Source: a virus
Length of the DNA: 64,000 bases
Strand: one strand, 5' to 3'
IMG/VR virus record: IMGVR_UViG_3300029349_000001
Location: 32,001 to 96,000 of that record
A model generated the notes under the pieces. The model was not told the origin of the DNA. It saw only the letters and a list, made by a program, of their open reading frames with translations, and ran no database searches. The position numbers and the translations under genes were made by a program. Below are positions 1-64,000 of this stretch, piece by piece. Every line of letters begins with the position of its first letter. Positions within the stretch are counted from its first letter, which is position 1.

Positions 1-4
1 ATTT

Positions 5-3000
5 ATGCCAAAAACAGAGATATCTGGCGATAGTATCAAAGTTGATGGGAAAAATATAATTATAGATAGTCTTCTTGATCCAAAATCTAGACCAGACTTA
101 TCTCCCCAGGTTGATGTTACTTCAACAGCCGATGGCTACAAACAATTGATAACCGTATCTAATCTTTCTAAAAAAACGGGTAATTTGCATGGTTTATATA
201 CTAAAAATAATATAAATACTATTCATGCAAATAGTGATGATATGGGTGGAATCGGGAATATATATGGTATTAATGCACAGAATAGGGATCTAAGCGGATA
301 TCCATATACTAGGATAGTAGCCGGATTGGATAGTATGAGATATGCTGGCCTAGGAGGCTTCTCTTCTATGGATATAGCTGGAGACCTTGCTTCTCAGACA
401 ACTAATTATGACAATTCCATGTTCGATGGTGATATGGCACAAATTAAACAGAGACTATCTAATGCTCAGATAGTGAAAGCTAATCTAGAAAGAACAAAAG
501 AACTATTATCTGGCGGTAACGTTAAACTTCAAGAGAGTGAAACATCAGAAGCTAATAGAAACTATGTAAATAAACTACAACAATTACTTAGCGGTTCGGT
601 ATTTAAAGCGACTTTTTCCGAAGCCGAAATAAAAGGAAAAGATTCTGTCAAGCCACCCATAACTCTGTATAACCTAGATGGTAATGATTGGGATTCTAGA
701 GTAGATGTTCTTGACAAGGATGCTTCTGTTACAAAAGGAACGTACGCTGGTAAAAAGGGCTCTAGCTGGATCCCTGTTGGATCAAGAACCATGGGCGTGG
801 GAACAGTACCTGATCAATTTAGTATTCAAAAATGGTTTCCTTGGGTTGGGTCTGGATTTAATTCTACTATTTTTGATGATCTTAAAAACAAATATAATGC
901 ACAGAATCCAAACAATGTAAAGGTAACTCCAGGATCATATGCTGATGATATAATGGCATTTAATTATAAAAACATAGAAGGACCTATGTTCGATGCTAAT
1001 AAAAAGATGACCAAAAACAAATACAAGTTTACAACAGTTTCGCTGGATCAAAATACTGTAAACGAGAAACTGAATCCGTTCCGAGACTTAGTTGATCAAA
1101 ACCTTCTTCCACAAGATCCAGAAAAATCCGAGATTTACGCAAACACTCCGGGTGATCTAATAGGTATGATCAAAAATTTGGTCAATAATACTATTCTAAG
1201 AACTCAACAAAACACTTTATCATTTGGTAGTTCTATTAAGAGATTATCAGCAGCAGACAAAGCTATAGCAGACCTAGATTTTGCTCAACAAACAAAAGAT
1301 AATGCTTATTTACTTAATTCTATAGCACCAGGATTTCAATACGAAGCAAAATTATATGGAGACGAACTAAGAAAGAGAATAGCACAACAAAAACAAGATC
1401 AACAAGCAGCAGCTGGAGAAAAAGGGATAGCCAATAAAGCAAATCTTCAAGACCTACCAGAAAATCCGCTATTGTTAGCCGAACAAGCGAGAGGCATAGT
1501 TAGTAAAGTCTTATCTCCTGTTTCTGGAATTTTATCTGCATACAATATTAAACTCTCTCCTATTAGAGTAGCATCTCAAATTGCTCCATACGGTAATTAT
1601 TTATTACAGGCTCAACAGTTTTTTGGTGATGCTGTAACTCAAAAATTTAAAAACAACAAGAAGGGAATAGACCAAAGACTATGGAATGTCTGGGGAGCGC
1701 TCGGGGCCTCTGGTAAAGTATTTGAAAAACTAGGAGCGGGAGATAAGCAGGGGCTACAAACCCTATTAGGTTCTGCTGCTAGTACTCTAGATAGTACAGA
1801 TTTAGGAGATATGGTTGTACGATATGGTCAATTGTTAGCGGCTCAAGGAGCAACATTCGCTGGTACAGCTGGGCTATCTACTCCGAAAGACGTACTAAAG
1901 AAAGAAATTGGAGACAACGACAAACAAACAATAGAAGGTATATTTAAGAAAGCTCAAACAGAAGAGGCTACAGTAGCCAGAGATGGTAGATTAACCGTAA
2001 ATAAAACCGAAGGAAGGAATCTGCCGACCAACTTATTAGATCTCGGAAAGAAAATAGTTAACCCATACTCCACATTCCAACCTGGAGATCGTAGTCCTTT
2101 ATTTGATATTCTTCTCAAAGGATTGGAAACACACGACAACAAGGGGGTTAAACGCAATGTTAATGAAAAATTAGTCACCAATCTCAAAGCTCTAAAACAG
2201 TTCTATGCTTCATTTTTAGATCCGATAGTAAGCGGAGGGGTTGCTCCAAATGATGATATGATACGGCAGATATCTGATCAGTATCCAACAATGAACGCTA
2301 TTTTACAAGTATTAACTAATGGCGAATATGGAGCGATGCCGGATGCTAAAAAAATGCAAGAGCTTGCAGCTGCTAAAAAAGCCAGAATGGAAGCAGAGAA
2401 AAAGGCTAGTGGCGGCATAGTATATGCGAGCACTGGAACCCTAGTAGACTATAAACCCAGAGGGACTGATACTGTTCCAGCGATGTTAACACCAGGAGAA
2501 TTTGTAGTTAATAGACAATCAACATCCAAACACTTACCATTATTACGTGCTATTAATAGTAATAGATATCAAACAGGTGGCGTTGTATCCCCCAACTATT
2601 ATGAAGCCGGTGCGCTTGCATCAGGAGCAGCAAAGACTGTCGGTGCTATAGCAGGCATGGTCGGTATCAAATTAGATACCAAAAAACTAGAGACAGATAT
2701 TACATCAGCATTCGATAGCGGTTCTCAACAACTAAAGAGTCAACTTCAGGGTATTTTTGGATTAAAATCAGAAGACCGCAATGCATTAATATCATTTGGT
2801 ACTAGTATGGTAAGACTAGTATCTCAGCTAGCTCAAGTTAGTATACCTCCAGAAATTAAGTTCAGTATGCAGCCAGTACAAGTGAATATTACAGGCGCTC
2901 AAGGATTGACAGAGGCTGCTCAAAGTCTAATTGATGGAGCAATCAAGAAAGCTTTTGATGATTTTTTAAGTATTAATGATTTGCAGGGTACCTATAAAGC

Positions 3001-3016
3001 GCCAGATGAAAACTAG
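5..3016 (+). CDS. Tail tape-measure-like protein, C-terminal part (probably begins upstream of the window)
   Basis: C-terminal ASGGIVY...RGTDTVPAMLTPGEFVVNR...LLRAIN motif typical of tape-measure C-termini; Ala/Gln/Leu-rich helical composition; frame is open to the window edge. Confidence 0.7.
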   Translation: MPKTEISGDSIKVDGKNIIIDSLLDPKSRPDLSPQVDVTSTADGYKQLITVSNLSKKTGNLHGLYTKNNINTIHANSDDMGGIGNIYGINAQNRDLSGYPYTRIVAGLDSMRYAGLGGFSSMDIAGDLASQTTNYDNSMFDGDMAQIKQRLSNAQIVKANLERTKELLSGGNVKLQESETSEANRNYVNKLQQLLSGSVFKATFSEAEIKGKDSVKPPITLYNLDGNDWDSRVDVLDKDASVTKGTYAGKKGSSWIPVGSRTMGVGTVPDQFSIQKWFPWVGSGFNSTIFDDLKNKYNAQNPNNVKVTPGSYADDIMAFNYKNIEGPMFDANKKMTKNKYKFTTVSLDQNTVNEKLNPFRDLVDQNLLPQDPEKSEIYANTPGDLIGMIKNLVNNTILRTQQNTLSFGSSIKRLSAADKAIADLDFAQQTKDNAYLLNSIAPGFQYEAKLYGDELRKRIAQQKQDQQAAAGEKGIANKANLQDLPENPLLLAEQARGIVSKVLSPVSGILSAYNIKLSPIRVASQIAPYGNYLLQAQQFFGDAVTQKFKNNKKGIDQRLWNVWGALGASGKVFEKLGAGDKQGLQTLLGSAASTLDSTDLGDMVVRYGQLLAAQGATFAGTAGLSTPKDVLKKEIGDNDKQTIEGIFKKAQTEEATVARDGRLTVNKTEGRNLPTNLLDLGKKIVNPYSTFQPGDRSPLFDILLKGLETHDNKGVKRNVNEKLVTNLKALKQFYASFLDPIVSGGVAPNDDMIRQISDQYPTMNAILQVLTNGEYGAMPDAKKMQELAAAKKARMEAEKKASGGIVYASTGTLVDYKPRGTDTVPAMLTPGEFVVNRQSTSKHLPLLRAINSNRYQTGGVVSPNYYEAGALASGAAKTVGAIAGMVGIKLDTKKLETDITSAFDSGSQQLKSQLQGIFGLKSEDRNALISFGTSMVRLVSQLAQVSIPPEIKFSMQPVQVNITGAQGLTEAAQSLIDGAIKKAFDDFLSINDLQGTYKAPDEN

Positions 3017-3032
3017 TCGTCTTACTGTAACA

Positions 3033-3050
3033 GGTGTATTTAATAATATA
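3033..3050 (+). promoter_or_regulatory. Putative late-promoter motif GGTGTA-N5-TA
   Basis: GGTGTATTTAATAATATA upstream of AAGGA RBS; motif recurs in six plus-strand intergenic gaps. Confidence 0.55.
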
Positions 3051-3067
3051 ATCTAAAAGGAAGAAAA

Positions 3068-4501
3068 ATGATCAAATCCCCCATAAGAGTCGTTGAAAAT
3101 ATAGGATCTTATTGCCATGAGACTAATAATCGATTAGTTTTGGGCGAGATTCTAGATGGATATGCTGGACTATCTATTAATGACCATAATACATATATAC
3201 CATATATATGCAAGTCTTTTGATCTTAAAAACTGGGAGATAGGTATTGGTCTAGTGTCTGTTGTGGACTCCAAAGTTACTGTGGAGCGTGTTAGGGTAAT
3301 CAAAAAATCTTCAGAAAGTTATCAATTTGTTGGTAATAATAATCTATTTTATGTGTTTGCTAATGAATATAACTTTAATACTGGACTAAATAATTGTGTA
3401 GCATTAGAAGATCAAACAACTCTAGTTAATATTAAATGTACTTATTTAAAAACCAATGATTCTAAAGACACGTATGAACTACCCAGCAGCACAAATAATC
3501 AAGGATTAGCTATAGACTTTAAGAACACATCAGACTCAACTCTATATCTGCATAATTCAGATGAAAATGAGACATATGCTTGTGGACCCGGAGAATATCT
3601 TAAAGTTATAAGTGATGGAAATAGTTGGATTAAATTATACAGTGTGGTTGATTCTTTGGGTGTTGTGTCTTTATCAGCAGAACAACCGAACTATTTTAGT
3701 ACACAAAATCTAACAGCTTCTGGAATATACGGAGCCATACAATATAATAATAACGGCTCTATAGATGGTTCTAATCTAGTAATTAGCAGCGGATTATTAT
3801 TGCTAGGCAGTAGCTCAACGAACCCCTCGTCTGCTCAAAATATCATTCCATTATCTCTCTCTAATAAAGATACAATTTTTAATAACAACAATACTTCTGG
3901 CAATTTTATTGTTAAGGGTCTTGGTGATAAGAATTTAATTTTTACAAAAGATGGCAGACTAGGACTCAATATTCCCAGCGGTTCATTACCTCAAACAGCA
4001 TTGCACGTATTAAGTTATGCTTGTCAAGAAGGTATTAGGTTGGAAAATAGAAATTCCTGCTATCCTGCAAATCTGACCCTATATCATAAGCCTTCTACTT
4101 TGCCATCCAACGGCAGTATAGTATCAACCATTAATCTATCATCTAAAAACTCCGCCAATGCACAAGTTAATTACTCACAACTAAGATCCAAAATCATTAA
4201 TTCTGATTCTGTATCTAGTAGTGGCGAATTTGCTGTAGCAATACAGAATAACGGATCGTTAATAGAATCATTAAGAATTAATCCAACTGGATTTATAGCA
4301 TCTGTTAATACCAATTCTATTGTAGTAAATAATAATGGTATTCAATTAAACGGATCTTTAAGAACTAATCAGATTGCTACTAGTGGTAGCTTTATGATGA
4401 CTGATGGTAGTGGAAATTTAGTTTTGACAAGCCTTAATAATAGTCCTATAATAAGCTTGTTAGATGGTGATGTTGTCACATTTACTGGAGTATGTTCATG
4501 A
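3068..4501 (+). CDS. Virion/tail-fibre-associated protein
   Basis: 477-aa ORF with RBS; GAIQYNNNG and GRLGLNIPSGSLPQTALHV segments resemble tail-fibre repeats; ends in LDGDVVTF. Confidence 0.55.
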   Translation: MIKSPIRVVENIGSYCHETNNRLVLGEILDGYAGLSINDHNTYIPYICKSFDLKNWEIGIGLVSVVDSKVTVERVRVIKKSSESYQFVGNNNLFYVFANEYNFNTGLNNCVALEDQTTLVNIKCTYLKTNDSKDTYELPSSTNNQGLAIDFKNTSDSTLYLHNSDENETYACGPGEYLKVISDGNSWIKLYSVVDSLGVVSLSAEQPNYFSTQNLTASGIYGAIQYNNNGSIDGSNLVISSGLLLLGSSSTNPSSAQNIIPLSLSNKDTIFNNNNTSGNFIVKGLGDKNLIFTKDGRLGLNIPSGSLPQTALHVLSYACQEGIRLENRNSCYPANLTLYHKPSTLPSNGSIVSTINLSSKNSANAQVNYSQLRSKIINSDSVSSSGEFAVAIQNNGSLIESLRINPTGFIASVNTNSIVVNNNGIQLNGSLRTNQIATSGSFMMTDGSGNLVLTSLNNSPIISLLDGDVVTFTGVCS

Positions 4502-5022
4502 AGATTAAAAGAGATATAACATCAGAATCAGCTCCAGCCGCAAATCAACTAGAAGTTGGCGAAATAGCTATTAATGCTAGAACAGGAATTTTATACTCCA
4601 AATTAGTAGACGGCACTGTTATAAAATGGTTGGGTGCTCCGGTCTGTGAATCAGAAAATAGTACTATTTGTCCAGTTCCAGTACCAGAGATTTCTTTTAG
4701 TGACATTTCTAATTTTTGTTGTGGTGGTGATAGTTTAACATTATATGTTAGTAACTTATTGGTAGGACATAGATATTTTTGTACGATAACAGATCTTATA
4801 GAGGATTCTACAGCAGTAGTTTCTCCAGAAGAACCACCATTGTTACCAAATAATAAATCGGATAGATCTGCTACATTTAATATCAATATAGATAAAGAAT
4901 TACAAAGTATATCTATGTTTAAAGTTAGCGTATATGAAATTGTTAAAGTTAATAATATAGACACCAATATGTTGCGTTCTGAAAAGCTAATCAACATTTG
5001 CTGTCGTAACTGCGCAGGATAA
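4498..5022 (+). CDS. Tail-fibre-like protein: IKR...LEVGEIAIN N-terminal motif plus one Cys-capped beta module
   Basis: MKIKRD...APAANQLEVGEIAINARTGILYSK resembles a common fibre N-terminal motif; ATG at 4498 overlaps the upstream TGA (ATGA), so preferred to 4492. Confidence 0.55.
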   Translation: MKIKRDITSESAPAANQLEVGEIAINARTGILYSKLVDGTVIKWLGAPVCESENSTICPVPVPEISFSDISNFCCGGDSLTLYVSNLLVGHRYFCTITDLIEDSTAVVSPEEPPLLPNNKSDRSATFNINIDKELQSISMFKVSVYEIVKVNNIDTNMLRSEKLINICCRNCAG

Positions 5023-5024
5023 TC

Positions 5025-5768
5025 ATGGTAGAAAAAATAAGTTATTCTGGATCTGTTTGTTTTAGTGGCGTTGTCGTATCTTTTAGTGGATTAGATTTGT
5101 CACTAGACGAAACATATAGTATAAGATTTGATAATTTAAGTACTATTCCTGCCGCTACTAACGTTACATTGAATCCAACAGGATTTATTTTGGCTCCGTC
5201 CGACAAATCCCCAGTATTATCAACAATTTTTAAATCAAGAAGTAATTATTCCAATAATGCTAGTTTAAATTTAATTAGTTTAAGTATATATAATAACTCT
5301 AACGAGCTAATACACAGAGACTATAAATCTATCTCATGCGAGAGTTTGTGTGGCACCGGAGTTCCTTTGTCTCCCACGCCAACAGTAACGCCAACTATCA
5401 CGCCCACAATTACCCCAACACCAACCCAAACACCACCACCACCCTCTCCACAACCAACATTAAACATTAGAACATCTTTTGATAGACTTATTAATGTGCT
5501 TCCAACATGTAATAAGGTTCTTATCAGAGCTAAGGCTTATGGAGATATTAACAAAACATATGCGTATACTTTTGGTACAGATATGACCAATGTTGACTTA
5601 CAAATATCCAATCCGGCTGGATATATCACCATTTTACAAAATCCCACATACGTATATACTAATATTACATTACCCGAATCTTGTAAGGATTATGTGCTAG
5701 AATTTGGCCTATCTGATGATATTAATACCGTGCAATCGGCGGCCGTATTTAGGTGCGGCAACTGTTAA
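5025..5768 (+). CDS. Structural protein: two Cys-capped beta modules separated by a Pro/Thr linker
   Basis: Internal two-fold similarity (Y.....NP.G.I...C) and PT tract. Confidence 0.55.
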   Translation: MVEKISYSGSVCFSGVVVSFSGLDLSLDETYSIRFDNLSTIPAATNVTLNPTGFILAPSDKSPVLSTIFKSRSNYSNNASLNLISLSIYNNSNELIHRDYKSISCESLCGTGVPLSPTPTVTPTITPTITPTPTQTPPPPSPQPTLNIRTSFDRLINVLPTCNKVLIRAKAYGDINKTYAYTFGTDMTNVDLQISNPAGYITILQNPTYVYTNITLPESCKDYVLEFGLSDDINTVQSAAVFRCGNC

Positions 5769-5772
5769 TTTT

Positions 5773-5789
5773 AGTGTATTACATAAGTA
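5773..5789 (+). promoter_or_regulatory. Putative late-promoter motif variant
   Basis: AGTGTATTACATAAGTA in the gap before the RBS of 5812. Confidence 0.45.
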
Positions 5790-5811
5790 AAGCAGACACA
5801 AGGAAACTATA

Positions 5812-8800
5812 ATGCCTACTCCGCCACCGGCCCCAATTACCATTAAATTTGATTTTAGACACTATATACCCAACCAGGATTTATCTGCTGGTACTGTGCA
5901 ATTGGACGGAATGGATTGTGCTGACAAGAGTTTTGTAGCCACCATATTGGCCGAAAATCTCATGCCAGGACATAGTTATAGAACCACATATGAACTGGTC
6001 AATCCTCAAACTGATCAAAAGGTCTTCAATCCAGCTTCTTCTGATTTATATGCTTCTTATGGATCTCAAAATTTTGTTACGTCCGTTGTATTGCCTAAAG
6101 GACCAGATAAAGAATCTAATAGTTATGTACTCAAGGCCACTATTACAGATCTAACAGAAGGATCTACGGCAACAGCCTCTACTCAGATAAATCTTATCTG
6201 TGGCATAAAGAGACAGGTTTTTGAGGTAGAGCTTTTAGATCCAGATTCGCTCACATCTAGAGATGATGTTGTGGACTTGGGAGATTGTACTAACGGTTTT
6301 CCACTCGTTGGTGTTATTAAAAATGCTTTAATCGGCAAAGAATACGACTATCAACTATATGACAATCCAGCAGGAAGTATAATTTTTGAAAAACAAACAG
6401 GAAATGTTTATGCTGGAGATATTAATCAAAATTTTAATTCTAAAGTAGCCCTATCAGGCTATCCGTACGTATTCGTTCATGCTAAGGTTACAGAAAAAGA
6501 TACTGGAATATCTAGATTCAGTGATCCTTTACTATTAAAATGTTTTCAAACAGATCCGTGTGATGTTGCATTACCAACCGGAATAGATTGTTCTGTTGGA
6601 GCATACACATTAAAGAGATGTTCTTCTAGGGGTTTGACCACAGCTAGTTTATCTTCATTTTATGGAGGCACGGGTTTCTCTATTGGAGACAAGCTAACCA
6701 CTACTGGAGGCGGTGGCTACGGAGCAGAAATTGAAATTTTATTTGGTGGTATTACCGTAGATACGTTTAGTTCATTTCATGGTGGTTCCGGCTTCAACAT
6801 CAATGATCTTATTGAAGTTACTGGCGGTGGTGGCTCGGGAGGTTTAATTAAGATCATATCTGGTGGACTTACCAACGCCTCTATAGATTCTTTAAATGGC
6901 TGTTCAGGATTTAAGATTGGAGATTTGTTAACTACAGTAGGTGGAGGCGGCAAAGACGCACTAATAACAGTTACGGCCACAGGAGTAAACGGCAGTATTT
7001 CCGGATATTCAGTAACCCATTCGGGTTATGGATTTATAGATGCTCCAAGCGGTGTTATAGCTATTAATGGTAACGGCGCTTGTGCTAGTGCGTCTTTCAA
7101 TGATGATAATTTTACTATACCACCAGCAGGAGGCATTACTTCTGATTCATTGAATTTGGAGGGTGGTACCGGATATAATATTGGAGAAATACTAAACATA
7201 GTAGGTGGCGGCGGCACCGGAGCACAAGTTAAAATACTTTCCGGTTCTCTAACAGTAGCATCTATTAATAGTCTTGGTGGAGGAACAGGCTATTCTGTTG
7301 GCGATTATCTAACCACAGTAGGAGGAGGCGGTTCAGATGTTGTAATAAGAGTTACTGCTGTCGGCCCCAATGGTGAAATCTTAGCTTGGGAAATACTTAA
7401 TCCAGGATACGGGTTTACATCTGCTCCAACAGGATTAGTAGCTCTTACTGGATCTGGTACTGGAGCTACATTAGTGGCTAATGCCAATAATTTTGCGATT
7501 ACATCTGAAGGATCTATTACCGAAGATAGTATTATTAATTTAATCGGATCTGGCTCAGGATATCAAGTTGGAGATGAACTAATTGTTGTGGGCGGTGGAG
7601 GATCTGGTGCCGTAATCGTGATTACAGAAGTAAGTCCAACAGGCGCTATACTTGCTTATATTATTAAGAACCCCGGCTCTGGATATGATAGCATTCCTCA
7701 AATTGTGGACGAGAACCAGGTTCCTATTGTGCCACAACCATCTTGGAATATCTCTGAGTTTACAGACAATAGTTATGTTATTATTAATGCTGGTTCCGGA
7801 TACCAAAATCCGCCTACTGCTATCACATCAACTAACGGCGATGGCACAGGAGCAGAATTTGATGTTGATGTTACAAGATATACAGATCCAGCATTTATTG
7901 TTGTTAATACTGGTAGCGGATATACTTCAGCACCTACTGGCATAATAGTAAGGAGCGGAGATGGTTCTGGTGTTACAGCAACCTTTAACGATGACAGTTT
8001 CACTATTCCTTGTGCTGGTGGTATTACTTATGAATCTATCTCTGGACTTATTGGTAAGTCTTCTTTCTTAAATGGCGAAGAACTAGTTGTTGATGGAGGA
8101 GAGGGATCTGGAGGAAGAATTAAAGTTACAGCAGTAAATAACGGTGCTATAGTATCGTTTGTAGTCCTAAACGCTGGTTGTGGCTATACTGATGTTCCTA
8201 CTCTAAAGAGACTAAACGGCTTAGCTATAAATGGAGTGACTTTCGACGTAGAAGATTTTACCGATTTGGCTGTTATTGTTACCAATCCGGGTGCCGGTTT
8301 CTCTGATACTCCAACAGGCATAGAAGTATTGACCGGAGGAGGCAGCGTAGAAGATATATTTGTTGTATTTGATCCAGAGAAATTTATTGAAATAGTAGGA
8401 CCAATTCCTACTCCTCCAGTGCCAACTCCCACGGTAACCCCATCTCAGTCTCCACCAGTTCTATGCAACGACCTACAAACAGCTGGTGGACAAAACATTA
8501 TTTCTAATACTAAAACAATAAATATTGCACCAAGCGGACAAAACTTTATTGTGGTAGAAAATACAGAAGGACTTAATAAATATTCAATTGTAAGTTTAAA
8601 CAATGTACCTGCTGGAACCTATGTTGTAGATGTAACCAATTGGTTTGCTAATTTTGATAATCGTGTTCTCTATAAGAAAATTACTCTAAGTAATGCCATC
8701 ACTGGCGAAGTACCAGTAAATACCCCTGTTACTATTTATTCTACAGATATTAGATTAATTAAAGTTCCTTATTGGCCCGGCAATATGACATTCTCATACG

Positions 8801-9147
8801 ACGCCTATAGCGTACCAGACAGATTCAGAGTATTTGCAGTACCTATGGACTCTAGATTACCAGACGTACTATTGTTTGATAGTGGCTATAGAGGAAGTGA
8901 AGGTTGTGGATATGCCAACAATTTAAGTGGTCTTGGTTCCGGTAGTGTTCAACTGATGAAGCCGGATGGTTCTACTTTTATCAAGGTTGTGGTAGAAGCC
9001 CCATGCGAAGGAACGGCGTGGGAATATGCTCTATCGTGTCCACAAAGAGTATTTACTACTGTAACTTCTACACCTACACCCACACCAACTTTGACCCCAA
9101 GTATTACTCCTACAATTACCGTAACTCCATCTAGATCTAGCCTATAA
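5812..9147 (+). CDS. Gly-rich repeat tail/baseplate-like protein
   Basis: Two Cys-capped modules; repeated GxGyxVGDxLxxxGGGGSGA and NPGSGYxxAP units as in large-phage baseplate/fibre proteins; C-terminal YDAYSVPDRF...DSGYRG module; PT tracts. Confidence 0.6.
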   Translation: MPTPPPAPITIKFDFRHYIPNQDLSAGTVQLDGMDCADKSFVATILAENLMPGHSYRTTYELVNPQTDQKVFNPASSDLYASYGSQNFVTSVVLPKGPDKESNSYVLKATITDLTEGSTATASTQINLICGIKRQVFEVELLDPDSLTSRDDVVDLGDCTNGFPLVGVIKNALIGKEYDYQLYDNPAGSIIFEKQTGNVYAGDINQNFNSKVALSGYPYVFVHAKVTEKDTGISRFSDPLLLKCFQTDPCDVALPTGIDCSVGAYTLKRCSSRGLTTASLSSFYGGTGFSIGDKLTTTGGGGYGAEIEILFGGITVDTFSSFHGGSGFNINDLIEVTGGGGSGGLIKIISGGLTNASIDSLNGCSGFKIGDLLTTVGGGGKDALITVTATGVNGSISGYSVTHSGYGFIDAPSGVIAINGNGACASASFNDDNFTIPPAGGITSDSLNLEGGTGYNIGEILNIVGGGGTGAQVKILSGSLTVASINSLGGGTGYSVGDYLTTVGGGGSDVVIRVTAVGPNGEILAWEILNPGYGFTSAPTGLVALTGSGTGATLVANANNFAITSEGSITEDSIINLIGSGSGYQVGDELIVVGGGGSGAVIVITEVSPTGAILAYIIKNPGSGYDSIPQIVDENQVPIVPQPSWNISEFTDNSYVIINAGSGYQNPPTAITSTNGDGTGAEFDVDVTRYTDPAFIVVNTGSGYTSAPTGIIVRSGDGSGVTATFNDDSFTIPCAGGITYESISGLIGKSSFLNGEELVVDGGEGSGGRIKVTAVNNGAIVSFVVLNAGCGYTDVPTLKRLNGLAINGVTFDVEDFTDLAVIVTNPGAGFSDTPTGIEVLTGGGSVEDIFVVFDPEKFIEIVGPIPTPPVPTPTVTPSQSPPVLCNDLQTAGGQNIISNTKTINIAPSGQNFIVVENTEGLNKYSIVSLNNVPAGTYVVDVTNWFANFDNRVLYKKITLSNAITGEVPVNTPVTIYSTDIRLIKVPYWPGNMTFSYDAYSVPDRFRVFAVPMDSRLPDVLLFDSGYRGSEGCGYANNLSGLGSGSVQLMKPDGSTFIKVVVEAPCEGTAWEYALSCPQRVFTTVTSTPTPTPTLTPSITPTITVTPSRSSL

Positions 9148-9159
9148 TAGAGACATAAT

Positions 9160-10464
9160 ATGAGTGATTATTTATTATTAAAAATTAGTATTCTAGAACA
9201 TTCTACGGCCACAGAAAATTGTAGGCTTAGTGAGGATATTTTAACAGTAATTTGTGATCCGGTGCCAAGTCCAACACCAACAGCTACAAACACACCAACA
9301 CCAACACTCACAACCACTCCGACTAATACTCCTACAAATACATCAACACCCACACCGACCGCTACTGTTACAGCTTCTCCGATCACTCCTACGCCAACTC
9401 CGACAGCAACGAACACACCGACCCTAACACCAACATCTAGTGTAACTCCAACAGTTACGCCTACATTAACAGCCACGCCTACCGCTACACTAACACCGAC
9501 ACCAACAAATACTTTAATTATTCCACCAATCGTTAGTTTTAATGACACTAGTGATCAATTATATTTCTTTAATCTAAATGACTCAAGTGTTTTACTACAA
9601 ACACAAAAATCATTAGATAATGGTACTAGTTGGCAAGATATAGGTCCCTTTATCAGTGTAGATTCGAACTCAGGCATCTATGTTTCCCACACAGACAACT
9701 CCGCTGCTAAATTTAGATCTAGAGCATTTAGTTCCGGAGGCGGATCGATTGTTAGTCCTTGGTCATATGAATACGCATATGCTAATTCTGATAATTTAAA
9801 TGCTCCAGTTATTAACTATAATTACGACAATGGACTATTACAATTATTTAATTTAAATGATTTTAATGTTATTGCCCTTATAGAAAAATCAGAAGATGGA
9901 AACGTATGGCATAATATTACTGATTATAACGTAACTATGAATGCTAATAGTAGTAGATCTATGGCAGTAAATGCTAGTATTAGCACTAAATTCAGAGCTT
10001 TGGTCTTTACTCAATCATCTGGTGCTTCTGTTAGTTCTTGGGCTGTTACAAACAATCCTGTTGTAAGTCCCACACCCACAACAACACAAACATCTACGCC
10101 AACCCCAACTCCCACTTTAACATCTACAGCAACACCAACTCCTACTGTTACCGCTTCTCCTGGGGCTAATATAGTGTTAAATTCGGCCAACAATTGGACG
10201 TATGTGTTGAATAACTCGGTAATTTTAAAGTTTGTAAGACAAGACACAACCCAAACCAATATTAGTATTAATGTTCCGGCAAATAATATTACTCTTGTAG
10301 CTAATAATAGTGTTCCTAGTGTATCTAATATTGTATTTAATACAAACATTATTGGTCAGCTTATATATAATGGTCCTATATTCGAAAATAAGCCATTTAC
10401 TATGCGTATTGGTTCTACACCTTACTCTGGCACTATAAACTTCCAAACAATAACATTATCTTAA
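9160..10464 (+). CDS. Pro/Thr-rich structural protein
   Basis: Two PT tracts; tandem ~90-aa repeat (L.FNLND...KS.D.G..W...KFR); C-terminal domain similar to that of 10483. Confidence 0.55.
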
Positions 10465-10482
10465 ATAATAGAAGGATAGGCA

Positions 10483-11559
10483 ATGATTATTGATAATATC
10501 TTCAACATCAAAACTTATGCCGGTAGTCAAGCGTTGCCTTTATTCAATGCCCCCAATAGCTTAGCGACTAACACAGCATACACTACGTTTCTGAATAATA
10601 TATTTACTATATATGGAACACAAACAGTAGACGGTTCCATTCCAGTCTTCTATAAAACCAATAATGTTCCGGATCCTAAATCGTCTTTACGAGCACTAGA
10701 TCCACAGCAATCTTATTACTTTATTAGCAAGGCAGACGCCACTCTTCCCTACAATATACCATATGTTGGTAATTTGTTACCATCTCCGTATCGCAATTGT
10801 CCTACTGTGGACGTAATACCCTCTAGAGTAACACTAACAGCCTCTTCTGGAAATTATTACTATTTAATTAATGATGTTGGTAATTTAAATACAGCATATC
10901 CTTATACTTACGAAGTCAAGGTATTAAGTAGTAATTGGAAGGTCACAACACTCGCTCCTTCTGGTACAGTAGCTAGTTCACAACCAAGCAATACGATTAT
11001 ATCTGCATTAAGATTTGATACGGATGCTGGTGTTACAGACTACTCTACCTTTTTACCGCCATCTACATCATCAAGTCAAATAGATCGTAATAATTTATTT
11101 GCAATTGTAGAAGTGTCTTTGAATTCTCCTCAAAATATTGATTGCCCCAAGATTGTAGACTTGATGCTACTACAGTGCAACAACTGTATTCCTGCCCCAT
11201 CCCCAACACCAACACCCACAGTAACTACAACTCCAACATTGACTCCAACACCCACCCCTACCAAGACACCAGCCCCTACTTTTGATAGCCAGTTGACTAC
11301 CGTACAAAATAACACAGCAGTAGCAGCCAACGGCATTACTTTTACCGCTGGTCTACAAGATAGACTCGACTATACTTTAATTTCACCTAGAGTTGGTCAG
11401 GCTAGGGCCGTGAATATTTTTGTTGGTGCTACACAAGTGGCTAGAGTAGACTATACTTCGGATTATGTTGGTAGAAGCTTTAGATATTATAGATCTTCAA
11501 CAGGATTATCTTATGTCGGTACATTCTCTGATACTGTGAATGGAAATATTAATTTTTAA
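10483..11559 (+). CDS. Pro/Thr-linker structural protein
   Basis: N-terminal module shared with 11585, central Cys-capped module, PT tract, C-terminal domain shared with 9160. Confidence 0.55.
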   Translation: MIIDNIFNIKTYAGSQALPLFNAPNSLATNTAYTTFLNNIFTIYGTQTVDGSIPVFYKTNNVPDPKSSLRALDPQQSYYFISKADATLPYNIPYVGNLLPSPYRNCPTVDVIPSRVTLTASSGNYYYLINDVGNLNTAYPYTYEVKVLSSNWKVTTLAPSGTVASSQPSNTIISALRFDTDAGVTDYSTFLPPSTSSSQIDRNNLFAIVEVSLNSPQNIDCPKIVDLMLLQCNNCIPAPSPTPTPTVTTTPTLTPTPTPTKTPAPTFDSQLTTVQNNTAVAANGITFTAGLQDRLDYTLISPRVGQARAVNIFVGATQVARVDYTSDYVGRSFRYYRSSTGLSYVGTFSDTVNGNINF

Positions 11560-11584
11560 TTTCTAAAAGAAGAATATCAACATC

Positions 11585-14500
11585 ATGCCAATAACTATAA
11601 ATAAGCAATATCAATTTATTAAATTTTTAGGATCTTCTAATCTAAGTCTCAATAGTTTATCTGGTTCTATTACTAATCAAATTGCTATAATTTATGGTAT
11701 TTCCGCAGATGGTTCTTCATATTTATCATGGAGCAACAGTGCTTTTTCTAGTTTACAAAATCTAGAAACTTATAAGACATATCTAATTGTTAGCAATAGT
11801 GCAAATCCTAATTATACTCTATATTCAGGCAGTGAAGTAGTCGATGCGAGCACGAGTACAGAGATTACTACCACTAGATCAATGGAAACATATAGGGGCG
11901 CAACACCTCTGACACTAAGTAGTGCTAGTTTTAAAAATAATATTTTGTTGATATATGGTATTTCTAGTGATGGCTTAGGTTTCGTATCTTATAGTCCATC
12001 GTCTCAATTTAATAGTTTAACAACACTACAACCAGATGTTGGATATGAGTTTGTTACCAACGGCACTCCTTTTACACTGTGGTTGGCTCCTGGAGCATCT
12101 CCCACCCCAACGCCAACCCTCACAGCAACACCAACACTAACGCCGACCAATACCCCAACAAGAACTCTTACCCCAACACCTACTTTAACAGCAACTGTTA
12201 CTGCCACACCAACGCTCACACCATCATTAACGCAAACCAATACGCCCACACGCACACTCACTCCTACTCCTACGCTTTCTCCCACTCCAACGAGTAGTCC
12301 TCTATTAAGTCCTAATTTTGCTAATTATAATAATCAATCTATTTTTAAAGGACTAGCTAATAGTAGTACTGTTGGTACTAACGGAGCAAAAAGCTCGTAT
12401 GGTTGCCATGACATGAGTGGAAATGTTTCGGAGTGGGTTGGTCAAGCCACCGATGTTTGTTTAAGAGGCGGTAATTTTTCGTCTTCTTCAAATGATATTT
12501 CAAAATACGGTAGATTAGTAGTAGCCGCTACCGTATCTGATCCAGCCACGGGCTTTAGAATTGCTACGTCTGGCACAAATGGCGACCACCTATCACTAGG
12601 TAATTTCATTACTATTGGAAATACTAATAACGTATCTGATCCTGATACGAGTTATGGCGCTGTGGCATATTCTTATCGCATATCTAAATTTCAGGTTACC
12701 AATGATGAATATTGTGCTTTCTTAAATAGTCAAGCAAAATTAGATACAAAAGCATTATATAATTCTTTAATGAGTAACGATGCGGAAAGAGGAGGTATAT
12801 TGAGAGGTGGATCACCAGGATCCTATTACTATGTAAGCAAAATGCATCATGGTAATAAACCAGTTAATTATGTTAATTGGATAGATTGTGCCAGATACTG
12901 TAATTGGATACATAATGGAGCAACAGACACTAGCGATACAGAAAATGGAGCATATACCATCAATCCGTTGGGAGCTGTGGCAAGAAACACAGGCGCTAAA
13001 TACTGGATACCTCTAGAAAATGAATGGTATAAGGCAGCTTTCTATGATCCAGCCTCTACCAGTTACTATTTATATAGCACACAAAATAATAGCACACCAA
13101 CAGCAGCATCTCTTAACACTAATGGAGATGGGCCATTTTCTCCATCTTCAGCTTTTGATGATGGACAAATACTTATTGCTGATACAACCAAGATGGTGGT
13201 ACTAGATACTAATAATCCTAGTAGTAATATTGTAAATATATCAGATATTAATACCACTCCACATAGTCTAACAGTTGGTCCGTTTAGAGATGATGCTTTT
13301 ATCTCTAATTCCGCCGGTCTTATAGATGTGGTGAGCCTAACTGCACAAAATCCTAGTGGCTGGGCCAAGGTTTTATCTTTAGCGGCTGGATCTGACGCTA
13401 GAAAAATATTAGTTAGTTCTGACGGATCAAGATTATATTGTTTAAATTATAATGATAGAACTATTACCGTATATGACCTACTCGGATCCCCTAGGTATGC
13501 TACAAGACTCATTATGGATTATCGCGGTTCGGGCATAGTATACGACTTTTGCAATGGAGAAAATGCAGACACAATCTATGTAGCCTGCTCTAACGGATAT
13601 GTAGTCAGAACCACTATTACTGGATCTTCTTATAATAATAATATTTATTATTACTATCATGGTTTTATTAACCAGCCAGTATCAATGACTTTCTTACAAA
13701 ATCAAATATATGTAGCCTTGGTTGATGGTGCTACTACTATTAAAACCCGCAATATAAATAATGGCGCAGAAGCGACTATTAGTATTGTTGGATTAAGTAA
13801 TTTTGGACAGGCTTCTACAGTGACTGTTGTTAGATTGGCTTTATACAATGATCCTTATAACAAATATTTAGTTTTGACAGGAGAAATATCTAATCTTAAT
13901 AGAGGAGTTATATATTATTATAATCCCCTATATAACAGACAAATGTCTATCAGTTATACCGATACTGTATCAACAATCGGTATTTATACCAATATTGCAC
14001 AAAATAAAGACTATGCATATTTATTTGCCGGTAATAGATTGCTAACTTTTGATTCAACTAATAAATATTTTAGAACCTCGGTCGTTGTATCTCCCACTTT
14101 CAATAGTTCTATTATTAGAGATGTTGAGTTTAGAAGCAATACCGCGATACCAGCACCGTCTCCTTCTCCAACACCAACTAATACTACTACTCCAACCAGA
14201 ACACCCACTAATACGCCAACAGTCACCCCAACCAACACTGTTACCCCTACATTCACTTCTACCCCAACACCAACTCCAACACAAGAACCTCCTGTAGTAT
14301 ATTCTAACTCTATGGTGGCGGCTGTGGGTGCTAACGATGTGGGCCAATTAGGAGACGGCACTTATGGTTCATCCAAGGTCTTTAAGCATATAACTGCCCC
14401 ATCAGGAAATGTATTTAATTATAATGTAAGAGCTAGTTCTTTAGGTAGTCATAATCTCATTATTGATTCCAGCAATAGACTTTGGGGATGGGGTAATAAC

Positions 14501-15388
14501 GATAGGGGTCAAGTTGGTCCGTCAGCATGGACTAGTGTGGCTCCTTCTGGTAGTGGTTTGAATACCAATCCTTCTACTATGGCATATGATACAGTTAGTA
14601 ATAGGTATGCTATATTTGGTCTTTCAAGTAATGTTGTTAATGTTTCGACTAATGGTACCGTTTGGACAAGTGCAACTATCGGAACAGCTCCTCCATCTTT
14701 AAATTGGACAACATCTATCGGATGGAATAACAATACTTCCACAGGTGGAGGATCTCCACAAACTAATCAATACTCTATCTTTGCATTAGCTAATAACTCC
14801 AATATTCTTGCAGCATATAGCAATTCAAATAATACCTGGGTATCACCCAGCTTGTCTGTTACAAGAAATTGGACCGCTATGGTACAATCAAGAAATAAGA
14901 TTTTAGCTTTTGCTAGCAATAGCAACAATGTATTTACTATAGTTCCCGGAGCAAATAATACTATTACAACATCTGACGTAAGCCTAGGCTTAGGGTCTTT
15001 AAATGTGTTCTGGAAAACTGCGGCTGTTAATAGTAATGGCTCTACTATACTAGCAATTGGGTACGATTCAAGAACCATTGTTCGTAGTACTGATAGTGGC
15101 GCTTCTTGGTCGCAGGCTGGTGTTTCTTTACCTTTAGTTGCCAAATGGGAGAAGATTATTTGTTCTAACAACAGATGGATCTTAATCGCTTCTGATCAGG
15201 ATAGTGTATATACTAGTGATGATAATGGATCTAATTGGACAGCTCGCTCAACCAGCAGCACCAACCCGTCTTGGACTCAAATATCAGTCTATAATAATAC
15301 CATTATTTTAGTTGGATTAAATAATAACTATTACTTAACAAGTACTGATAATGGCACATCTTGGAAAAAACGATTCTTAGGCGTATAA
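11585..15388 (+). CDS. Multidomain adhesin/fibre: permuted FGE-sulfatase-like domain, beta-propeller, two RCC1 repeats, BNR-like repeats
   Basis: DMSGNVSEW/LRGG/GFRIA and VTNDEY/ENEWYKAA motifs; GANDVGQLG and GNNDRGQVG; S.D.G..W repeats; PT tracts. Confidence 0.7.
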   Translation: MPITINKQYQFIKFLGSSNLSLNSLSGSITNQIAIIYGISADGSSYLSWSNSAFSSLQNLETYKTYLIVSNSANPNYTLYSGSEVVDASTSTEITTTRSMETYRGATPLTLSSASFKNNILLIYGISSDGLGFVSYSPSSQFNSLTTLQPDVGYEFVTNGTPFTLWLAPGASPTPTPTLTATPTLTPTNTPTRTLTPTPTLTATVTATPTLTPSLTQTNTPTRTLTPTPTLSPTPTSSPLLSPNFANYNNQSIFKGLANSSTVGTNGAKSSYGCHDMSGNVSEWVGQATDVCLRGGNFSSSSNDISKYGRLVVAATVSDPATGFRIATSGTNGDHLSLGNFITIGNTNNVSDPDTSYGAVAYSYRISKFQVTNDEYCAFLNSQAKLDTKALYNSLMSNDAERGGILRGGSPGSYYYVSKMHHGNKPVNYVNWIDCARYCNWIHNGATDTSDTENGAYTINPLGAVARNTGAKYWIPLENEWYKAAFYDPASTSYYLYSTQNNSTPTAASLNTNGDGPFSPSSAFDDGQILIADTTKMVVLDTNNPSSNIVNISDINTTPHSLTVGPFRDDAFISNSAGLIDVVSLTAQNPSGWAKVLSLAAGSDARKILVSSDGSRLYCLNYNDRTITVYDLLGSPRYATRLIMDYRGSGIVYDFCNGENADTIYVACSNGYVVRTTITGSSYNNNIYYYYHGFINQPVSMTFLQNQIYVALVDGATTIKTRNINNGAEATISIVGLSNFGQASTVTVVRLALYNDPYNKYLVLTGEISNLNRGVIYYYNPLYNRQMSISYTDTVSTIGIYTNIAQNKDYAYLFAGNRLLTFDSTNKYFRTSVVVSPTFNSSIIRDVEFRSNTAIPAPSPSPTPTNTTTPTRTPTNTPTVTPTNTVTPTFTSTPTPTPTQEPPVVYSNSMVAAVGANDVGQLGDGTYGSSKVFKHITAPSGNVFNYNVRASSLGSHNLIIDSSNRLWGWGNNDRGQVGPSAWTSVAPSGSGLNTNPSTMAYDTVSNRYAIFGLSSNVVNVSTNGTVWTSATIGTAPPSLNWTTSIGWNNNTSTGGGSPQTNQYSIFALANNSNILAAYSNSNNTWVSPSLSVTRNWTAMVQSRNKILAFASNSNNVFTIVPGANNTITTSDVSLGLGSLNVFWKTAAVNSNGSTILAIGYDSRTIVRSTDSGASWSQAGVSLPLVAKWEKIICSNNRWILIASDQDSVYTSDDNGSNWTARSTSSTNPSWTQISVYNNTIILVGLNNNYYLTSTDNGTSWKKRFLGV

Positions 15389-15398
15389 TATAAGTATA
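15380..15398 (+). promoter_or_regulatory. Putative late-promoter motif variant overlapping the stop of 11585
   Basis: GGCGTATAATATAAGTATA followed by AAGGA RBS. Confidence 0.4.
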
Positions 15399-15414
15399 AT
15401 ATCAAGGATACATT

Positions 15415-18400
15415 ATGGCTAATTTTAGAAATCTTATCACAGGAAATGGTATACTTCTAGGACTGTCTGATGATAATCAGATGTATGTTTTAGGGGATAA
15501 TGCTAATAAAAATACAGTATCCAGAATCGGTAATGATGGTCCACTATACGCCGCCGGATGGAAATCAGCATCGGTTAACGCCAAGCATTCCGCAGCTATT
15601 ACCAATAATGGACAACTATATGTATGGGGAGACAACTCCTATGGTCAATTAGGCATAGGAGGATCAGTAGCGTCTTCTATGGATCCTATATTATTAGATA
15701 ATAGTGAATGGCTTAGTGTAAGTTGTGGAGCAAGACATACCGTAGGTATTAAAAAAGATGGATCTTTATGGGGTTGGGGATCTAATCAATTTGGTCAATT
15801 AGGACCAAACGCAGCAACTATACAATATGTACCTTATAGAATATCCGAGCCTTCTTTTAGCAACGTGGCCTTATTGTTGCACCTTAATGGTTTTGCTGGA
15901 TCAACTACGATTTCTGATAGTTCTTTATTATCTAAAAATGTTAAGATTATAGGATCTGGGAGACTATCTTCTACTCAGTCTAGGTTTGGAGGTATATCTT
16001 ATTATTATGGAGATACTGGCAGCAGTGGTATAGATGCCAACGGCTCATATGATGATCTAAAATTTGGTACTGGTGACTTTACAATAGAGGGATACTACTA
16101 CTTAAATAGTAATAGTAGCGACAACTTCTTATATGATACAAGACATCCCTGGAATGCATCAGGAGGATCTTACGCATATGTTACTAGTACTGGCGTACTT
16201 AATGTAGAAGGTCAGACCACTATTATTATGCCAACCAATCGTTGGGTTCATGTGGCTTTTAGTAGACAAAACGGTATATTAAGAACATTTTTTGATGGAG
16301 TATTAGTATATACTCAATCTTCAACCACTAACTACGATTCGGGATACTGCTATATTGGTGCTGCTGCTTACTATCCTGCTGGTGCCGCACCCTTCAGAGG
16401 TTACATAGACGAGGTAAGGGTTACTAAGGGAATTGCTAGATACGTATCAACCTTTACGGCTCCCACAATACCCTTTATGGACTCTAGCGATTCTTATTTA
16501 AAAATTGCTGCTGGTTCCTTCTTTAATTTAGCTATTAAAGCAGATAACACTCTTTGGAGTTGGGGCGATAATTCGTATGGACAATTAGGCACATCTTCTA
16601 CTGTCGCATCTAGACCAACACTTACACAAATTGGTACAGATAATAATTGGGTTGATATAGTATGTGGAGATAGTCATGCTCTAGCAGTTAAGTCCGATGG
16701 CTCTTTATATTCCTGGGGATATAATGCTTTGGGTCAGTGTGGTGTTGGTACTTCTAATGAGAGTTATAATAGTCCTATAGCTGTAACCGGGGTTCACGAT
16801 GGAGCTACTTATCGTCCAATTTTAGGCATTACTTTAGATAATGAAAAAAGAATAGCTTGTGGAAAAAATCACAGCTTTATTATCGCAAGAACAGCACTAG
16901 GAGATAATATCCTATTCGGCACTGGAGATAATAGCAACGCCCAATTAGGCACAGGAAACAATGATTCTAAAACAGTATTTACTGCCGTTGATCTTAGTAG
17001 AAGATTCATCTCTACAGATGCTGGTGTGAATCATAGTTTAGGCAAACTAGACTTACCAGAAAATCAACCAACTCCTAGTCCAACTCCCACACTAACTCCA
17101 ACACCAACAGTTACCGCAACCAATACTCCAACTGTAACACCAACTAGAACCGCTACGCCAACACTAACGGCCACTCCATCTGCAACCCCGGTTGGACCAC
17201 CACCTTCTCCGTCCCCAACTGCTACAGTATCACCCACTCCTTCTTTACCAGCTAGGGCAGGCTTTAATTGGTTTCCTATCAATATTGTTTCCAGAGCTTT
17301 TAATAGTGTAGTATACGGCGCTAAGCTCGATAGATTTATTGCTATGCCGAGAAATGGCAATATTCCAGCCATATCAGAAAATAGTACTGCCACAAGTTGG
17401 ATTGACACAAACTCCTTGCCTTCTAATATGGCTCTGCCAGAAGTTATAGATGCTAGACACTACTTGTTTTCATATGATCCTTCTTCGAGTCCAAGAGCTA
17501 ATGGTAACACGATAGCAATCTCTAAAAATGGGTTCGACTGGATTAACAATACTGTAGTAAGAACAGACTCTAATAGTTATAGTATAGTAAGCGCATCGTC
17601 TTATACTAGTTTGTCTAGTGTTGATGGACACATTGTTGCTGTGGGACCAGTTGCTAATAGTGGTAACAGAACAGCTCTTAGATATAAAAAAATTACAGTT
17701 AAGGATACTGATAATATTTCAGCCAGTATGATCCCAGAGCGAGACTTTGCTCCATTCTTAGATGCAAATAATCGTCCGATCTTAACGATAAATACAGCTA
17801 ATTATAATAATCATGTGGGCAGCGTAACAGATGTAAGATATAATGGTGGTTCTAGCGCATATGGCGCTTTCGATATGACAGGCAACGTAGATGAATGGAC
17901 AGGAACATCTGGTACCGGAGGAACATCATTCTTTACTTTGGGAGGAAACTATACTGCTAGTAATCCATCCAAAGATAATGTGACTACAACACAATCTTCG
18001 TCGTCTTCTATAGGGACAAGAGGTTTTAGACTTGCTAGTGTAACAAATCCAACTAATAATTATAGCACATTTGTGTCTGTTGGAGATATCAACAATGATT
18101 CGGATAACGGTGTGGGTTCTGTTACTTCTAATTATCGTATTGGTACATATCCTGTGACAAATTTGGAATATGTTGAATTTTTAAATGCTGTTCAGCCCAC
18201 CGGCAGCATTAGTGAATTACACAATATTCCCTCCTTAGCTGATAAAGACGTAGGAATTAAATTACCATATACGATATCTAATACTATAGAGAGTAATTCA
18301 ATCTACTCATATGGCATAGCGATTAATCCTAATACCAATAGAGCATATGTATGTAAATACTATGACAGTAGTTTACAAGTTATAGATCTTAATACTTCTA

Positions 18401-20571
18401 CGATTATAGCAACTATTAATGTTGGTAGTCAACCATGGGATGTTATATGTGATCCAGCCAACAATAGAATTTATGTTTCTGTATCCGGCGGCGCAAGAAT
18501 TAGAGTGATTGACGGAACTAATAATACTATTATAGGTAATATTACAACACAGAGTTTTCCACGCTATATGGCATTAGATAGTGCCAACAATAAATTGTAT
18601 GTGTCATTTTCTACGAATAGTTTTAGTGTGATTGATGTTACAACCATTACGACTAATATGTTGGTACAAACAACTTCTTCTGTCATCGGTACTCCATTAG
18701 GTATGGCCGTAGATTCCACTAACAATAGACTATATATTGGGTATTCTGATTCCACAGGGGCGTATATTAGGGTTGTGAATGCTTCTAATATTAATACGAT
18801 TATATCAACCATTTCTTTACAAAGCAATACGTATCCTTTTGATCTAAAGCTGAATAGCGATAGAAGTAGACTTATTGTAGCCGAAAGCAATAGCAAGTCA
18901 TTAACTATTATTAATACTACAACTAATTCTATTATTGCTAGAATACCATTATCAACTACTACAATAGCTGGCTTCTCACTAGATGCACAAAACAAGGCCT
19001 ATATTGCAGGATATGGGGACAATAGTTTAATAATAGTAGATACCAATACCTCAGCTTTGGTTGGAAAGGTTGTATTATCTAATACTAATATTAATCCACA
19101 AGACGTGGCCATTGCTAATAATAAAATATATATAGTTAATTGGGGCGATAGTAAGGTATTTACTGTAGAAGTATCTAATACCTATACGACTATACCAGGA
19201 ATGGAATATAAACCAGTATCTTATATAAATTGGTATAATGCTGCTCGTTATTCTAATTGGTTGTCAAACGGAAAACCTGTTGGAGTACAGTCCTCAACAA
19301 CAACAGAAAATGGCGCATATCAGCTCAATGGAAATACTGGAAATCCCACACTAAATACAACTAATCCCAATACAGGATCTGCTCCGGCTTATTATCTACC
19401 TTCTAGAAATCAATGGTATAAAGCAGCATACTATAAGGGTGGTAATACCAATGCTGGATATTGGCTATACGGAAACTCATCAGATACATTATCTCCAGCA
19501 TATTTATTCGGCAATAGTCTAGAGAATCTACCAGCCGCCAGTAGTGTTGTCAAAGTTAGAAAAGACGGACTAGTGGTGGTTGCTGGACAAGGATTCGTGT
19601 TGATGTCTAACATGGTTCCAAATACTGTACCAAACTGGAATTATTATCCTCTTACACAACTAACTGAACCTACAGACATATTATTTGGGGATAATAACAG
19701 AATCGTTATTCTACAAAGCACACTCGGAGTCGTATCTGCTAATAATAGATACTATTATAGTGACGCTGTAAATTACTCCAATAGTTATCCTTCTGTTAGT
19801 TGGACAATAGGAAATCTGCCCGCGACAACCCTAACTACATCTGTTGGAGCATCCGCTTATGACAATGGTGTGTTTGTGGTCATACCTCTTTCTGCTTCAT
19901 TATCTTCGTCTTCTTTTGTTTCTTCTGATGGTATTAATTGGAATACTATTTCTTCTAGTGTGCTATCTAATAAGATATGGAGAGGCTTAGCTAGTAAGAG
20001 TAATCTATTTGTAGCGGTTGGAGACAATTCACCACTAGCTGCTATTAGCTATAGTGATATCAGAACCACACCAACCCCCACAGCAACGCCCACAGTTACT
20101 CCATCAAATCTAGGTATCGTAATTACACAACAACCGAAAAATGTTGATATAGTTCTCGTGGCAGATAATAATGCTGGAGGTGTCGCGGTCTTTAATGTTA
20201 CCGCTAGTTCTAGATCTCCAATTGCATATCAGTGGTATGAGTCTGTTAGTAATGGGCCGTTTACCGCTATTCCAAATGCTACGCTCAATAGTTTATCTAT
20301 CAATAATATTACTAGTAGTAAGCATGGTAATAGATATTATGTTAAATTAACATCTGGTACTATTGTAGTAGATAGTAGTATCGCAACCCTAAATGTATTC
20401 ACAAATTCACCCATTACTATTCTACAACAACCTAGTAATACCACTGCGGTTAGTGCTGCGGCATCTTTTACCGTATTGGCCACTATCAACTATCCTTCAC
20501 CAACCCCTACAATAACAGCTACTAGTACTCCAACGCCGACCCCAACAGTTACCCCTTCTAGGTCTGTATGA
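15415..20571 (+). CDS. Multidomain adhesin/fibre: RCC1 repeats, LamG, permuted FGE-like domain, YVTN propeller, Ig-like domains
   Basis: Five GxNxx(G/A)Q(L/C)G RCC1 repeats; LamG WVHVAF...GYIDEVRVTKG; YVTN-like NVGSQPWDV...RIYVS; ITQQP/YQW Ig motifs. Confidence 0.72.
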   Translation: MANFRNLITGNGILLGLSDDNQMYVLGDNANKNTVSRIGNDGPLYAAGWKSASVNAKHSAAITNNGQLYVWGDNSYGQLGIGGSVASSMDPILLDNSEWLSVSCGARHTVGIKKDGSLWGWGSNQFGQLGPNAATIQYVPYRISEPSFSNVALLLHLNGFAGSTTISDSSLLSKNVKIIGSGRLSSTQSRFGGISYYYGDTGSSGIDANGSYDDLKFGTGDFTIEGYYYLNSNSSDNFLYDTRHPWNASGGSYAYVTSTGVLNVEGQTTIIMPTNRWVHVAFSRQNGILRTFFDGVLVYTQSSTTNYDSGYCYIGAAAYYPAGAAPFRGYIDEVRVTKGIARYVSTFTAPTIPFMDSSDSYLKIAAGSFFNLAIKADNTLWSWGDNSYGQLGTSSTVASRPTLTQIGTDNNWVDIVCGDSHALAVKSDGSLYSWGYNALGQCGVGTSNESYNSPIAVTGVHDGATYRPILGITLDNEKRIACGKNHSFIIARTALGDNILFGTGDNSNAQLGTGNNDSKTVFTAVDLSRRFISTDAGVNHSLGKLDLPENQPTPSPTPTLTPTPTVTATNTPTVTPTRTATPTLTATPSATPVGPPPSPSPTATVSPTPSLPARAGFNWFPINIVSRAFNSVVYGAKLDRFIAMPRNGNIPAISENSTATSWIDTNSLPSNMALPEVIDARHYLFSYDPSSSPRANGNTIAISKNGFDWINNTVVRTDSNSYSIVSASSYTSLSSVDGHIVAVGPVANSGNRTALRYKKITVKDTDNISASMIPERDFAPFLDANNRPILTINTANYNNHVGSVTDVRYNGGSSAYGAFDMTGNVDEWTGTSGTGGTSFFTLGGNYTASNPSKDNVTTTQSSSSSIGTRGFRLASVTNPTNNYSTFVSVGDINNDSDNGVGSVTSNYRIGTYPVTNLEYVEFLNAVQPTGSISELHNIPSLADKDVGIKLPYTISNTIESNSIYSYGIAINPNTNRAYVCKYYDSSLQVIDLNTSTIIATINVGSQPWDVICDPANNRIYVSVSGGARIRVIDGTNNTIIGNITTQSFPRYMALDSANNKLYVSFSTNSFSVIDVTTITTNMLVQTTSSVIGTPLGMAVDSTNNRLYIGYSDSTGAYIRVVNASNINTIISTISLQSNTYPFDLKLNSDRSRLIVAESNSKSLTIINTTTNSIIARIPLSTTTIAGFSLDAQNKAYIAGYGDNSLIIVDTNTSALVGKVVLSNTNINPQDVAIANNKIYIVNWGDSKVFTVEVSNTYTTIPGMEYKPVSYINWYNAARYSNWLSNGKPVGVQSSTTTENGAYQLNGNTGNPTLNTTNPNTGSAPAYYLPSRNQWYKAAYYKGGNTNAGYWLYGNSSDTLSPAYLFGNSLENLPAASSVVKVRKDGLVVVAGQGFVLMSNMVPNTVPNWNYYPLTQLTEPTDILFGDNNRIVILQSTLGVVSANNRYYYSDAVNYSNSYPSVSWTIGNLPATTLTTSVGASAYDNGVFVVIPLSASLSSSSFVSSDGINWNTISSSVLSNKIWRGLASKSNLFVAVGDNSPLAAISYSDIRTTPTPTATPTVTPSNLGIVITQQPKNVDIVLVADNNAGGVAVFNVTASSRSPIAYQWYESVSNGPFTAIPNATLNSLSINNITSSKHGNRYYVKLTSGTIVVDSSIATLNVFTNSPITILQQPSNTTAVSAAASFTVLATINYPSPTPTITATSTPTPTPTVTPSRSV

Positions 20572-20573
20572 AT

Positions 20574-20591
20574 GGTGTAATTACTAATATA
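20574..20591 (+). promoter_or_regulatory. Putative late-promoter motif
   Basis: GGTGTAATTACTAATATA just after the stop of 15415. Confidence 0.55.
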
Positions 20592-20617
20592 ATTCATTTT
20601 AAATTAAAGGCTAAACT

Positions 20618-23600
20618 ATGGGATTAACATATCAATGGCAAGTATCAACAGATAATACAGCGACAGTATTCGTTGACTTGCAAGACGGTCCATTGGTATC
20701 TGGAACCAAGACTCAAACACTATTATTTAACAATCTAACAGTAGCTGATAATAATAAAAAATATCGCGTAATTATCGGTAGTACAGATTTTAATGTGGCT
20801 CCTGTTGTTAGTGATGCTGCTACTCTTTTCACAGCTCCCTCTATTACTTTAAGTACAATCCCAGATATAGCCACAACAGCGACAACAGCAACATTTTCTG
20901 TTAGCGGAGTAGCTAATACTGGTACTATTAGTTATCAATGGCAAAAAAGAGTACCTTGCGCCCCAACTGCTACAGAACCATGTTTTATTAATTTAGTAGA
21001 TCAAACAGGTTCCGTTAGCGGTGCTCTTACTCCAAATCTTATTTTAACTGGATTAACAGCTGCGGTACATAATAATTCTCAATACCGAGTTGTTGCCAGC
21101 GCACAGTGTTGTGGAACAACCGCCATTACACAATCATCAAATGTCGCAACACTACAAGTTGCCACACAAGGACAAACACTATTTATTACTAAAGACTTAA
21201 CAGATGCAATAATAGCAACAGACAAAACTGCTTCTTTTAATATAGAGATACAAACGACAACAACCAATTCGACACCGGTCCCAGTAACATTCGGATGGCA
21301 AAAATTAGTTGCTGGGAGTTGGGTAAATGTAACTAATAATCAACCGATACAAAGTTCAGTTATTAATCCTACATTATTGCTATACAAACAAACACTAGCT
21401 ATTACTAGTGCTATTGATAGCGAATCTTATAGAGTTGTGGTAAACGATGGAAGGTCATCCGCCACCAGCGCTACCGCAAAGAGTAAGAATCCCGCCACAT
21501 GTACTGATTGTGGAGGTAGTGGTACTGGAGATCCACACTTTTATATAGGCGGGAATTACGGCTTTGATGATAATCCGATTATTAACGGACACAAAGAAAT
21601 TGTAATGCTTTATATAAAAAACAAAAAAGACAATACCGAGCACGTATTAACTTGCAAAAATACTGGAGCTTTCGGCAAGTCTTCTCCATATAACGTAGAA
21701 AGAACTTCATATACACAATTTAAAGATGGTAAAATTGTTGGAGCCAGAGTAGACAACGGAAAAGCAGATATGATGGGTGTGGCAATGATGAACGCCGCTT
21801 CTGGACGTTTTGCTTTTACTTGGTCTGTTCTAAACCCCTCTAATATCCACAAAGCTCAAGACTTAGATATAGTTATTGGTGGTGCGTGGTATTGGATGTG
21901 CAAGTCCCTAATTCAATATCTAAAAAAGAATCCGTCTTTCATGAGTTTAGGATGGCCATATATTGGTTGGATTCATGCTGATGGCATCGGTTTGGGATTG
22001 GCTCCATATAATCTTATCAGAGAGAATTTTGAAATAGATAATTTATATCTTAAAAATAGTGGAAGTGCGAATATTGACGGTCTTTATATAGCTTCTAGCA
22101 AAGATGATAAGAATAGTACTAGATACAATAAAGACAATAGTGCATATTCCATAATTAGAGATCGCGGACTATGGCAAATCAAAACCAGGGTTCTGTCTCC
22201 TATCGCAATGACTAAAATTTCTGATACGCAATTTAGCATCAGCACATCTCGCTATATAGATGCAGAAAGTCTAAGTGTTGGCCTTGGGGTTGGTAGTAGT
22301 GCGGCTGGCGTTGTTGCTGGAAATCCTATCATATCATCTATCTCGTATAAATATCCTGCTCAAGCTATGGCGAGAGAAGATGTAGCGCCTATCACTGCTG
22401 AAATCACCGTAAGTGGTGGGCAGATTCTACAAAGCGGCTCCGTTATTTTTGGATATTTTGTAGACACCACAAACACTAGTAATAGTATTACACTACCTAA
22501 TCTCTTTACAGCTTCAGATATATATATTGGTCAAAAAATTACTATTAGCGGAGCTACATCTGCTAATACTACAATTACTAATATTAACGGGAATATATTA
22601 ACACTAAGTAGTAATTGTACTGCTACTGGTAGGTTCCCACTAGAAATTATTTATGCTGAATCTTTTGAAGACAATACTACTTCTCCAGATTTATCTGGGG
22701 GATGGTTAAAAAATAAAAATATTATTCCAGACATTAAATTATTACCATTATTATCTAGTCCAGAAGGCATATCTAAAATTGCAGAAGATATCACCGCCAA
22801 TCCTCGTTTTTGGCATGAGTTGTCTTTGGCTCTATCGGGCAAGCCTCTAGACGGAACTCCAGTAAATAGTATAGTAGCACAACCCAAAGATACTATCTCT
22901 GTCAATGGAATAGCGTCTTTTACTGTGGTTGCTGAATTGGCCAGTTCCAAATATCAGTGGCAAAAATCCACAGACAACGGAGTGTCTTGGATAGATATAG
23001 CTGGAGCTACTAATGCTACACTTGTAGTTAATGCTATTAAATCTGATAACGGATCGTTGTTCAGAGTAAAAGTTGACACTGTTCTTACCAGTAGTAGTGC
23101 TAAGTTATCTGTTCCATCTACTCTTAGAGTCCAACAAGAACCATCAAATACTAGTGCTATTAATCTACAGGCCGTATTCGGTGTTGTTGCTAGCGGAGTA
23201 CAGCCGATTACATATCAGTGGCAAAAATCCGACGATAATGGCGCAACATTCTCTAATGTGCCAAACAACAATCTACCTACCCTTACCTTGAGTAATCTTA
23301 AAGCTGAAGATGATAATGATCTATATAAAGTTTCTGTGGCCGACGGAGCCGGAGATTCCTATACATCAGCCGCTTATAAGCTCTTTATTAATCCAGTCTT
23401 AAGTATCACATCGCACCCGACTACACAAACAGCATCCGAGGAAGAAACAGCTACTTTTAGTGTTTCTGGCACTTGCAATAACGGGTTGTTTAAACACCAA
23501 TGGGAAGTATCTACCAATAATGGCGTATCATATGCGGCCGTTGGAGAACCTTCTTATTCTGGTAATTTAAATTTAAGTGGTCTCAAGATATATGATGATA

Positions 23601-25291
23601 ATAAGCTGTATAGAGTTAAGCTTATTTCTGATATAAAGAATAACTTTGTTTATTCTAGTGGTGCTAGATTATTGGTACCTAATAGTCTTACAATAGTTAC
23701 TCAGCCAGCAAATACTATATCTTCTAGCGGCAATGCAACATTTTCTGTTGGAGCAAACTCATCTCAGCCACCTCTAAGTTACCAGTGGCAGACACAAGCA
23801 CCACAGTCCAACAATTGGATAGACATAGTTTCTGGTACTGGGTCTACTTTAAATGTAACAGGACTAAGGCTCGTTGACGATAATACTAAATATAGAGTTA
23901 TATTAACAGATCAAAGAGGTTCTGTATATAGTCAACAGGCTATCGTAGACACGACACCCCAAATTTCTATCACTCAAAATATTGCTGGATATACTAGCAA
24001 TAATTATAAGCTTAACTTAACTGTTGTGGCATCTGTTTTGACCACAACACTAGAAAATACTTCTGGTAGTTTGGTATATAGTTGGGAAAAAGCAGATCCA
24101 GGATCCAATTTATTTGCCCCACTTACTGGTATTCCATCTAATCAAAATTACCTATTAGGAGATCTAAAGGTGGCAGATAGTGGAGTAAAGTATAGAGTAA
24201 AATTAAGCCTACCCGGCGCACGAGACCTATACTCCAATACTGCACAAATAGATGTGCCTCCATCAATAACTGTTAATGTCAAAACTCCATTTTTAGCAAA
24301 GACCAACTATCCCAATACGGATATTACTTTATCAATTGATGCGACAACTAAAGTTCCACCACTAAACTATCAATGGCAAAAAGCAAGCACCACAAGTAAT
24401 CTTATTAATTATCAATTCCCTAATAATGATCCTTTCTATGATAGAGTAGGACTATTTATGGAAATGAGTGGTGTTTCTGGCACGAGGGCTTTTGTGGATT
24501 CGACAGACAAAACATATATAATACCGTATAGAGATGATTCGGTATATAATCAATATGCAGATATTAAATTATCAAATTTAGATTTCAAGTCTGCTCCAAC
24601 TAGTGCTAGATTTAATGATATATACAGTCATCTTAGAGTTTTTGATAGTGGCAATAATTTGTATTTTGGTAACAAGAACTTTACTATAGAATATTGGTAC
24701 AAGCCAACTGAGTATTCTGAAATGAGTGTTGTATCTCGAAGAAAGGGTAATGTTTGGCCTGTTTACGGTAATGTGGGCTGGACTTTAAGTAGTACTCGTT
24801 TTAGAGCTAAAATAGGACAGACTTGGAGAGATGATTGGATTGATGATAATGGGAATTTATCTATTATACCAGTGAACGAATGGACACACGTAGCCTTAAC
24901 CCGCTATAATAATACATATCGTTTATTTAGAAATGGAGCTATGGTTGGCAGCTTCTTCAATAACGAGACTTTGGATGAAACATCTGGCCCTCTAGTAATT
25001 GGCACCTCAAGTTCGGTTCAAATTAATAGTACAGAGAATGGTTACAGTTTGGTGGGCTTTTTAGATAATCTAAGAATTACTGTTGGATTGGCTAGATATA
25101 CACAGAACTTTGTTCCAGATACATTAATAGATACAGACTATCAAGTAACCATAGCCAATAATAATTTTACTAATATTCCCAACGCAACAGGAACTACGCT
25201 AAAATTAGAAGGATTAACAAGCAATAATAATCTAGAACAATATAGGGTTGTTCTAACCGATCCTGTTTCGACTGTTATAGTAGAGAATTAA
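20618..25291 (+). CDS. Poly-Ig-like adhesin/fibre with GDPH motif and LamG domain
   Basis: About nine QP...(Y/H)QW(Q/E)...YRV Ig-like repeats; GDPHF; LamG (EWTHVALTR...LDNLRITVGLARY). Confidence 0.7.
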   Translation: MGLTYQWQVSTDNTATVFVDLQDGPLVSGTKTQTLLFNNLTVADNNKKYRVIIGSTDFNVAPVVSDAATLFTAPSITLSTIPDIATTATTATFSVSGVANTGTISYQWQKRVPCAPTATEPCFINLVDQTGSVSGALTPNLILTGLTAAVHNNSQYRVVASAQCCGTTAITQSSNVATLQVATQGQTLFITKDLTDAIIATDKTASFNIEIQTTTTNSTPVPVTFGWQKLVAGSWVNVTNNQPIQSSVINPTLLLYKQTLAITSAIDSESYRVVVNDGRSSATSATAKSKNPATCTDCGGSGTGDPHFYIGGNYGFDDNPIINGHKEIVMLYIKNKKDNTEHVLTCKNTGAFGKSSPYNVERTSYTQFKDGKIVGARVDNGKADMMGVAMMNAASGRFAFTWSVLNPSNIHKAQDLDIVIGGAWYWMCKSLIQYLKKNPSFMSLGWPYIGWIHADGIGLGLAPYNLIRENFEIDNLYLKNSGSANIDGLYIASSKDDKNSTRYNKDNSAYSIIRDRGLWQIKTRVLSPIAMTKISDTQFSISTSRYIDAESLSVGLGVGSSAAGVVAGNPIISSISYKYPAQAMAREDVAPITAEITVSGGQILQSGSVIFGYFVDTTNTSNSITLPNLFTASDIYIGQKITISGATSANTTITNINGNILTLSSNCTATGRFPLEIIYAESFEDNTTSPDLSGGWLKNKNIIPDIKLLPLLSSPEGISKIAEDITANPRFWHELSLALSGKPLDGTPVNSIVAQPKDTISVNGIASFTVVAELASSKYQWQKSTDNGVSWIDIAGATNATLVVNAIKSDNGSLFRVKVDTVLTSSSAKLSVPSTLRVQQEPSNTSAINLQAVFGVVASGVQPITYQWQKSDDNGATFSNVPNNNLPTLTLSNLKAEDDNDLYKVSVADGAGDSYTSAAYKLFINPVLSITSHPTTQTASEEETATFSVSGTCNNGLFKHQWEVSTNNGVSYAAVGEPSYSGNLNLSGLKIYDDNKLYRVKLISDIKNNFVYSSGARLLVPNSLTIVTQPANTISSSGNATFSVGANSSQPPLSYQWQTQAPQSNNWIDIVSGTGSTLNVTGLRLVDDNTKYRVILTDQRGSVYSQQAIVDTTPQISITQNIAGYTSNNYKLNLTVVASVLTTTLENTSGSLVYSWEKADPGSNLFAPLTGIPSNQNYLLGDLKVADSGVKYRVKLSLPGARDLYSNTAQIDVPPSITVNVKTPFLAKTNYPNTDITLSIDATTKVPPLNYQWQKASTTSNLINYQFPNNDPFYDRVGLFMEMSGVSGTRAFVDSTDKTYIIPYRDDSVYNQYADIKLSNLDFKSAPTSARFNDIYSHLRVFDSGNNLYFGNKNFTIEYWYKPTEYSEMSVVSRRKGNVWPVYGNVGWTLSSTRFRAKIGQTWRDDWIDDNGNLSIIPVNEWTHVALTRYNNTYRLFRNGAMVGSFFNNETLDETSGPLVIGTSSSVQINSTENGYSLVGFLDNLRITVGLARYTQNFVPDTLIDTDYQVTIANNNFTNIPNATGTTLKLEGLTSNNNLEQYRVVLTDPVSTVIVEN

Positions 25292-25295
25292 TCAC

Positions 25296-28200
25296 ATGAC
25301 ACAAATTTATACATCTAATACTGTTTTAGTCAAAGCAAAAGCGCCTATTGTTAATTTTTCTGAAGGCGACTCCGCGACATTAGTAGCTGATATTAGTATT
25401 ATATGGATCAACCCAAGCTCGGCACAAAGGTTTTTGACTCATAAATGGCAAGAGTCCAATGACGGAGGAGTAACCTGGAGAGATATTAGCTCAGGTATTG
25501 CGGACCATCCACTATCAACAAATAATATAGCTCCAACCAAAACCGTATCTTTGCTCGATAATCAACTTGCAGATCTAGAATTATCAGAGTTTAATATTGC
25601 CAAAACTAAGCCAATAGTAGCTTCTCTCACCATCGATAACGTACTATTAAGTCAAGATAATTATTTATACAGATGCATAGTGTTGTTATATAACAATGAT
25701 ATTAATACAATTGAGAGTGCTGGTACTAGTGAAAATATTTTCCTCAATATTTCAGAGAAAAAAACAGGTCATTTATTACCTAATTTTGATATTCCTTGGG
25801 ATCCTATGAATCCTCGTGGAGTAATCAAATCTGGAAATCTTAAGTTTGATCAAAACACTAAGATAGAGTTATTTAAGCTTACAAAAGATGCTTGTGGTTC
25901 TCAGTGGAGAATTATAGAGGTAGGCTATGGAACTCAGTATATCAACGGCAATATCACTAATGGTATGCCAGTAGGCTTACCCAAAACTTATGGCCCCAAC
26001 GATCAAACATATCCGGGCTATATGGAATTACAGTTTTATTGTAATAATAGTTGGGTAACACAGGAATCTTGGATATCTTTAGTGGGCAATGATGAACACG
26101 TATTTGAAAAATATGGACCAATATCTCCAGTAACCGTATCTATCAACGGAGAAGCTTTAGTTAGTCAAACATCTTTAGGTACGAAAGATAATCCTTTAGT
26201 TATTAAACCAACACCCGGTGCAACAGGAGGTTCGTCTCTAGATGTTACTGGTGTTTCAGATAATAGCACCGTATCTGTATCATGGAATGGAACAGCCCTA
26301 GGGTATAGTAACACATTAGGTATCCAACAAGCTGGAACACAAACCATAACCGTACCATCATCCTTCGTTCTGCCTGTACAAGTTACTATTACAGGAGGAT
26401 GTGATGATGACTTGGTAGTTAATGGTCAGGTTATTAATCAGAATAATTTAGCTGATAATGTTAACTATACTTTTACTTGTGAGACCAGAACATTTACTGT
26501 AAGTGTTTACAATGCTATGGCTGGCGGTACTGCTTATGACTATAATATTTCTTTTGCTGGGACTCAAAGCGCTAATAGTGCTGTTTCCGCTATTAGGTCT
26601 GACACTACTAATATTTTAACAATATCACAAGCTTCAGAAACTAAAAATGTAAGTGTTAATAGCAATAATAATAATTGGACCGAGGCTGGTATTAATGTAC
26701 AAGAAGGATCTAGACTGTTTATATCTGCTACTGGCAGCATACAGTGGTCTACTAATAATTTTAGCAGTCCTTCTGGTGTTGGTTCTGGTAATGCTGTTTT
26801 ATATAGCGGCATTCCCCAATCAGCTTTAGTTGGAAGAATAGGAACAACTGGAACGCCATTTTATATAGGAGATTACTATAATAGCTTTGCTAATGGTAGT
26901 GGTCCTCTATTCTTGTCTGTCAATGATAGTAATAAGAATGATAATTCTGGATCATATGCGTCTATCATAAAATATGCAACACCAGATCCTTTGGGCATTA
27001 AAGTTACAACATTGAATTCTGAGCCTTATGATTCTACCATTCAAGACCTAGATTTTTCCAAGGTGAGCTTATTATTAAAATCCGATAATGACTCATTAAA
27101 TGATGTTTCGGCCAAGCCAAAATCTTTTACTAGTACCAACGTTAGTTTTAGTAGTCAGATAAATACTTTTGGTGGTTATTCTGCATACTATGGAGACAGT
27201 GGATATTCTGTAGCTAATTCCGATAGTTCTCTAGGATTCTCTGGTGATTTTACTATTGAAGGATGGTTTTATTTCTCTAAGAATAATGTTGGATACCAGG
27301 GTTTAGTTTCCACATATAGAACCGGAGACATTAGTGGATGGATATTGGTTTTAGAGAGTAATAACACTTTAAGATTTTACGCTACTAATGCTAATATTAC
27401 TTGGTATTGGCCCCTATCTATATCTTCTAATTATACTCCGCCAACAGAGAAATGGACATATATTGTTGTACAAAGACTTGGTTCCTCTGTGAAGATGTTT
27501 GCTGATGGAGTAGAAGTTGGATCAACTTCTAATAATCTGGATATAACAAGCGGCTCCAAGATAGAAGTAGGCGGTTATCAATACTTTCCGGGTGGACGTA
27601 GATCATTACAAGGATATGTTGACGAAGTTAGAATTACTAAAGGATTGGCCAGATATCCACAGAGCAACCCGCCACTACCAAACAAACCCTTTCCGAAACG
27701 ATCATATAGTGCTACACAAATAATAGATATCTCTGGTAGTCAGAAATCAGCCACTCCAGTATACGATAGTAACGGAAATTTTCTTTACTACGAATTTAAC
27801 TCCAAGAATAGTTACATAGGTCCGTACAACGAGCCTGGACAGCTTAGTTTGGTTTATGGGTATGTTTCTGGCTCTCCGATAGTCGCACAGACACCGGCAG
27901 AAGGATATTTCCAAGCTTTTGATGGCAGTGATAGATATTTCAGAAAACTTGGGGTTTATGATTTAGATTGCTGTTATATGGGTGGCTACACACCAGATGA
28001 CGGATACTATATATTATCCAGGAGAGCTGACGGTCAGTATGTAGTATCAGAAAGCGTTAGATGGTATGCTGCTAATGGATATGCTGTTGGAACCATAGTG
28101 CCATATCCTCCTCAAATTAATCAAGTAGGAGATAATGGACATCCTAATAATAGCGCATCATGGAGATCGTGGAGTTGGAGTAATTCGTGCTGTAATAATG

Positions 28201-29654
28201 ATGGTACTAAAAATTATTTTGAATTAACAGATGAGGTTCTCACCCCATTAACCCCAACACCTACTGTTACTCCAACAAGTATAACACCAACACCCACTCC
28301 TACAGTAACATCAACGGTAACAGCAACACCAACCATTACTCCGTCTGTTACCACTTCATCTTTACCTCCTGCTTTTGATACTCTATATAGTGATGTTGTA
28401 TTATTGATGAATATGTCTGGAACTAATAATAGTAAAAATATTATTGATTCATCATTATTGAATAATACTATTGTTGCTACTGGTAATGCTGCTATTTCTA
28501 CCTCTCAAAGCAGATTCGGAGGATCAAGTCTATTAGTACCAGAAGCAACATCTAGTCGCAATGCAATATATTTGTCAGCTTCTAATAATTTTAATTTTGG
28601 TTCTGGTAATTTTTCTGTAGAATTTTGGCTTAGACAGAACAGCACTCCGCAATCTGGTTCTCGCGTGTTTCAAACTAGCGAAAACAACGATACTACTTCT
28701 GGTGTGGATATTTATTATCCAACCAATAGTAATTCTTTATTAGCAAAACTATCAGATAATAGTAATAATACTGTGGTATTATCTATGGGGGCCACAGATA
28801 CATCAGTGTGGAATCATTATGCTCTAGTAAGAAATAACCACAATATCATTACATATAGAAATGGTGTTCAGGTAGCCTCGCAATATGCAGTAATGAATTT
28901 ATCAAACTCTTCTGGTAATGTGGTTATCGGAGGCAATGCTACAACCGGTCCAAATAGATCAATTAATGCTTACATAGATGACATGAGAGTTACTAAGGCG
29001 TCAAGATATACTAGTAATTTTACTAGTCCGGTATTTCAGTTAGTTAATGCTGGACCGCCAGTTACTCCATCAAATACTGCAACTCCAACCAATACGCCCA
29101 CAGTCACAGTCACACCAACATTAACAGCATCAAATACTCCTACACCTACTGTTAGTGCAAGTGTAGGATTTATATCATCGCCAACACCCACTTCCACAGT
29201 AACTTCTACGGCGACACCAACCTCTTCGCCTCCAGCGCCGCAAGCGTTAACATTTTCTGCTCTTCAGGCTGGGTGTGACCCAAGATGGCAGCTAGGCAAT
29301 ATTCCAGCCAATACCACATCTTTAAGATTGACCTCTTCTGGTTCACATCGCGGTGGTGCGTTTAGTAATATTGTGTCAACATTCCCGATTGATACTAATA
29401 GTACACAAATTATAACTGGTCCTACGAATAACTCTTGGAGTATACATATTTCCCACTTCGGAGCCTCTTTGCCGGGTGGTTCGGCTCCCGGAGCATCCAT
29501 AAGAGGATATTTTGATACCGGGACGCGGGAGGGCAGCAATTTTTGGAATACGGAACACAACTTTACGGCAAGAATAGAAGCGCTAGATGTGAGCAATAAT
29601 GTGATAGGCATTATAAACAATACTAGTTGGATTAAAGACGATTGCGACGACTAA
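25296..29654 (+). CDS. Adhesin/fibre with Ig-like, LecA-like lectin and two LamG domains
   Basis: Ig-like HKWQ...YRC; W..AGI.V..G...ALVGRIG...L.VND...DNSG lectin-like segment; two LamG copies; PT tracts. Confidence 0.68.
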   Translation: MTQIYTSNTVLVKAKAPIVNFSEGDSATLVADISIIWINPSSAQRFLTHKWQESNDGGVTWRDISSGIADHPLSTNNIAPTKTVSLLDNQLADLELSEFNIAKTKPIVASLTIDNVLLSQDNYLYRCIVLLYNNDINTIESAGTSENIFLNISEKKTGHLLPNFDIPWDPMNPRGVIKSGNLKFDQNTKIELFKLTKDACGSQWRIIEVGYGTQYINGNITNGMPVGLPKTYGPNDQTYPGYMELQFYCNNSWVTQESWISLVGNDEHVFEKYGPISPVTVSINGEALVSQTSLGTKDNPLVIKPTPGATGGSSLDVTGVSDNSTVSVSWNGTALGYSNTLGIQQAGTQTITVPSSFVLPVQVTITGGCDDDLVVNGQVINQNNLADNVNYTFTCETRTFTVSVYNAMAGGTAYDYNISFAGTQSANSAVSAIRSDTTNILTISQASETKNVSVNSNNNNWTEAGINVQEGSRLFISATGSIQWSTNNFSSPSGVGSGNAVLYSGIPQSALVGRIGTTGTPFYIGDYYNSFANGSGPLFLSVNDSNKNDNSGSYASIIKYATPDPLGIKVTTLNSEPYDSTIQDLDFSKVSLLLKSDNDSLNDVSAKPKSFTSTNVSFSSQINTFGGYSAYYGDSGYSVANSDSSLGFSGDFTIEGWFYFSKNNVGYQGLVSTYRTGDISGWILVLESNNTLRFYATNANITWYWPLSISSNYTPPTEKWTYIVVQRLGSSVKMFADGVEVGSTSNNLDITSGSKIEVGGYQYFPGGRRSLQGYVDEVRITKGLARYPQSNPPLPNKPFPKRSYSATQIIDISGSQKSATPVYDSNGNFLYYEFNSKNSYIGPYNEPGQLSLVYGYVSGSPIVAQTPAEGYFQAFDGSDRYFRKLGVYDLDCCYMGGYTPDDGYYILSRRADGQYVVSESVRWYAANGYAVGTIVPYPPQINQVGDNGHPNNSASWRSWSWSNSCCNNDGTKNYFELTDEVLTPLTPTPTVTPTSITPTPTPTVTSTVTATPTITPSVTTSSLPPAFDTLYSDVVLLMNMSGTNNSKNIIDSSLLNNTIVATGNAAISTSQSRFGGSSLLVPEATSSRNAIYLSASNNFNFGSGNFSVEFWLRQNSTPQSGSRVFQTSENNDTTSGVDIYYPTNSNSLLAKLSDNSNNTVVLSMGATDTSVWNHYALVRNNHNIITYRNGVQVASQYAVMNLSNSSGNVVIGGNATTGPNRSINAYIDDMRVTKASRYTSNFTSPVFQLVNAGPPVTPSNTATPTNTPTVTVTPTLTASNTPTPTVSASVGFISSPTPTSTVTSTATPTSSPPAPQALTFSALQAGCDPRWQLGNIPANTTSLRLTSSGSHRGGAFSNIVSTFPIDTNSTQIITGPTNNSWSIHISHFGASLPGGSAPGASIRGYFDTGTREGSNFWNTEHNFTARIEALDVSNNVIGIINNTSWIKDDCDD

Positions 29655-29655
29655 T

Positions 29656-30054
29656 ATGAGAACACTATCAACCATACCACTTAGGAGCAATAAGCACTGC
29701 CGCCGTCTTGATGCTCCAGATTTCTTGTTTGAAAAACCACTTACTGGAGGATTTGAATATCAAAAAGGAGACCAACAACAATGGCACACTAATTGGAGCA
29801 ATCCCGGAGCAAGATGTTATTTGGTTTGGAGTGAAACGGGGGACAGCGGTATGAGATTTATATTAAATGGAGAAGTCTGGACAAGCCAAGATCTTCCTGG
29901 CTGGCAATATAGAATATTTAATATACCACAACCTCATTGTGTATTTGCAAATTGTCATCGTAAAAGTTTTGGCTGGTGGGTTCCGCACACAGACAAAGAA
30001 ATACTCTTACCAATAGGACTTAAAAATGCTGAAGATGTACTACAGTTTGCCTAA
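29656..30054 (+). CDS. Small double-stranded beta-helix (2OG-Fe(II) oxygenase-like) protein
   Basis: WHTN...WSETGDSG.RF...QD.PGW...HCV...R.SFG pattern, similar to oxygenase-like proteins of large aquatic phages; HxN in place of HxD. Confidence 0.45.
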   Translation: MRTLSTIPLRSNKHCRRLDAPDFLFEKPLTGGFEYQKGDQQQWHTNWSNPGARCYLVWSETGDSGMRFILNGEVWTSQDLPGWQYRIFNIPQPHCVFANCHRKSFGWWVPHTDKEILLPIGLKNAEDVLQFA

Positions 30055-30595
30055 CGGAAAGAGCTTTGCTCACGTTAGCAGAAGTTGCACAAGCACATTA
30101 GCCGCTCATGCTTTAAAAAACTTTTGGCCAGAAAAGTATGAACAGTTTATCCAACAAGAAAATAGTGCTAACTCTCCACAAACCTTTATGCAAGAAACTT
30201 GGGCTAGTAGGTTGGCCCCACATTGTTTGGTGATGGTTAGAAATCCTATAGATAGACTAAATAGCCTAATTTCTAGAAACCTATACCCCCTAGAGACGGT
30301 AGAAGCTGTTTTGTCCGCTTGTCATAGATGTTTAATCACGACCAGAGATGTATCAAAAACAATAGATATTGTTAAATTTCATCATATTTCTCCAGTGTGT
30401 TGGATTGCTGATAATGATAGTACTTTCTGTTTATTTCCAGACGTTAAAAAAGCATGTGCAATGTTGGATATGGAATATTATCCGGACATTCATGAGAATG
30501 CACTGCAAAATCAACGCAATGAACATATTCCCAACGAATGGATGTCTTATCTACAAGATAGCATAGGGTTGTGGGAAGCCCTAAGTAAAAATTGA
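30026..30595 (+). CDS. Sulfotransferase-like protein (Sulfotransfer_2-like, divergent)
   Basis: FAHVSRSCTSTL resembles the 5'-PSB loop (F.HIPK..STS); VRNPIDRLNS resembles the 3'-PB motif; start may be 30035. Confidence 0.5.
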   Translation: MLKMYYSLPNGKSFAHVSRSCTSTLAAHALKNFWPEKYEQFIQQENSANSPQTFMQETWASRLAPHCLVMVRNPIDRLNSLISRNLYPLETVEAVLSACHRCLITTRDVSKTIDIVKFHHISPVCWIADNDSTFCLFPDVKKACAMLDMEYYPDIHENALQNQRNEHIPNEWMSYLQDSIGLWEALSKN

Positions 30596-30647
30596 TATAT
30601 AATAATTAATGGGTCAATTGCTGATTGGTTTTACAAAAGGAGTAATT

Positions 30648-30665
30648 GGTGTATTTCTTTATAGT
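30648..30665 (+). promoter_or_regulatory. Putative late-promoter motif
   Basis: GGTGTATTTCTTTATAGT before GAGG RBS. Confidence 0.45.
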
Positions 30666-30686
30666 CATAAACTTTAGAGGTGTGTA

Positions 30687-31454
30687 ATGTTATTATCAAA
30701 TTCTAGTCAGCCATATTTATATAATGATAACAATGTATCTCGTATATTATATTGTTGTGCTGATCATGCTATAGATTTAAATTATGGTGGCTCAATATAT
30801 ACTATCAGACCATGGAAAATTAAATTATTAGATTTAAGTAACAACACCAGCGTTCTAGTACCCACAGTATCTTATGACGAGCAATATGGTAGAGTCGCCC
30901 TAGAGTGTAATCCTCATATAGTTATTAGTAATTCTATTGTTAAATTATATTATACTGTTGGCTTTATGAAAAGTGATGATAGTCCCATAATTTATTATTT
31001 ATGCTCTATGACAGCAGATAATTTGTCATTAACTAATTTAACAGACTTTACTGTTATACAAAAAACATTTAGCGGCACATTTCTTACAGACAGCGAATTA
31101 TTATTTGTAGATAAAATTTATGGCAAAGATACTCTAGTTCGCAAAACTATAGGATCTACTAATGGTAGTCTAGTGCCGGTTGATACTATGTCTTTAGAAG
31201 AAATATTAAGAGTAACTAGAACATTCGATACTAATCAAATAATTATTACTGGTAAAACATCACAAAAAACATATGTGTCATATTTATTAAATAATGATCT
31301 TAGCATAGATAAAAAAATTAATAACTCTTATGGTATGGATATTTATAAGTGTAGTATATTAAATAACGTATTGGCCTATACTGTGCGTAACGAGTCCTAT
31401 AATAAGGAAGATGTAGAGAGTAGGAGTATAGTAGTTGAAAATATTGTTAATTAA
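30687..31454 (+). CDS. Hypothetical protein (beta-rich)
   Basis: 255-aa ORF with RBS; no recognised motif. Confidence 0.6.
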   Translation: MLLSNSSQPYLYNDNNVSRILYCCADHAIDLNYGGSIYTIRPWKIKLLDLSNNTSVLVPTVSYDEQYGRVALECNPHIVISNSIVKLYYTVGFMKSDDSPIIYYLCSMTADNLSLTNLTDFTVIQKTFSGTFLTDSELLFVDKIYGKDTLVRKTIGSTNGSLVPVDTMSLEEILRVTRTFDTNQIIITGKTSQKTYVSYLLNNDLSIDKKINNSYGMDIYKCSILNNVLAYTVRNESYNKEDVESRSIVVENIVN

Positions 31455-31460
31455 GCTTGT

Positions 31461-31476
31461 GGTGTATTCTATAGTG
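31461..31476 (+). promoter_or_regulatory. Putative late-promoter motif
   Basis: GGTGTATTCTATAGTG before AGGAG RBS. Confidence 0.55.
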
Positions 31477-31503
31477 ATTACTATATTATAGGAGATAAAT
31501 TAT

Positions 31504-31743
31504 ATGGCCAATCCGGATTTAAAAGTTACTTTTCCAGATGGAAATATTAAGCGCTTAGAAAACAGCCAATGTGCCTGTCCGAATATGCTCAGTGTGGTAG
31601 TTAATAACATGGTTGTTGGTAAAAAATATACTGTTTTTATTAATAACTTAAATAATACTCCCGTTAGAACATTTCCTAGTAGTTATAGTTTCGTTGCTGA
31701 AAGCGCCAATAAGACACTAGCTTTTTATTATCAGTTTAGTTAA
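31504..31743 (+). CDS. 79-aa protein corresponding to the N-terminal two-thirds of the Cys-capped beta module
   Basis: Strong AGGAG RBS; C...VNNMVVGKKY...P.SYSFVA aligns with modules in 4498/5025/5812/10483. Confidence 0.65.
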   Translation: MANPDLKVTFPDGNIKRLENSQCACPNMLSVVVNNMVVGKKYTVFINNLNNTPVRTFPSSYSFVAESANKTLAFYYQFS

Positions 31744-31784
31744 TATTGGTGCCGAGGATTATAATTTTATAGGACATCAATACA

Positions 31785-33767
31785 ATGCCATATGCCCTGA
31801 ATACTAATACTGGTTCCGACGCTGTAGAATTTTCAGCTCAAACAACAACAAACAAACCAGTATCAATTTTATTCAATGGTTCTGGCATTCATACCATCTC
31901 TGGTCCAGTACCTCTAGTTGATATTTCTAAAACATATAATAGAACTAGTGCTGGAGAAATAGAGAGCGTTCTTAATACTATTACCTTAACTGGTAAAATT
32001 ATTAGACCAGATATTACTCCGCCGCCTACCAGCGGTATTCTAACCGTGATGAATGCTATCAGTGGACTGCAAGCGTTATTTACTAAATGTTCTACTGGTC
32101 ATCTAATTATTAAGTGCGACAACACCGACATGCTTAATGTATCTGGTGTTATGGTTAAGGATATGTCTTTTAATAAATCCGAGGATAATTGGGTATATAG
32201 TGCAGATTATAATATAACCATGGAATATTATGAACCAGGACAAGCGGGTGGCTTTGCTGTACAAAATACTAGCGATTCTTGGTCAATAGAACCATTAGAA
32301 GACTATGTATATAGTTCTTTTACTACGTTGGTTAACACCAAACCAGAAACCCATAATCCTCAATTAAAACCCAATCCTATTCCGGGAGGATCGTCTACTG
32401 GTGGAGGTTCCAATTTAGGTGGTGCTGCTGGGTCCACTACACTCAAAATTATAAACGTTCCACAATATAGAATATCTAGAAGGTTATCCGCTGTTGGGCT
32501 ACCGGTTTCATCAGCAGTATCATCTGCAACAGCGCCTTGTGTTAGCGGGGCTGGTAACAGAGCATATGCAGAAGCTCGTAAATGGGTGGAATCAAGACTC
32601 GAATATACCTTCGAAGGCACTAAGGTTAATAACAATACATCCGGATCTAGTGGTCTAGCTCATGTTATGGTGAGCCCAAGTATCGGTAATTTTAAAGACA
32701 CATTTTTATATAATCATATTCGTAGTATAAACTTTAGTGTTACAGATGGATCTTATGAAGTTAATGATACATGGCTTGCTATGCCAACTGGTATTAAGTA
32801 TGTAGAAGACTATAGTATTGAAGCTTCGACAGACGAGAAATATGTTAAGACCGTAAGAGTTCAAGGAAATATTAAAGGTCTTTATATGTCGTCTTTTGAG
32901 GTGATGAAAGGCAGTGGTGGAGCCGGATTGCCGCCAACAGGAGCCGGATATCTTAATATTGTTCCCAACTCTGGAAGATTAACAGGATCACTACCAGGAG
33001 CCGGTAATATACTCGATCTTGATAATACAGCAGGGTCTCAACCTACTTTTTACAGCAATCCTTATCAGAACGCAAGTAGTGGGTGGATTTTTGATATTAA
33101 GCCATATGTTTATCGTAGAGCTTCATTAGCAGTATATAATAATATTCACGACAGAAATCAGAACTACGTATCTCCAGCTACCAATCCGCCACCACCCCCA
33201 AACAATCCAATGTACTGCCATGAGTCATTACTAAATGCTATTCCTGTAAGTACAACAGAAGGACACGACCCAAGAAAAGGCACAATAAGCTATAGCTATG
33301 AATTCAATAATAAGTTTAATTTAATTACTGGAGTAATATCAGAAAATATTACCCTTAATGAAACTGGTCCAACAGACGTATTTAGTGAAGCATTTGTAAT
33401 AGGTCGTCAACTTGGGCCAGTTATTCAATCACTAGGCACAAAAACCTCCACAAGAAAAGATCTCACAATAGAAGTTGTGGTAGTTCCTCCGTCGTCAATC
33501 GAAGGTCTAATAATGACCAATAACCAGTGTCCATTGTGGACAGGCGGTTCGGTGTATAGTCGTATACAAGGAATAGTTGATGGATTAAAACCATTTGGTG
33601 CTAGAAGTAACACCTATTTTGGTAATTTGCAAAGAGGTCAGCTACCAGGACAAGTATATTTATCTCAGGACAATCATTCATGGAATCCAACAGAAGGAAG
33701 ATATTCTAGGTCTGTTAGTTGGGTATATCAACAATGCTCAACCGATAAGTTTTATCTAGATCACTAA
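31785..33767 (+). CDS. Putative tail protein (distal-tail-like)
   Basis: 660-aa beta-rich ORF, NTITLTGKI and GTISYSYEF segments, position upstream of two very large tail-like ORFs. Confidence 0.45.
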   Translation: MPYALNTNTGSDAVEFSAQTTTNKPVSILFNGSGIHTISGPVPLVDISKTYNRTSAGEIESVLNTITLTGKIIRPDITPPPTSGILTVMNAISGLQALFTKCSTGHLIIKCDNTDMLNVSGVMVKDMSFNKSEDNWVYSADYNITMEYYEPGQAGGFAVQNTSDSWSIEPLEDYVYSSFTTLVNTKPETHNPQLKPNPIPGGSSTGGGSNLGGAAGSTTLKIINVPQYRISRRLSAVGLPVSSAVSSATAPCVSGAGNRAYAEARKWVESRLEYTFEGTKVNNNTSGSSGLAHVMVSPSIGNFKDTFLYNHIRSINFSVTDGSYEVNDTWLAMPTGIKYVEDYSIEASTDEKYVKTVRVQGNIKGLYMSSFEVMKGSGGAGLPPTGAGYLNIVPNSGRLTGSLPGAGNILDLDNTAGSQPTFYSNPYQNASSGWIFDIKPYVYRRASLAVYNNIHDRNQNYVSPATNPPPPPNNPMYCHESLLNAIPVSTTEGHDPRKGTISYSYEFNNKFNLITGVISENITLNETGPTDVFSEAFVIGRQLGPVIQSLGTKTSTRKDLTIEVVVVPPSSIEGLIMTNNQCPLWTGGSVYSRIQGIVDGLKPFGARSNTYFGNLQRGQLPGQVYLSQDNHSWNPTEGRYSRSVSWVYQQCSTDKFYLDH

Positions 33768-33769
33768 TT

Positions 33770-36700
33770 ATGGCCACATCATGCACAAGCAATAAAACAA
33801 TTATACCAGCTCAGACACTATTTTTGGGAGCTAGTGTTGCGGATTTTAGTTTAAATATGGGTTGGGGAGGACAAGCTTCTCAACTTAGTGTCACACTGGT
33901 GGAAGACGGTAATCCGTTTATGTGTAGAAATCCTCTTGGAAGTTCTGGAGGTAGTTTGGTTGATCCTATTGTTGTAAATGGTGGTTCGTTTGATGCCGAT
34001 AACCACTACCATACCTGTAATAGCGATACCTCATGTTATATGGACGAGAAAGGAATGACGTTTGATCCTAATAGAAATCCTCCTTCTCAAGAAAGAATTG
34101 TTCCAGGAAAGGTATACTATGCTTGGACTGGTAATGGCTTTGTTTCTAGATATTGGAGACATCAAGATCCAGGATTTTTTGGAAATAAAAGCTCTATAGC
34201 TATCGATGGTACCTATGATGTTAATTCTTATAATAACTCTAAAGGCTTTGATATTATCAATACGCCAGTATTTTTTAAAATAGGAGAGTTCAGTTTTAGC
34301 GGTATTGTTCAGTCGTGGGAGAAAGACGCTGGTAGTGGAGGATTGACTTACAGAGTTAATATCGAGAGTATAGATTCTCTTTTAAGCAATTCTTATATGA
34401 TATTAGGAGGATATGCGGGTTCGGTATTTTCAAAACTAAACGGTGCTATATATGGAGGTCCTAAAAATTATACCGGATCAGGATTAACATATAATGGTAA
34501 AATAGTAGAAGGAAATTTAGCTAATGTATTTAATGTTTATGGTTTTTTGGAGTCTATGGGCTTTGAAGGTTTTGGTGCTTCTTATAGAAATGAGAACGGA
34601 ATTAGTGCAAAGTCTGTTATAGACGCACTTTCTGTTTTAACCTCCTCTGATTCCACAGGAACGGACCCTGCTTTTGCTTTAGTGCAAGAACAGAAGAAAG
34701 CATTTTCTCCATTTGGACGTATAATTCTTAAAACAGCACAAGAAAATGATACCTATACCAGAATGAGTCCTTCTCATGCATATAGTATGGGTTTGATACC
34801 TCCTACTCTTGATCTTGATGGAATTGAACGATGTCATTTTACATTAGATTTATCAGAAATGCCGATTCCTCCTAATGACTATCGTATTACAGACAATGTA
34901 TTAAGTATTATGGATTTTATATCTAATGTATGCGAGGCAACTGGAGTTGACTTTTATTTTGATATGTTGGTAGTACCATATAATAATAAGCCTTTGAATA
35001 TGATTAAAGTTAGAACGGTTAATAGAAGAGTACAACCAGAGCCAAGACAAATAGAAAGAACTATAAGAAACTTTGCAGATAATGGATTCCCTATGTCTGC
35101 CGCTAATATAGGAAAAGAAAAAAGCGATAGTTCTCCAAGAGTTCTCTATATTGGAGGAAAGCAGCAAAGGCTCTATCAAGCAAAAAGTTATAGGCTGGGC
35201 TTTGCTAGAGCTAATTATGTATGGAATCCTGTTAGTAAAACATTCGTAGATTTTACATCTTATGATTTTGGTAAAATCAGAACTCCTTGTGGTTTTTCTA
35301 CTCGTAATACCACTTTGTCTACAAATATTAATGGGGCAGATTTTACTGATTTATTTGATACAGATGAGACTATCAAGCAAAACATAACAGGGCTGGCTTT
35401 TGATGCTAACGACACAGACTGGGCCGACCCTAACCTATCTGGCAATGCTTTGTCTGGTAATTATGGAAAAACCAAATCTGTCAAAAGACAATCTACTAGC
35501 ACATTCAATAGATTCTTTCCACTATTTCAAGATGTAATATGTCCATTTTTTGGTTTCCAAATGAGTGAAACCATACCTCCCAACACCTCTACTACAGAAA
35601 ATAATGATTTTAGAATAGTCAGGCCCGTTTATCTAGATACATGGACCGGTCAGATAGTGTTTGTTATTAGTATGTCCGACCTACCAACGAACCTCAATGT
35701 GCCATTAACTTCTCTATACAACAAGAATCAGTTAATTATTACCGAAACAGAGATGCGTGCTGCTATGGAAGGTATTGATTCTTATATGACCTATGGACTA
35801 GGAAAGATATTTAAACCAGATTTGATACTAATGCTAGCACAGGCTTATGCCAGTAGAGGTGTGGCAATGACGGGGGTTGGTGAGGAGAATGAGGGGTTTT
35901 TAAAATTTCCTAGTTTATCTCAAGCCTTTAATATCAGTAATGAGGTCGGTGCTCCGGGAGCAGCAACTCCACAACCAACTAGTAACGATATCAATTTTGA
36001 TTTATTCTTAAATCCTAATTTAGTCAAAGATCTAAATACACTAGTTGGATTCATACAGGATATTGGTAATACTTATTATGGCAAGCAGTATCTTGTCAGA
36101 GTTCCAGAATTAGCGGCATATAGAGATTACCAGTACAGCAATTTTCAGATACCTGTTGGAGATCAAACCATTTCTGTTTTTAAGGGAAGTGGTAAAATAC
36201 AATATAATTATGAACCCATTAATGAAGGAGCATGGGAAGAGCCGGGCAATGTTATAGATGACAGTATTCTGGTTGGTAGTCCAAAATATTATATGCTTTG
36301 TGAGGAAGATGGGCGAATCGGCCCAGTCCTAGGATATAATGCTTCTGATTCTTTTGATTATGTGTCTAGGGCTCTTTGTGGACTAAGCGTAATAGCACAA
36401 GCAGCATATTACGAACAAGGATATTCAGTATCTACTCCTGGTGGAGACAGATGGCGAAACGGTGCTTTGAGATATGATATGAAAGTGTTGGTAGACGCGG
36501 CTCGTGCTGGCGCATGTAACGATAATAAGTTTTATTTCTTGTCTTTGGATCTAAGCTCTATTAGCTCTGATGAATATGTGGTGGTTGATTCTCCGGTTGC
36601 TTTGCGTGGACCTTACGATGCTAGTGTTGGTGCTTTTGGTCCAGCGATTAATCCCATAGAAAAATCTAAAAAACTATATACCAAAGCATCTGTTCATGAG

Positions 36701-39700
36701 GATATTATATATTTAAAGCCTAGAACAATGGAGGAGCCTAGGGTTTTAGTTACCACATCCAATGGATTAAGTTTGGCCACCACGAGTTATTCGTATCAGA
36801 CAGACCCCAACAGGACAGTAATATCTAATATAGCCATAGAGGATTTACTATTATATCTAAAGTCTGTGCCTAATGGTAGCTATGATAATAATTTTATTAG
36901 ATTTATGGCTCATTATATGAGTCCCATAATTGGTAGCGCAACACTACTTGTCAACGGATATACTTCATCAAATAGTGTTCAGCACGCTATGCTGGCGCCA
37001 AAAGCGGCACATCCGTATTTTGCAGGTATCCCCGTTAGATCTAATCAACATACCTATGGCCCATGGACTAATTATCCAGAACTTATTAAGAATAATATAT
37101 TTCCAGGCATAGAGGATGATGCAGCTTCTCGTGCAGTAGAAAATTTGATTGGAGGCGTAAAAGTAGAAGTACAAGAAGAGTACGTTCCATGGAACTATGG
37201 TAGCGTATCTCTCCTAGATAGTGTTGTCCTTGGAGAAATTCAAGCAAATAGTAGTTATCAGCAAATTACGGAAACGGCTAGAATAGATACAATAGGACTA
37301 CCTATTCTGGGTCTTGGATCTCCGTTTGTATATAGTAACTCCACACCAGCACAAGGATCGATTATCATAAATAACCAAGTATTTACTCCAAGAGTAGTTA
37401 ACCTACCATATGTACAAAAAAGATATCAAGCCAACTCCAATCCGCTAGAAAATATACCGATTATCGGTGAACTAGTAGTTGCTCCGAATATTCCGTCTAG
37501 ATCCGAAACTACCACTAATTTATCTTATAATATTATAGTATTAGATGCCGCCTATGCCAATTCTTTAGCTCCTATCGTTAGCAACATACAGTGCAGCATT
37601 AGTCCTCAACAAGTTCGGACCACATATAATTTTAGAACCCACACTAGAAAACTAGGATTATTTAACAAAGAAAATGCTGACAGGATCAAAAAATTCGCCA
37701 TGTCGAATATTAAGAGAAACAAAGAGCTTGCTACACAGACCAATAAACTGACAAATAAAATCAACAAAGAAACTCAAGGAAGACTCAATAGCATCAAAAA
37801 TAGTGGTGGTTCTTATGGATCCAAAAATTTAAGATCTGGCCTATATGGAACTAGTCCTACAGAAGTTATATGTGGTAGAGCTTATTCGTTTTTAAGCATA
37901 CCTGGTGTTACGAGAAAAGGTCTGCAAACTTTGCGAGATCAAATGAAGTCCAATAAACAAAGACCCGGATCTAATCCGTCTTCTACCGACACAGCTTCAG
38001 TAGATCCTTACAGTCTTTCTATGTCATATGGAAAAGATCCTGGAGACAATAGCGCAGAGGCGGGATTATATTCTTCTACTGATAATTCGATTAAAGAATT
38101 TGCAGATACTACAAATCCAGCCAGGACCTCTATTAGAAATAGCAGATGGTCAACATTCGTGGGACTATATGAATCAAGAGAAGCACCAGCGGACTTATTA
38201 CCAGAATATGCACAAAAATCAGCTATGAGTTTAGATGGAATTTTTTCTCCAGTGTCATTCTATCCGACTAAATTTTATAGCACTTATCCACTTCAAAAAT
38301 ATCAGAGACACCAGTGTCCATATTGTGATAATACGGGCATAATCAAAGATCAGGCATATGCGAATGCTGGCACAATAAGTACGGTTTCATACCAGTGCCC
38401 ATATTGTGTAAGTAAAAAAGATGGACTGTCCACTACCGCTACAACAACAGCATCGGCACAGTCTTTAGAAATACTACCTCCATATATAGTTACGAATAGA
38501 AAAGATATTAATATCATAACAGAATTTGGTTCCTCATCCTCTGTTAGTAGTGCTTCTAGCACTAGTAGCTCAAGTAGTAGTGGTGGAAGCGGACAGGAAA
38601 TAGCAATTAATCTTGTGAGCCTACAACCTATAGTGGTTCCGTATGGTGAGTTCAGAAACTATAACGCTGGAGAAAAAGACAAATGTAGACATAGTATTGA
38701 GGTTATAGCCCATGGAGAAACTCCTCCACAAAAGGGATGGAGTATAAATACTCGTTGTAATTTAGGTAAATTTATTAAATCTGACGGCAATATGCAGCAA
38801 AATAGCGAACTGGGAACAGGATACAATGCCGACTATTTTCATAAAGACTTATTGAATGCAGACAATAAAAATAAGTTAAATAATCAAAGGTTTTTTGGTC
38901 TTAGGGGTCCTATAGTATATCATGCTTGGGGGTATGATCTGGAAGGATTCCCAGTGCCAAATGCTGCTGATGAACCAAAGCTAGTGGATGAACACGGAAA
39001 TCCGAAACGTTTTATTCTAAAAGCAACGGTTGAGAGCACCGCTTCTGTAAAATTTAAAGAACTAAAAAACAAGGAAATGTTTGTATTAGCAGATGAATAT
39101 GTTGCTTCGGTCCCGTTGTGGAAACAAAACTACTACTATAAAGTGCCTAATATGTCTGTTACTAAAAGCAATAATACTATAGTTAAAATGACAGATGATA
39201 CCAACGTATACAAATGTAAACTAGAAAATAATATGGAGCACTATGGCTCTTTCACAGACGATGGTGGCGCAGTTGGCTTGGGCGACATTATCAGCAAAAC
39301 ACAAAACTGGGAAAATAATAAGTGGACAGAAAAGAAAAAACTTAAAGAATTTTATAGAAACTGGGCAGAACATCCAAATCTATGGAAAGTTGGACCGATA
39401 GATCTAAGATGGGACGAGAATCGTCAAGTATGGACAACCAAATCTTCTGACGCCATGACTATTTATAAAATGGTTTATGTAACACTAGAAGAAGACCTTA
39501 CAAAGTCTCAGGATTACGACGAAACACATCCAGCAAGAGGATTCTTAGATGATCTAGAATACTCATCTGAAAAACTCCCAGCCAATTCTAGAAGATTGGT
39601 GTTTGTGAAGGATAGGGGCGGATATACCGCTCCTAGAGGCGCCAAATTATTATGTCGTTATGATAAAGATAGTGGCTTTTATGAACCTGTAAGTAAGCAA

Positions 39701-39907
39701 ACATTCGTAGTAGGAGGTATCGTTGGTTCCGGCAATTCTGCTACCATAGAGATGTCATATATTCAAGGACGCAAAAAAAGTGAGGTTGTACCCACATCAA
39801 GTATAACTTTCGAAGATCCGTTCGGTTTTTCTCCTAGAACTGGACAGAAAGGATTATTTACATTTATTAACGGCTTATGGACACTAACTGCCGCTAAACC
39901 AGCATAG
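33770..39907 (+). CDS. Putative baseplate hub/tail-associated protein with CPYC...CPYC zinc ribbon
   Basis: N-terminal FLGASV..F...GWGG..SQLSVTLVED...F.GIVQSW hub-like start; 2045 aa; two CPYC motifs. Confidence 0.5.
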   Translation: MATSCTSNKTIIPAQTLFLGASVADFSLNMGWGGQASQLSVTLVEDGNPFMCRNPLGSSGGSLVDPIVVNGGSFDADNHYHTCNSDTSCYMDEKGMTFDPNRNPPSQERIVPGKVYYAWTGNGFVSRYWRHQDPGFFGNKSSIAIDGTYDVNSYNNSKGFDIINTPVFFKIGEFSFSGIVQSWEKDAGSGGLTYRVNIESIDSLLSNSYMILGGYAGSVFSKLNGAIYGGPKNYTGSGLTYNGKIVEGNLANVFNVYGFLESMGFEGFGASYRNENGISAKSVIDALSVLTSSDSTGTDPAFALVQEQKKAFSPFGRIILKTAQENDTYTRMSPSHAYSMGLIPPTLDLDGIERCHFTLDLSEMPIPPNDYRITDNVLSIMDFISNVCEATGVDFYFDMLVVPYNNKPLNMIKVRTVNRRVQPEPRQIERTIRNFADNGFPMSAANIGKEKSDSSPRVLYIGGKQQRLYQAKSYRLGFARANYVWNPVSKTFVDFTSYDFGKIRTPCGFSTRNTTLSTNINGADFTDLFDTDETIKQNITGLAFDANDTDWADPNLSGNALSGNYGKTKSVKRQSTSTFNRFFPLFQDVICPFFGFQMSETIPPNTSTTENNDFRIVRPVYLDTWTGQIVFVISMSDLPTNLNVPLTSLYNKNQLIITETEMRAAMEGIDSYMTYGLGKIFKPDLILMLAQAYASRGVAMTGVGEENEGFLKFPSLSQAFNISNEVGAPGAATPQPTSNDINFDLFLNPNLVKDLNTLVGFIQDIGNTYYGKQYLVRVPELAAYRDYQYSNFQIPVGDQTISVFKGSGKIQYNYEPINEGAWEEPGNVIDDSILVGSPKYYMLCEEDGRIGPVLGYNASDSFDYVSRALCGLSVIAQAAYYEQGYSVSTPGGDRWRNGALRYDMKVLVDAARAGACNDNKFYFLSLDLSSISSDEYVVVDSPVALRGPYDASVGAFGPAINPIEKSKKLYTKASVHEDIIYLKPRTMEEPRVLVTTSNGLSLATTSYSYQTDPNRTVISNIAIEDLLLYLKSVPNGSYDNNFIRFMAHYMSPIIGSATLLVNGYTSSNSVQHAMLAPKAAHPYFAGIPVRSNQHTYGPWTNYPELIKNNIFPGIEDDAASRAVENLIGGVKVEVQEEYVPWNYGSVSLLDSVVLGEIQANSSYQQITETARIDTIGLPILGLGSPFVYSNSTPAQGSIIINNQVFTPRVVNLPYVQKRYQANSNPLENIPIIGELVVAPNIPSRSETTTNLSYNIIVLDAAYANSLAPIVSNIQCSISPQQVRTTYNFRTHTRKLGLFNKENADRIKKFAMSNIKRNKELATQTNKLTNKINKETQGRLNSIKNSGGSYGSKNLRSGLYGTSPTEVICGRAYSFLSIPGVTRKGLQTLRDQMKSNKQRPGSNPSSTDTASVDPYSLSMSYGKDPGDNSAEAGLYSSTDNSIKEFADTTNPARTSIRNSRWSTFVGLYESREAPADLLPEYAQKSAMSLDGIFSPVSFYPTKFYSTYPLQKYQRHQCPYCDNTGIIKDQAYANAGTISTVSYQCPYCVSKKDGLSTTATTTASAQSLEILPPYIVTNRKDINIITEFGSSSSVSSASSTSSSSSSGGSGQEIAINLVSLQPIVVPYGEFRNYNAGEKDKCRHSIEVIAHGETPPQKGWSINTRCNLGKFIKSDGNMQQNSELGTGYNADYFHKDLLNADNKNKLNNQRFFGLRGPIVYHAWGYDLEGFPVPNAADEPKLVDEHGNPKRFILKATVESTASVKFKELKNKEMFVLADEYVASVPLWKQNYYYKVPNMSVTKSNNTIVKMTDDTNVYKCKLENNMEHYGSFTDDGGAVGLGDIISKTQNWENNKWTEKKKLKEFYRNWAEHPNLWKVGPIDLRWDENRQVWTTKSSDAMTIYKMVYVTLEEDLTKSQDYDETHPARGFLDDLEYSSEKLPANSRRLVFVKDRGGYTAPRGAKLLCRYDKDSGFYEPVSKQTFVVGGIVGSGNSATIEMSYIQGRKKSEVVPTSSITFEDPFGFSPRTGQKGLFTFINGLWTLTAAKPA

Positions 39908-39911
39908 ACAT

Positions 39912-42900
39912 ATGTATCCTATTAATACCAAAAACAACTGCACTATTTACAGTAATTCTTTTTTGAATGATTTAGACGATCATGCAATAGAAGATATATT
40001 GTTAGACACTAGGTTGCAATCTGGAGGAACTGAGGGAAATAATTCAGAATATGGCGCTAGACTGAAGTACAAATTGCAATCAGAAACATCCAGTATTGTC
40101 TGCAAAATAACAGATATGCGTAGTTTACTGACTACCTATACTCCATCAACTTCTCCTAATTATAATTGGCTACCAGCAATTATTAATCATGATAATTATA
40201 TACAAAATAAAGAGATATTAGCTGGCACTGTAATTGGCAACAAGGTTTTGGGTATAGAAAACTTTATTAAAATTCAAAATCCAAAATTCAAAAATTGGTC
40301 TATATTAGATGATGGTAATTCTCCCAACACAGATGGTTCCTCTATATCCATAGATTGGGTTATCAATTCAAATCTAACCTCTATAGAACCGGAATATGGT
40401 GTTTTGTATTGGTATAAAAAAAACGAACCAACAGCAACTAATACTACACAATACCCAATAGACAAGCTGCCCTCACGAACTATTGTCTCGCCAGTTAGCA
40501 ACATTGTGAGCAATGATACCAATAGTACTGTTTTGGCAACACCCCAAGATAAACTTATTAAGATAGATAATAATATATTAAAATTTGTAGATAAAAGTCC
40601 AGTATCTTGGAATTCTGGTACTGATCCAGTTTTTGATTATGGAACAAAAGACAATCAAAATTTATCTAAGTCTACTATTGATATATCTGGAGCTAGAAAT
40701 AATGCCGCTATTAGATTTTATGCTATAAATAGTCAAAATTTTCTAAACAATCAACAAAACTTACTATTTCCAGATTATCAAATTTGGATAGCAGACGGAG
40801 AATTTTATAGCTATTTTAATAGCGCCAGAGAAAAACATGATTTTCAAACGCATAGACCAACTAAATGGCCATCTAGATCGTATATATCTCCGGGGATGTA
40901 TCATGTATATAGGGCTATTTATAATGCTCTAACTGTTGATCGCGTCAAAAGTTTAACAACGATAGGCACAGTATGCTATGCGGAAAAATTAAGGAAATTA
41001 TGTTGCATACTAGCTACTAGTCCTTTGATTGATAGAGTAACTATAAATTGTTTGTATAATGCTAGTATTAAAGATCAAGTTAATACTTATCTAAATGCTC
41101 CAGCTTCTAGCTCAACTAATGAAGAGGTAAGAGCGCTACTGGATATTATAAATGTGATCACTAAAGAGTTAAGTAATCTAACGGATAAAATAGAAAATCA
41201 AACCAATAATAATAATTATATACGCACTCCATCACAGCTATACAAAAAACTTAAGTCTAAATATTCTGCTAATTTACGGATAGAACCTCAACAAATCAAA
41301 AAGATCAAATTTAATAAAACTCTGCCCAATGGCGCCCACGCATACTTTGATTTGAATCACAAAACCTTCTGTCCCAAAAATACAAGACCATCCACAGAGA
41401 GATTTCCTTCTTATATTTATAATAAATTTGAATATACAGTAGGTGATATTGTTATTAAGAATAGTTTAGACATTAACAACAATAAACTTAAATCTCAGTC
41501 ATTACGGGTTTTTTCAAATGCTGATGACACAACTATTCGTAAAGATGTTCCGTGGGATATTACCAGATTGGCCACTAATGAAAAAATAAGACTAAATTTA
41601 GGTCCAGACATAGTTTTGCCATTTACGCCAGACAACGGAGAAATGATACTAAGCTACGACTTAGACTTATTGGGGGATTTAGACTGTTTTTGGCAGTTAG
41701 TGGATGGACCGGAGTGTTTTAGATTTAGTCATTTTGCAAAAAACGGACGAATAGACTTTATAAAGCGAAATAAAATTTCAACAGATTCTCGACCTAACTT
41801 TTATGTAAAAAAACCTGGAGTATACACGGTAAGATGTCAAATTACTAAATCCTCTACTTTAAAAGCATCCGACACTATAAGACTTTATATTGGCGTACCG
41901 AATCCGGACGTACCTCCTAGAACAGCAGCAGACAATACTGATACTGTTACGAATAAATATAATCCTCTATGTTCTAATCTTAGGCAATTTGCCGTTAATA
42001 AATATGGATTATTCTGGGTTATTGATAGTGATGTTTATACAATAGCGCAATCTAATCGACAGATTATCACAGATACCACAGCCTCTGAAAGATTATTAAA
42101 TCAAAAACTTGGTCTGGATTTTGAACCACAAGTAGTAAGAAATGCGGATGTTGTTTTTAAATTCGAAACATTGACCACTACAGTTAAGTTACATTCTGTT
42201 ACTATAGAAAACATGAGAGATTCTTTAGATTCAACCAGCCAATGTAAAAGCTTTTATCAAGATAAATTGGTTAGACAAAGAGATACTAGGATTACAAATA
42301 TTAACACATTCGTTGCTAGATATATCAGACAAGACCGAGGCGGAGATATATTAACTTTTTATGGTAGAGGTTATGACAATGACGGCAGAGAGGTTAGATT
42401 CAGTGAAGAATTTAGCTTCCCCTATCTGTCCACAGTATTGGCACCAGGGATAAGGTCTTATGGCGGCTATTCTAATAATGTAGTTAATACTATTGGTGTA
42501 GAAATTCCATTTCATCCAGTATATGAAGGTTCTTCTTCCAGAACGTTATCTCTTTATAAATTACCAAATGGTAATTGGGGTGGAGGATCCGATGTTAATC
42601 CGATAATGGCTAAAAAGCCTTATATAATGCCACGAATGATTGACAGAAACAACATGAGTGACAATAATCCCAATACTACACTTAAATGTAGTATGATGGA
42701 TATTCCTGTCAGCGGATATACAACACTAAATAAAGGGTTTTTTCATCCTAATTCTGGATGGTTTCCCGGCAGTACTAGTCAGACCTATCCTTCTGTGTTA
42801 CAAAATATAGGTGATAGTGCCTATAGTTCTTTATCTTCTCATGGCAAGAATATCACATCTGTACACAGATATAAAGTATATAGATATAAATCTTACTATT

Positions 42901-45900
42901 TTAGTGGTAATGGAATTTTTGATATGAGAGGCATGACTCTTGGAAATAATACTTCACATAATACATACTTAAGTCGTATATTAATTAAAGACGCATCAGA
43001 ATCCTCTTCTTTTCTCTTTGATCACAATTCTAATCAAGGATATAGAAATGTAAATGGTGTTTCTTATAGATCTCAAGAATCAATAGATGACTTATATATA
43101 GACCGCTGCACAGATAATGAAACAGAAGAGAGTTTTGTTTGCGAACCACAATTAGATAATCTTGCTGGTGATTGTTATCCTGGTATTGCTACTTCTATGT
43201 ATTCTTTGCCAGAAGGTGGAGGTATTAATAATTTGTTTATAGAGGATCTAGAAATTAAAATTAATTTTTTGAACTATCCTAATCCTAAAAATATGATTTT
43301 AGCTCTGGAAATTTTTAATCCCACTTTGCCAGCACTACCAGAATTTAATAAGATTTTTATATCTAACGATAAGCAAACAACAGGCGTAGCAGATTTGGAT
43401 ACTTATATATCCGCCATAAATACTATGAATACGTCAACTGATGAACGGTCGAGAATTATATACTTATATAACCAAGAATCTATAGAGAACTATAATTTAA
43501 ATTTTAATTTATTATTCAGTGACAACTATAAGCATCAAGCGGTTTTTGACGACTCCAATAAATATGATCAATATTTAAGCCATTTGAATAAACCTATACA
43601 TTCTGATACTCCGATTAGATCTACTCTGTCTTCTAATAATTACTCAGATAGACAGTCAGCGAAATATAAAAAAGCAATAAACAACAATCTACTCCCGGTA
43701 TCCTCTGCTTCGCTAGCCAAGTTTAAAAATATTCCATTAAAAGATACGTCTTTTATTTTGAAAGTAATAATACTAGGTACAGAAGAAAATGCTTTAGCTA
43801 TGGATAATGTAGTTAATAATTCTGAGTTGTCTGGATTAACATCTTTTGAGACAACACGTAAAAGTAATACAATAGCTAATAGTATTTGTTCTTGGGATCT
43901 CATAGTACATACTAACAAAACACCCAAGTTCCATAATAAAAATCCAAGAGGTCATTTAGACTATGATAATAATAGTAATTCTGTAATCAAAGGCTATAAT
44001 TTTATTGGTGATTTTACGAATAAAACATATTTGATTCCAAAAGTTAATTTAAATGCTCCTTATCAGTATTTAGCTAATATTAATTATTATTGTAGATATA
44101 TTAATGACGACGAATTATCTAAACCATTAACATATCAAGAATTAAGATTTCCATTCGTATTTTTTTCGTGGACTCCGTTTTTTACGCTAGCGGGAGCTAT
44201 GTTTGCAGCATGGGAAATATCGCAAGCTTTTAGTCGAGGCGGACGTAGTGACCCTTTAGTAAGCTTCTTATATGATCTTAGATTTCAAAGAATGCAGGAA
44301 GAGTTAGAGCGTAATTATTTTCAGCCTGGATATGAGGCAGTTGCTCAAGGATACGCAGACAAAGCTCTAGTTCTTTTAACTAAAGACGATGTATCTTGGT
44401 ACAAGATGGAGGTTCCTATAAATAGGTACGAACACTCCGATATTCTAAAGCTCAAAAGATATAATTATATTAAACTAAGTTCTAGTACAGCCAAGCCTCT
44501 ATCTATGCTAAAATTTAGCCTTGTTACAGAGGACAAGCAACTAACAGGACCGGCGGAGATCAAATATACTTTTTCTACAAATATAGGACTCTCAGGACTA
44601 GAGAAGACAGTACCGAATCCATCGGACTCAAATAGCACTATAACATTAAAATTTGACGAAGGAGACGTGGTTGAATTAACTGGACAAACCACAGCCGCCA
44701 ATAATGGTTTATATGTGGTAAAAACCGGAGCATGGGTGAGATTTCCGGATACAAGAGATATTAGATTTTTAGTAAATAATAGATATGGCAATAGTACCAA
44801 CACCAATAACCTGACCTCGGCAAATATCACTGCCAAAAAAATTATCAAAATTAAGGGAGCCAGAGCCTTTCATTTTTTCGATATTAATGATTCAGTATCT
44901 ATGTCTGCTAATTTCCAACAAGAGAATCCCGTTTCTTCAACAATATCAGATAAATATTTAATTAATATTACAGATAGTGTTTATACAATACTAGTGCTAA
45001 ACGCTGGTCTTTCTAGTCTATCAGAAGGATACGTATATAAAAATACAAACAATACTCTTTTAGTATATAGTAGTAATGAAACTATTAATGACGATTCCAC
45101 TATAGGCAAATGGGGCCTTGCTAAGTCTACCGAAGAATTAGGAAATAGACTAGTTAGTAAAATAGGCCATTCGGCAATGGGTGAGGGCAATTATGGATAT
45201 GGTACTCCATATGTGGATCCAGACACATACTCTTCACTATCATATGACTCTAATCATATTAAACAAGTATATGACACGATGGATAATACAGCAAATGACG
45301 CCTATAAATATAATAAGATTTTCTTAGAATCTAATGGCACTAATACAACTATAGACTTTGATCCCGATACAGACTCACCCGCACAATTATGCAAATATTA
45401 TCCATTTAGTATAAATGACTATGATTATGCCAAAGACACAGCGGGATATCAACAAATTTTAGCCAGTGAAACCAACGCAGAGGATAAAGCAAACCTGAAT
45501 ATAGATTTAGTAGGCTCCATTTTACAACCAGATAAACAAAGCTATTATTTTATGGATCTTAAATCAGAAAAATTTAGCAATGTTGCTGAAGCTGGTTATT
45601 TATATATAGAAAACGATTACATTAAATATAAACCAACACAAAAACTATCTACTGCACAAAGAAATTCTATTCAACAAAGAATTGATTTTATTTCTACTAC
45701 AGGGATACCACCTGCTGATTTGCCAACTACGTCTATTTCCAATATAGATAATATTCCGGATCTATTAACAGTATACAGTACTACAGCTGAAGAATTAAAT
45801 GTTTGTCAATATCCTAATTTCAGTAATACTGGCAGCGCATGTAAAAAACAACAATCCAAACTGAAGTTATTGCAACTGTGTGACGAAAGGGCCAAACTGC

Positions 45901-46823
45901 TCAAGATTTTAGAGAATGATGATATGTCATCTCCTAATGTATTACCAATATATGAAATTATTTATAATACTATACCACAAAATGGACAAGCGGGCGTTCC
46001 TCCAAAAATTAGTATAGAGTATAGAACCAAAGACTATTTTTGGTTTAATATTGATGCTAATCAAAGCTGTTCTTGGGCCTCCGAAGCAATGCCTAGAATT
46101 TTATATCAAACAGAATATAGATGTTCTCCTATAGTCGAGTTTTATCAATATCCTGAATGCAATTCGGTTTGTTTATTTGAGGAGGTCAAAGGAGGAGCCG
46201 ATTTTGATATGTTAACAGAAAATGGTATACAAATCTTACAAAATAAAAAAGTAGAGGAAGAAAAAGCAAAATATCCGCAAGTTACAAATTGGGGCTTAGA
46301 TACTGAAACATTTCACGACAGAGTAGAGAAAAAATTCTTTTTATCATGCGGAGAAAATTTTAGAGATACATTATTAACAGTCAGAGAGAGATATTTATAT
46401 CCAAAAATTGATGCAACCCAAAGATTTGGCGCTGTTAAAGATGTATTTAATTTAGACAATACCGATAGCATAAAAATGAAATTTAGAATTATACCAAGAA
46501 AACTTAAAACTATTGATCCTATTTTTCAGAGATATGTTTATGACTACAATGGAAATTTGGCCAAGGATATTATACCACCTCCAGGCGGCCCTATGTTTAA
46601 TGGCTTGTCTATTTGGAGATGTATAGACTTTAATAGGAATTCTCCTAATTTGGGTAAGATGGTTGATCCGCCACTATTCTTCAAGGTACAAAATGAAATG
46701 ATTTTTAGGGCATATTTTGGTAGTACAGACGGCATCGAAATTAAAAATTCTCCTATATCAGAAGCTAAAGAATTTTGGGAATGGATACCGTATGAATATT
46801 TTGATGGACCAATTATAGAGTAA
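39912..46823 (+). CDS. Very large virion protein with PKD-like, P-domain-like and fibre-repeat segments
   Basis: WQLVDGP...KPGVYTVR (PKD-like); IEDLEIKINF...SWDL (proprotein-convertase P-like); GDVVELTGQTTAANNGLYVV..GAW.R fibre motif. Confidence 0.45.
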   Translation: MYPINTKNNCTIYSNSFLNDLDDHAIEDILLDTRLQSGGTEGNNSEYGARLKYKLQSETSSIVCKITDMRSLLTTYTPSTSPNYNWLPAIINHDNYIQNKEILAGTVIGNKVLGIENFIKIQNPKFKNWSILDDGNSPNTDGSSISIDWVINSNLTSIEPEYGVLYWYKKNEPTATNTTQYPIDKLPSRTIVSPVSNIVSNDTNSTVLATPQDKLIKIDNNILKFVDKSPVSWNSGTDPVFDYGTKDNQNLSKSTIDISGARNNAAIRFYAINSQNFLNNQQNLLFPDYQIWIADGEFYSYFNSAREKHDFQTHRPTKWPSRSYISPGMYHVYRAIYNALTVDRVKSLTTIGTVCYAEKLRKLCCILATSPLIDRVTINCLYNASIKDQVNTYLNAPASSSTNEEVRALLDIINVITKELSNLTDKIENQTNNNNYIRTPSQLYKKLKSKYSANLRIEPQQIKKIKFNKTLPNGAHAYFDLNHKTFCPKNTRPSTERFPSYIYNKFEYTVGDIVIKNSLDINNNKLKSQSLRVFSNADDTTIRKDVPWDITRLATNEKIRLNLGPDIVLPFTPDNGEMILSYDLDLLGDLDCFWQLVDGPECFRFSHFAKNGRIDFIKRNKISTDSRPNFYVKKPGVYTVRCQITKSSTLKASDTIRLYIGVPNPDVPPRTAADNTDTVTNKYNPLCSNLRQFAVNKYGLFWVIDSDVYTIAQSNRQIITDTTASERLLNQKLGLDFEPQVVRNADVVFKFETLTTTVKLHSVTIENMRDSLDSTSQCKSFYQDKLVRQRDTRITNINTFVARYIRQDRGGDILTFYGRGYDNDGREVRFSEEFSFPYLSTVLAPGIRSYGGYSNNVVNTIGVEIPFHPVYEGSSSRTLSLYKLPNGNWGGGSDVNPIMAKKPYIMPRMIDRNNMSDNNPNTTLKCSMMDIPVSGYTTLNKGFFHPNSGWFPGSTSQTYPSVLQNIGDSAYSSLSSHGKNITSVHRYKVYRYKSYYFSGNGIFDMRGMTLGNNTSHNTYLSRILIKDASESSSFLFDHNSNQGYRNVNGVSYRSQESIDDLYIDRCTDNETEESFVCEPQLDNLAGDCYPGIATSMYSLPEGGGINNLFIEDLEIKINFLNYPNPKNMILALEIFNPTLPALPEFNKIFISNDKQTTGVADLDTYISAINTMNTSTDERSRIIYLYNQESIENYNLNFNLLFSDNYKHQAVFDDSNKYDQYLSHLNKPIHSDTPIRSTLSSNNYSDRQSAKYKKAINNNLLPVSSASLAKFKNIPLKDTSFILKVIILGTEENALAMDNVVNNSELSGLTSFETTRKSNTIANSICSWDLIVHTNKTPKFHNKNPRGHLDYDNNSNSVIKGYNFIGDFTNKTYLIPKVNLNAPYQYLANINYYCRYINDDELSKPLTYQELRFPFVFFSWTPFFTLAGAMFAAWEISQAFSRGGRSDPLVSFLYDLRFQRMQEELERNYFQPGYEAVAQGYADKALVLLTKDDVSWYKMEVPINRYEHSDILKLKRYNYIKLSSSTAKPLSMLKFSLVTEDKQLTGPAEIKYTFSTNIGLSGLEKTVPNPSDSNSTITLKFDEGDVVELTGQTTAANNGLYVVKTGAWVRFPDTRDIRFLVNNRYGNSTNTNNLTSANITAKKIIKIKGARAFHFFDINDSVSMSANFQQENPVSSTISDKYLINITDSVYTILVLNAGLSSLSEGYVYKNTNNTLLVYSSNETINDDSTIGKWGLAKSTEELGNRLVSKIGHSAMGEGNYGYGTPYVDPDTYSSLSYDSNHIKQVYDTMDNTANDAYKYNKIFLESNGTNTTIDFDPDTDSPAQLCKYYPFSINDYDYAKDTAGYQQILASETNAEDKANLNIDLVGSILQPDKQSYYFMDLKSEKFSNVAEAGYLYIENDYIKYKPTQKLSTAQRNSIQQRIDFISTTGIPPADLPTTSISNIDNIPDLLTVYSTTAEELNVCQYPNFSNTGSACKKQQSKLKLLQLCDERAKLLKILENDDMSSPNVLPIYEIIYNTIPQNGQAGVPPKISIEYRTKDYFWFNIDANQSCSWASEAMPRILYQTEYRCSPIVEFYQYPECNSVCLFEEVKGGADFDMLTENGIQILQNKKVEEEKAKYPQVTNWGLDTETFHDRVEKKFFLSCGENFRDTLLTVRERYLYPKIDATQRFGAVKDVFNLDNTDSIKMKFRIIPRKLKTIDPIFQRYVYDYNGNLAKDIIPPPGGPMFNGLSIWRCIDFNRNSPNLGKMVDPPLFFKVQNEMIFRAYFGSTDGIEIKNSPISEAKEFWEWIPYEYFDGPIIE

Positions 46824-46837
46824 ACATAGGATAAATT

Positions 46838-49027
46838 ATGTCTATAGGTAGTGTAGTAGATCAAGAATCGTTATTTTATTTTTTTGACCCATCTGCGGTA
46901 GATGGAGATAAAATAGATATATTTATTAATAATCAACCAATTAAAAGTATTGATCTTACATCTGAACTTAATACACAGCCATTTAAAGTTGCAGAATATA
47001 GCATTATAGGCAACAATACTCTCAAGATAAAAGCCACTTCTACTGGAGAAAGCGGCAACTGTACATTTGCATATTATATTGAAAAAAATCAAGATATTAT
47101 TGTATATGGATTTTATGAATTAGTATTAGACGAAGAGATTTCTTTGGATTACGAATATTCTCCAAGTAGTCCTATACCAACTCCTACTAGTACAAGAACC
47201 CCCACACCCACCGTTTCTATTTCTAATACCCCGACAAACACACAATCTGTAACACCCACATGCACTAACACACCCACTCCTTTAGAAGATACTCCAACTC
47301 CCACCCCAACCTCAACTTCAGAACCAACTCAAACACCAACTCCGACTGCGACTACTACCAATACTCCTACGCTTACTCCTACAATAACTGCAACGAATAC
47401 AAATACGCCAACAAATACACCATCACCTACTGTATCTCCAAGTATCGGCTCCACCTGTTCTGTACTAGTAATGGCTGTTTGTTATTTACATTCTATTAAT
47501 CAGCCTAGCTCTGTTATTGCTTCAATGTTATCTGTTAATGAGTCAGTAGTATCTGAAATTATTCAACAAAGTTATCCGTGTATACCTATTAAGCCATCGC
47601 CCACTCCTACGCCTACACAAACACGCACTCCAACTCCTACTCGTAGTGCTACTCCAACAAGTACTCTCACACCAACCAAAACATCTATGGCGACAAGAAC
47701 GCCAGATCCTACTAGAACACCAGACCCTACAGGAACACCAGAACCAACTAGTAGCAGAACACCCACACCAGAACCTACAGTTTCTCCCACCAATACTGTA
47801 ACACCCACACCAACTATTACCGCCACGCCAACAGCTACAGAAACTCCAACACTAACCCCATCCCCAACCGTCACACCATCTAAAGGTTCAAGACCACCAC
47901 AATATAGAAGAAAAGGAAAGGGACTACCATGTGATCCATATGTAGTGCCGGGTAGTGAACTAACGGATATGAATATCTTAAGATTGAATCCTAAAGTTGC
48001 AGGTAAGCTAAAGTACGAAAAGAAGTTCGTTGGAGATATGAAAGAGGGAGGTATCGTTGTATCTATTGTCAAGCCTGGAGGAGAGATTGTTATGGTGGAT
48101 ACTGGTATTACAGCCACCCCTACTGTTACTCCTACGAATACTCCAACTACAACACCTACTACAACTGTTACTAAAACACCCACTCGAACTAGTACGCCTA
48201 CACCGACTAGTACTGTGACACCAACACCTTCTATTACTAGTACTATTACTCCTACACAAACACCTACTATAAGCCCCACTCAAACAAGTACAGTAACTCC
48301 TACAGAAACACCCACACTAACACCAACCACCACTCCAAGTCTTTCTTTAAGTCCATCGAGTCATCCAGCCCAACTTCTAGATAATGTTCAGAAAAATGCT
48401 ATCGAATGGTTATTAAGTAAAAACTTCATAGACTGGGAGATTATAGAACTTATAGGCATATCTTTTAATACATATCAATATTATATGTACTTAAGACAAT
48501 TTAAAGATACTCCTGTTCCCACATCTTCTATGACGCCCACACCAACACCAACTAGTGAACCAACCCCAACTCCTACAAAAACATCTACTCAAACACCAAC
48601 CGTTACCAAAACATTAACGCCGACTAATACTGTTACTAAAACGCCTACTGGTACTATGACGAGAACACCGGAGCCAACTTCTAGCACAACTCCTACGTCT
48701 ACGCCAGAGCCAACAGTAACTATGACCCCGACTGTAACACCCACACCAGAACCAACACCCACAAATACAATGACGCCTACGATTACTCCTTCTATTACAG
48801 CATCTCCAGATAATTGTGCTAATTATGTATTTCCTGGAGATATTATCATGGTGTATTGTTCTGGTGATTGTCCACCTCCTCGACTAGAGCCTGAAGGAGA
48901 AGGTGCGGAAGGAGAAGCAGGAAGCGGAGAATGTAAAGACACAGACCCATTGTGTCCCAGAAAACCAGATTATAAGTGCGAAACCAGAATAGAGATATCA
49001 ATAGACTTTACTAAGACATGTGAGTAA
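46838..49027 (+). CDS. Mucin-like Pro/Thr-rich protein with small interspersed domains
   Basis: Four long PT tracts; N-terminal DGD.I.I..N...GNNTL beta domain; Cys-rich C-terminus. Confidence 0.6.
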   Translation: MSIGSVVDQESLFYFFDPSAVDGDKIDIFINNQPIKSIDLTSELNTQPFKVAEYSIIGNNTLKIKATSTGESGNCTFAYYIEKNQDIIVYGFYELVLDEEISLDYEYSPSSPIPTPTSTRTPTPTVSISNTPTNTQSVTPTCTNTPTPLEDTPTPTPTSTSEPTQTPTPTATTTNTPTLTPTITATNTNTPTNTPSPTVSPSIGSTCSVLVMAVCYLHSINQPSSVIASMLSVNESVVSEIIQQSYPCIPIKPSPTPTPTQTRTPTPTRSATPTSTLTPTKTSMATRTPDPTRTPDPTGTPEPTSSRTPTPEPTVSPTNTVTPTPTITATPTATETPTLTPSPTVTPSKGSRPPQYRRKGKGLPCDPYVVPGSELTDMNILRLNPKVAGKLKYEKKFVGDMKEGGIVVSIVKPGGEIVMVDTGITATPTVTPTNTPTTTPTTTVTKTPTRTSTPTPTSTVTPTPSITSTITPTQTPTISPTQTSTVTPTETPTLTPTTTPSLSLSPSSHPAQLLDNVQKNAIEWLLSKNFIDWEIIELIGISFNTYQYYMYLRQFKDTPVPTSSMTPTPTPTSEPTPTPTKTSTQTPTVTKTLTPTNTVTKTPTGTMTRTPEPTSSTTPTSTPEPTVTMTPTVTPTPEPTPTNTMTPTITPSITASPDNCANYVFPGDIIMVYCSGDCPPPRLEPEGEGAEGEAGSGECKDTDPLCPRKPDYKCETRIEISIDFTKTCE
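47162..48810 (+). repeat. Degenerate Pro/Thr codon repeats (largest cluster of about 17 PT tracts across eight genes)
   Basis: CCN-ACN-rich tracts with varied third positions. Confidence 0.85.
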
Positions 49028-49030
49028 ATT

Positions 49031-49399
49031 ATGGAAATGACTAATAAATTATGTGTGTTTACAACCCATAACTGGATCAATTTTGAATGCATCAACTGCG
49101 GGCTTAAAATAACAGCCACAGAAAAACAGGATACTATGCCCATTATGCCATGTAAAGAAATATTACATAAAAAAGATAGATCTCAAGACGAATATATTGA
49201 TCAGATGCTTGAATGGTTCAAAGACAACCCCAACCTTGCAGATAAAGAGACTATTCGTAATAGACTCAATATCTGTGAAGGCTGTGAGTTCTTTCAGAAT
49301 GATACCTGTACAAAGTGTGGTTGCTTAATGATGCGCAATAAAAACTTTGTTGGTAAGATTTTGAAACAGGATGCTTCTTGTCCAGAGAATAAGTGGTAG
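49031..49399 (+). CDS. Cys-rich metal-binding protein (DUF6171-like)
   Basis: RLNICEGC...CTKCGC...K....SCPENKW pattern. Confidence 0.55.
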   Translation: MEMTNKLCVFTTHNWINFECINCGLKITATEKQDTMPIMPCKEILHKKDRSQDEYIDQMLEWFKDNPNLADKETIRNRLNICEGCEFFQNDTCTKCGCLMMRNKNFVGKILKQDASCPENKW

Positions 49400-49400
49400 A

Positions 49401-49739
49401 TTATTTACCGGTCGAAGCGGCGTTGGGTTGCCACTTATGCCAGCCTTTGTTGGGTAAATAATTTTTCCCATCATCGTCTTTACGCTTAGGGAATAGTGTT
49501 CCACCCTTCTTGTGCTGACCAAATGCTAGTACCGCACCACATTCATTGCAACGTAGTTCGTAGTAGTCATTGCCCTCTACGCTACGCACAACAAATCTTA
49601 GATTGGTACTACCACACAGACCACACTTCTCTTCTGAGAAAATTTCCTGAATTAGAGCTAGTTCTTTAAAAATTTCTTTTTGGCCAGAACCCTCTAGTTC
49701 AAATTGGAGCTTATCGTTTGCCTTATAAACTACTTTCAT
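49401..49739 (-). CDS. Zinc-ribbon hypothetical protein
   Basis: CGLC...CNEC pairs, 112 aa. Confidence 0.6.
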   Translation of the reverse strand: MKVVYKANDKLQFELEGSGQKEIFKELALIQEIFSEEKCGLCGSTNLRFVVRSVEGNDYYELRCNECGAVLAFGQHKKGGTLFPKRKDDDGKNYLPNKGWHKWQPNAASTGK

Positions 49740-49742
49740 ATA

Positions 49743-50477
49743 TTATTTCCATTCGTTAGAGTACCCAATTAATGTTTCTGGTATGGTCAACATATTCTGT
49801 TGATAGCCAGATAATACCCTAATAATAGAAACAGCACCATCATGTGACAAGCCATAAATATTTTTAGAATCTAAATTATTGTTTTCTAGTAATTTGCTTA
49901 CATTTATATTTAATCTACTAGAGAGAGTATCAATAAAATTGATCTGATTATTGGTGATTTTATTAACGCTGTCAGCATCTGGATGGTCATCAATATCCTT
50001 GGCGATTTCTTCGGCCGCAACCACTTTCCTAAGTTTTAATGCTCGTCTTAAAGCACGACCCTCTGCTCTGGTTTCTGCAACAGCCACGGGATGATTACGA
50101 TAAATCTTATCACAATTACCCCAATAAACGTCCGCAGCGCCGCTAACCGACCTATATTTTAAATTTTCGTCGTTGGAGTCAACACTTTTTAATACGTACG
50201 ATATGGTGTGAACCACCGTGGCTCGTTTTTCATTGTTTGGTTCTGGAGTTTGAACCACATCTGTTTTAGCCTCTGTTACGCAGCAGTCTAGGGCTATTTC
50301 AAAAATACGTCTTAATCCATCGGTTGTAGGATTACCGGCTATTTTTTCGTCATCTGAGAGCAATGACAACACATGGTCCGTCCACCCAATATCATTTGGT
50401 GATACTTTGACCGATTCGACAGCAACGTTTTCTACAGCACTCACTTCAACAACCTCTTTTTTTGTATTTTTGGCCAT
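49743..50477 (-). CDS. Rad52/Sak-like single-strand annealing protein
   Basis: GAAD...AVAETRAEGRALRRAL motif; C-terminal IT.NQ...I segment; replication context. Confidence 0.5.
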   Translation of the reverse strand: MAKNTKKEVVEVSAVENVAVESVKVSPNDIGWTDHVLSLLSDDEKIAGNPTTDGLRRIFEIALDCCVTEAKTDVVQTPEPNNEKRATVVHTISYVLKSVDSNDENLKYRSVSGAADVYWGNCDKIYRNHPVAVAETRAEGRALRRALKLRKVVAAEEIAKDIDDHPDADSVNKITNNQINFIDTLSSRLNINVSKLLENNNLDSKNIYGLSHDGAVSIIRVLSGYQQNMLTIPETLIGYSNEWK

Positions 50478-50479
50478 AT

Positions 50480-51286
50480 TTAATCCTCTATAGTAATAAT
50501 CCTTTGGTCGGGTGATGGAAACTTATGTTTAATATTATTGATTTGTTCTAGTAACTTAGAATATATGATCTTGGCTCTGGTTTTTGAGTAGTCCTTAGTT
50601 TGTTTGATTCTTATCAAGACCAAACCTTTGCCTAAGATTAGACCCTGCTTTTTCTGATCATAAGATATGTTTTTATTTAGACAGTCTTGACCCCATACAG
50701 GCTCAAAGTGAGATGGTCCGTCAACTTCGATTGCCGTATTTATACTAGGTAAAAACAGGTCAATCTGCAACTTGGTATTTGTCAAAATCTGCTCTTTATG
50801 AAAGTCTACTTTGAACCCGTCTGTTAACAAACACTCCAATAAGAAATTTTCTAATTTCGATCCTTGCTTACTCGCAACCCTAACAGCATGATTAGCTTTT
50901 TGTAAAATATTTTCTTTTGTTACAACGTCTAATTCTTCCCATGCTGTTTTGGCCTTTTGTTTACGTTCATTAAGTTCATCATCAGATAAAGTTTCCCAAG
51001 ACTTCATAACACCTAGTCCGATTCTGTCTTTCGTTTCTTGTTGTCTCTCTTTGCCTAGAGTCGGATGTTTGTGCTTGCCAGTTTTTAAAGCATTTTTTTG
51101 AGCAGCTGATTTGTCTCTGATAGTTATTCCAAGCTTCTTAGCATCTCTTAATACTTTATTAGCATAAGTACCTTGTTGAGAGGCTATGTCTGCAAAACTC
51201 ATATTCTTTTTTACATATAGGTCATTAAGCAAATTCTTTTTTTCACTATCCGACAACAAACTATATTGTTTCATATAAATCACCAT
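50480..51286 (-). CDS. Vsr/DUF559-like PD-(D/E)xK endonuclease with N-terminal DNA-binding region (homing-endonuclease-like)
   Basis: QIDLFLP...AIEVDGPSH...D..K...G..LIRI; N-terminal HTH-like MSFADIA and NUMOD3-like GKERQQETKDRIG. Confidence 0.6.
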   Translation of the reverse strand: MVIYMKQYSLLSDSEKKNLLNDLYVKKNMSFADIASQQGTYANKVLRDAKKLGITIRDKSAAQKNALKTGKHKHPTLGKERQQETKDRIGLGVMKSWETLSDDELNERKQKAKTAWEELDVVTKENILQKANHAVRVASKQGSKLENFLLECLLTDGFKVDFHKEQILTNTKLQIDLFLPSINTAIEVDGPSHFEPVWGQDCLNKNISYDQKKQGLILGKGLVLIRIKQTKDYSKTRAKIIYSKLLEQINNIKHKFPSPDQRIITIED

Positions 51287-51719
51287 AAATTAATTTTTGA
51301 CATACTATTGGTTCATAACTAAAAAACTGACTATACATTTTAGCAATATCTGTATTAGCACTAAAAATTCTATTAATTACTTTAGGACTGAATAATTCCT
51401 TAAGATAAGTATAATCATAAACCTTTTCTGCCCAAGGAATATTCTGTGCATAGTAGGTCAGTCCCTGCTTTTGGACAAATCTTGAGCTAAAAATCAATGA
51501 GTCTAAGTCTAGTGCTACAATATGAGCAGGAAAATGAGAGGCGTGGCTAATATGTAGAACCGGTACCATCTTAGTATCTATAGCATCACATCCACTAGTA
51601 AAAATAGCTATATTATTGAGTGGTCTGTTTCTAATAAAGTCGGATACTAAGCTTATGATATCATGACTAAAAATATCGTTTTTTAATTGCTTAATAATAA
51701 ATCCTAGATTGTGTTGCAT
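51261..51719 (-). CDS. Hypothetical protein (possible divergent glycosyltransferase fragment)
   Basis: 152-aa ORF in the co-oriented GT cluster. Confidence 0.45.
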   Translation of the reverse strand: MQHNLGFIIKQLKNDIFSHDIISLVSDFIRNRPLNNIAIFTSGCDAIDTKMVPVLHISHASHFPAHIVALDLDSLIFSSRFVQKQGLTYYAQNIPWAEKVYDYTYLKELFSPKVINRIFSANTDIAKMYSQFFSYEPIVCQKLIYGDLYETI

Positions 51720-51723
51720 AATA

Positions 51724-52416
51724 TTAAACTTTTAGTATGGTTGATAAAAATTGTTCCACTGTGATATGTTCTATATTAGTGTCTATTGTCAAGGCCCCAT
51801 CAGACCCAACTTGTAAAACACCGCAGCCTACAGCATGTGCTTCTGCGACATATTCATTGGTAAGATTAAGGTATTGCGTCGAAGTATTCAATATGTCATT
51901 TTTTTCAGATTCTGTAGTATTTCCTAAATTATATGGATTCGGATTTGCTCCATCAAACATAACTACATTATTCTGTTCACAAAATTTGATAAGTTCTGGT
52001 GTGATATTATAGTTGCTATTCAGAAAAGTACATATATTATATCGAATATTATTGTCTTTATCTTTTTTAGAATAAAAGTCTATATTGTTAAGAATGTGTG
52101 GTACTCTTATGGCATTTGGAACCACAGCATCCTTTTGGGTTACTATGTTATGACACAAATCTAAAATTGGATGAGAGAAATTTTGGTCATGATATATATA
52201 AATATTATATGTTTTATGGTATTCTTCGATAAAAGATGCTATGGCGTTAGTTAGGCCAGAAACATAAAACAAATAGTCTTTTTCTGATTGATGTAAACAA
52301 CCTATCTTGTATACATCAGAAGTGATATTAATGAGTTTAATTTGTGGATTCGATGTTTTATGCAAATAAGACGCTATTGTCTTACTAAGCTTCGAATTAT
52401 TATCTTGTATAATCAT
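51724..52416 (-). CDS. Divergent GT-B glycosyltransferase-like protein
   Basis: C-terminal EKNDILN...YVAEAHAVGC.V resembles the GT-B EA..cG.PV motif. Confidence 0.45.
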   Translation of the reverse strand: MIIQDNNSKLSKTIASYLHKTSNPQIKLINITSDVYKIGCLHQSEKDYLFYVSGLTNAIASFIEEYHKTYNIYIYHDQNFSHPILDLCHNIVTQKDAVVPNAIRVPHILNNIDFYSKKDKDNNIRYNICTFLNSNYNITPELIKFCEQNNVVMFDGANPNPYNLGNTTESEKNDILNTSTQYLNLTNEYVAEAHAVGCGVLQVGSDGALTIDTNIEHITVEQFLSTILKV

Positions 52417-53084
52417 ATGAAAACCTTGGCTTTTGGAATATCTCTCACGTTATTTATCTTCATAAAGTTTTTCTTATCTGCTGTTTGTACATTAAAATGA
52501 ATTTTCTGTTCTATTAACAGATTGATGATTTCAAATAGATACATCTGTGAGATTCTTTGTTTGTCTATGTTCTTAATAGCGCTTATTGCATCAGGATTGA
52601 ACATAACACATTCTGTCCACTTATTTGGTAAATCAAAGAATAAGTATTCTATAGAAGATTCGCCAATATAGCCTATATCAAAATTGGTTTTGGGTTTATT
52701 AATACAATATATTTGTGACGTATGGCTTTGTCCAGGTTTGGCTTTGAATGGGTTGTTTTTAAACAGTACGCCATTCGTTATCACCAACAAATTCTTTGTA
52801 TGTTGGAGTTGATCTAAAAAAATAGATAATGAGGCGCCGTGATTCGTATTTGCATAATCTGGATTATATACTATATTAATATTTTTGGTATTGCTATAGA
52901 GTTTGAGAATTTTATCATGTTCAAAACCCGACACTATAGTAATAGTATTGTGATTATTATATTTTTTAATTTCATTGATTTGATATTCTATGACAGAAAT
53001 TGATTGTTTAATTTTAAGTAGGGCTTTTGATCCTATAGATTTCATTCCCTTGGTAATTTCCGGCGCTATAATTAAAATATCCAT
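52413..53084 (-). CDS. Nucleotidyltransferase-like protein (LicC/NTP_transf_3-like, divergent)
   Basis: IIAPEITKGMKSIGSKALL, IVSGF, YNPDYANTN...S, GVLF, INN..D pattern. Confidence 0.6.
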   Translation of the reverse strand: MDILIIAPEITKGMKSIGSKALLKIKQSISVIEYQINEIKKYNNHNTITIVSGFEHDKILKLYSNTKNINIVYNPDYANTNHGASLSIFLDQLQHTKNLLVITNGVLFKNNPFKAKPGQSHTSQIYCINKPKTNFDIGYIGESSIEYLFFDLPNKWTECVMFNPDAISAIKNIDKQRISQMYLFEIINLLIEQKIHFNVQTADKKNFMKINNVRDIPKAKVFI

Positions 53085-53088
53085 AATT

Positions 53089-53829
53089 TTAGTACTGATG
53101 AATTAATATATGTTCTATGTTTTTTGTGACGCCTTCAGAAATTAGTTGCTCATTTTCTTTACATAGTTGACGGAAGTTATCAAAAGCTATAAACAGACCG
53201 TCCAAAGAAAAATATGGGGTTCTACACAACATATGGGCTTTGGGTTTTGTGATAGTCATAATTTCGTTAATATCTGCTATCTGCTTGTCTAGATCGTGCA
53301 TGTTATTACTATCGACTATCCAAGCATATTGTGATTGGTTTTTATTTTTGTTCGTGTCAAAGACTATGTTCAAAGCTTTTTCTCTAGGCTCTTCTTGTAA
53401 GAAATTATGTAGTTTCCATTCGCAGATATCTGATAATTGATCCTTTAATACATCAATAATTTTCGCCGTATTATTACTAGCAAATAAAATGAGAGAAAGA
53501 TATTTAGGCTTAATAGGCATCAACTTCATTTGCTTTACTATATCAGGAATAGTATCTTCTGTGGCGAAGATAGTAATATAGTATGGTATTTCGCATCTTT
53601 TGTAGATTTCGCTGGTAAGTTTATCAATACCACCTATCTCTTGTTTATTTTTATCGTATGTTACAAGATCGAATCCGTACAAGCATCTGTAGTCTTCTAT
53701 GATATTAAAGCCGTCATTGTCAATCTTGGTTGTATAGAATGGTTTAATTCTATTGATGATGTTCATTGTACATGGTTCTTCGGCATTTGCTAGATCTGCG
53801 AAAATGCATTTTTGACATAATGTCTTCAT
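53089..53829 (-). CDS. Hypothetical protein with N-terminal Cys cluster
   Basis: CQKCIFA...C...C; 246 aa in the GT cluster. Confidence 0.55.
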   Translation of the reverse strand: MKTLCQKCIFADLANAEEPCTMNIINRIKPFYTTKIDNDGFNIIEDYRCLYGFDLVTYDKNKQEIGGIDKLTSEIYKRCEIPYYITIFATEDTIPDIVKQMKLMPIKPKYLSLILFASNNTAKIIDVLKDQLSDICEWKLHNFLQEEPREKALNIVFDTNKNKNQSQYAWIVDSNNMHDLDKQIADINEIMTITKPKAHMLCRTPYFSLDGLFIAFDNFRQLCKENEQLISEGVTKNIEHILIHQY

Positions 53830-54251
53830 ATTGAGTTTCTCTTGAGAGTTATTGCTATAGTAGTATTTTGTGGATTTTTATTGATTTTAACAATAGAATA
53901 GGTATTGTTATATTTTTCTATAATATTTTTGATGTCAATTAATCCGATGCTATTATGAATTTTCTCGATAGCTTGAGACATTGCAGCAGAGTCTATCATT
54001 TTGTTAACATATCCATTAGATAAAGTTAACATATCGAGAATTTCTATAACACAGATACCTGTTTGTGGTCTAATTTTATTTAATAGCTGTACTATTATTG
54101 TTTCGCATAAATTATATGCTAATACATTTAATTCTGCGAATCGCAATACATCCACAGAATAATCTGGTATATTATTTATTTCATTAATATGTATATTTTG
54201 AAAACCAGTTTGATCAGCATTTTGTATTTTAATATTGATTATTTTATTCAT
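53826..54251 (-). CDS. Truncated/divergent methyltransferase-like protein
   Basis: IPDYSVD.L...LN...KIRP..G.C.I...D resembles the C-terminal half of a class I methyltransferase; no SAM-binding Gly loop. Confidence 0.35.
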   Translation of the reverse strand: MNKIINIKIQNADQTGFQNIHINEINNIPDYSVDVLRFAELNVLAYNLCETIIVQLLNKIRPQTGICVIEILDMLTLSNGYVNKMIDSAAMSQAIEKIHNSIGLIDIKNIIEKYNNTYSIVKINKNPQNTTIAITLKRNSI

Positions 54252-55093
54252 AATTTGTTTCTTTGCGTTTTAATTAGTTTATCAAGTTCTTTAACCATGC
54301 TAATATCACTGTCATAAATATTGTGTTGAGTTTTATTGGGTCTATCTAATATTTGACCTATTGTAGAGTTTATGGTAGAGAAATTAGAGACAATTTCTAG
54401 ATCCAAATACTTATTTTTCTGTGTAGTAATTGTATGACACCCAAGCAAGCCACACACTATGCTATCATAGATATAGTCTATTGATATAGCTACTCTATAT
54501 TTTGATATTTCTGTCATTAAGTCTCTTAGACTTTGAAAGTCTTTATAAGATATCATTCTAGCATTAGGGTATTGGCTTTTGATAGACTGGTACAGTAAGG
54601 CGGTTTGCCTGAGATTATTTGGATTTAAAACCACAACAGATTCTGTTTTGTTAATATTAGTATTTATATTCTCTGGGAATCCATAGTTGATAATATTATT
54701 ATATCCAACAGCCCAGTTTTCTGCAATGTTAATATCAAAAAACACCTTTTGTGTATCTGTTAAATATCTAGCTAATAAAAACTTGTCTTCTTTTTTAATA
54801 TTGCTTATAGGATTACTATGAACTAATAACATTGAAGGTATATTCAATGATTTGATTTTAGCCTGATGTTGAGAGTACGATACTGGATCGGATGCTATAC
54901 AAAAATCATATGTTATGGAGTCAAAGTCTATTTCGTCTGTAGAACCATATACGAATACATTATGATTTAATAGCGAACATACAACGTCGTCAAACATAGA
55001 TCCTGTTTTGAAATATATAATATTAGCAGGATTTTGCTGAATTTTATTGTATATCGAGTCAATGACTGAAAATGTTACTGTATTATTTTGCAT
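54248..55093 (-). CDS. Divergent GT-B glycosyltransferase-like protein
   Basis: IINYG...SKYRVAI...GLLGCHTIT layout resembling GT-B. Confidence 0.4.
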   Translation of the reverse strand: MQNNTVTFSVIDSIYNKIQQNPANIIYFKTGSMFDDVVCSLLNHNVFVYGSTDEIDFDSITYDFCIASDPVSYSQHQAKIKSLNIPSMLLVHSNPISNIKKEDKFLLARYLTDTQKVFFDINIAENWAVGYNNIINYGFPENINTNINKTESVVVLNPNNLRQTALLYQSIKSQYPNARMISYKDFQSLRDLMTEISKYRVAISIDYIYDSIVCGLLGCHTITTQKNKYLDLEIVSNFSTINSTIGQILDRPNKTQHNIYDSDISMVKELDKLIKTQRNKL

Positions 55094-56088
55094 ACTAGAT
55101 CCGATAGTGATTTATTGGTGTTTTTGCTTCTGTGTACAGAGGTATTATTTACAGACTGTAATAGAGTTTTAGATATACTTTCTGTCGTTAGTGAATTTTG
55201 CTTAAGCTGTATATCATCTATACTTAAAATTGGGATAATCGGCATCTGGGTATAGGATACATCTTTGTGTGTGACATATGCTATGCTATTTTGTTTACAG
55301 TATTTTTCATACATAACATACTTAGTATATGCATTTAGCGACAAGTAGCAATTTAGATTATTAAGAAATCTAATCGAATCCATATGATTACAATTATTAA
55401 ACATAAAGATGATTTTATCATAGTTTGTAATCTTTAAAGACTGTTTAATATCAGCATAAAAAGATTCTAACTCAGATTTTTCTTTATCCGTAGCCGTTAT
55501 CAGAATGCACAGAGATACATCGTCATTAGCCCTAAAAGTTGTGAGAAAAGCCTGTATTAATTTATGTATAACACCACTTTCCTTTGAATATAATCCTATA
55601 AATCCAAATTTATACAGGTGGTCGTAGGAGCCAATATTGTATCTTTCTTTATTACATTGATTGAGGATAAGCGGCGACTGTTGCTCGTATATTTCTACAT
55701 TGGTGTTTTTGTTTTGAATTTGTTCTTTTGTTTTGATATCGTCTACTAGTATAGATGCGTAATGAGATAGTATATCTGTGTTTGTATATTGGATGTAGGG
55801 ACTCACAAAAGGTATGATAATATTAGGAGCATAATAATTTATAGCAAGAAAATCTATGGGTAAATTTTGTATAACGCCATCTAGTTGTCCAACTCCGTCT
55901 AAAGAAGAGGCCGTATTTAGTAGGATACTACTTGTATCAAATATGTCGTTGGAATCAACAGGTATATGCTTTGCAATAATGTTTAGATGCTCGACCTGAG
56001 ATAATTCATGTATGTTTCTTAGTGCTGCTTGACCAACATAATTGGGTTGCTGATATGGGCCGAGATATAGTATGTTTTTCTTATTCAT
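55075..56088 (-). CDS. Divergent GT4-like glycosyltransferase
   Basis: ILYLGPY...GQAA N-terminus; YKFGFIG...LIQAF...F...DDVSL.I; donor-binding ExE motif not evident. Confidence 0.5.
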   Translation of the reverse strand: MNKKNILYLGPYQQPNYVGQAALRNIHELSQVEHLNIIAKHIPVDSNDIFDTSSILLNTASSLDGVGQLDGVIQNLPIDFLAINYYAPNIIIPFVSPYIQYTNTDILSHYASILVDDIKTKEQIQNKNTNVEIYEQQSPLILNQCNKERYNIGSYDHLYKFGFIGLYSKESGVIHKLIQAFLTTFRANDDVSLCILITATDKEKSELESFYADIKQSLKITNYDKIIFMFNNCNHMDSIRFLNNLNCYLSLNAYTKYVMYEKYCKQNSIAYVTHKDVSYTQMPIIPILSIDDIQLKQNSLTTESISKTLLQSVNNTSVHRSKNTNKSLSDLVCKIIQ

Positions 56089-56093
56089 ATATG

Positions 56094-57758
56094 TTATTTA
56101 TTGTCTTTGATATTAGCATACTCAATATAATCATCATTAAATTTAAGTTTATTAACTCTTGCGTATTCTGCTTGATTATTATTGTCTATAAGAGTATTAA
56201 AATATTCTATAATGTCTTTAGCATTATAACCAGCGATACTCATACCATTAATAGTAAATCCGTAGTCCGCTTGCTTCAACATATCTAAAACATTTTTATC
56301 TAAAGCATAGGCATGTTTTAAATATTTATCAAATATAAATTGAACCATATCTATGTTAGAAATATTAGCCGGTATAGAGGCTGTATCGATCTTTGGTAGG
56401 ATCTGTGGAGGATCGTCCCATTTTGAAACATAGGTATCAGATAGTTTATCTAGATAAGTCTCCCACTTGAGAGCTATATTATCCCAATTATAGTGTTGCT
56501 CTGTAAGAGTGCGTGTTTTTGTTGATATCTCATTTTTATTAGATGAATGATAAAACTTTACAATATATTCAATTAAGCTCCTATTGTCAGGATAGGTTCG
56601 AATAGCTTGAGTTTCCAGTTCCTTAAAATAGCTTGCAATAGGTATAGGATATGCTTCTAGTTTATCAACAACATCACACATAGCACTATAATTGACGGTT
56701 GCTATTGGCACACCACAAGCAGCGGCTTCTACTTGCGGCATACCGAAACCTTCGCAAATAGAATATTGTACATATAGGTCAAAAGTATTGTAGATTAAAG
56801 ATAGGTCGTTTGTGGATACCCCATGAGTTACAGAAGACAACGCCATACTTTTTTCTAGACATCGTGGACATACCTTGGTTGGTCCAGTAAATACGTTGGC
56901 CTGAATAAAGTTGCATTTTTTACAAACATATGAGAATAGTACTCTATTAATACAACCATATTCTTTTAGAATTTGTGGCAAGTCCCAACCAGCATCTGGA
57001 TAACTAGTATGCATATACAAATATATATTATTGCGTATGTCATCGCTGATATTTTTATCTTGTAGAATTGTGCCAATAACATTAAAAAGTTCTGGAATCA
57101 GTTTGCGTTTCTGATTTCTCATAACAGAACCTATAATAAATGCATTTTCTGGCACACCCAAAGCCTTGCGTATATCAGACTTTTCTGTTGCTGAGTATGG
57201 TTTGAAAGTGGTTAAGTCTACGCCGGGAGAGGCGGTGTCTATATAATTAACCGATCCAGCAGTTTGCTTTTTTAAAACTTTGGCTCCCCAGTCAGAATAA
57301 GTAAAAATAGCATCAGCAGAAAGAAAGGTATCAATCCATTCTTCTTGTTGTGGCTCAGAGTCTACTGTTGGCATCAGCACCCAATGCACAAACTTTCTTA
57401 ATGGTGACCATCTTTGATAAGAATTCATCCAGTAGTCACGAACATCAATTACTACATCGGGCTTGAAATCTAGTAATACTTTTTCAAATCTCCAACGACC
57501 AAATTGGTTATCTGGTCTAGACATATATTCTTTGTATCTGGCGTCTTCGGACCTAACACCGTTGGCATAATATCTCCATTTGATAGCAGTATCTCTAGGA
57601 TCATTTACAAAACCATAAGAAGCAAATTCCGCTATTTCATACTTGTTAGTCTTATGTAACCTAGACAGAACCTCTTTTGCATAAACGCCAAATCCAGAGC
57701 TTAAAAAACTGGCTTCGGAACACATTAATACTTTGAGTTTTCTTTTATCTGTTGCCAT
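56094..57758 (-). CDS. GT4-family glycosyltransferase with inserted zinc ribbon
   Basis: SGFG, RNQKRK, FDLYVQYSICEGFGMPQVEAAACGVP motifs; CKKC...CPRC. Confidence 0.85.
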   Translation of the reverse strand: MATDKRKLKVLMCSEASFLSSGFGVYAKEVLSRLHKTNKYEIAEFASYGFVNDPRDTAIKWRYYANGVRSEDARYKEYMSRPDNQFGRWRFEKVLLDFKPDVVIDVRDYWMNSYQRWSPLRKFVHWVLMPTVDSEPQQEEWIDTFLSADAIFTYSDWGAKVLKKQTAGSVNYIDTASPGVDLTTFKPYSATEKSDIRKALGVPENAFIIGSVMRNQKRKLIPELFNVIGTILQDKNISDDIRNNIYLYMHTSYPDAGWDLPQILKEYGCINRVLFSYVCKKCNFIQANVFTGPTKVCPRCLEKSMALSSVTHGVSTNDLSLIYNTFDLYVQYSICEGFGMPQVEAAACGVPIATVNYSAMCDVVDKLEAYPIPIASYFKELETQAIRTYPDNRSLIEYIVKFYHSSNKNEISTKTRTLTEQHYNWDNIALKWETYLDKLSDTYVSKWDDPPQILPKIDTASIPANISNIDMVQFIFDKYLKHAYALDKNVLDMLKQADYGFTINGMSIAGYNAKDIIEYFNTLIDNNNQAEYARVNKLKFNDDYIEYANIKDNK

Positions 57759-57789
57759 AATTATATGTTGTTGATATTGGAAGAGATAT

Positions 57790-57815
57790 AAAAAAGGGGG
57801 TCGTTTATGACCCCC
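57790..57815 (-). terminator. Rho-independent terminator after ssb
   Basis: GGGGGTC/GACCCCC stem with 6-nt loop followed by T6 on the minus strand. Confidence 0.85.
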
Positions 57816-57845
57816 AGTTTTATTTGGTCTTATAAGACTCTACTA

Positions 57846-58223
57846 CTAAAACGCCACAGTTTCCTTGCTGTCGCCCGTCTTAGATGTTGCTCTCGATAGC
57901 TTTGTAATCTTCGAGAAATTATTCACCCTGACCTTGAGGGTGTTATGCTTAACGCCGTCCTTTTCCCAAGAATCATTCCTTAAAGATCCTTCGATAAGTA
58001 CTAGATCACCCTTCTTAAAGGATTCACCAATTACTTCGGCACCAGAATCCCAAGCTTCACAATTGATAAAGGAAGTAATCTTATCCTTTTCGCCATTGTT
58101 CTTGGTATATTCACGAGAAGTAGCAACGGTAAAATTAACCACTGATGTCTGCTTATCTCCGCTACCAACCACTCGTAGTTCTGGATCTCGTGCAAGATTA
58201 CCCTTTAATAGTACAATATTCAT
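57846..58223 (-). CDS. ssb: Single-stranded DNA-binding protein
   Basis: N.V.L.GNLARDPELR...F..CEAW...KGDLVLIEGSL...W; ends in ETVAF; GGAG RBS. Confidence 0.93.
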   Translation of the reverse strand: MNIVLLKGNLARDPELRVVGSGDKQTSVVNFTVATSREYTKNNGEKDKITSFINCEAWDSGAEVIGESFKKGDLVLIEGSLRNDSWEKDGVKHNTLKVRVNNFSKITKLSRATSKTGDSKETVAF

Positions 58224-58273
58224 AGCTAATCATCTCCATAAAAATGTTTAAAATACCAAACCGTCACAGTACT

Positions 58274-58301
58274 ATTATATGAATCGGGCCTGTGGTGTCA
58301 A
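58274..58301 (-). promoter_or_regulatory. Sigma70-type promoter for ssb
   Basis: TTGACA (58301-58296), 16-nt spacer, TATAAT (58279-58274) on the minus strand. Confidence 0.75.
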
Positions 58302-59920
58302 GTCATAGGCTCAAAACACTTTGATACAACCAGACCGTCTCCTGTTTTCGTTTTATCGCCAAAAAATACAAGAATATTTCCTTCAAATAGATGGTGCTTA
58401 TACTCAGCCAATTGTTCTGGAAACATTATCAATGAGTCTAATATTCCTACAGAATCTTCGATGCTGATAAATGCCATTTCTTGTCCTGGGTTTTTTCCTC
58501 TTTTAGTTTTGATAAAATTAACCGAAGAAATTTCACCAGCAATAATAACGTTTTTGTTATATGCAGAAGTTTTAAATGTTTTGCAGTCGGTGTTTGTCAT
58601 TGTCGTGTCGTATGTATCTAGTTTAGAACAGGACAATGCAACCCCGAGCAAACCGTTTTCAGAGTCTGAAATCCACTCTATCTTATCTGTTAAAGAAAAT
58701 GGAGGATGTTGTATTGTATGTATTAGATTATTAATTGCTTCTTTTCTTTTTGTTGTAAGCTTAAGGGTGGCAACGCCATCTAATAACATCTGTTCCAGAT
58801 TTTTGTAGTTTTTGACTAGTCTTAGTTCATTGAGTTTTTCTAATTCTTTTGCTGTTAATGCTGATAGAATATCTAATTCCAACAACATTTCCGTGCGAGT
58901 CTTTTTACTAAAATCTACAGCACCACAAGAAATTAGTGATTTAGCTGCGGCAGAGTTGATATTTAGTAAAATATCTATGAGAATATCATACCAAGACAGA
59001 GCATACAAATCTTTACCAGAACAAATACCTAATAGTTTTTTATATACTGAAGCTCCGACAGCCTTTATGTCCGTTAGGCCAAAATATATCTCTTTGTCTT
59101 TGATGTAAAAGAATTCATTTAAATTACGTAAGTCTGGTATTCTGATACTAATACCCATGCTATTAGCATTTCTAACTAATTCTTTAATTTCTTGCTGTGG
59201 ATCAATTTTATCTTTAGCATATCTGAGATATGAAGCAAAAAATATCCTTGGAAAATGTGCTTTGGCATAGGCTGATAAATACGCATTAACCGCATAAGAC
59301 ACAGCATGACTAGCGTTGAACAAATATCTCTGACTCTTTTCGATCCATCCGAATATCTGTTCTGCTTCATCCGTGGTAACAATACTCAGTTTAGCACACC
59401 CGTCGATAAATTGCTTTTTAACCTTGGCCATTTTATCGGCTTGTTTTTTGCCGATAGCTTTTCTTAGTTCATCAGCATCTTGAAGATTGAATCCGGCAAC
59501 AGACTTAGCAATACCCATCGCCTGTTCTTGATAAACCATCTCTCCGTATGTTTCCTTAAGAATAGGCTCTAACGCAGGATGGAAGTAGTCAATAGCCTCT
59601 AATCCGTTTTTTCTGTCTATATAATGATGAGATACGCTCTTTCCATCTCGATAAGCTTCCAAACATCCCGGCCTTAAGATAGAAATTAGTGCAGATAATT
59701 GTTCTATATTTTCCGGTTTGAGTTTTTTTGCCATAGATTGGCCCAGCCTTGATTCTAGCTGGAAACATCCCTTGGTATTGCCTTCTGATATCAACTCCCA
59801 TGTTCTAGAACAAGACAGATTGATATTAGCAATATTAGGATCAAAAATAATTTTGGGAGTTGTTGAATGTTCCGATATAGGAAATTTACAACCACAATCA
59901 AATGTAAAATAACTTGACAT
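58298..59920 (-). CDS. dnaE: DNA polymerase III alpha, C-terminal piece (finger, HhH, OB fold)
   Basis: GCFQLES, LRPG, ETYG.MVYQEQ.M, LRKAIGKK, Y.FN.SHAVSY, FGL..IK.VG, MAFISIED. Confidence 0.92.
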   Translation of the reverse strand: MSSYFTFDCGCKFPISEHSTTPKIIFDPNIANINLSCSRTWELISEGNTKGCFQLESRLGQSMAKKLKPENIEQLSALISILRPGCLEAYRDGKSVSHHYIDRKNGLEAIDYFHPALEPILKETYGEMVYQEQAMGIAKSVAGFNLQDADELRKAIGKKQADKMAKVKKQFIDGCAKLSIVTTDEAEQIFGWIEKSQRYLFNASHAVSYAVNAYLSAYAKAHFPRIFFASYLRYAKDKIDPQQEIKELVRNANSMGISIRIPDLRNLNEFFYIKDKEIYFGLTDIKAVGASVYKKLLGICSGKDLYALSWYDILIDILLNINSAAAKSLISCGAVDFSKKTRTEMLLELDILSALTAKELEKLNELRLVKNYKNLEQMLLDGVATLKLTTKRKEAINNLIHTIQHPPFSLTDKIEWISDSENGLLGVALSCSKLDTYDTTMTNTDCKTFKTSAYNKNVIIAGEISSVNFIKTKRGKNPGQEMAFISIEDSVGILDSLIMFPEQLAEYKHHLFEGNILVFFGDKTKTGDGLVVSKCFEPMT

Positions 59921-59925
59921 ACAAT

Positions 59926-60621
59926 TTAGTTCGTGGCGAATGATCCTCTAAATTTAACCTTTTTACCTAAATTCCTGTGCAGTCTTAAGAATCTAATAAG
60001 AATATCGGCAGTATCTCTAACGTCCTTTAAGGCGTCGTGAGCACCCTCTTTTGATATTCCCAAATAGTCTCTTAGGTTATCTAATGTATAGTTTTTAAGT
60101 TCGTTGTTAGATTCAAACCAGTAGAATATAACATTCATTACATCAACAACGTCTCTAGGATAAAATAGTGAAGACCTACCTTCTTTATTGAGGTTGTTAT
60201 ACTTCTTACTAAGCCTCTCGATAATACGAAGATCAAATCTATTAATATTGTATCCTGCTGCAATTGGGGCAGTAAAACAGGATCGCTTATCGGATCTAAT
60301 ATGATACTTTTCTAGATAAGACAAGAATAATTTCCAAGATTGTTGCTGAGGCGTATAAGAATGCCACATTTTTAATATGTCATCTTGTGAACAACCACGA
60401 ACCTTTGAATGAAATTCTAGTATATCAGAATCAGAATATGTATATGTAGAATCGGCCTCAAGTTTCTCGGGCTTGATACTAACATTGAATTCTGAGTCTG
60501 GTATAATTTCTAGTCTTAATGGATCGACAATAACCGCCGCTATTTGAACTGGACTGCATGAATCCGGATCGGATCCATCGGTTTCCATATCAAACACACA
60601 AAGTTTTTGAAAATTAGGCAT
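59926..60621 (-). CDS. DEDDh 3'-5' exonuclease (DnaQ/epsilon-like)
   Basis: FDMET, GYNINRFD, AHDALKD motifs. Confidence 0.88.
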   Translation of the reverse strand: MPNFQKLCVFDMETDGSDPDSCSPVQIAAVIVDPLRLEIIPDSEFNVSIKPEKLEADSTYTYSDSDILEFHSKVRGCSQDDILKMWHSYTPQQQSWKLFLSYLEKYHIRSDKRSCFTAPIAAGYNINRFDLRIIERLSKKYNNLNKEGRSSLFYPRDVVDVMNVIFYWFESNNELKNYTLDNLRDYLGISKEGAHDALKDVRDTADILIRFLRLHRNLGKKVKFRGSFATN

Positions 60622-60796
60622 TTACTTGTACCGTTGTATCCTCTGTAAAAAATGACTTAACTGACGAGTTATTTACTTCTTGAGCATTGATAGACTTGCA
60701 GCAACTTACCCTTACTGTTTCTATCTTAACATATTCCATTCCATTGACAAAAAATCTATCATTAACACCAAGTTCATTAAATTTCTTATCTACCAT
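60614..60796 (-). CDS. 60-aa hypothetical protein
   Basis: Fills the gap between dnaE-N and the exonuclease; GGAG RBS. Confidence 0.65.
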   Translation of the reverse strand: MVDKKFNELGVNDRFFVNGMEYVKIETVRVSCCKSINAQEVNNSSVKSFFTEDTTVQVNA

Positions 60797-60798
60797 GA

Positions 60799-62695
60799 TT
60801 ATTCTCCATTTTTAAGAAAGTCAGATATCGTCATAATTTTATCTAACATGGCTACGCCAAGGATATCAAACTTAATCCCACCTATCGCTTCTAGGTCTTG
60901 CATTTCCATACCAGCAATAGTTTGTTTATTTTTTGTGTCATAAACCATAGGACACATATCTGATAATCCTTGACTACTGATTAGTACACCAGCCGCATGT
61001 TTCGATTGATTAGACTTAGTTCCTTCCAGACGAATGGCTTGTTCAAACCTTTTGGCTAGAGGACCGGCCAACTCTCCGTCTTCATTAATATAGCACCACT
61101 CCTTGAGTTTGTCAACATTGTTTTCTAAGGCCCAGCGGATTATGGAAGATTCGCCAGTATCATCTTTCATTTCTTGGAGTTCGTCGGCAATTTTTGCTTC
61201 GTCGGGAATATGTTTGGTAATACGATTCATTTCTTCGAAGCTAATATTATCATATGCCCTAAGTACGTCTTTTAAGGCGCCTCGACCTTTCATAGTATTG
61301 AATGTAATCATTTGAGATACCTTATCTCTACCATACTTATTCTTGATATAGTCGATTACTTGTTCTCTCTTATTAATTGGTACGTCTATATCAATATCTG
61401 GCATACTTATTCTATCTTTAGTATTTCTTCCAGCGTTATAGAATCGTTCAAATAATAGATTATATTTAAGCGGATCTATGCTAGTAATACCAATTAAATA
61501 AGATACTAAACAGCCAGCAGCACTACCTCTGCCGGGACCGGGTAACCATCCTTCGTTTCGTACATATTGTACAATATCTTGCACTATCAAAAAGTAACTA
61601 GACAGACCCGCACCCTGTAGAACATCAAGTTCAGATTTTATTCTATCTACATATTTCTGCTGTTCTTCTGTGCTGATATTATTCTGTATTTTTTCTTTCC
61701 ATCCATTTCTACATAATTGTCTCAAGTATTCGTCGGGATTGTAACCCTTCGGACAATCAAAGGATGGCAAATGTGGCTTGTCTAAGATGTCATATTCTTC
61801 GCACATCTCAGCGACTATATTAGTATTCTCTATTTCTGTTTCATTGTGCAAAGCGGATATTTCTTCTTGAGAGGGTATGTGATAGTTGTCCGATAAAAAG
61901 AAGCAATCCATGCCAATTGATTCTTGATTTTGTATTTTGCTATTAATTTTACTCAAAGTTGTTTTGAGATTATTACATAACAAAATCCTCTGATCCATAG
62001 CATCTTCTTTTTCTGCGTAATGAGCATCAGGAGTACATATAACCTTTGTGTTGGTTGACTTCCCTAAATCTCTAATAGCGCCAGTTAAACTAGCCTGTAA
62101 TGCTATATTTTCCTGGTCCATAAGTTGAGCTTCTAGAAATACATTTTCATTACCAAAAATATCTTTAATATTATGGATAAAGTTCGTCCCAAGATTCATA
62201 TAGTCTTTTTTGATTGTATTATTGTCGGTAATAATATTTGCTAGAGTAGAACCTAAGTGTCCTACTACAGCAATCATATTTCCGGTCTCGACTATTGATC
62301 TAAGGGTTTCTATGTCTAGTCTTGGCTTATGATAAAAATATTCTGGCTTATTAGATTCGGAGACTATTCGAATTAAATTCTTCCAGCCCTTATAGTTTTT
62401 AGCAAGTACTATAAAGTGCGATAGTTTGCGATTAGAGGGTTCTTGTATAGACGGATTCTGATCGCATATATAGAGTTCACAACCCAATATAGGCTTGATG
62501 CCCTTCTTGGTCATGTCACTATAGAATTTGACCGCACCGGCAATGTTACCATGATCGGTTAATGCACAAGACTTTGCTTCTATCTTTATGCATCTATTTG
62601 CAATTTGTTGAGTTTTACTTAGTCCATCCAATAGAGAATAGTGTGATTCTCTAAGAATGGACGTGTAAAGGAACATATTTCCTATTCACGCCCAT
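60799..62695 (-). CDS. dnaE: DNA polymerase III alpha, N-terminal piece (PHP + catalytic palm); true start probably 62695 with a 10-nt coding gap at 62653-62644
   Basis: HYSLLDG, ALTDHG, KPILGCE, DAHY, GPGRGSAAG, FERF, PDIDID, HAAG, KFDILG; YVPLHVHS is in a different frame directly behind an AAGGAG RBS. Confidence 0.9.
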
Positions 62696-62711
62696 CTATT
62701 TTGTCTCCTTA

Positions 62712-63755
62712 TTAAGTGGTGCTTCCTGGAGCCTTATATTGTCCAAATGCATGGTTCTTATTTTTATACTGGTTTGTTACAGTATTGATTCCGTACAGTT
62801 CTATTTCATGTTTAATTTGTTCACATTTGGTCATAGTGGAACCAGTACCACAAGTCTGACCATCTCTATATTCTGTTAGTGGCTGCACATGCGTATTGTC
62901 AAATGTGGTTTTGCCAAAATGACATAACTTGTTACACATCCAGCTTTTATTTAATTTGGGGCGTTTTGATTTTTTGATTATTTCAAATTTGTGTCTCAAC
63001 ATATTCTCAGTTTCGGCCAAGTCTTTTTTATCAAAACAGATGGAAAATGGACCGCCATCATTAATAAAATATATGGAAAAAATGATATGATCTATATGTG
63101 GATATAGATGACTAATAGCATAATGATATATTCTTAACTGAGGATCTCTTTCTAGCTTTTCTTGTGTCTTTTCTTCGCCGGTAGCCCAGTCTAATCGCCT
63201 GCCGGTCTTCCAGTCGATCACTTCTATGGTATTATCGTTGATCAGCGTGATCAAGTCAATAGTACCTTTTAGTGCAAGATTGCCCGAAATCTTACCGTCT
63301 GCCGTATCATATTCATAGGCAGACCACGGCTTCTTAATCTCGAAATCAAAGTGTTGTTCTGGACAAAGAATATTTCTTTTTCTTGGATCAAACATACCAT
63401 CATTAAATTCTATCGCTTTATAGACCCAATTATGGCAGTCTTTATAGTCTTTCAACGACCACTTATGATGTGGACTGTGAGTGGAATAGTAATTATATAC
63501 TTTTTCGATAATAGTATTTAAAGAGTAATTATTTACATCTAATTCGCCAACCACATCATCGATGACAATATTTTGATTATCTTGTTGTGCCTTTTTAATT
63601 ACAGCTAATATTTCTAGCACCTTGTGCGTAATAGTGCCTTTATCAGCCTTTTGTCCAGAAGGAGATCTCCAGCCTAGCACGTATTCTAAGTAATATTGTT
63701 GCTCGCACATTGAGTGCGTATTAAAGCTAGAAGATCTAAAATAAGTAATAATCAT
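62712..63755 (-). CDS. PD-(D/E)xK nuclease (RecB/AddB/Cas4-like)
   Basis: S.S....C...Y, GT..H..LE, GTIDL...IDWKTG, QL..Y, C-terminal CNKLC...C. Confidence 0.8.
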   Translation of the reverse strand: MIITYFRSSSFNTHSMCEQQYYLEYVLGWRSPSGQKADKGTITHKVLEILAVIKKAQQDNQNIVIDDVVGELDVNNYSLNTIIEKVYNYYSTHSPHHKWSLKDYKDCHNWVYKAIEFNDGMFDPRKRNILCPEQHFDFEIKKPWSAYEYDTADGKISGNLALKGTIDLITLINDNTIEVIDWKTGRRLDWATGEEKTQEKLERDPQLRIYHYAISHLYPHIDHIIFSIYFINDGGPFSICFDKKDLAETENMLRHKFEIIKKSKRPKLNKSWMCNKLCHFGKTTFDNTHVQPLTEYRDGQTCGTGSTMTKCEQIKHEIELYGINTVTNQYKNKNHAFGQYKAPGSTT

Positions 63756-64000
63756 TTATTGCCTAAGTATAGTTTAAGAATATTTTGTAATTCAACACAC
63801 TGATCATAGATACTCATATTATCATTTTCGATGATATGATTAAAGTTTTGCCAATCGTATCGATTTTTATCTAAAATAATTTCGCTCATATGTTCCGAAT
63901 TGTCGTATTTTCGTGTGAGCCTAATAACCACGCCATTATACTGCTTAATAGCATCTACTTCGTTCGGAAACCTACAGTCCGTAATAATAGCTATATGTGG
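63752..64000 (-). CDS. Deoxynucleoside monophosphate kinase, C-terminal fragment (absent from the ORF track)
   Basis: Manual translation PHIAIITDCRFPNEVDAIKQYNGVVIRLTR...HMSE...IIEND; TGA overlaps the next ATG. Confidence 0.8.
   Translation of the reverse strand, partial: PHIAIITDCRFPNEVDAIKQYNGVVIRLTRKYDNSEHMSEIILDKNRYDWQNFNHIIENDNMSIYDQCVELQNILKLYLGNK

Follow-up and report, generated by a model that had tools for sequence, protein, structure and literature searches.

Four consecutive giant-phage genes cut inside RCC1 and Ig-like domains: a probable chain of adhesins joined by trans-completed folds

Domains completed between polypeptides

In chaperone-usher pili (Fim, Pap, Caf1) each Ig-like subunit is made without its last strand, G, and the subunit that follows fills the gap with its N-terminal extension. 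In the Sec13-Nup145C, Seh1-Nup85 and Sec13-Sec31 complexes an open WD40 propeller is closed by one blade inserted from the partner, and trans-completed propellers are known in this form from nucleoporins and COPII. Among phages, T4 gp34–gp37 form a fibre composed of several proteins. In the crystal structure of the Tuc2009 baseplate tripod, a C-terminal beta-hairpin of BppU completes the sheet of BppA domain 2 to form a titin-like Ig domain (PMC4742702), a precedent for an assembly logic which an earlier note on the DNA studied here had regarded as undescribed for phage virions. Chain-like phage fibres joined via beta-sheet augmentation have been reported (PMC13730344) and a Klebsiella phage anchor-branch receptor-binding system is reported to rely on a conserved docking peptide (PMC13352976). 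The present locus resembles such multi-protein fibres and branched receptor-binding proteins in the apparent use of short conserved terminal peptides for ordered assembly and in the exchange of distal modules. The joints of the Klebsiella and A1002 systems dock onto complete domains, whereas in the present phage the cut runs through members of a canonical domain family. Searches of the literature turned up no report of fibre genes in phages that are split within RCC1 or Ig domains.

The locus belongs to an uncultured freshwater giant phage and comprises four consecutive ORFs encoding ~6000 residues of lectin-like and Ig-like domains, downstream of a tape-measure-like gene and a baseplate-like gene. 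In the window (the whole 64,000-nucleotide stretch that was analysed), all four lie on the plus strand: gene 1 at 11585–15388 (1267 aa), gene 2 at 15415–20571 (1718 aa), gene 3 at 20618–25291 (1557 aa) and gene 4 at 25296–29654 (1452 aa). ORF calling and translation reproduced exactly the coordinates, lengths and total of 5994 aa given in the earlier note. Genes 1–4 occupy frames 2, 1, 2 and 0, and the spacers at the three junctions (J1, J2 and J3) measure 26, 46 and 4 nt. Gene 1 encodes, in order, two small beta domains, a Pro/Thr linker and a circularly permuted FGE-sulfatase (C-type-lectin-like) domain, followed by a beta-propeller, another Pro/Thr linker, an RCC1 fragment and a BNR-like propeller. 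Gene 2 encodes an RCC1 propeller with a nested LamG domain, a Pro/Thr linker, a permuted FGE domain in which a YVTN propeller is nested, one Ig domain and half of another. Gene 3 opens with half an Ig domain (strands C-G) and continues with three Ig domains, a GDPH-motif domain, six further Ig domains and a last Ig domain with LamG nested in it, while gene 4 consists of a G-strand plug, an Ig-like domain, domains without an assigned family and two LamG domains. The C-terminus of gene 4 is hypervariable and is therefore the likely distal tip. Pfam assigned no family to the gene 1 N-terminus, to the region around the GDPH motif in gene 3 or to the unclassified domains of gene 4, and the PHROG matches of all four genes are at the level of domains only (RCC1, Ig and LamG families).

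Three gene boundaries inside domains

Each of the three cuts falls inside a domain, as had been noted before, with J1 in an RCC1 array and J2 and J3 in Ig-like domains; the "several unrelated folds" of the earlier reading reduce to two fold types, propeller and Ig. On the gene 1 side of J1, residues 906–985 (14300–14539, plus strand) comprise strands B-C-D followed by A-B-C, that is, two RCC1 GQLG hairpins and one inner strand, or 1.5 repeats. This fragment matches Pfam RCC1_2 (E=9e-7, 28.9 bits against a cutoff of 22) and positions 2–69 of the RLD profile, and no part of gene 1 is better conserved (0.70 versus 0.53 for the whole gene). It is followed by a BNR/Asp-box-like propeller (residues 1000–1267; 14582–15385, plus strand; pLDDT 80–90 in an AlphaFold2 fusion model), which ends 8 residues past its last Asp-box and sits as a guest domain between both parts of the cut RCC1 repeat. 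Beyond the spacer (15389–15414), which contains TATAAT and an AAGGA 8 nt upstream of the ATG, residues 1–548 of gene 2 (15415–17058, plus strand) form an RCC1-like propeller with LamG inserted at about residues 150–357. Six hairpins and seven inner strands are present, making six full repeats and an orphan last inner strand, GVNHSLGKL, and the array ends at RLD profile position 362 of 363. In a comparison of RCC1-like families (Pfam PF00415, PF13540 and PF25390), this region matched WD40_RLD with E=4e-58 (197.8 bits, cutoff 150) and RCC1 with E=1e-42. The homologous propeller in an AlphaFold2 model of a natural in-frame read-through fusion of genes 1 and 2 (relative L048) superposes on UVR8 with Z 41.0 and rmsd 2.4 over 326 of 374 residues. 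The RCC1 blades are thus not all on one polypeptide: gene 2 ends on an orphan strand, and the first 69 positions of the profile are matched by gene 1. The same division was seen in all six genomes examined for it. The cut proposed earlier at J1 is real, but the simple sum of 2+5=7 is not, as the repeat units total 8 and the solved RCC1-like domains matched are all 7-bladed.

Complex prediction, a check proposed in the earlier note, was applied to J1 with ESMFold2. The cognate pair scored 0.71 against 0.00 for the best of three controls, a mark reached by 58/80 solved complexes and 2/110 mismatched pairs, with contact agreement between runs of at least 72% and partner pLDDT of at least 54. The gene 1 fragment was placed on the orphan strand: the lowest-error contacts join gene 2 residues 539–545 (GVNHSLGKL) to gene 1 residues 909–917 (MVAAVG), and gene 2 residues 1–30 lie outside the confident interface. 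The result may owe something to the resemblance of the predicted complex to solved single-chain RCC1 propellers. The AlphaFold2 model of the L048 fusion did not confirm this complex, since the joint segments (the gene 1 RCC1 fragment and gene 2 residues 1–46) have pLDDT <50. On the gene 1 side of that model the best structural matches span residues 9 to 378, and for this reason the RCC1 fragment may instead pack with its own BNR-like propeller. As predicted, J1 would follow the logic of Sec13-Nup145C, with partner strands closing an open propeller. It would differ in that the propeller is of RCC1 type and lacks three strands of its last blade, and in that the partner brings 1.5 repeats and a whole guest propeller to a ring of 7 or 8 blades.

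At J2 the cut falls between strands B and C of an Ig-like domain. In the C-terminal half-domain of gene 2 (20410–20568, plus strand), PITILQQPSNTTAVSAAASFTVLATIN matches strands A-B (residues 1666–1692) of the Ig repeat common to genes 2–4 and is followed by a 26-aa Pro/Thr tail ending in TPSRSV. The spacer (20572–20617) carries GGTGTAATTACTAATATAAT at 20574–20593 and an AAAGG. Gene 3 then begins directly with strand C, MGLTYQWQVSTD, and its residues 1–75 (20618–20842, plus strand) supply strands C-G, such that its first domain is without two core strands. The counterpart of gene 3 from its residue 2 onward sits within long Ig arrays in over 140 homologues that are not split, and strands A-B precede it on the same chain in all six of those examined. 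At the level of sequence, J2 fits a C-terminal two-strand donation, gene 2 providing A-B and gene 3 the remaining strands C-G. Its predicted geometry is that of the Tuc2009 adhesion device, with two strands at the C-terminal end of one protein completing an Ig-like sandwich of the next. In chaperone-usher pili, by comparison, a G strand comes from the following subunit, whereas at J2 two N-terminal-side strands would be donated by the upstream protein.

The arrangement at J3 is the reverse. The last Ig domain of gene 3 (24290–25288, plus strand), in which a LamG jelly roll is nested, provides strands A-F and stops past strand F and a short extra strand (STVIV), its end reading ...YRVVLTDPVSTVIVEN. 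After a spacer of 4 nt (25292–25295), the N-terminal plug of gene 4, MTQIYTSNTVLVKAK (25296–25340, plus strand), matches the G-strand motif: the opening IYTSNTVLV resembles that of the other Ig repeats, and comparison with them finds the motif missing from the last Ig domain of gene 3 and present at gene 4 residues 4–14. The extra strand STVIV might itself occupy the G position. An AlphaFold2 read-through fusion across J3 (L005, with the stop read as Gly) reached a mean pLDDT of only 66 and has a strand at gene 4 residues 9–14; a fold search with this model recognised no more than the nested LamG, as a jelly roll of the generic ConA-like lectin type (GH43 AbnA domain 4, Z 19). As predicted from sequence, J3 would correspond to donor-strand complementation in chaperone-usher pili, with the G strand coming from the N-terminus of the next protein.

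Conservation of the cuts and separate translation

The identical four-gene split is present in 8 contigs from different samples (the window, L005, L006, L044, L045, L047, L048 and L049). Gene 2 starts with M[AV]N[FLM][RK].ITGN in 11 ortholog clusters at 49–99% identity, gene 3 starts with M..Y[QK]WQ in three 50%-cluster representatives (38–72% identity, each matched from residue 1), and gene 4 starts with MT[QK]IYT.NT in 15 of 16 clusters at 45–98% identity, the sixteenth (P0416) starting at a later residue. These plug sequences are under strong constraint: ranked among all 15-aa conservation windows, the first 15 residues lie at the 97.9th percentile in gene 2, the 96.5th in gene 3 and the 99.9th in gene 4, as against the 62.9th for the gene 1 N-terminus, which is not at a joint. 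No fused ortholog was found via the gene 3 N-terminus in an exhaustive scan of 1.84 billion proteins, nor for gene 4 among proteins of 798–2541 aa. Among proteins of 3008–5000 aa no fusion of genes 1+2 or 2+3 appeared, only generic RCC1 giants at 24–41% identity, and this is weak evidence that such fusions do not exist. The search of relatives suggested earlier thus finds split points conserved down to 38–50% identity and no fused ortholog in the proteins scanned. A search of the INPHARED phage collection gave no near-identity DNA match to the whole region, and tblastn of gene 2 against phages gave domain-level matches only; the best of these, a "BNR repeat protein" of Synechococcus phage BUCT-ZZ01, is a plain 14-repeat RCC1 array and uninformative on the split.

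What lies beside the cuts is more variable. In L045 an extra 1147-aa gene and ~370 additional residues separate both RCC1 parts, so gene adjacency is not strict. At J2 the order is Ig strands A-B, Pro/Thr linker, a guest that differs by genome (BNR in L006, two LamG domains in L045 and L049), stop and strand C.

The four genes are initiated separately, as follows from the variable spacers, stop codons and frame relations among relatives together with SD-like sequences at most starts. In the window AAGGA (J1) and AAAGG (J2) lie 7–9 nt upstream of the ATG. Across relatives the spacer varies from 11 to 47 nt at J1 and from 4 to 56 nt at J2, and the J3 spacing is +4, +3, +3, -4, -1 and -4 nt (a 4-nt gap to a 4-nt overlap), so the frame relation at J3 is not conserved; this spacing is the pattern of translational coupling. 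A GGTGTA-N8-TATAAT element occurs at J2 and at one other site in the window (0.22 expected), and GGTGTA is found in the J2 spacer of 4/5 relatives examined, or 5/6 genomes including the window. The TATAAT at J1 is no more than a generic -10-like site, of a kind frequent in the AT-rich window (96 versus 76 +/- 7.5 in shuffles). Of the signals ascribed earlier to two junctions, the RBS-like AAGG therefore holds for J1 and J2, but the promoter-like motif for J2 alone.

Assembly model and competing explanations

We consider it probable that the four proteins form an ordered chain joined by trans-completed domains, with free C-terminal ends that carry swappable guest modules. On this model each of genes 1–4 is translated on its own into a structural protein, and the four would belong to the tail-distal adhesion apparatus of a ~160–230 kb freshwater phage. 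After synthesis they would join non-covalently in gene order, given that each boundary domain is encoded in two pieces. At J1 the RCC1 strands of gene 1 would pair with the orphan last strand of the gene 2 propeller and close the ring; at J2 strands C-G at the start of gene 3 would be completed by strands A-B from gene 2; and at J3 the first 14 residues of gene 4 would supply the G strand of the last Ig domain of gene 3 in a donor-strand-like manner. Because each upstream chain ends just past its half-domain, the free C-terminus can hold a guest while the chain runs on. At J1 the guest is a BNR propeller, and at J2 the genomes differ, having no guest, a BNR propeller or a pair of LamG domains. 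The outcome would be a string of lectin-like and Ig-like domains in fixed order, branched at its sides and ending in a variable tip. The head-to-tail fold completion suggested earlier gains support at J1 from the ESMFold2 complex but not from AlphaFold2, in which that joint has pLDDT <50, and the predicted chain is better described as linear with side branches, since the guests sit on free C-termini; the variable guests and tips fit its description as an "exchangeable" fibre. The Tuc2009 tripod, from a small Gram-positive siphophage, has a single joint, and its description does not present it as the splitting of a gene within a recognisable repeat family, whereas the present phage would have three successive joints between four giant proteins, one of them a propeller joint, with guests on the free ends. 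Unlike those of chaperone-usher pili, the phage joints would be heterotypic and each used once, with no self-polymerising subunit; homopolymerisation is not expected because each joint sequence is unique. Nor would a chaperone or usher be expected in cytoplasmic phage assembly.

A rather unlikely alternative is that the four proteins, whether virion components or accessory, form no chain through these pieces, the half-domains being tolerated remnants of gene fission or folding and pairing otherwise. The RCC1-like blades might belong to the C-terminal propeller of gene 1, the gene 2 propeller might close alone and the last strand of gene 3 might fill the G position. Such variants gain from the unplaced J1 pieces in the AlphaFold2 fusion, from the 8-bladed cd1-type propellers that align over residues 9–378 of the L048 model, from the extra strand at the gene 3 C-terminus and from a count of eight RCC1 repeats that is incompatible with a 7-bladed ring. 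Remnants would, however, be expected to decay, whereas in each protein that starts with a plug this N-terminus ranks with the best-conserved windows, as the RCC1 fragment does within gene 1, where it is the most conserved part; the two core strands missing from the first domain of gene 3 and the J1 complex prediction, with its controls at 0.00, also argue against this alternative.

It is very improbable that one giant polypeptide is made through programmed recoding at J1, J2 and J3, whether as a frameshift, as stop read-through or as ribosomal bypass. The spacers are short, and in some relatives only stop codons separate ORFs that are in frame (J3 in L005 and L006, J1 in L048); J2 is in frame in no relative. 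Frame relation and spacer length nevertheless vary among relatives at all three junctions, there is no common slippery site and there are no matched take-off and landing codons. The conserved ATG starts with SD-like sequences, the promoter-like GGTGTA element at J2 and the whole gene between the J1 partners in L045 are likewise at odds with recoding. The last explanation, that a single giant gene is interrupted by errors of sequencing or assembly or by recent pseudogenising lesions, has domain continuity as the sole point in its favour and a negligible probability. It is refuted by the conservation data: 8 contigs obtained from independent samples share the same cuts, as do many clusters of proteins, down to 38–50% identity. 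Furthermore, contigs from three other lake metagenomes bridge J1, J2 and J3 with no indel listed at any junction. The splits are kept in all relatives found, and the earlier view that they do not look like single-base errors is borne out.

If the joints of the chain are real, they amount to a sequence-readable rule by which very large phage adhesins could be assembled in fixed order without one enormous gene. They would explain how binding modules are exchanged, both where one gene meets the next and at the free end next to each joint, predict which proteins share one fibre, make it easier to interpret the many giant "RCC1/LamG/Ig" proteins that stand unannotated in metagenomic phages, and provide natural split-domain pairs (Ig, propeller) as orthogonal protein-ligation parts. 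A real propeller joint would add RCC1 folds, and viruses, to the trans-completed propellers known from nucleoporins and COPII. More tentatively, every link, probably including two upstream genes, may be rebuilt from two polypeptides, with the cuts acting as a construction code and gene fission being adaptive for evolvable host recognition. On this wider reading one link would be the first RCC1-type propeller closed in trans, possibly with 8 blades, and conserved plugs would keep the assembly order while free C-termini are permissive for the gain, loss and swap of lectin modules.

A few short contigs at least 99% identical to the locus, from all four genes, were recovered in metatranscriptome run X20; they are not evidence of expression because DNA carry-over is possible. 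Upstream of gene 1, a candidate further joint lies at 9064–9261 (plus strand), between the ORFs at 5812–9147 and 9160–10464. The first of these ends in a Pro/Thr tail (..TPSRSSL), and the second opens on a conserved stretch of 34 aa, after which comes a long Pro/Thr linker.

Gene content and conserved cuts

The four consecutive plus-strand ORFs described in the earlier note were re-derived at exactly the same coordinates and total 5994 aa: gene 1 (11585–15388, 1267 aa), gene 2 (15415–20571, 1718 aa), gene 3 (20618–25291, 1557 aa) and gene 4 (25296–29654, 1452 aa). A tape-measure-like ORF (5–3016) and a baseplate-like ORF (5812–9147) lie upstream, and DNA polymerase, exonuclease and HNH genes are encoded on the opposite strand. 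Genes 1–4 are made up of lectin-like and Ig-like domains, with nesting of one domain within another being the rule. The FGE-sulfatase (C-type-lectin fold) domains of genes 1 and 2 are circularly permuted, such that profile positions 150–193 precede 35–140; they occupy aa 247–503 of gene 1 (12323–13093) and aa 794–1338 of gene 2 (17795–19428), the latter with a YVTN-type propeller nested inside. The proteins also carry an RCC1 propeller with a LamG domain nested in it, four more LamG domains, BNR-like and YVTN-like propellers, about a dozen Ig-like repeats with a common YQWQ motif, and numerous Pro/Thr linkers. No close relative of the window was found among deposited phage genomes, and 16 studies of lake and freshwater metagenomes contain its DNA.

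The observation that these genes are cut inside domains was confirmed. The cuts at J1 (gene 1/gene 2, in an RCC1 array), J2 (gene 2/gene 3, Ig) and J3 (gene 3/gene 4, Ig) recur in eight contigs from different samples (the window, L005, L006, L044, L045, L047, L048 and L049), which share all four genes, termini included, at overall identities down to ~40–50%. The gene 2 N-terminus reads M[AV]N[FLM][RK].ITGN in 11 clusters and the gene 4 N-terminus MT[QK]IYT.NT in 15 of 16; the one that departs, P0416, starts further into the protein, perhaps through a truncated gene call. Among relatives the spacers vary (J1, 11–47 nt; J2, 4–56 nt; J3, anything between a 4-nt overlap and a 4-nt gap), as do the stop codons and frame relations. 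At J1 the two ORFs share a frame only in L048. At J3 they share one in L005 and L006, the window is at +1, and in others the genes overlap (ATGA, TAATG). Most starts are preceded by SD-like sequences. Conserved termini combined with varying spacers, stops and frames, together with these SD-like sequences, exclude sequencing error, recent lesions, frameshifting and read-through as a conserved mechanism and, on this comparative basis, the cuts are judged to be real and old. Contigs of three other lake metagenomes span the junctions with no indel listed there, and protein searches with genes 2, 3 and 4 found no fused ortholog. Other lake metagenomes contain strain variants with in-frame or compensated indels within genes 2 and 3 (+3 nt near 18605–18610, +15 nt after 18819, and +1/−1 at 24015/24019), as well as a variant segment in place of 27975–28249 in gene 4.

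When ranked for conservation among all 15-residue windows of their own protein, the first 15 residues of genes 2, 3 and 4 fall at the 97.9th, 96.5th and 99.9th percentiles, whereas the gene 1 N-terminus, which has no such junction, falls at the 62.9th. Within gene 1, conservation is highest in the RCC1 fragment (0.70 versus 0.53 overall). The C-terminus of gene 4 displays no conservation, consistent with a host-specific tip at the distal end. The first 30–40 nt of genes 2–4 (15415–15450, 20618–20660 and 25296–25330) are nearly invariant in DNA, synonymous sites included, between genomes that are ~50% identical in protein, and this may reflect initiation constraints or use as a recombination linker.

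Junctions within Ig and RCC1 domains

Judged from sequence, the cut at J2 lies unambiguously inside an Ig domain. Canonical Ig repeats have ~34 residues (strands A and B) ahead of YQWQ, whereas gene 3 has only four (MGLT). The absent stretch, PITILQQPSNTTAVSAAASFTVLATIN, is found in gene 2 as its final folded element, with a Pro/Thr tail of 26 residues after it. In an exhaustive, profile-free scan of gene 3 residues 1–760 against 1.84 billion proteins, all three ortholog representatives (72, 41 and 38% identity) aligned from their own residue 1, and more than 140 Ig-array proteins aligned gene 3 from residue 2 onward to internal positions. In all six of the Ig-array homologues inspected, strands A–B stand ahead of the J2-equivalent position in the same chain.

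J2 also carries GGTGTA-N8-TATAAT, which occurs twice in the window (0.22 expected), and of the five relatives examined four retain the GGTGTA hexamer at this junction, including cases in which it lies within coding sequence. GGTGTA itself is rarer in the window than expected (14 versus 27). Four of its eight plus-strand copies are intergenic (3033, 20574, 30648 and 31461), three of these being just upstream of plus-strand genes and two being followed by TAATATAAT. GGTGTA is a candidate phage promoter element.

At J3, the last Ig domain of gene 3, which has a LamG domain nested in it, terminates in YRVVLTDPVSTVIVEN. The N-terminus of gene 4, MTQIYTSNTVLVKA, matches the motif seen for strand G in the other repeats ([VI]Y[ST]..A..L.V) and runs straight into strand A of the following Ig-like domain. 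In the J3 fusion model of L005 (mean pLDDT 66), the strand order is F, a short extra strand from the end of gene 3, and a strand at gene 4 residues 9–14. The last codons of gene 3 (GTAGAG[AG]A, ..VE[NE]; 25270–25295) are conserved and lie 7–10 nt upstream of the gene 4 ATG. They may double as its ribosome-binding site, so part of the gene 3 C-terminal conservation could be at the RNA level.

At J1, gene 1 residues 906–985 read, in RCC1 strand terms, as B-C-D / A-B-C, with two GQLG hairpins and one G..H inner strand, and are followed by a BNR-like propeller and then the stop. By strand count, these 1.5 repeats could not form a domain alone. The RCC1 part of gene 2 opens on an inner strand and closes on an orphan inner strand at profile position 362 of 363; because it contains six hairpins and seven inner strands with this orphan end, gene 2 alone amounts to six blades plus one strand. 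The two pieces sum to eight regular repeats, the second being the one that is cut.

A complex of gene 2 residues 1–560 and gene 1 residues 890–1003, modelled using ESMFold2 with custom alignments of 11 and 6 rows, scored 0.71 versus 0.00 for the best of three controls. Of 80 solved complexes 58 attained this mark, as did 2 of 110 mismatched pairs. Across runs, contact agreement was at least 72% and partner pLDDT at least 54. The lowest-error contacts pair the gene 2 orphan strand (residues 539–545) with the first strand of gene 1 (residues 909–917), which is the velcro closure predicted by the strand bookkeeping; gene 2 residues 1–30 are outside the confident interface. The fold of these halves has been solved as a single chain, and the pass may therefore partly be memory of RCC1 structures. 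In an AlphaFold2 model of the natural in-frame read-through of L048 (stops read as Gly), the BNR propeller and the propeller and LamG of gene 2 were modelled well, and the gene 1 fragment and gene 2 residues 1–46 were at pLDDT <50. The gene 2 part matches UVR8 (Z 41.0, rmsd 2.4, 326 aligned of 374), as a 7-fold ring short of about one blade's residues, while the gene 1 side (residues 9–378) best matches 8-bladed cd1 nitrite reductase propellers (Z 21). The two predictions thus disagree on the location of the gene 1 fragment, and the propeller may have either 7 or 8 blades.

Guest modules and the proposed chain

Gene 3 starts at strand C in the window, L006, L045 and L049, whatever precedes it. 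In L006, gene 2 ends with Ig strands A–B, a Pro/Thr linker and a BNR/sortilin-like propeller (~400 residues) before the stop; L045 and L049 have two LamG domains at the same place, and the window has the linker with no such guest module. The layout of J1 is the same (RCC1 piece, BNR propeller, stop, remaining RCC1). L045 additionally has a gene 1 ortholog with ~370 more residues past the BNR propeller and an extra 1147-aa gene ahead of gene 2. In the simplest history, a guest domain would have inserted into a loop of a host domain, as is seen in cis many times in these proteins, and gene fission would then have occurred at the guest's far boundary, leaving a free C-terminus beside each joint where modules can vary.

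The earlier note had proposed that the subunits link by completing each other's folds. This reading is partly supported, by the conserved cuts, by the constrained N-terminal pieces of the downstream genes and by the ESMFold2 pass at J1, and is weakened by the pLDDT <50 of the J1 pieces in AlphaFold2. We consider it reasonably probable that the proteins of genes 1–4 form an ordered, non-covalent chain joined by trans-completed domains. That they are instead separate proteins, in which the half-domains do something else, is most plausible for J1 but rather unlikely as a general account. Recoding or artefact as the origin of the cuts is very unlikely given the varied spacers, stops and frames, the termini conserved in eight contigs, and the three metagenomes with no indel listed.

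Completion of a fold in trans is familiar from donor-strand complementation in pili and from propellers in nucleoporins. The principle also has one solved phage precedent: in Tuc2009, the BppU C-terminal hairpin 'completes one of [BppA's] beta-sheets' to form a titin-Ig-like composite domain (PMC4742702). In the literature searched, we came across no account of phage fibre genes being split within RCC1 or Ig domains. What is new here is the series of three consecutive predicted joints ordering four giant proteins, the predicted propeller joint, the guest-module pattern, and the breadth of conservation across a clade of freshwater phages.

Further candidate joints and split genes

A possible fourth joint lies at 9064–9261. 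The ORF at 5812–9147 ends in a Pro/Thr tail (..VTPSRSSL), and the ORF at 9160–10464 begins with a conserved 34-aa piece on a long Pro/Thr tether, kept in L048, L047 and L044. TPSRS[VL] or a similar sequence (DNA TCTAGRTCT) often closes the Pro/Thr tails of free C-termini, as in the ORF at 5812–9147 (9120–9147), gene 2 (20545–20571) and, in some relatives, gene 4, which on the strength of this tail may have a further partner there.

Within gene 3, a GGSG.GDPH[FY] motif (aa 304–307; 21527–21538) is conserved in seven of eight orthologs, L044 having GDVH. The region has no Pfam match. The motif resembles the GDPH autocleavage site of vWD/RGM-type domains; cleavage here, if it occurs, would create one more chain break, held by a shared fold. 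The same genome contains another split protein, a DNA polymerase in two minus-strand ORFs (58298–62676). The ORF at 60799–62676 covers phrog_405 positions 50–614 and that at 58298–59920 covers positions 622–1055, and between them is a 231-aa ORF with an exonuclease-subunit-like match.

Follow-up and report, generated by a model that had tools for sequence, protein, structure and literature searches.

Two neighbouring genes of an uncultured large phage appear to encode separate polypeptides whose adjoining ends fold together into two interlocked seven-bladed propellers, each ring being built from both chains, a reading to which we give a probability of about 0.6. The gene products would be parts of a long bead-on-a-string fibre or adhesin. 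One ring, of the RCC1 type, would take 1.5 blades from the upstream protein (a closing hairpin and the first blade, with two motifs) and 5.5 from the downstream one (five full blades plus the inner half of a last one, with five motifs and an inserted LamG domain). The other ring would combine six Asp-box-like blades of the upstream protein with downstream residues 1-42, which probably form its seventh blade. Read as one chain, the Asp-box-like ring would be nested in the RCC1 ring between blades 1 and 2, and the border between the genes would fall inside this nested ring. Co-folding of both rings would create a non-covalent head-to-tail link between the two gene products.

The motif series and the gene border

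A six-frame search of the window, the whole 64-kb stretch of DNA analysed here, found exactly seven motifs of the form G-x-N-x-x-G-Q-(L/V/C)-G. GANDVGQLG (residue 915) and GNNDRGQVG (residue 970) lie in the product of the upstream gene, and GDNSYGQLG (72), GSNQFGQLG (122), GDNSYGQLG (384), GYNALGQCG (435) and GDNSNAQLG (504) in that of the downstream gene (Table 1). A preliminary description of this DNA had divided seven RCC1 motifs 2+5 between the two genes; all seven are at the places it named and none occurs elsewhere in the six frames. It had called the first downstream blade BNR-like, and that blade carries a sixth motif position of the RCC1 type, in degenerate form (GDNANKNTV, residues 27-35). 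The downstream RCC1 series closes with AGVNHSLGKL, which contains the AGVNHSL ending already noticed, and is followed by a Pro/Thr linker.

The upstream protein ends in ...TSTDNGTSWKKRFLGV before its stop codon, and the downstream protein begins with MANFRNLITGNGILLGLSD in a different reading frame. The 9-mer GTATAATAT was found twice by pattern search, at 15383-15391 and 15394-15402, and AAGGA lies at 15404-15408. The preliminary description had drawn attention to the duplication and to a ribosome binding site in the 26-nt spacer, and both are present, but the 9-mer is no commoner in the window than expected by chance (4 found, 3.2 expected) and is absent from the orthologous spacers. A sigma-70 scan did not rise above shuffled sequences (51 found, 41.5 expected). 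A role of the duplication as a promoter or hopping site was rejected on these three grounds. The AGGA-like site a few nucleotides before the ATG is kept in all orthologues, in which spacer length and frame vary, and a Met-Ala/Val-Asn start is conserved in seven loci. The in-frame continuation past the stop meets a second stop in locus L001. The upstream and downstream genes are separate genes with their own translation signals.

Seven related contigs of uncultured phages keep the split, with spacers of 11-47 nt and frame offsets of 0, 1 and 2, and both parts co-occur in 7/7 related loci. Orthologues of the upstream gene stand at the same position in L001, L002, L003, L009, L020 and L021. A tblastn search of L019 located the upstream-type module inside a 2421-aa protein encoded two genes upstream, so that the partner genes are not adjacent and a whole other gene lies between them. 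The downstream orthologues (1717-2199 aa) all begin at the same Met, and M1, N3, I8, T9, G10 and N11 are invariant in the orthologue alignment, such alignments being shallow (7-8 rows). The BNR-like repeat had also been described as running on in register across the stop, which holds in the window. However, the upstream protein has an extra Pro/Thr tail beyond its last blade in L020 and L021, and whole extra domains there in L019; not every relative, therefore, has a register that continues past the stop. A search of 1.84 billion representative proteins yielded no fused form. The window DNA and its tape-measure protein had no match among cultured phages, and the DnaE-like protein has at most about 35% identity to any phage among the matches listed.

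Table 1. Positions of the two genes, their border and the blades and inserted domain at their adjoining ends
Feature	Position	Strand	Basis
Upstream fibre gene, P0001, 1267 aa	11585..15388	+	ORF list, translation, Pfam, orthologues
Orphan RCC1 hairpin c0-d0, P0001 residues 910-939 (MVAAVGANDVGQLG...KHITAP)	14312..14401	+	Start of Pfam RLD profile
One full RCC1 blade, P0001 residues 946-987, with GNNDRGQVG	14420..14545	+	Blade HMM, conservation, interface
Six Asp-box-like (BNR-like) blades, P0001 residues 992-1267	14558..15385	+	AF2 strands, S-x-D-x-G-x-x-W turns
TAA stop and 26-nt spacer	15386..15414	+	Two GTATAATAT copies; AAGGA 6 nt before ATG
Downstream fibre gene, P0002, 1718 aa	15415..20571	+	ORF list, translation, orthologues
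Degenerate four-strand blade, P0002 residues 1-42	15415..15540	+	Low-confidence strands, predicted interface
RCC1 blades 2-3, P0002 residues 46-146	15550..15852	+	Pfam RCC1, RCC1_2; AF2 strands; fold alignment
Laminin_G_3 (concanavalin-like) domain between RCC1 blades 3 and 4	15862..16479	+	Pfam, structure matches
RCC1 blades 4-6 and final half blade a7-b7, P0002 residues 358-546	16486..17052	+	Pfam, AF2 strands, interface

Incomplete rings in the single-chain models

The upstream protein consists, in order, of an FGE-sulfatase-like domain, a propeller, a Pro/Thr linker and the RCC1/Asp-box-like module. Its residues 911-996 form a short RCC1-like stretch corresponding to positions 2-77 of the 363 in the Pfam WD40_RLD profile; RCC1_2 passes with 23.5 bits (cut-off 22) and no other RCC1-type model does, WD40_RLD reaching 31.8 bits against a cut-off of 150. 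Modelled alone, this RCC1-like piece is disordered (pLDDT < 50). In the prediction, its c0-d0 hairpin acts in trans and completes the last blade of the downstream RCC1 ring. An HMM built from the downstream RCC1 blades gives the full RCC1 blade 29-39 bits, and this blade is the best-conserved part of its module (48% invariant columns); from the predicted contacts we infer that it lies between the last and second blades of the downstream RCC1 ring. The six blades that follow give 24-25 confident strands in AF2 alone (block pLDDT 62-92, mostly > 75). Their S-x-D-x-G-x-T-W turn, between strands 3 and 4, is clear in the last three blades (STDSGASW, SDDNGSNW, STDNGTSW) and weak or absent in the first three. 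We term these blades Asp-box-like because the BNR/Asp-box families score below their Pfam thresholds: PSII_BNR (PF14870) 20.3 bits and BNR (PF02012) 15.7 bits, each with a cut-off of 27. The upstream model best matches eight-bladed propellers (Z 22.7, 314 residues aligned).

An HMM scan, which the preliminary description had proposed, confirmed Pfam RCC1 repeats in the downstream protein: WD40_RLD (PF25390) 197.8 bits (cut-off 150), RCC1 (PF00415) 144.5 (21.7) and RCC1_2 (PF13540) 141.9 (22), with residues 361-542 corresponding to WD40_RLD positions 197-362 of 363. The LamG domain lies within the RCC1 ring and outside the predicted inter-chain interface; Laminin_G_3 (PF13385) scores 47.4 bits (cut-off 27.6) over residues 213-336, and model residues ~145-354 match lectin-like domains in structure (Z about 18-19). 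Such nesting is common in this family: P0125, for instance, has a further complete propeller within the Asp-box-like ring.

On its own, the downstream N-terminus is modelled (AF2, pLDDT 85) as a seven-fold RCC1-like ring of 26 RCC1 strands, or 6.5 blades, without the strand hairpin that closes RCC1. It superposes on the seven-bladed RCC1-like domains of UVR8, the HERC2 RLDs and RCC1 with Z 37-42 and rmsd 1.8-2.6 A over 312-318 residues, the superpositions at Z about 41 having 314-318 residues aligned at rmsd 1.8-2.0 A. Its coverage is limited to residues 66-420 in human RCC1 and 14-348 in UVR8, and therefore one closing hairpin is without a counterpart in the downstream chain. A single-chain RCC1 propeller has seven repeats and a closing N-terminal hairpin; here it is the upstream protein that carries the hairpin and one blade, and closure of the ring is seen only in the two-chain prediction. 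The preliminary description had held that a downstream protein closed by itself would speak against a shared propeller, and a seven-fold ring was indeed modelled from this chain, but one of 6.5 blades that lacks the closing hairpin and has its first blade at low confidence. Single-chain phage RCC1 proteins in L004 and L006 start with the closing hairpin, the distant RCC1 proteins of L004-L006 having another architecture and being used solely to illustrate the canonical order of repeats in a single chain. The RCC1 relatives were also confirmed by a profile search of PDB sequences, in which slippage of the repeat register made closure unreadable. The first downstream blade has four strands in the monomer model (pLDDT 52-67), and the downstream residues 1-45 give ambiguous scores, 4-15 bits on the RCC1 blade HMM and 0.4-5.2 bits on the Asp-box-like blade HMM, which is weak even for its own blades 2 and 3.

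The predicted complex and alternative readings

We modelled the last 374 residues of the upstream product together with the first 550 of the downstream product, a prediction that the preliminary description had also proposed. The complex reached an ipSAE of 0.81 (runs 0.80-0.82), compared with 0.00 for the best of three controls, with 357-370 contacts, of which the runs share at least 92%, and a partner pLDDT of at least 86. Among solved complexes 58 of 80 attain the ipSAE mark, and among mismatched pairs 2 of 110; these counts apply only roughly here because our own alignments were used. The score is the model's own confidence, and fragments of this well-known fold tend to pass because they are alike to solved single-chain RCC1 propellers. 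Both the binding of the two chains and the closing strand pairing are predicted: the most confident pairing joins the first upstream RCC1 strand to the last downstream RCC1 strand, and the contacts of lowest error lie between residues 18-23 of the upstream segment and downstream residues 539-544. In P0001 the interface also takes in nearly every residue of segment 53-94, which is the RCC1 blade, and the first and last Asp-box-like blades contribute one face. On the downstream side it covers residues 1-17, 21-28 and 30-42, all four strands of blade 2 (residues 45-59, 61, 64, 71-73 and 87-91) and residues 531-547, where the last half blade contributes its innermost strand (531-536).

From these contact lists only, we infer the ring to which each border blade would belong. 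They fit the 2+5 motif-bearing blades in one ring and downstream residues 1-42 as an extra blade of the Asp-box-like ring, and the prediction thus supports the shared propeller put forward in the preliminary description. In the modelled complex, only a reciprocal exchange accounts for the complete set of interface residues. Against such an exchange, AF2 places the first downstream blade in the RCC1 ring of its own chain, with low confidence, when that chain is modelled alone, and the blade HMMs make downstream residues 1-45 look weakly RCC1-like rather than Asp-box-like. An eight-bladed mixed ring (6.5 + 1.5 blades) was set aside, since downstream blade 2 would not touch the other chain in it; it is also disfavoured by the fit of the downstream model to seven-fold geometry (rmsd 1.8-2.0 A).

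It is possible, although unlikely, that the upstream hairpin is all that is exchanged: c0-d0 would close the downstream ring, which would retain its own degenerate first blade, and the upstream RCC1 blade would complete a seven-bladed ring with the six Asp-box-like blades, so that the gene border is a domain border. The strongest predicted contacts are exactly the c0-d0 strand pairing, the strand count is likewise 28+28, the RCC1 HMM preference of residues 1-45 would be accounted for, and the single-chain model, which includes this first blade in the RCC1 ring, fits seven-bladed domains well. However, this layout gives no reason for downstream blade 2 and the last half blade to touch the other chain with their innermost strands (49-54 and 531-536, respectively), nor for the contacts made by all of downstream residues 1-17 and by one face of the first and last Asp-box-like blades. 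It would also yield two rings of mixed blades, whereas the 2+5 layout yields one ring with seven canonical motifs. The two genes might instead be a relic of fission, in which an ancestral nested-domain gene was cut and the products fold alone, as an open 6.5-blade ring downstream and an irregular ring of about eight blades upstream, with no binding through these parts. We regard this as quite improbable. Both single-chain models are ring-like (pTM 0.76-0.77), the upstream one resembles eight-bladed propellers, and the partner genes are not adjacent in L019, all of which would suit a relic; yet the orphan pieces are the best-conserved parts and are poorly predicted alone (pLDDT < 50 and 52-67), and the two parts co-occur in every related locus even when apart. 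Passage of the complex prediction with clean controls, and conserved domain splits at two more junctions in the same gene row, also count against it.

That the two genes yield one polypeptide, the break being an assembly or sequencing error or being bridged by read-through, frameshifting or ribosome hopping, is barely credible and largely refuted. The repeat register continues across the stop in the window, and the two GTATAATAT copies resemble take-off and landing sites, but a hop from the first GTA to the second meets TAA again and the 9-mer is not conserved. Moreover, seven independent assemblies show the break, and an AGGA-like site and an ATG are present in each; spacers vary, all three frame offsets occur, L020 and L021 have a linker tail after the last blade, and L019 has an intervening gene.

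Later junctions and comparison with known systems

The next two gene junctions (20571/20618 and 25291/25296) likewise split Ig-like domains, and these splits are conserved. We tentatively suggest that a fibre of ~6000 residues is assembled from four consecutive gene products in this uncultured large-phage family, every joint being a split domain. Joint one would be the reciprocally interlocked pair of seven-bladed propellers; joints two and three would be Ig-like domains cut after strands A-B and before strand G. Split-domain joints might then represent a general snap-fastener principle, by which giant modular adhesins are assembled in gene order, and such a joint would work even with the genes non-adjacent, as in L019. 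If the reciprocal exchange is correct, the doubly cross-completed ring joint would represent a novel means of connecting virion proteins and would explain the odd cut sites of giant fibre genes. Annotators could then take "truncated" domains as interfaces rather than errors, and a natural pair of split-propeller tags would be at hand.

In chaperone-usher pili, a single Ig-fold strand is exchanged between similar subunits with the assistance of a chaperone (donor-strand complementation). The predicted phage joint is similar in that a fibre is joined head to tail and a neighbour supplies the missing strands of an incomplete beta fold, and the Ig-like domains at the next two junctions of the gene row are split in this fashion; here, in contrast, several strands or whole propeller blades would pass between two different giant proteins. 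To our knowledge, the propellers known to be completed in trans belong to eukaryotic proteins of coats, pores and ribosome assembly, and donation is one-way in each case. Sec13 and Seh1 are open six-bladed propellers that are completed by an insertion blade of Nup145C, Sec31, Sec16 or Nup85. There, as predicted here, a partner supplies the strands that an incomplete ring lacks, and the ring, once complete, is an assembly joint. Those are eukaryotic WD40 proteins with donation of one blade in one direction, whereas the predicted phage exchange is apparently reciprocal, involves two rings, passes 1.5 blades in one direction and has the products of neighbouring phage genes as partners. The likeness to Sec13 is one of working and not of membership, with no homology to Sec13. 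Blade 14 of Utp4 is similarly completed in trans by Utp8 (PMC5456268).

In nature, the blades of a propeller nearly always lie on a single chain, and the oligomeric propellers made from blade fragments, which demonstrate that rings can assemble from several chains, are engineered homo-oligomers, hetero-oligomers not having been obtained (PMC6805158). The phage proteins share repeat motif and fold with the RCC1-like domains of human RCC1, UVR8 and the HERC2 RLDs, which are single-chain and seven-bladed. RCC1 itself pairs its first and last strands within a single chain, and the same closure appears in the predicted complex, but with the closing hairpin and first blade on another polypeptide. 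The phage RCC1 ring would further differ from these domains in having a second propeller and a LamG domain nested in it, and in belonging to a phage fibre rather than to a nucleotide-exchange factor or photoreceptor.

Genomic setting and the divided RCC1 motifs

The window, from an uncultured phage, is a region of structural and replication genes; no close cultured phage was found, and related contigs measure 65-230 kb. Its giant proteins are built of lectin-like and adhesin-like domains (FGE-sulfatase-like, LamG, Ig-like, propellers) strung on Pro/Thr linkers, and their position and composition suggest that they are fibre or adhesin proteins. The FGE-sulfatase-like domain forms two separated Pfam stretches in each of the two fibre proteins P0001 (upstream) and P0002 (downstream), consistent with a nested and permuted arrangement, and a YVTN/WD40-like propeller (about residues 960-1250) sits between the two stretches of P0002. 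On the minus strand, a DnaE-type DNA polymerase III alpha is divided over two genes.

Features of the window and their coordinates
Feature	Position	Strand
Tape-measure-like protein	5-3016	
Baseplate or virion protein	5812-9147	
Run of giant ORFs	11585 to 49027	plus
P0001 (1267 aa)	11585-15388	plus
FGE-sulfatase-like stretches of P0001 and P0002	12311-13131 and 17260-20065	
Tandem GTATAATAT AA GTATAATAT	15383-15402	
P0002 (1718 aa)	15415-20571	plus
Junction 20571/20618	20413-20830	
Junction 25291/25296	25230-25340	
Divided DnaE-type polymerase, whole	58298-62676	minus
DnaE-type fingers/HhH/OB part	58298-59920	minus
RNase T-like exonuclease, between the two DnaE-type genes	59926-60621	minus
PHP and polymerase core	60799-62676	minus
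PD-(D/E)XK nuclease		minus

As the preliminary description had observed, seven RCC1 motifs are distributed over the two genes: GANDVGQLG and GNNDRGQVG at residues 915 and 970 of P0001, and the remaining five at residues 72, 122, 384, 435 and 504 of P0002. No further copy was present in any frame of the 64-kb window. In P0002, Pfam recognized a complete RCC1-like domain whose two pieces flank a Laminin_G_3 insert; in P0001 it matched only the first 76 of 363 profile positions, followed by sub-threshold BNR/YCF48-like repeats. At the border, the TAA of P0001 is followed by 26 nt and then by an ATG in a different frame. The duplicated GTATAATAT reported for this gap is present, together with AAGGA, and overlaps the stop codon, but it has only a chance frequency in the window and is absent from orthologous spacers.

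Conservation of the border in related phages

Orthologues of P0002 were 51-86% identical to it over the N-terminal 550 residues, and the database protein P0003 was 99% identical; all share a common start Met (M-A/V-N-F/M-R/K). In six loci of related phages (L001, L002, L003, L009, L020, L021), the gene directly upstream ends with the same module as P0001, namely the RCC1 piece and six Asp-box-like blades. The orthologous spacers are 11-47 nt long with frame offsets of 0, 1 and 2, and each has an AGGA-like site a few nt 5' of the ATG. In L001, in-frame continuation past the first stop meets a second one; the module of L020 and L021 carries a short Pro/Thr tail beyond its last blade. In another related locus, L019, the gene adjoining the P0002 orthologue upstream encodes a different propeller, and the module lies two genes upstream, internal to a 2421-aa protein with a further domain after it; the protein P0130 is built in the same way. 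In the stretches L019:1-2501 and L019:2546-5989, the internal module is followed by GNGDFDS (DUF642-like) and Ig-like domains, and the intervening 1147-aa gene carries a six-repeat propeller (NIGIYD...GPAH repeats).

When 1.84 billion representative proteins were searched with a profile, complete matches to the module were confined to P0125, P0126 and P0127 (C-terminal) and P0130 (internal), and none was fused to the downstream ring. Because the stop/AGGA/ATG layout is conserved in relatives and no fused form was found, the upstream and downstream parts are separate products, which always co-occur and do not require adjacency. This pattern favours interaction in trans. An assembly error or recoding at the border is disfavoured by the conserved, separately encoded and co-occurring parts.

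Strand order and the predicted complex

Strands of an RCC1 repeat were named a ("v.cG"), b ("H..al"), c ("lw.wG.N..GQLG") and d (after the GQLG loop). Human RCC1 has the canonical order c0 d0 (a b c d) x6 a7 b7, in which pairing of c0-d0 with a7-b7 closes the ring, and single-chain RCC1 proteins of two distant phage loci (L004, L006) show this same order. The AF2 model of P0002 residues 1-550 (pLDDT 85; only 52-67 in the first 50 residues) contained 26 strands, from a1 b1 c1 d1 to a6 b6 c6 d6 and then a7 b7, with LamG between d3 and a4. It matched seven-bladed RCC1-like domains with Z of about 41 and rmsd of 1.8-2.0 A over 314-318 residues, and its match spanned no more than residues 66-420 in human RCC1 and residues 14-348 in UVR8. 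This partial coverage indicates that the P0002 N-terminus alone, as modelled, is a seven-fold ring one c-d hairpin short. In the AF2 model of P0001 residues 894-1267 (segment numbering starts at 894), six Asp-box-like blades were confident (segment residues 103-371), the c0 d0 a1 b1 c1 d1 piece (1-92) had pLDDT below 50, and the nearest likeness of the whole was to eight-bladed propellers (Z 22.7). Together, 32 RCC1-type and 24 Asp-box-like strands make 56, or two rings of 28.

Complex prediction with the last 374 residues of P0001 and the first 550 of P0002 gave ipSAE values of 0.80, 0.81 and 0.82 in three runs, as compared to 0.00 in three controls. The alignments had 7-8 rows, and pieces of a fold for which numerous single-chain structures are solved tend to pass this test through likeness. 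Of 80 solved complexes, 58 attained the mark for a complex, as did 2 of 110 mismatched pairs; these counts are a rough guide here, because custom alignments were used. The runs gave 357-370 contacts and agreed in at least 92% of them, with partner pLDDT of at least 86. The lowest-error pairs joined P0002 539-544 (strand b7, NHSLGK) to P0001 segment residues 18-23 (strand c0, VAAVGA), and the blade 6 GQLG loop of P0002 (508-512) also paired with c0 at low error. The predicted b7/c0 pairing is the canonical RCC1 closure, made across two chains. The result of this test, which the preliminary description had proposed, supports, as predicted binding, its reading of a propeller shared between the proteins; the model further supports a reciprocal exchange, with the shared blade closed by the upstream hairpin.

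On the P0002 side, the interface took in the whole of residues 1-17, 21-28 and 30-42, blade 2 with each of its four strands (45-59, 61, 64, 71-73, 87-91), the turns joining a to b in blades 3-6 and all of 531-547. P0001 contributed c0-d0 (16-46) and the RCC1 blade in its entirety (53-94); of its Asp-box-like blades, the first took part with strands a and b (101-108; 113, 115, 117) and the last with strands a, b and d (338-356, 368-374). Since only the inner strands of adjoining blades touch in a propeller, the P0001 RCC1 blade would lie between P0002 blade 2 and strand a7; P0002 residues 1-42, which contact one face of the last and first Asp-box-like blades, would lie between those. From these interface lists we infer a reciprocal exchange. 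The RCC1 ring would draw two of its seven canonical motifs from P0001 and five from P0002, and the Asp-box-like ring would have 6+1 blades, P0002 residues 1-42 being the added one. If the two products are read as a single chain, the Asp-box-like ring would be an insert separating RCC1 blade 1 from blade 2, with the gene border inside it.

In the monomer model of P0002, the RCC1 ring includes this protein's first blade, with low confidence. Against an HMM built from the P0002 RCC1 blades, the P0001 RCC1 blade scored 29-39 bits, within the range of true members (28.7-58.9 bits, leave-one-out), and P0002 residues 1-45 scored only 4-15 bits. A hairpin-only layout leaves several interface contacts unexplained, and an eight-bladed mixed ring was rejected on the same ground. 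In line with the earlier proposal that a BNR-like repeat runs across the border, P0002 residues 1-42 make the predicted contacts with the Asp-box-like blades; by profile, this blade is not clearly of the Asp-box-like class. Within the upstream module, conservation is highest in the orphan RCC1 pieces, with 48% and 33% invariant columns vs 15-25% in the Asp-box-like blades. Nesting at blade borders, as in the reciprocal layout, is habitual in this family: besides the LamG between d3 and a4, P0125 (a representative protein of 1552 aa) has a whole extra propeller, about residues 1040-1390, between its first two Asp-box-like blades. This propeller within a propeller has canonical Asp-box blades (...TSxDGxxWT...).

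Following junctions and comparison with known systems

Splits at the two following junctions were checked by sequence. At 20571/20618, P0002 ends with only Ig-like strands A-B (PITILQQPSNTTAVSAAASFTVLATIN) and a Pro/Thr tail; the protein after it begins at strand C (YQWQ strand), with MGLTYQWQVSTD. The YQWQ start is retained in L001, L002, L019, L020 and L021; the A-B ending is found in four of five orthologous loci, and L019 has a LamG-like stretch at the end instead. At 25291/25296, this second protein (1557 aa) ends ...EQYRVVLTDPVSTVIVEN, after strand F (YRVVLTD) of an Ig-like domain into which a LamG is also inserted, and the next starts MTQIYTSNTVLVKA (MTQIYTSNT), a strand-G-like piece. 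Each of the five orthologous loci examined retains the starts of the two proteins after P0002, as well as the end of the 1557-aa one.

A search of open-access text found no account of phage fibre proteins that share an RCC1 propeller, and natural propeller blades almost always belong to one chain (PMC6805158). RCC1-like domains have the same fold, but the single-chain closure that defines them is not seen in P0001 and P0002. Sec13 and Seh1 are open propeller rings completed by a partner's blade. They are closest in way of working to the predicted P0001/P0002 joint, and donor-strand complementation in pili is also close. A related case of a partner-completed open propeller has been described (PMC5456268). 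From the models, the P0001/P0002 joint appears to be a kind of trans-completed propeller.

Follow-up and report, generated by a model that had tools for sequence, protein, structure and literature searches.

The dnaE locus and its interrupted start

The window, a 64,000-nt stretch of DNA from an uncultured phage, covers positions 32,001-96,000 of IMG/VR record IMGVR_UViG_3300029349_000001. It is coding-dense, with long ORFs under table 11, and carries a replication module on the minus strand. The main dnaE frame (60799..62643, minus strand) encodes 614 amino acids with a PHP domain, matched from profile position 7, and a Pol III alpha palm/NTPase domain. The matches to PF02811 (PHP, 114.5 bits) and PF07733 (Pol III alpha palm, 255.1 bits) are both over the gathering score. 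The remainder of the module (57846..60796, minus strand) consists of a 60-aa ORF, a DEDD (RNase T/DnaQ-like) exonuclease, a DnaE C-terminal piece and SSB; the DnaE fingers, HhH and OB are encoded by this separate C-terminal gene. Upstream lies a PD-(D/E)XK (Cas4/RecB-like) nuclease gene (62712..63755, minus strand).

The gene order of the replication module was kept in the 9 loci inspected, and every one of its genes was matched in 62-80 of 80 related loci. dnaE-N was single-copy in each of the three related records searched. A megablast search against GenBank phages gave no match and the top tblastn matches were only ~35% identical, so that no close cultured relative was found. A pattern scan of species-representative cellular genomes returned chance matches and ordinary in-frame DnaE only, with no host or prophage copy.

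The start of dnaE is interrupted. A Shine-Dalgarno sequence, AAGGAG (62705..62710, minus strand), lies 9 nt 5' of the ATG (62695-62693) of a 14-codon mini-ORF (62654..62695, minus strand). The mini-ORF reads ATG GGC GTG AAT AGG AAA TAT GTT CCT TTA CAC GTC CAT TCT, encodes MGVNRKYVPLHVHS and ends in UCU-UAG. Its last codon, the proposed take-off codon UCU (Ser14; 62654..62656, minus strand), is followed directly by the UAG stop (62651..62653, minus strand), which would occupy the A site at take-off. The stop opens a coding gap of 10 nt, UAGAGAAUCA (62644..62653, minus strand), made up of TAG and then AGAATCA. The gap closes with the proposed landing triplet UCA (62644..62646, minus strand). CAC (His) is next, and there decoding of DnaE restarts: from 62643 the frame reads CAC TAT TCT CTA TTG GAT GGA, or HYSLLDG. 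An earlier note on this DNA had described this arrangement, from the Shine-Dalgarno sequence through TCT-TAG and the gap at 62653-62644 to the HYSLLDG restart, and we confirmed it base for base.

Neither frame alone yields a complete PHP domain. In frame 0 MGVNRKYVPLHVHS is followed by the stop, and past the TAG a TAA comes 11 codons on. The ORF-track start at 62676 reads MFLYTSILRES-HYS. The final five residues of the mini-ORF correspond to PHP profile positions 2-6, HxH among them, and the profile match begins at position 7 in the window ORF versus position 2 in gapless relatives. Deleting the 10 nt (62653-62644) restores the PHP motif exactly. The note's statements that this deletion restores the motif and that the ORF-track start lacks HxH thus hold, since profile positions 2-6 come from the mini-ORF. 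Gene callers give the window polymerase a false start (MFLYTSILRES...). No tRNA genes were found in the window, which thus encodes neither a suppressor nor a special Ser tRNA of the phage.

The downstream frame of dnaE was compared with that of L001, a 98% relative, and the two differ by 144 synonymous and 11 nonsynonymous codons. Judged from these codon differences, the downstream frame of the window dnaE is under strong purifying selection and functional.

Gap variants in related phages

The same break at the same dnaE codon was found in ~50 distinct IMG/VR variants from independent metagenomes, a recurrence that lies well outside what chance would give. Two contigs from two other metagenomes, with 98% protein identity, share the window's gap and have one G.U-compatible change. 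These data bear on the possibility that dnaE is a pseudogene here or that the gap is an artefact of assembly or sequencing. From a single window to which no reads were mapped, neither could be excluded. A chance error would nonetheless have to account for the ~50 variants from independent samples, the gap shared by the two contigs, strong purifying selection downstream and covarying stems. The comparative sequences effectively refute this reading, to which we assign a negligible chance, and with it the assembly error that the earlier note had kept as an alternative.

Gaps in the relatives are 6, 7, 8, 9, 10, 11 or 12 nt long. The three frames are used nearly evenly (14, 15 and 20 variants), the 6-, 9- and 12-nt gaps being in frame. 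Although the variant scan put no sequence constraint on the position after the Ser codon, a stop directly 3' of that codon was present in 49/49 variants (TAA 26, TAG 20, TGA 3). Among the 38 variants tallied, TCT or TCC serves as the take-off codon, and one more (L195) has TCA. The landing triplet is less constant. The UCU to UCA match that the note saw in the window is real, but a cognate TCN is found in only 33/49 variants; the others have ACT (9), GCT (5), TTT (1) or TGA (1). Comparison of relatives' dnaE 5' ends therefore bore out the conservation of gap, stop and hairpin at this site, and that of a matched landing codon only in part. By reading rather than computation, every landing triplet retains two of three pairable positions. 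Of 38 variants checked, none has an earlier TCN in its gap.

The P, L, H, Y and S of the mini-ORF are unreplaced across 38 variants, with five synonymous codons in use for Leu and two for each of Pro, Tyr, His and Ser. Such a pattern of codon use indicates that the mini-ORF is under amino-acid selection. As a sign of a nascent-peptide signal, its conservation cannot be told apart from that of the PHP motif and the stems. One gapless relative, L073, clusters with gapped L055 and L104 (SH-aLRT 100), and in it HVHS is joined straight to HFS. From its position in the tree and its letters, L073 is a natural gapless revertant that has lost the gap precisely. Gapless relatives never carry extra residues at the gap position.

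Could conventional recoding, specific to each lineage, join the two frames? It would take the form of a +1 shift in variants with 7- and 10-nt gaps, a -1/+2 shift in those with 8- and 11-nt gaps and readthrough in those with 6-, 9- and 12-nt gaps. It would leave 2-4 extra residues in the PHP motif, which in the window would read HVHS-RES-HYS. The +1 frame through the window gap is indeed open (AGA GAA UCA), an A-site stop beside a structured region is a classic shift-prone context, and the protein might tolerate three more residues in the loop that follows the first PHP strand. Against this, one conserved set of signals would need to serve three mechanisms, and +1 re-pairing is poor on UCU-U (UCU to CUU). 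TAA, TAG and TGA are all in use here, the majority of gaps change the frame, and the window is densely coded under table 11 and free of tRNA genes; the site therefore does not qualify as stop-codon reassignment or readthrough, in which one stop would be read as sense in frame genome-wide. Stops in the downstream frame occur inside the gap in L195 (TGAGTGA) and in L188/L191 (TAAGTGAACT). Because of these stops and the in-frame gaps, no single frameshift or readthrough mechanism fits all variants. The revertant L073 has no insert, and the gapless relatives without extra residues there argue in the same direction. The note had objected that a plain +1 shift would insert RES; this is correct, and a simple +1 shift is ruled out for the variants with downstream-frame stops in the gap. 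Overall we regard conventional recoding as unlikely.

The 10 nt might instead be removed before translation, through RNA excision (a micro-intron or editing) or through DNA heterogeneity arising by TC..TC microhomology deletion. UC dinucleotides do bracket the gap, the gap is embedded in a hairpin, and a precise natural deletion exists in L073. No mechanism for splicing out inserts of 6-12 nt is known to us from bacteria or phages, however, and an Rfam search of the gap region found no known RNA family. Neither the ever-present stop after Ser nor the conserved mini-ORF has a role in splicing, and the gap persists in independent assemblies in spite of the 144 synonymous codon differences between the window and L001. 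Removal before translation is in our judgement very unlikely.

RNA structure around the gap and a proposed bypass

Three helices surround the gap. The 5' stem pairs AUGGGCGUG (62687..62695, minus strand), which includes the start codon, with CACGUCCAU (62657..62665, minus strand), directly 5' of the take-off codon. In 36 sequences its 9 pairs were formed in 99.4% of cells, 8 cells being compensatory, and RNAalifold recovered it unaided. Covariation is seen in L184 (ATGGCAG/CTGCCAT) and in L190 (ATGACGATG/CATTGTCAT). Inside the 5' stem is an inner hairpin, AGGAA/UUCCU (62669..62683, minus strand), whose register by inspection differs among relatives.

The upper hairpin (62632..62653, minus strand) starts at the stop. 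Its arms are UAGAGAAU and AUUCUCUA, the latter made of the Y-S-L codons, and its loop is CACACU. This 8-bp hairpin, TAGAGAAT/ATTCTCTA, is the predicted MFE element, with a z-score of -3.6 over a 101-nt region. Because gap lengths vary, MAFFT misregisters it and RNAalifold did not call it; its pairs were therefore counted with a register-aware script. In the 6-bp core 283/294 cells were paired versus 250 in shuffles, a value reached by 0/2000 shuffles. The arms also pair better with their own partner than when arms are swapped between variants, and U-A, A-U and C-G pair types are all found at the Ser wobble position.

The lower helix pairs GUCCAUUC (62655..62662, minus strand), which contains the His13 codon and bases 1-2 of the take-off codon, with GGAUGGAC (62622..62629, minus strand) in the L-D-G-L codons. 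All 8 of its 8 pairs form in 48/54 variants, and L184 and L190 show U-A to G-C compensation. Codon choice is in line with the helix: GAT is used in 37/37 and GGA in 35/37 gapped sequences versus 32/41 and 20/41 gapless ones. GUCCAU in the 3' arm of the 5' stem can pair alternatively with the downstream strand of the lower helix. Together the upper hairpin and the lower helix make up a two-tier take-off stem-loop (window -20.7 kcal/mol, z -6.4). Fold z-scores ranged from -3.5 to -6.4 in gapped loci versus +1.2 in gapless L004, from which the two-tier stem-loop is missing. Stem positions that are not Watson-Crick are mostly G.U on the sense strand. Part of the covariation may reflect repeated transfer or co-conversion of a cassette instead of independent compensations.

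The 8-bp hairpin at the stop had already been noticed, and it is present, but it is only the top of the two-tier stem-loop and is accompanied by an alternative 5' stem. A second hairpin suggested then, ATTCT-tag-AGAAT, can be drawn from the letters of the window. By inspection it is absent from variants with gaps of a different sequence. It is probably incidental and was rejected as a functional part.

We propose that dnaE-N is decoded by a programmed short translational bypass over the 10-nt gap between codons 14 and 15. No RNA, read or protein data are available, and we put the probability of this reading at about 0.7. Initiation at the SD-led AUG would give MGVNRKYVPLHVHS and bring peptidyl-tRNA(Ser) onto UCU in the P site, with UAG in the A site. 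That stop forms the start of the 8-bp hairpin at the top of the two-tier stem-loop, while the take-off codon sits in the lower helix. A stop structured in this way would be decoded slowly, and the peptidyl-tRNA would unpair. The mRNA would then slide by 10 nt, the tRNA would re-pair with UCA and CAC would enter the A site. The predicted product, ...YVPLHVHS-HYSLLDG..., has an intact PHP motif and would contain the junction peptide YVPLHVHSHYSLLDGLSK. The 9 nt before the take-off codon, on leaving the ribosome, may pair with the start-codon segment to form the 5' stem and so give the movement its forward direction.

Strict codon-anticodon re-pairing cannot explain all cases because the landing triplet is non-Ser in 16/49 variants. 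Since a third of the variants lack a cognate landing codon, landing may be set at least partly by RNA geometry. A tunnel signal of the gene 60 type is doubtful because the nascent chain would be only 14 residues long at take-off. The upper hairpin encloses the landing site in its loop, the landing site not lying beyond the hairpin, and the role of the hairpin is inferred.

An SD-like leader was found in gapped variants. Within the gap itself, GGTGA/AGTGA/GGAG-type SD-like motifs occur in 18/38 variants and by inspection lie ~1-3 nt off the landing triplet. Being found in fewer than half of these gaps and too near that triplet, they are at most a tentative mini-SD, and no consistent mini-SD with gene 60-like spacing was seen.

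The structures also bear on a different outcome, in which ribosomes terminate at the mini-ORF stop and reinitiate at the conserved UUG of LLDG or at an AUG after the gap, yielding an N-truncated DnaE. The mini-ORF would then be a regulatory leader, and the released 14-residue peptide might complement DnaE in trans. The second Leu codon is UUG in 35/37 gapped sequences versus 24/41 gapless ones, but the lower helix uses the UUG bases and explains this enrichment equally well. An AUG lies directly 3' of the gap in 10 variants (M-type), whereas the post-gap codon is not a start in the H- and E-type variants. In addition, a stem ties up the start codon in the manner of a translational operator, and 70S sliding with reinitiation is documented (PMC11194080). 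On the other hand, the SD-like bases of the gap are paired and poorly spaced relative to UUG. The product would have no HxH and, from a UUG start, no HYSL either, and yet HxH and HYSL are invariant in gapless relatives and kept with synonymous variation in gapped ones. We consider reinitiation improbable as the general explanation.

Reinitiation remains an alternative in the 10 variants with ATG after the gap. An independent start for the main ORF was also sought by hand in H-type variants. In the L023 (11-nt gap) and L024 (8-nt gap) groups there is no in-frame ATG, GTG or TTG from the preceding stop to HYS, and for the variants so read this candidate was discarded.

A proposed endonuclease cassette and comparison with known systems

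In six contigs (L062, L086, L087, L105, L177 and L178) the gap has an HNH/EndoVII-like gene directly upstream; in L062 this gene spans 3239-3961 and encodes 240 aa. Five close homologues of the endonuclease were retrieved in IMG/VR, and 5/5 adjoin a gapped dnaE; the gene was present in none of the gapless loci examined. It was identified by PHROG matches only. Pfam HNH gave no match, and a PDB sequence search with the protein returned nothing significant. Inspection of the alignment revealed an HNH-like motif, DRIDS..N..N, with Arg in the usual place of His. Because of this replacement the activity of the protein, which is judged from its sequence, is uncertain. In the endonuclease-bearing loci the endonuclease ORF runs through the SD leader. 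The window lacks an endonuclease gene, the stop of the nuclease gene being only 16 nt away from the mini-ORF ATG. Its leader AATAAGGAGACAAAATAG looks like the 3' end of the HNH-like endonuclease gene of some relatives.

Gapped loci are patchy on a 70-row DnaE-N tree. At least 5 changes are forced by well-supported branches and 11 are counted by parsimony, which rules out the gap as a clade of single origin. The window and L109 are 92% identical over the cassette and 65% identical over the following 300 nt. We infer that a mobile HNH-like endonuclease cassette has its right end in the leader, mini-ORF and gap and that the window holds an endonuclease-less relic which still needs hop decoding. 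If MobA is taken as the model, the gap would disrupt a putative endonuclease target in conserved PHP-coding DNA; cleavage of gapless dnaE and immunity through the gap are inferred from this analogy. The earlier note had inferred that recoding gates expression of the polymerase. Gating was not shown, and the element resembles part, or a relic, of a homing-endonuclease cassette.

Beyond the decoding of the window itself, we think it rather probable, with less assurance than for the hop, that these loci represent a second, evolutionarily independent bypass family. Its members would be a minimal 6-12-nt hop in the PHP motif, borne on an HNH-like cassette and outliving the endonuclease, with the segment before take-off toggling between two structures and landing governed partly by RNA geometry. 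We found no paper in the literature describing a dnaE bypass element. Efficient natural bypassing is, to our knowledge, confined to very few systems, namely T4 gene 60 with its homologues, the yeast mitochondrial byps and a candidate in phiHau3. An independent family with ~50 variants would provide a small (~100 nt), easily mutated model of codon release, forward movement and landing. It would also back a general rule that selfish endonucleases place protective inserts in invariant motifs since ribosomes can skip them. For annotation, it implies that similar gaps elsewhere are likely to have been overlooked or mistaken for pseudogenes.

Like the dnaE element as proposed, prfB (RF2) with its +1 frameshift is an SD-led gene in which recoding takes place early, immediately ahead of an A-site stop. 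In prfB, however, the new codon overlaps the old one (CUU U) and the SD is 3 nt upstream, while in dnaE the frame varies from one variant to another, some gaps keeping the frame or holding stops in the downstream frame.

In reporter hops and byps, as proposed for dnaE, the peptidyl-tRNA lets go of a codon whose neighbour is a stop or cannot be read, and pairs again between a few and some tens of nucleotides further downstream. The E. coli reporter hops are synthetic, inefficient and lack a dedicated structure. They include short stop-hops such as CUU-UAG-CUA (Weiss et al. 1987, cited in PMC10732093). Byps are 27-55-nt yeast mitochondrial inserts, and they tolerate imperfect landing matches (bioRxiv 10.1101/2022.08.31.505936). 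In contrast to both, the dnaE element is located in an essential gene that would depend on the event, and it has three conserved helices.

A candidate bypass of 10-nt inserts has been described in the terminase of the Streptomyces phage phiHau3 (Antonov et al. 2023, PMC10732093). Here too a phage gene is cut by ~10-nt non-coding blocks. The proposal is a short hop aided by a 5' stem-loop and signals of SD type, and inserted residues are expected to be disruptive. Its trigger, however, is the rare UUA (a hungry codon linked to the bldA tRNA and host physiology) and not a stop. The gene is another one, there is no link to an endonuclease and few sequences are available, versus ~50 variants with covarying structure for dnaE.

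A similar layout is that of T4 gene 60, where a stem-loop has the take-off codon in its 5' side next to a stop, with a 5' stem-loop and a MobA cassette (bioRxiv 10.1101/2022.08.31.505936). For that 5' stem-loop, pairing of the exiting mRNA is suggested to drive forward movement (Wills et al., bioRxiv 10.1101/2024.12.09.627546). The dnaE element shares with gene 60 the position of the take-off codon, the adjacent stop with which the upper stem begins, a landing triplet that in most cases the same tRNA could read (TCN in 33/49 for dnaE) and a 5' stem that can form from mRNA leaving the ribosome. Both gaps interrupt a highly conserved motif close to the 5' end of a replication gene that is essential. 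As with MobA, a free-standing HNH-type gene is upstream in some genomes and lost elsewhere with the gap kept, the distribution on the host-gene tree is patchy, and precise losses occur naturally. The earlier note had likened the site to gene 60, and this likeness is borne out by the 6-12-nt gaps in three frames with three stops, the covarying stems and gapless L073.

The differences are equally clear. The interrupted sequence encodes the dnaE PHP motif, not the topoisomerase II large subunit, and the cassettes have no sequence homology. The gap is 6-12 nt, whereas that of gene 60 is 50 nt and that of the shortest MobA clade 20 nt. The dnaE landing site is inside the loop of the take-off stem-loop. 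Take-off comes after only 13-15 codons, making a long nascent-peptide signal unlikely. The dnaE 5' stem holds the start codon and covaries strongly, while the gene 60 5' stem-loop is poorly conserved. In the dnaE element no clear mini-SD was seen, one third of its variants have no cognate landing codon, and its linked endonuclease does not split the target gene. Manning & Atkins called the gene 60 cassette unique (bioRxiv 10.1101/2022.08.31.505936), and MobA elements are described in the literature as Topo2L-exclusive. Members of the MobA family are inserted in Topo2L and have a homologous NTE/CTE and a bypass cassette of 20-50 nt; with dnaE as its host gene and a gap of only 6-12 nt, the dnaE element does not belong to that family. 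It is not homologous to T4 gene 60/MobA but similar in layout, an analogue of that family.

Reading frames at the start of dnaE

On the minus strand, a Shine-Dalgarno sequence read directly from the DNA, AAGGAG (62710-62705), lies 9 bases ahead of an ATG at 62695. This ATG opens a 14-codon frame, the mini-ORF, that translates to MGVNRKYVPLHVHS; it ends in CAT TCT, with TCT (62656-62654) 13 codons after the ATG, and a TAG stop follows directly (62653-62651). AGAATCA (62650-62644) separates the TAG from CAC TAT TCT CTA TTG GAT GGA, where the DnaE frame (main ORF) resumes. From 62643 the main ORF is open for 614 residues and contains a PHP domain and a Pol III alpha palm domain (Pfam). Letters, coordinates, first-frame stop and resumed frame match exactly those of an earlier note made from the sequence alone. 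As that note had also remarked, the gene-caller ORF (60799-62676) begins MFLYTSILRES and lacks HxH. Its claim that removing the gap restores the PHP motif was borne out by Pfam. The PHP profile match begins at position 7 in the window ORF and at position 2 (LHVHS) in gapless relatives, so the mini-ORF ends in precisely the five residues that the main ORF lacks, and nothing intervenes.

IMG/VR was scanned with the DnaE piece, yielding 80 loci with 68-98% protein identity. 60/80 are uninterrupted (ATG...HxHS-xYSLLDG); 20/80, like the window, are broken at exactly the same codon. Two DNA-pattern scans, in which the conserved flanks were fixed and any sequence over a wide length range was permitted between them, brought the distinct gapped variants to 49-54. 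In the alignment of related dnaE 5' ends that the earlier note had proposed, gaps recur at this site, and the stop and a hairpin are conserved across these variants. Gaps of 6, 7, 8, 9, 10, 11 and 12 nt occur in 1, 1, 3, 11, 14, 17 and 2 of 49 variants, and no frame is favoured (14, 15 and 20 variants by length modulo three). A stop codon opens every gap directly after the Ser codon (TAA 26, TAG 20, TGA 3). Stop reassignment was rejected because all three stops are used. Two contigs from other samples (98% protein identity to the window) share this gap apart from a single A-to-G change, by which an A-U pair becomes G.U; this effectively rules out an assembly or sequencing artefact. The pattern scan did not find the element in one-per-species cellular genomes, and nucleotide and protein-level searches of GenBank phages found nothing closer than ~35% identity.

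Predicted RNA helices around the gap

The earlier note had described an 8-bp hairpin starting at the stop. Folding predicts this upper hairpin on the minus strand (UAGAGAAU/AUUCUCUA, loop CACACU), and it is conserved over 49 variants, beginning at the first or second base of the stop and using the Tyr-Ser-Leu codons as its 3' arm. In the 6-bp core 283/294 cells are paired, compared with 250 after arms were shuffled between variants, and 283 was never reached in 2000 shuffles. The Ser wobble base is A, U or G with matching changes in the gap (AGAGA/UCUCU, AGUGA/UCACU, AACGA/UCGUU, AGCGA/UCGCU), and variants with a UGA stop have CUC as the Leu codon.

A lower helix can be added to those observations. 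Its 5' strand, GUCCAUUC (62662-62655, minus), covers the His codon plus the opening UC of the take-off codon UCU (Ser14), and its 3' strand, GGAUGGAC (62629-62622, minus), lies within the Leu-Asp-Gly-Leu codons. All 8 pairs form in 48/54 variants, with U-A to G-C compensation in both HCH-motif variants (L184, L190). Synonymous sites here are frozen in gapped genes (GAT 37/37, GGA 35/37) compared with gapless genes (32/41 and 20/41). The upper and lower helices together form a two-tier stem-loop whose 5' side contains the take-off codon (-20.7 kcal/mol, z = -6.4 in the window; z = -3.5 to -5.9 in four relatives). The same fold test found no structure in a gapless relative, L004 (z = +1.2).

A third helix, the 5' stem, pairs an arm that includes the start codon (AUGGGCGUG, 62695-62687, minus) with CACGUCCAU (62665-62657, minus). 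Since the 5' stem and lower helix share GUCCAU, they are mutually exclusive. RNAalifold predicted the 5' stem unaided. Pairing stands at 99.4% over 36 sequences, among which G-C/A-U exchanges occur; the stem co-changes in L184 (AUGGCAG/CUGCCAU) and L190, and has decayed in L073, a gapless revertant. Non-Watson-Crick positions in the stems are mostly G.U on the sense strand, a sequence pattern which points to stems acting as RNA rather than duplex DNA.

Several variants and motifs deserve mention. Most gapped relatives have GATGGAC at the start codon (the window has GATGGGC, 62687-62695), and the motif occurs again in the Asp-Gly-Leu codons after the gap (62621-62627). The segment before take-off is able to pair with either copy, and this alternative pairing could also be an initiation switch. 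The 7-nt gap of L195, TGAGTGA, lies wholly within the stem, with TCA as take-off codon and TGA as last triplet. L205 has an in-frame 6-nt gap, TAATCT (Ser-stop-Ser); its upper hairpin is gone, as is part of its lower helix, and it may be a decaying element.

Inferred joining of the two frames

Both coding pieces are constrained. Between the window and its relative L001 the main ORF has 144 synonymous and only 11 non-synonymous codon differences, other gapped pairs follow the same pattern, and dnaE-N is single copy in each of three related records searched. Pro, Leu, His, Tyr and Ser are invariant in the mini-ORF of 38 variants, although Leu is written with five codons and the others with two each; one variable residue (V/I/T/A/S) is also variable in gapless genes. 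Invariant residues despite synonymous codons indicate that the 14 codons are translated in their own frame, with selection acting on the protein. The gapless L073, which clusters with the gapped L055 and L104 in the DnaE tree (SH-aLRT 100), joins ...CAT TCT directly to CAT TTT TC..., which shows which protein selection favours.

Hand reading of the 11-nt and 8-nt variants with His after the gap showed that, from the preceding stop up to HYS, the DnaE frame offers no ATG, GTG or TTG. Judged from sequence, without junction peptide data, the two products must therefore end up in one polypeptide. ATG is the codon after the gap in ten variants (L185, L187, L188, L191-L194, L196, L197, L203; the lineage with HVHS before the gap and MYSLLDG after). 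These have AGGTGG or AAGTGG in the gap ahead of the ATG, and reinitiation there cannot be excluded.

Some variants might instead use frameshifting and others readthrough. Frameshifting alone cannot serve the in-frame 6-, 9- and 12-nt gaps, and readthrough alone cannot serve those of 7, 8, 10 and 11 nt. Moreover, L195 (TCA-TGAGTGA-GAA) and L188/L191 (TAAGTGAACT) have a downstream-frame stop inside the gap, so a ribosome that shifted at take-off and read on would terminate. These stops and the in-frame gaps argue, as the earlier note had, against a plain +1 shift. All variants can be accounted for by a single mechanism, in which peptidyl-tRNA(Ser) leaves its codon and decoding restarts at the codon after the gap. 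We consider programmed short translational bypass the probable explanation (roughly 70%), in the absence of a junction peptide or RNA evidence that the gap is retained. The remainder is shared by the artefact, reinitiation, mixed recoding and removal of the gap before translation.

The gene 60-like hop proposed earlier is thus supported with amendments: the stop always follows Ser, all frames occur and the helices are conserved. Its matched landing codon holds only in part. The landing triplet, the last three gap bases, is UCA in the window and TCN in 33/49 variants, and no earlier TCN occurs within the 38 gaps checked, as expected from re-pairing. In 16/49 variants it is ACT, GCT, TTT or TGA, in which, judged from the letters, 2 of 3 positions can still pair with a Ser anticodon. 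A strict re-pairing model is weakest here, and landing may also be set by structure.

The steps of bypass are all inferred; none has been shown, and efficiency is not established. A ribosome on the mini-ORF would melt the 5' stem and reach the gap with its P site on UCU and its A site on the stop. Decoding would then be slow, because the stop forms the base of a hairpin that can refold at that point, as has been described for gene 60 (bioRxiv 10.1101/2022.08.31.505936). The peptidyl-tRNA would then unpair, the mRNA slide 10 nt, the tRNA re-pair at UCA, and CAC be decoded. As CACGUCCAU left the exit channel it could zip with the free start-codon arm and so supply directionality, as has been proposed for the gene 60 5' stem-loop (bioRxiv 10.1101/2024.12.09.627546).

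Genomic setting, proposed endonuclease cassette and known bypass systems

DnaE is split over two genes (57846-62676, minus), encoding PHP and palm (614 aa) and fingers, HhH and OB (540 aa). Between them lie a 60-aa ORF of unassigned function and a DEDD (RNase T/DnaQ-like) exonuclease gene; SSB follows the C-terminal piece. This order is identical in nine loci inspected, and each gene was matched in 62-80 of 80 related loci. In L062 (6660-9673), a gapped, endonuclease-bearing locus, the DnaE C-terminal gene is also fractured, into an N-extein with Hint/intein-N, a free-standing LAGLIDADG endonuclease ORF (305 aa) and a separate ORF with the remainder, an arrangement of the type described previously (PMC2677866). 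Selfish endonucleases seem to be drawn to the replication module. Elsewhere, very large plus-strand ORFs (1111, 1267, 1718, 1557, 1452, 2045 and 2303 aa) run from 5812 to 46823. Among six other window ORFs compared with PHROGs, only 5-3016 had a named match, weak and tape-measure-like. Related 65-67-kb records are 45-49% complete (CheckV), so the genome is probably ~140 kb.

Gapped loci are scattered over the DnaE tree: its well-supported branches require at least 5 changes, and parsimony puts the number at 11. Similarity in the cassette can far exceed that in the gene that follows, at 92% identity between the window and L109 compared with 65% over the next 300 nt. Six contigs have a 240-aa ORF immediately ahead of gapped dnaE, its stop codon overlapping the mini-ORF start. 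It has an N-terminal helix-turn-helix and PHROG matches to HNH and endonuclease VII families. In the family alignment its DRIDS motif has Arg in place of the His usual at that position in HNH enzymes. All five close homologues retrieved in IMG/VR adjoin gapped dnaE, and the ORF was in none of the gapless loci examined. In gapless L005 a DNA methyltransferase-like gene (Methyltransf_24, 3381-3965) lies between the nuclease gene and dnaE, the position of the endonuclease in gapped relatives. The window has no endonuclease-like gene at the site; a PD-(D/E)XK nuclease gene ends there, leaving 16 nt to the ATG. The window's leader, AATAAGGAGACAAAATAG, resembles the 3' end of the endonuclease-like gene (...ANKEKI...). 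The MobA/gene 60 gap shields its carrier from its own nuclease and often outlasts the nuclease (bioRxiv 10.1101/2022.08.31.505936). Immunity through the dnaE gap is proposed only by this analogy.

No account of a dnaE bypass turned up in full-text searches. The nearest in size, a candidate 10-nt bypass in the phiHau3 terminase (PMC10732093), is triggered by a rare UUA codon. The dnaE element is similar in layout to T4 gene 60 but is not a family member: it lies in another gene and is not homologous, its gap of 6-12 nt is shorter than the 20-50 nt of that family, the landing site is inside the loop of the stem-loop, only 14 codons are translated before take-off, and no clear mini-SD was seen. 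In its upstream endonuclease and persistent gap, the dnaE cassette parallels the MobA/gene 60 cassette, which is restricted to the topoisomerase gene (bioRxiv 10.1101/2022.08.31.505936).
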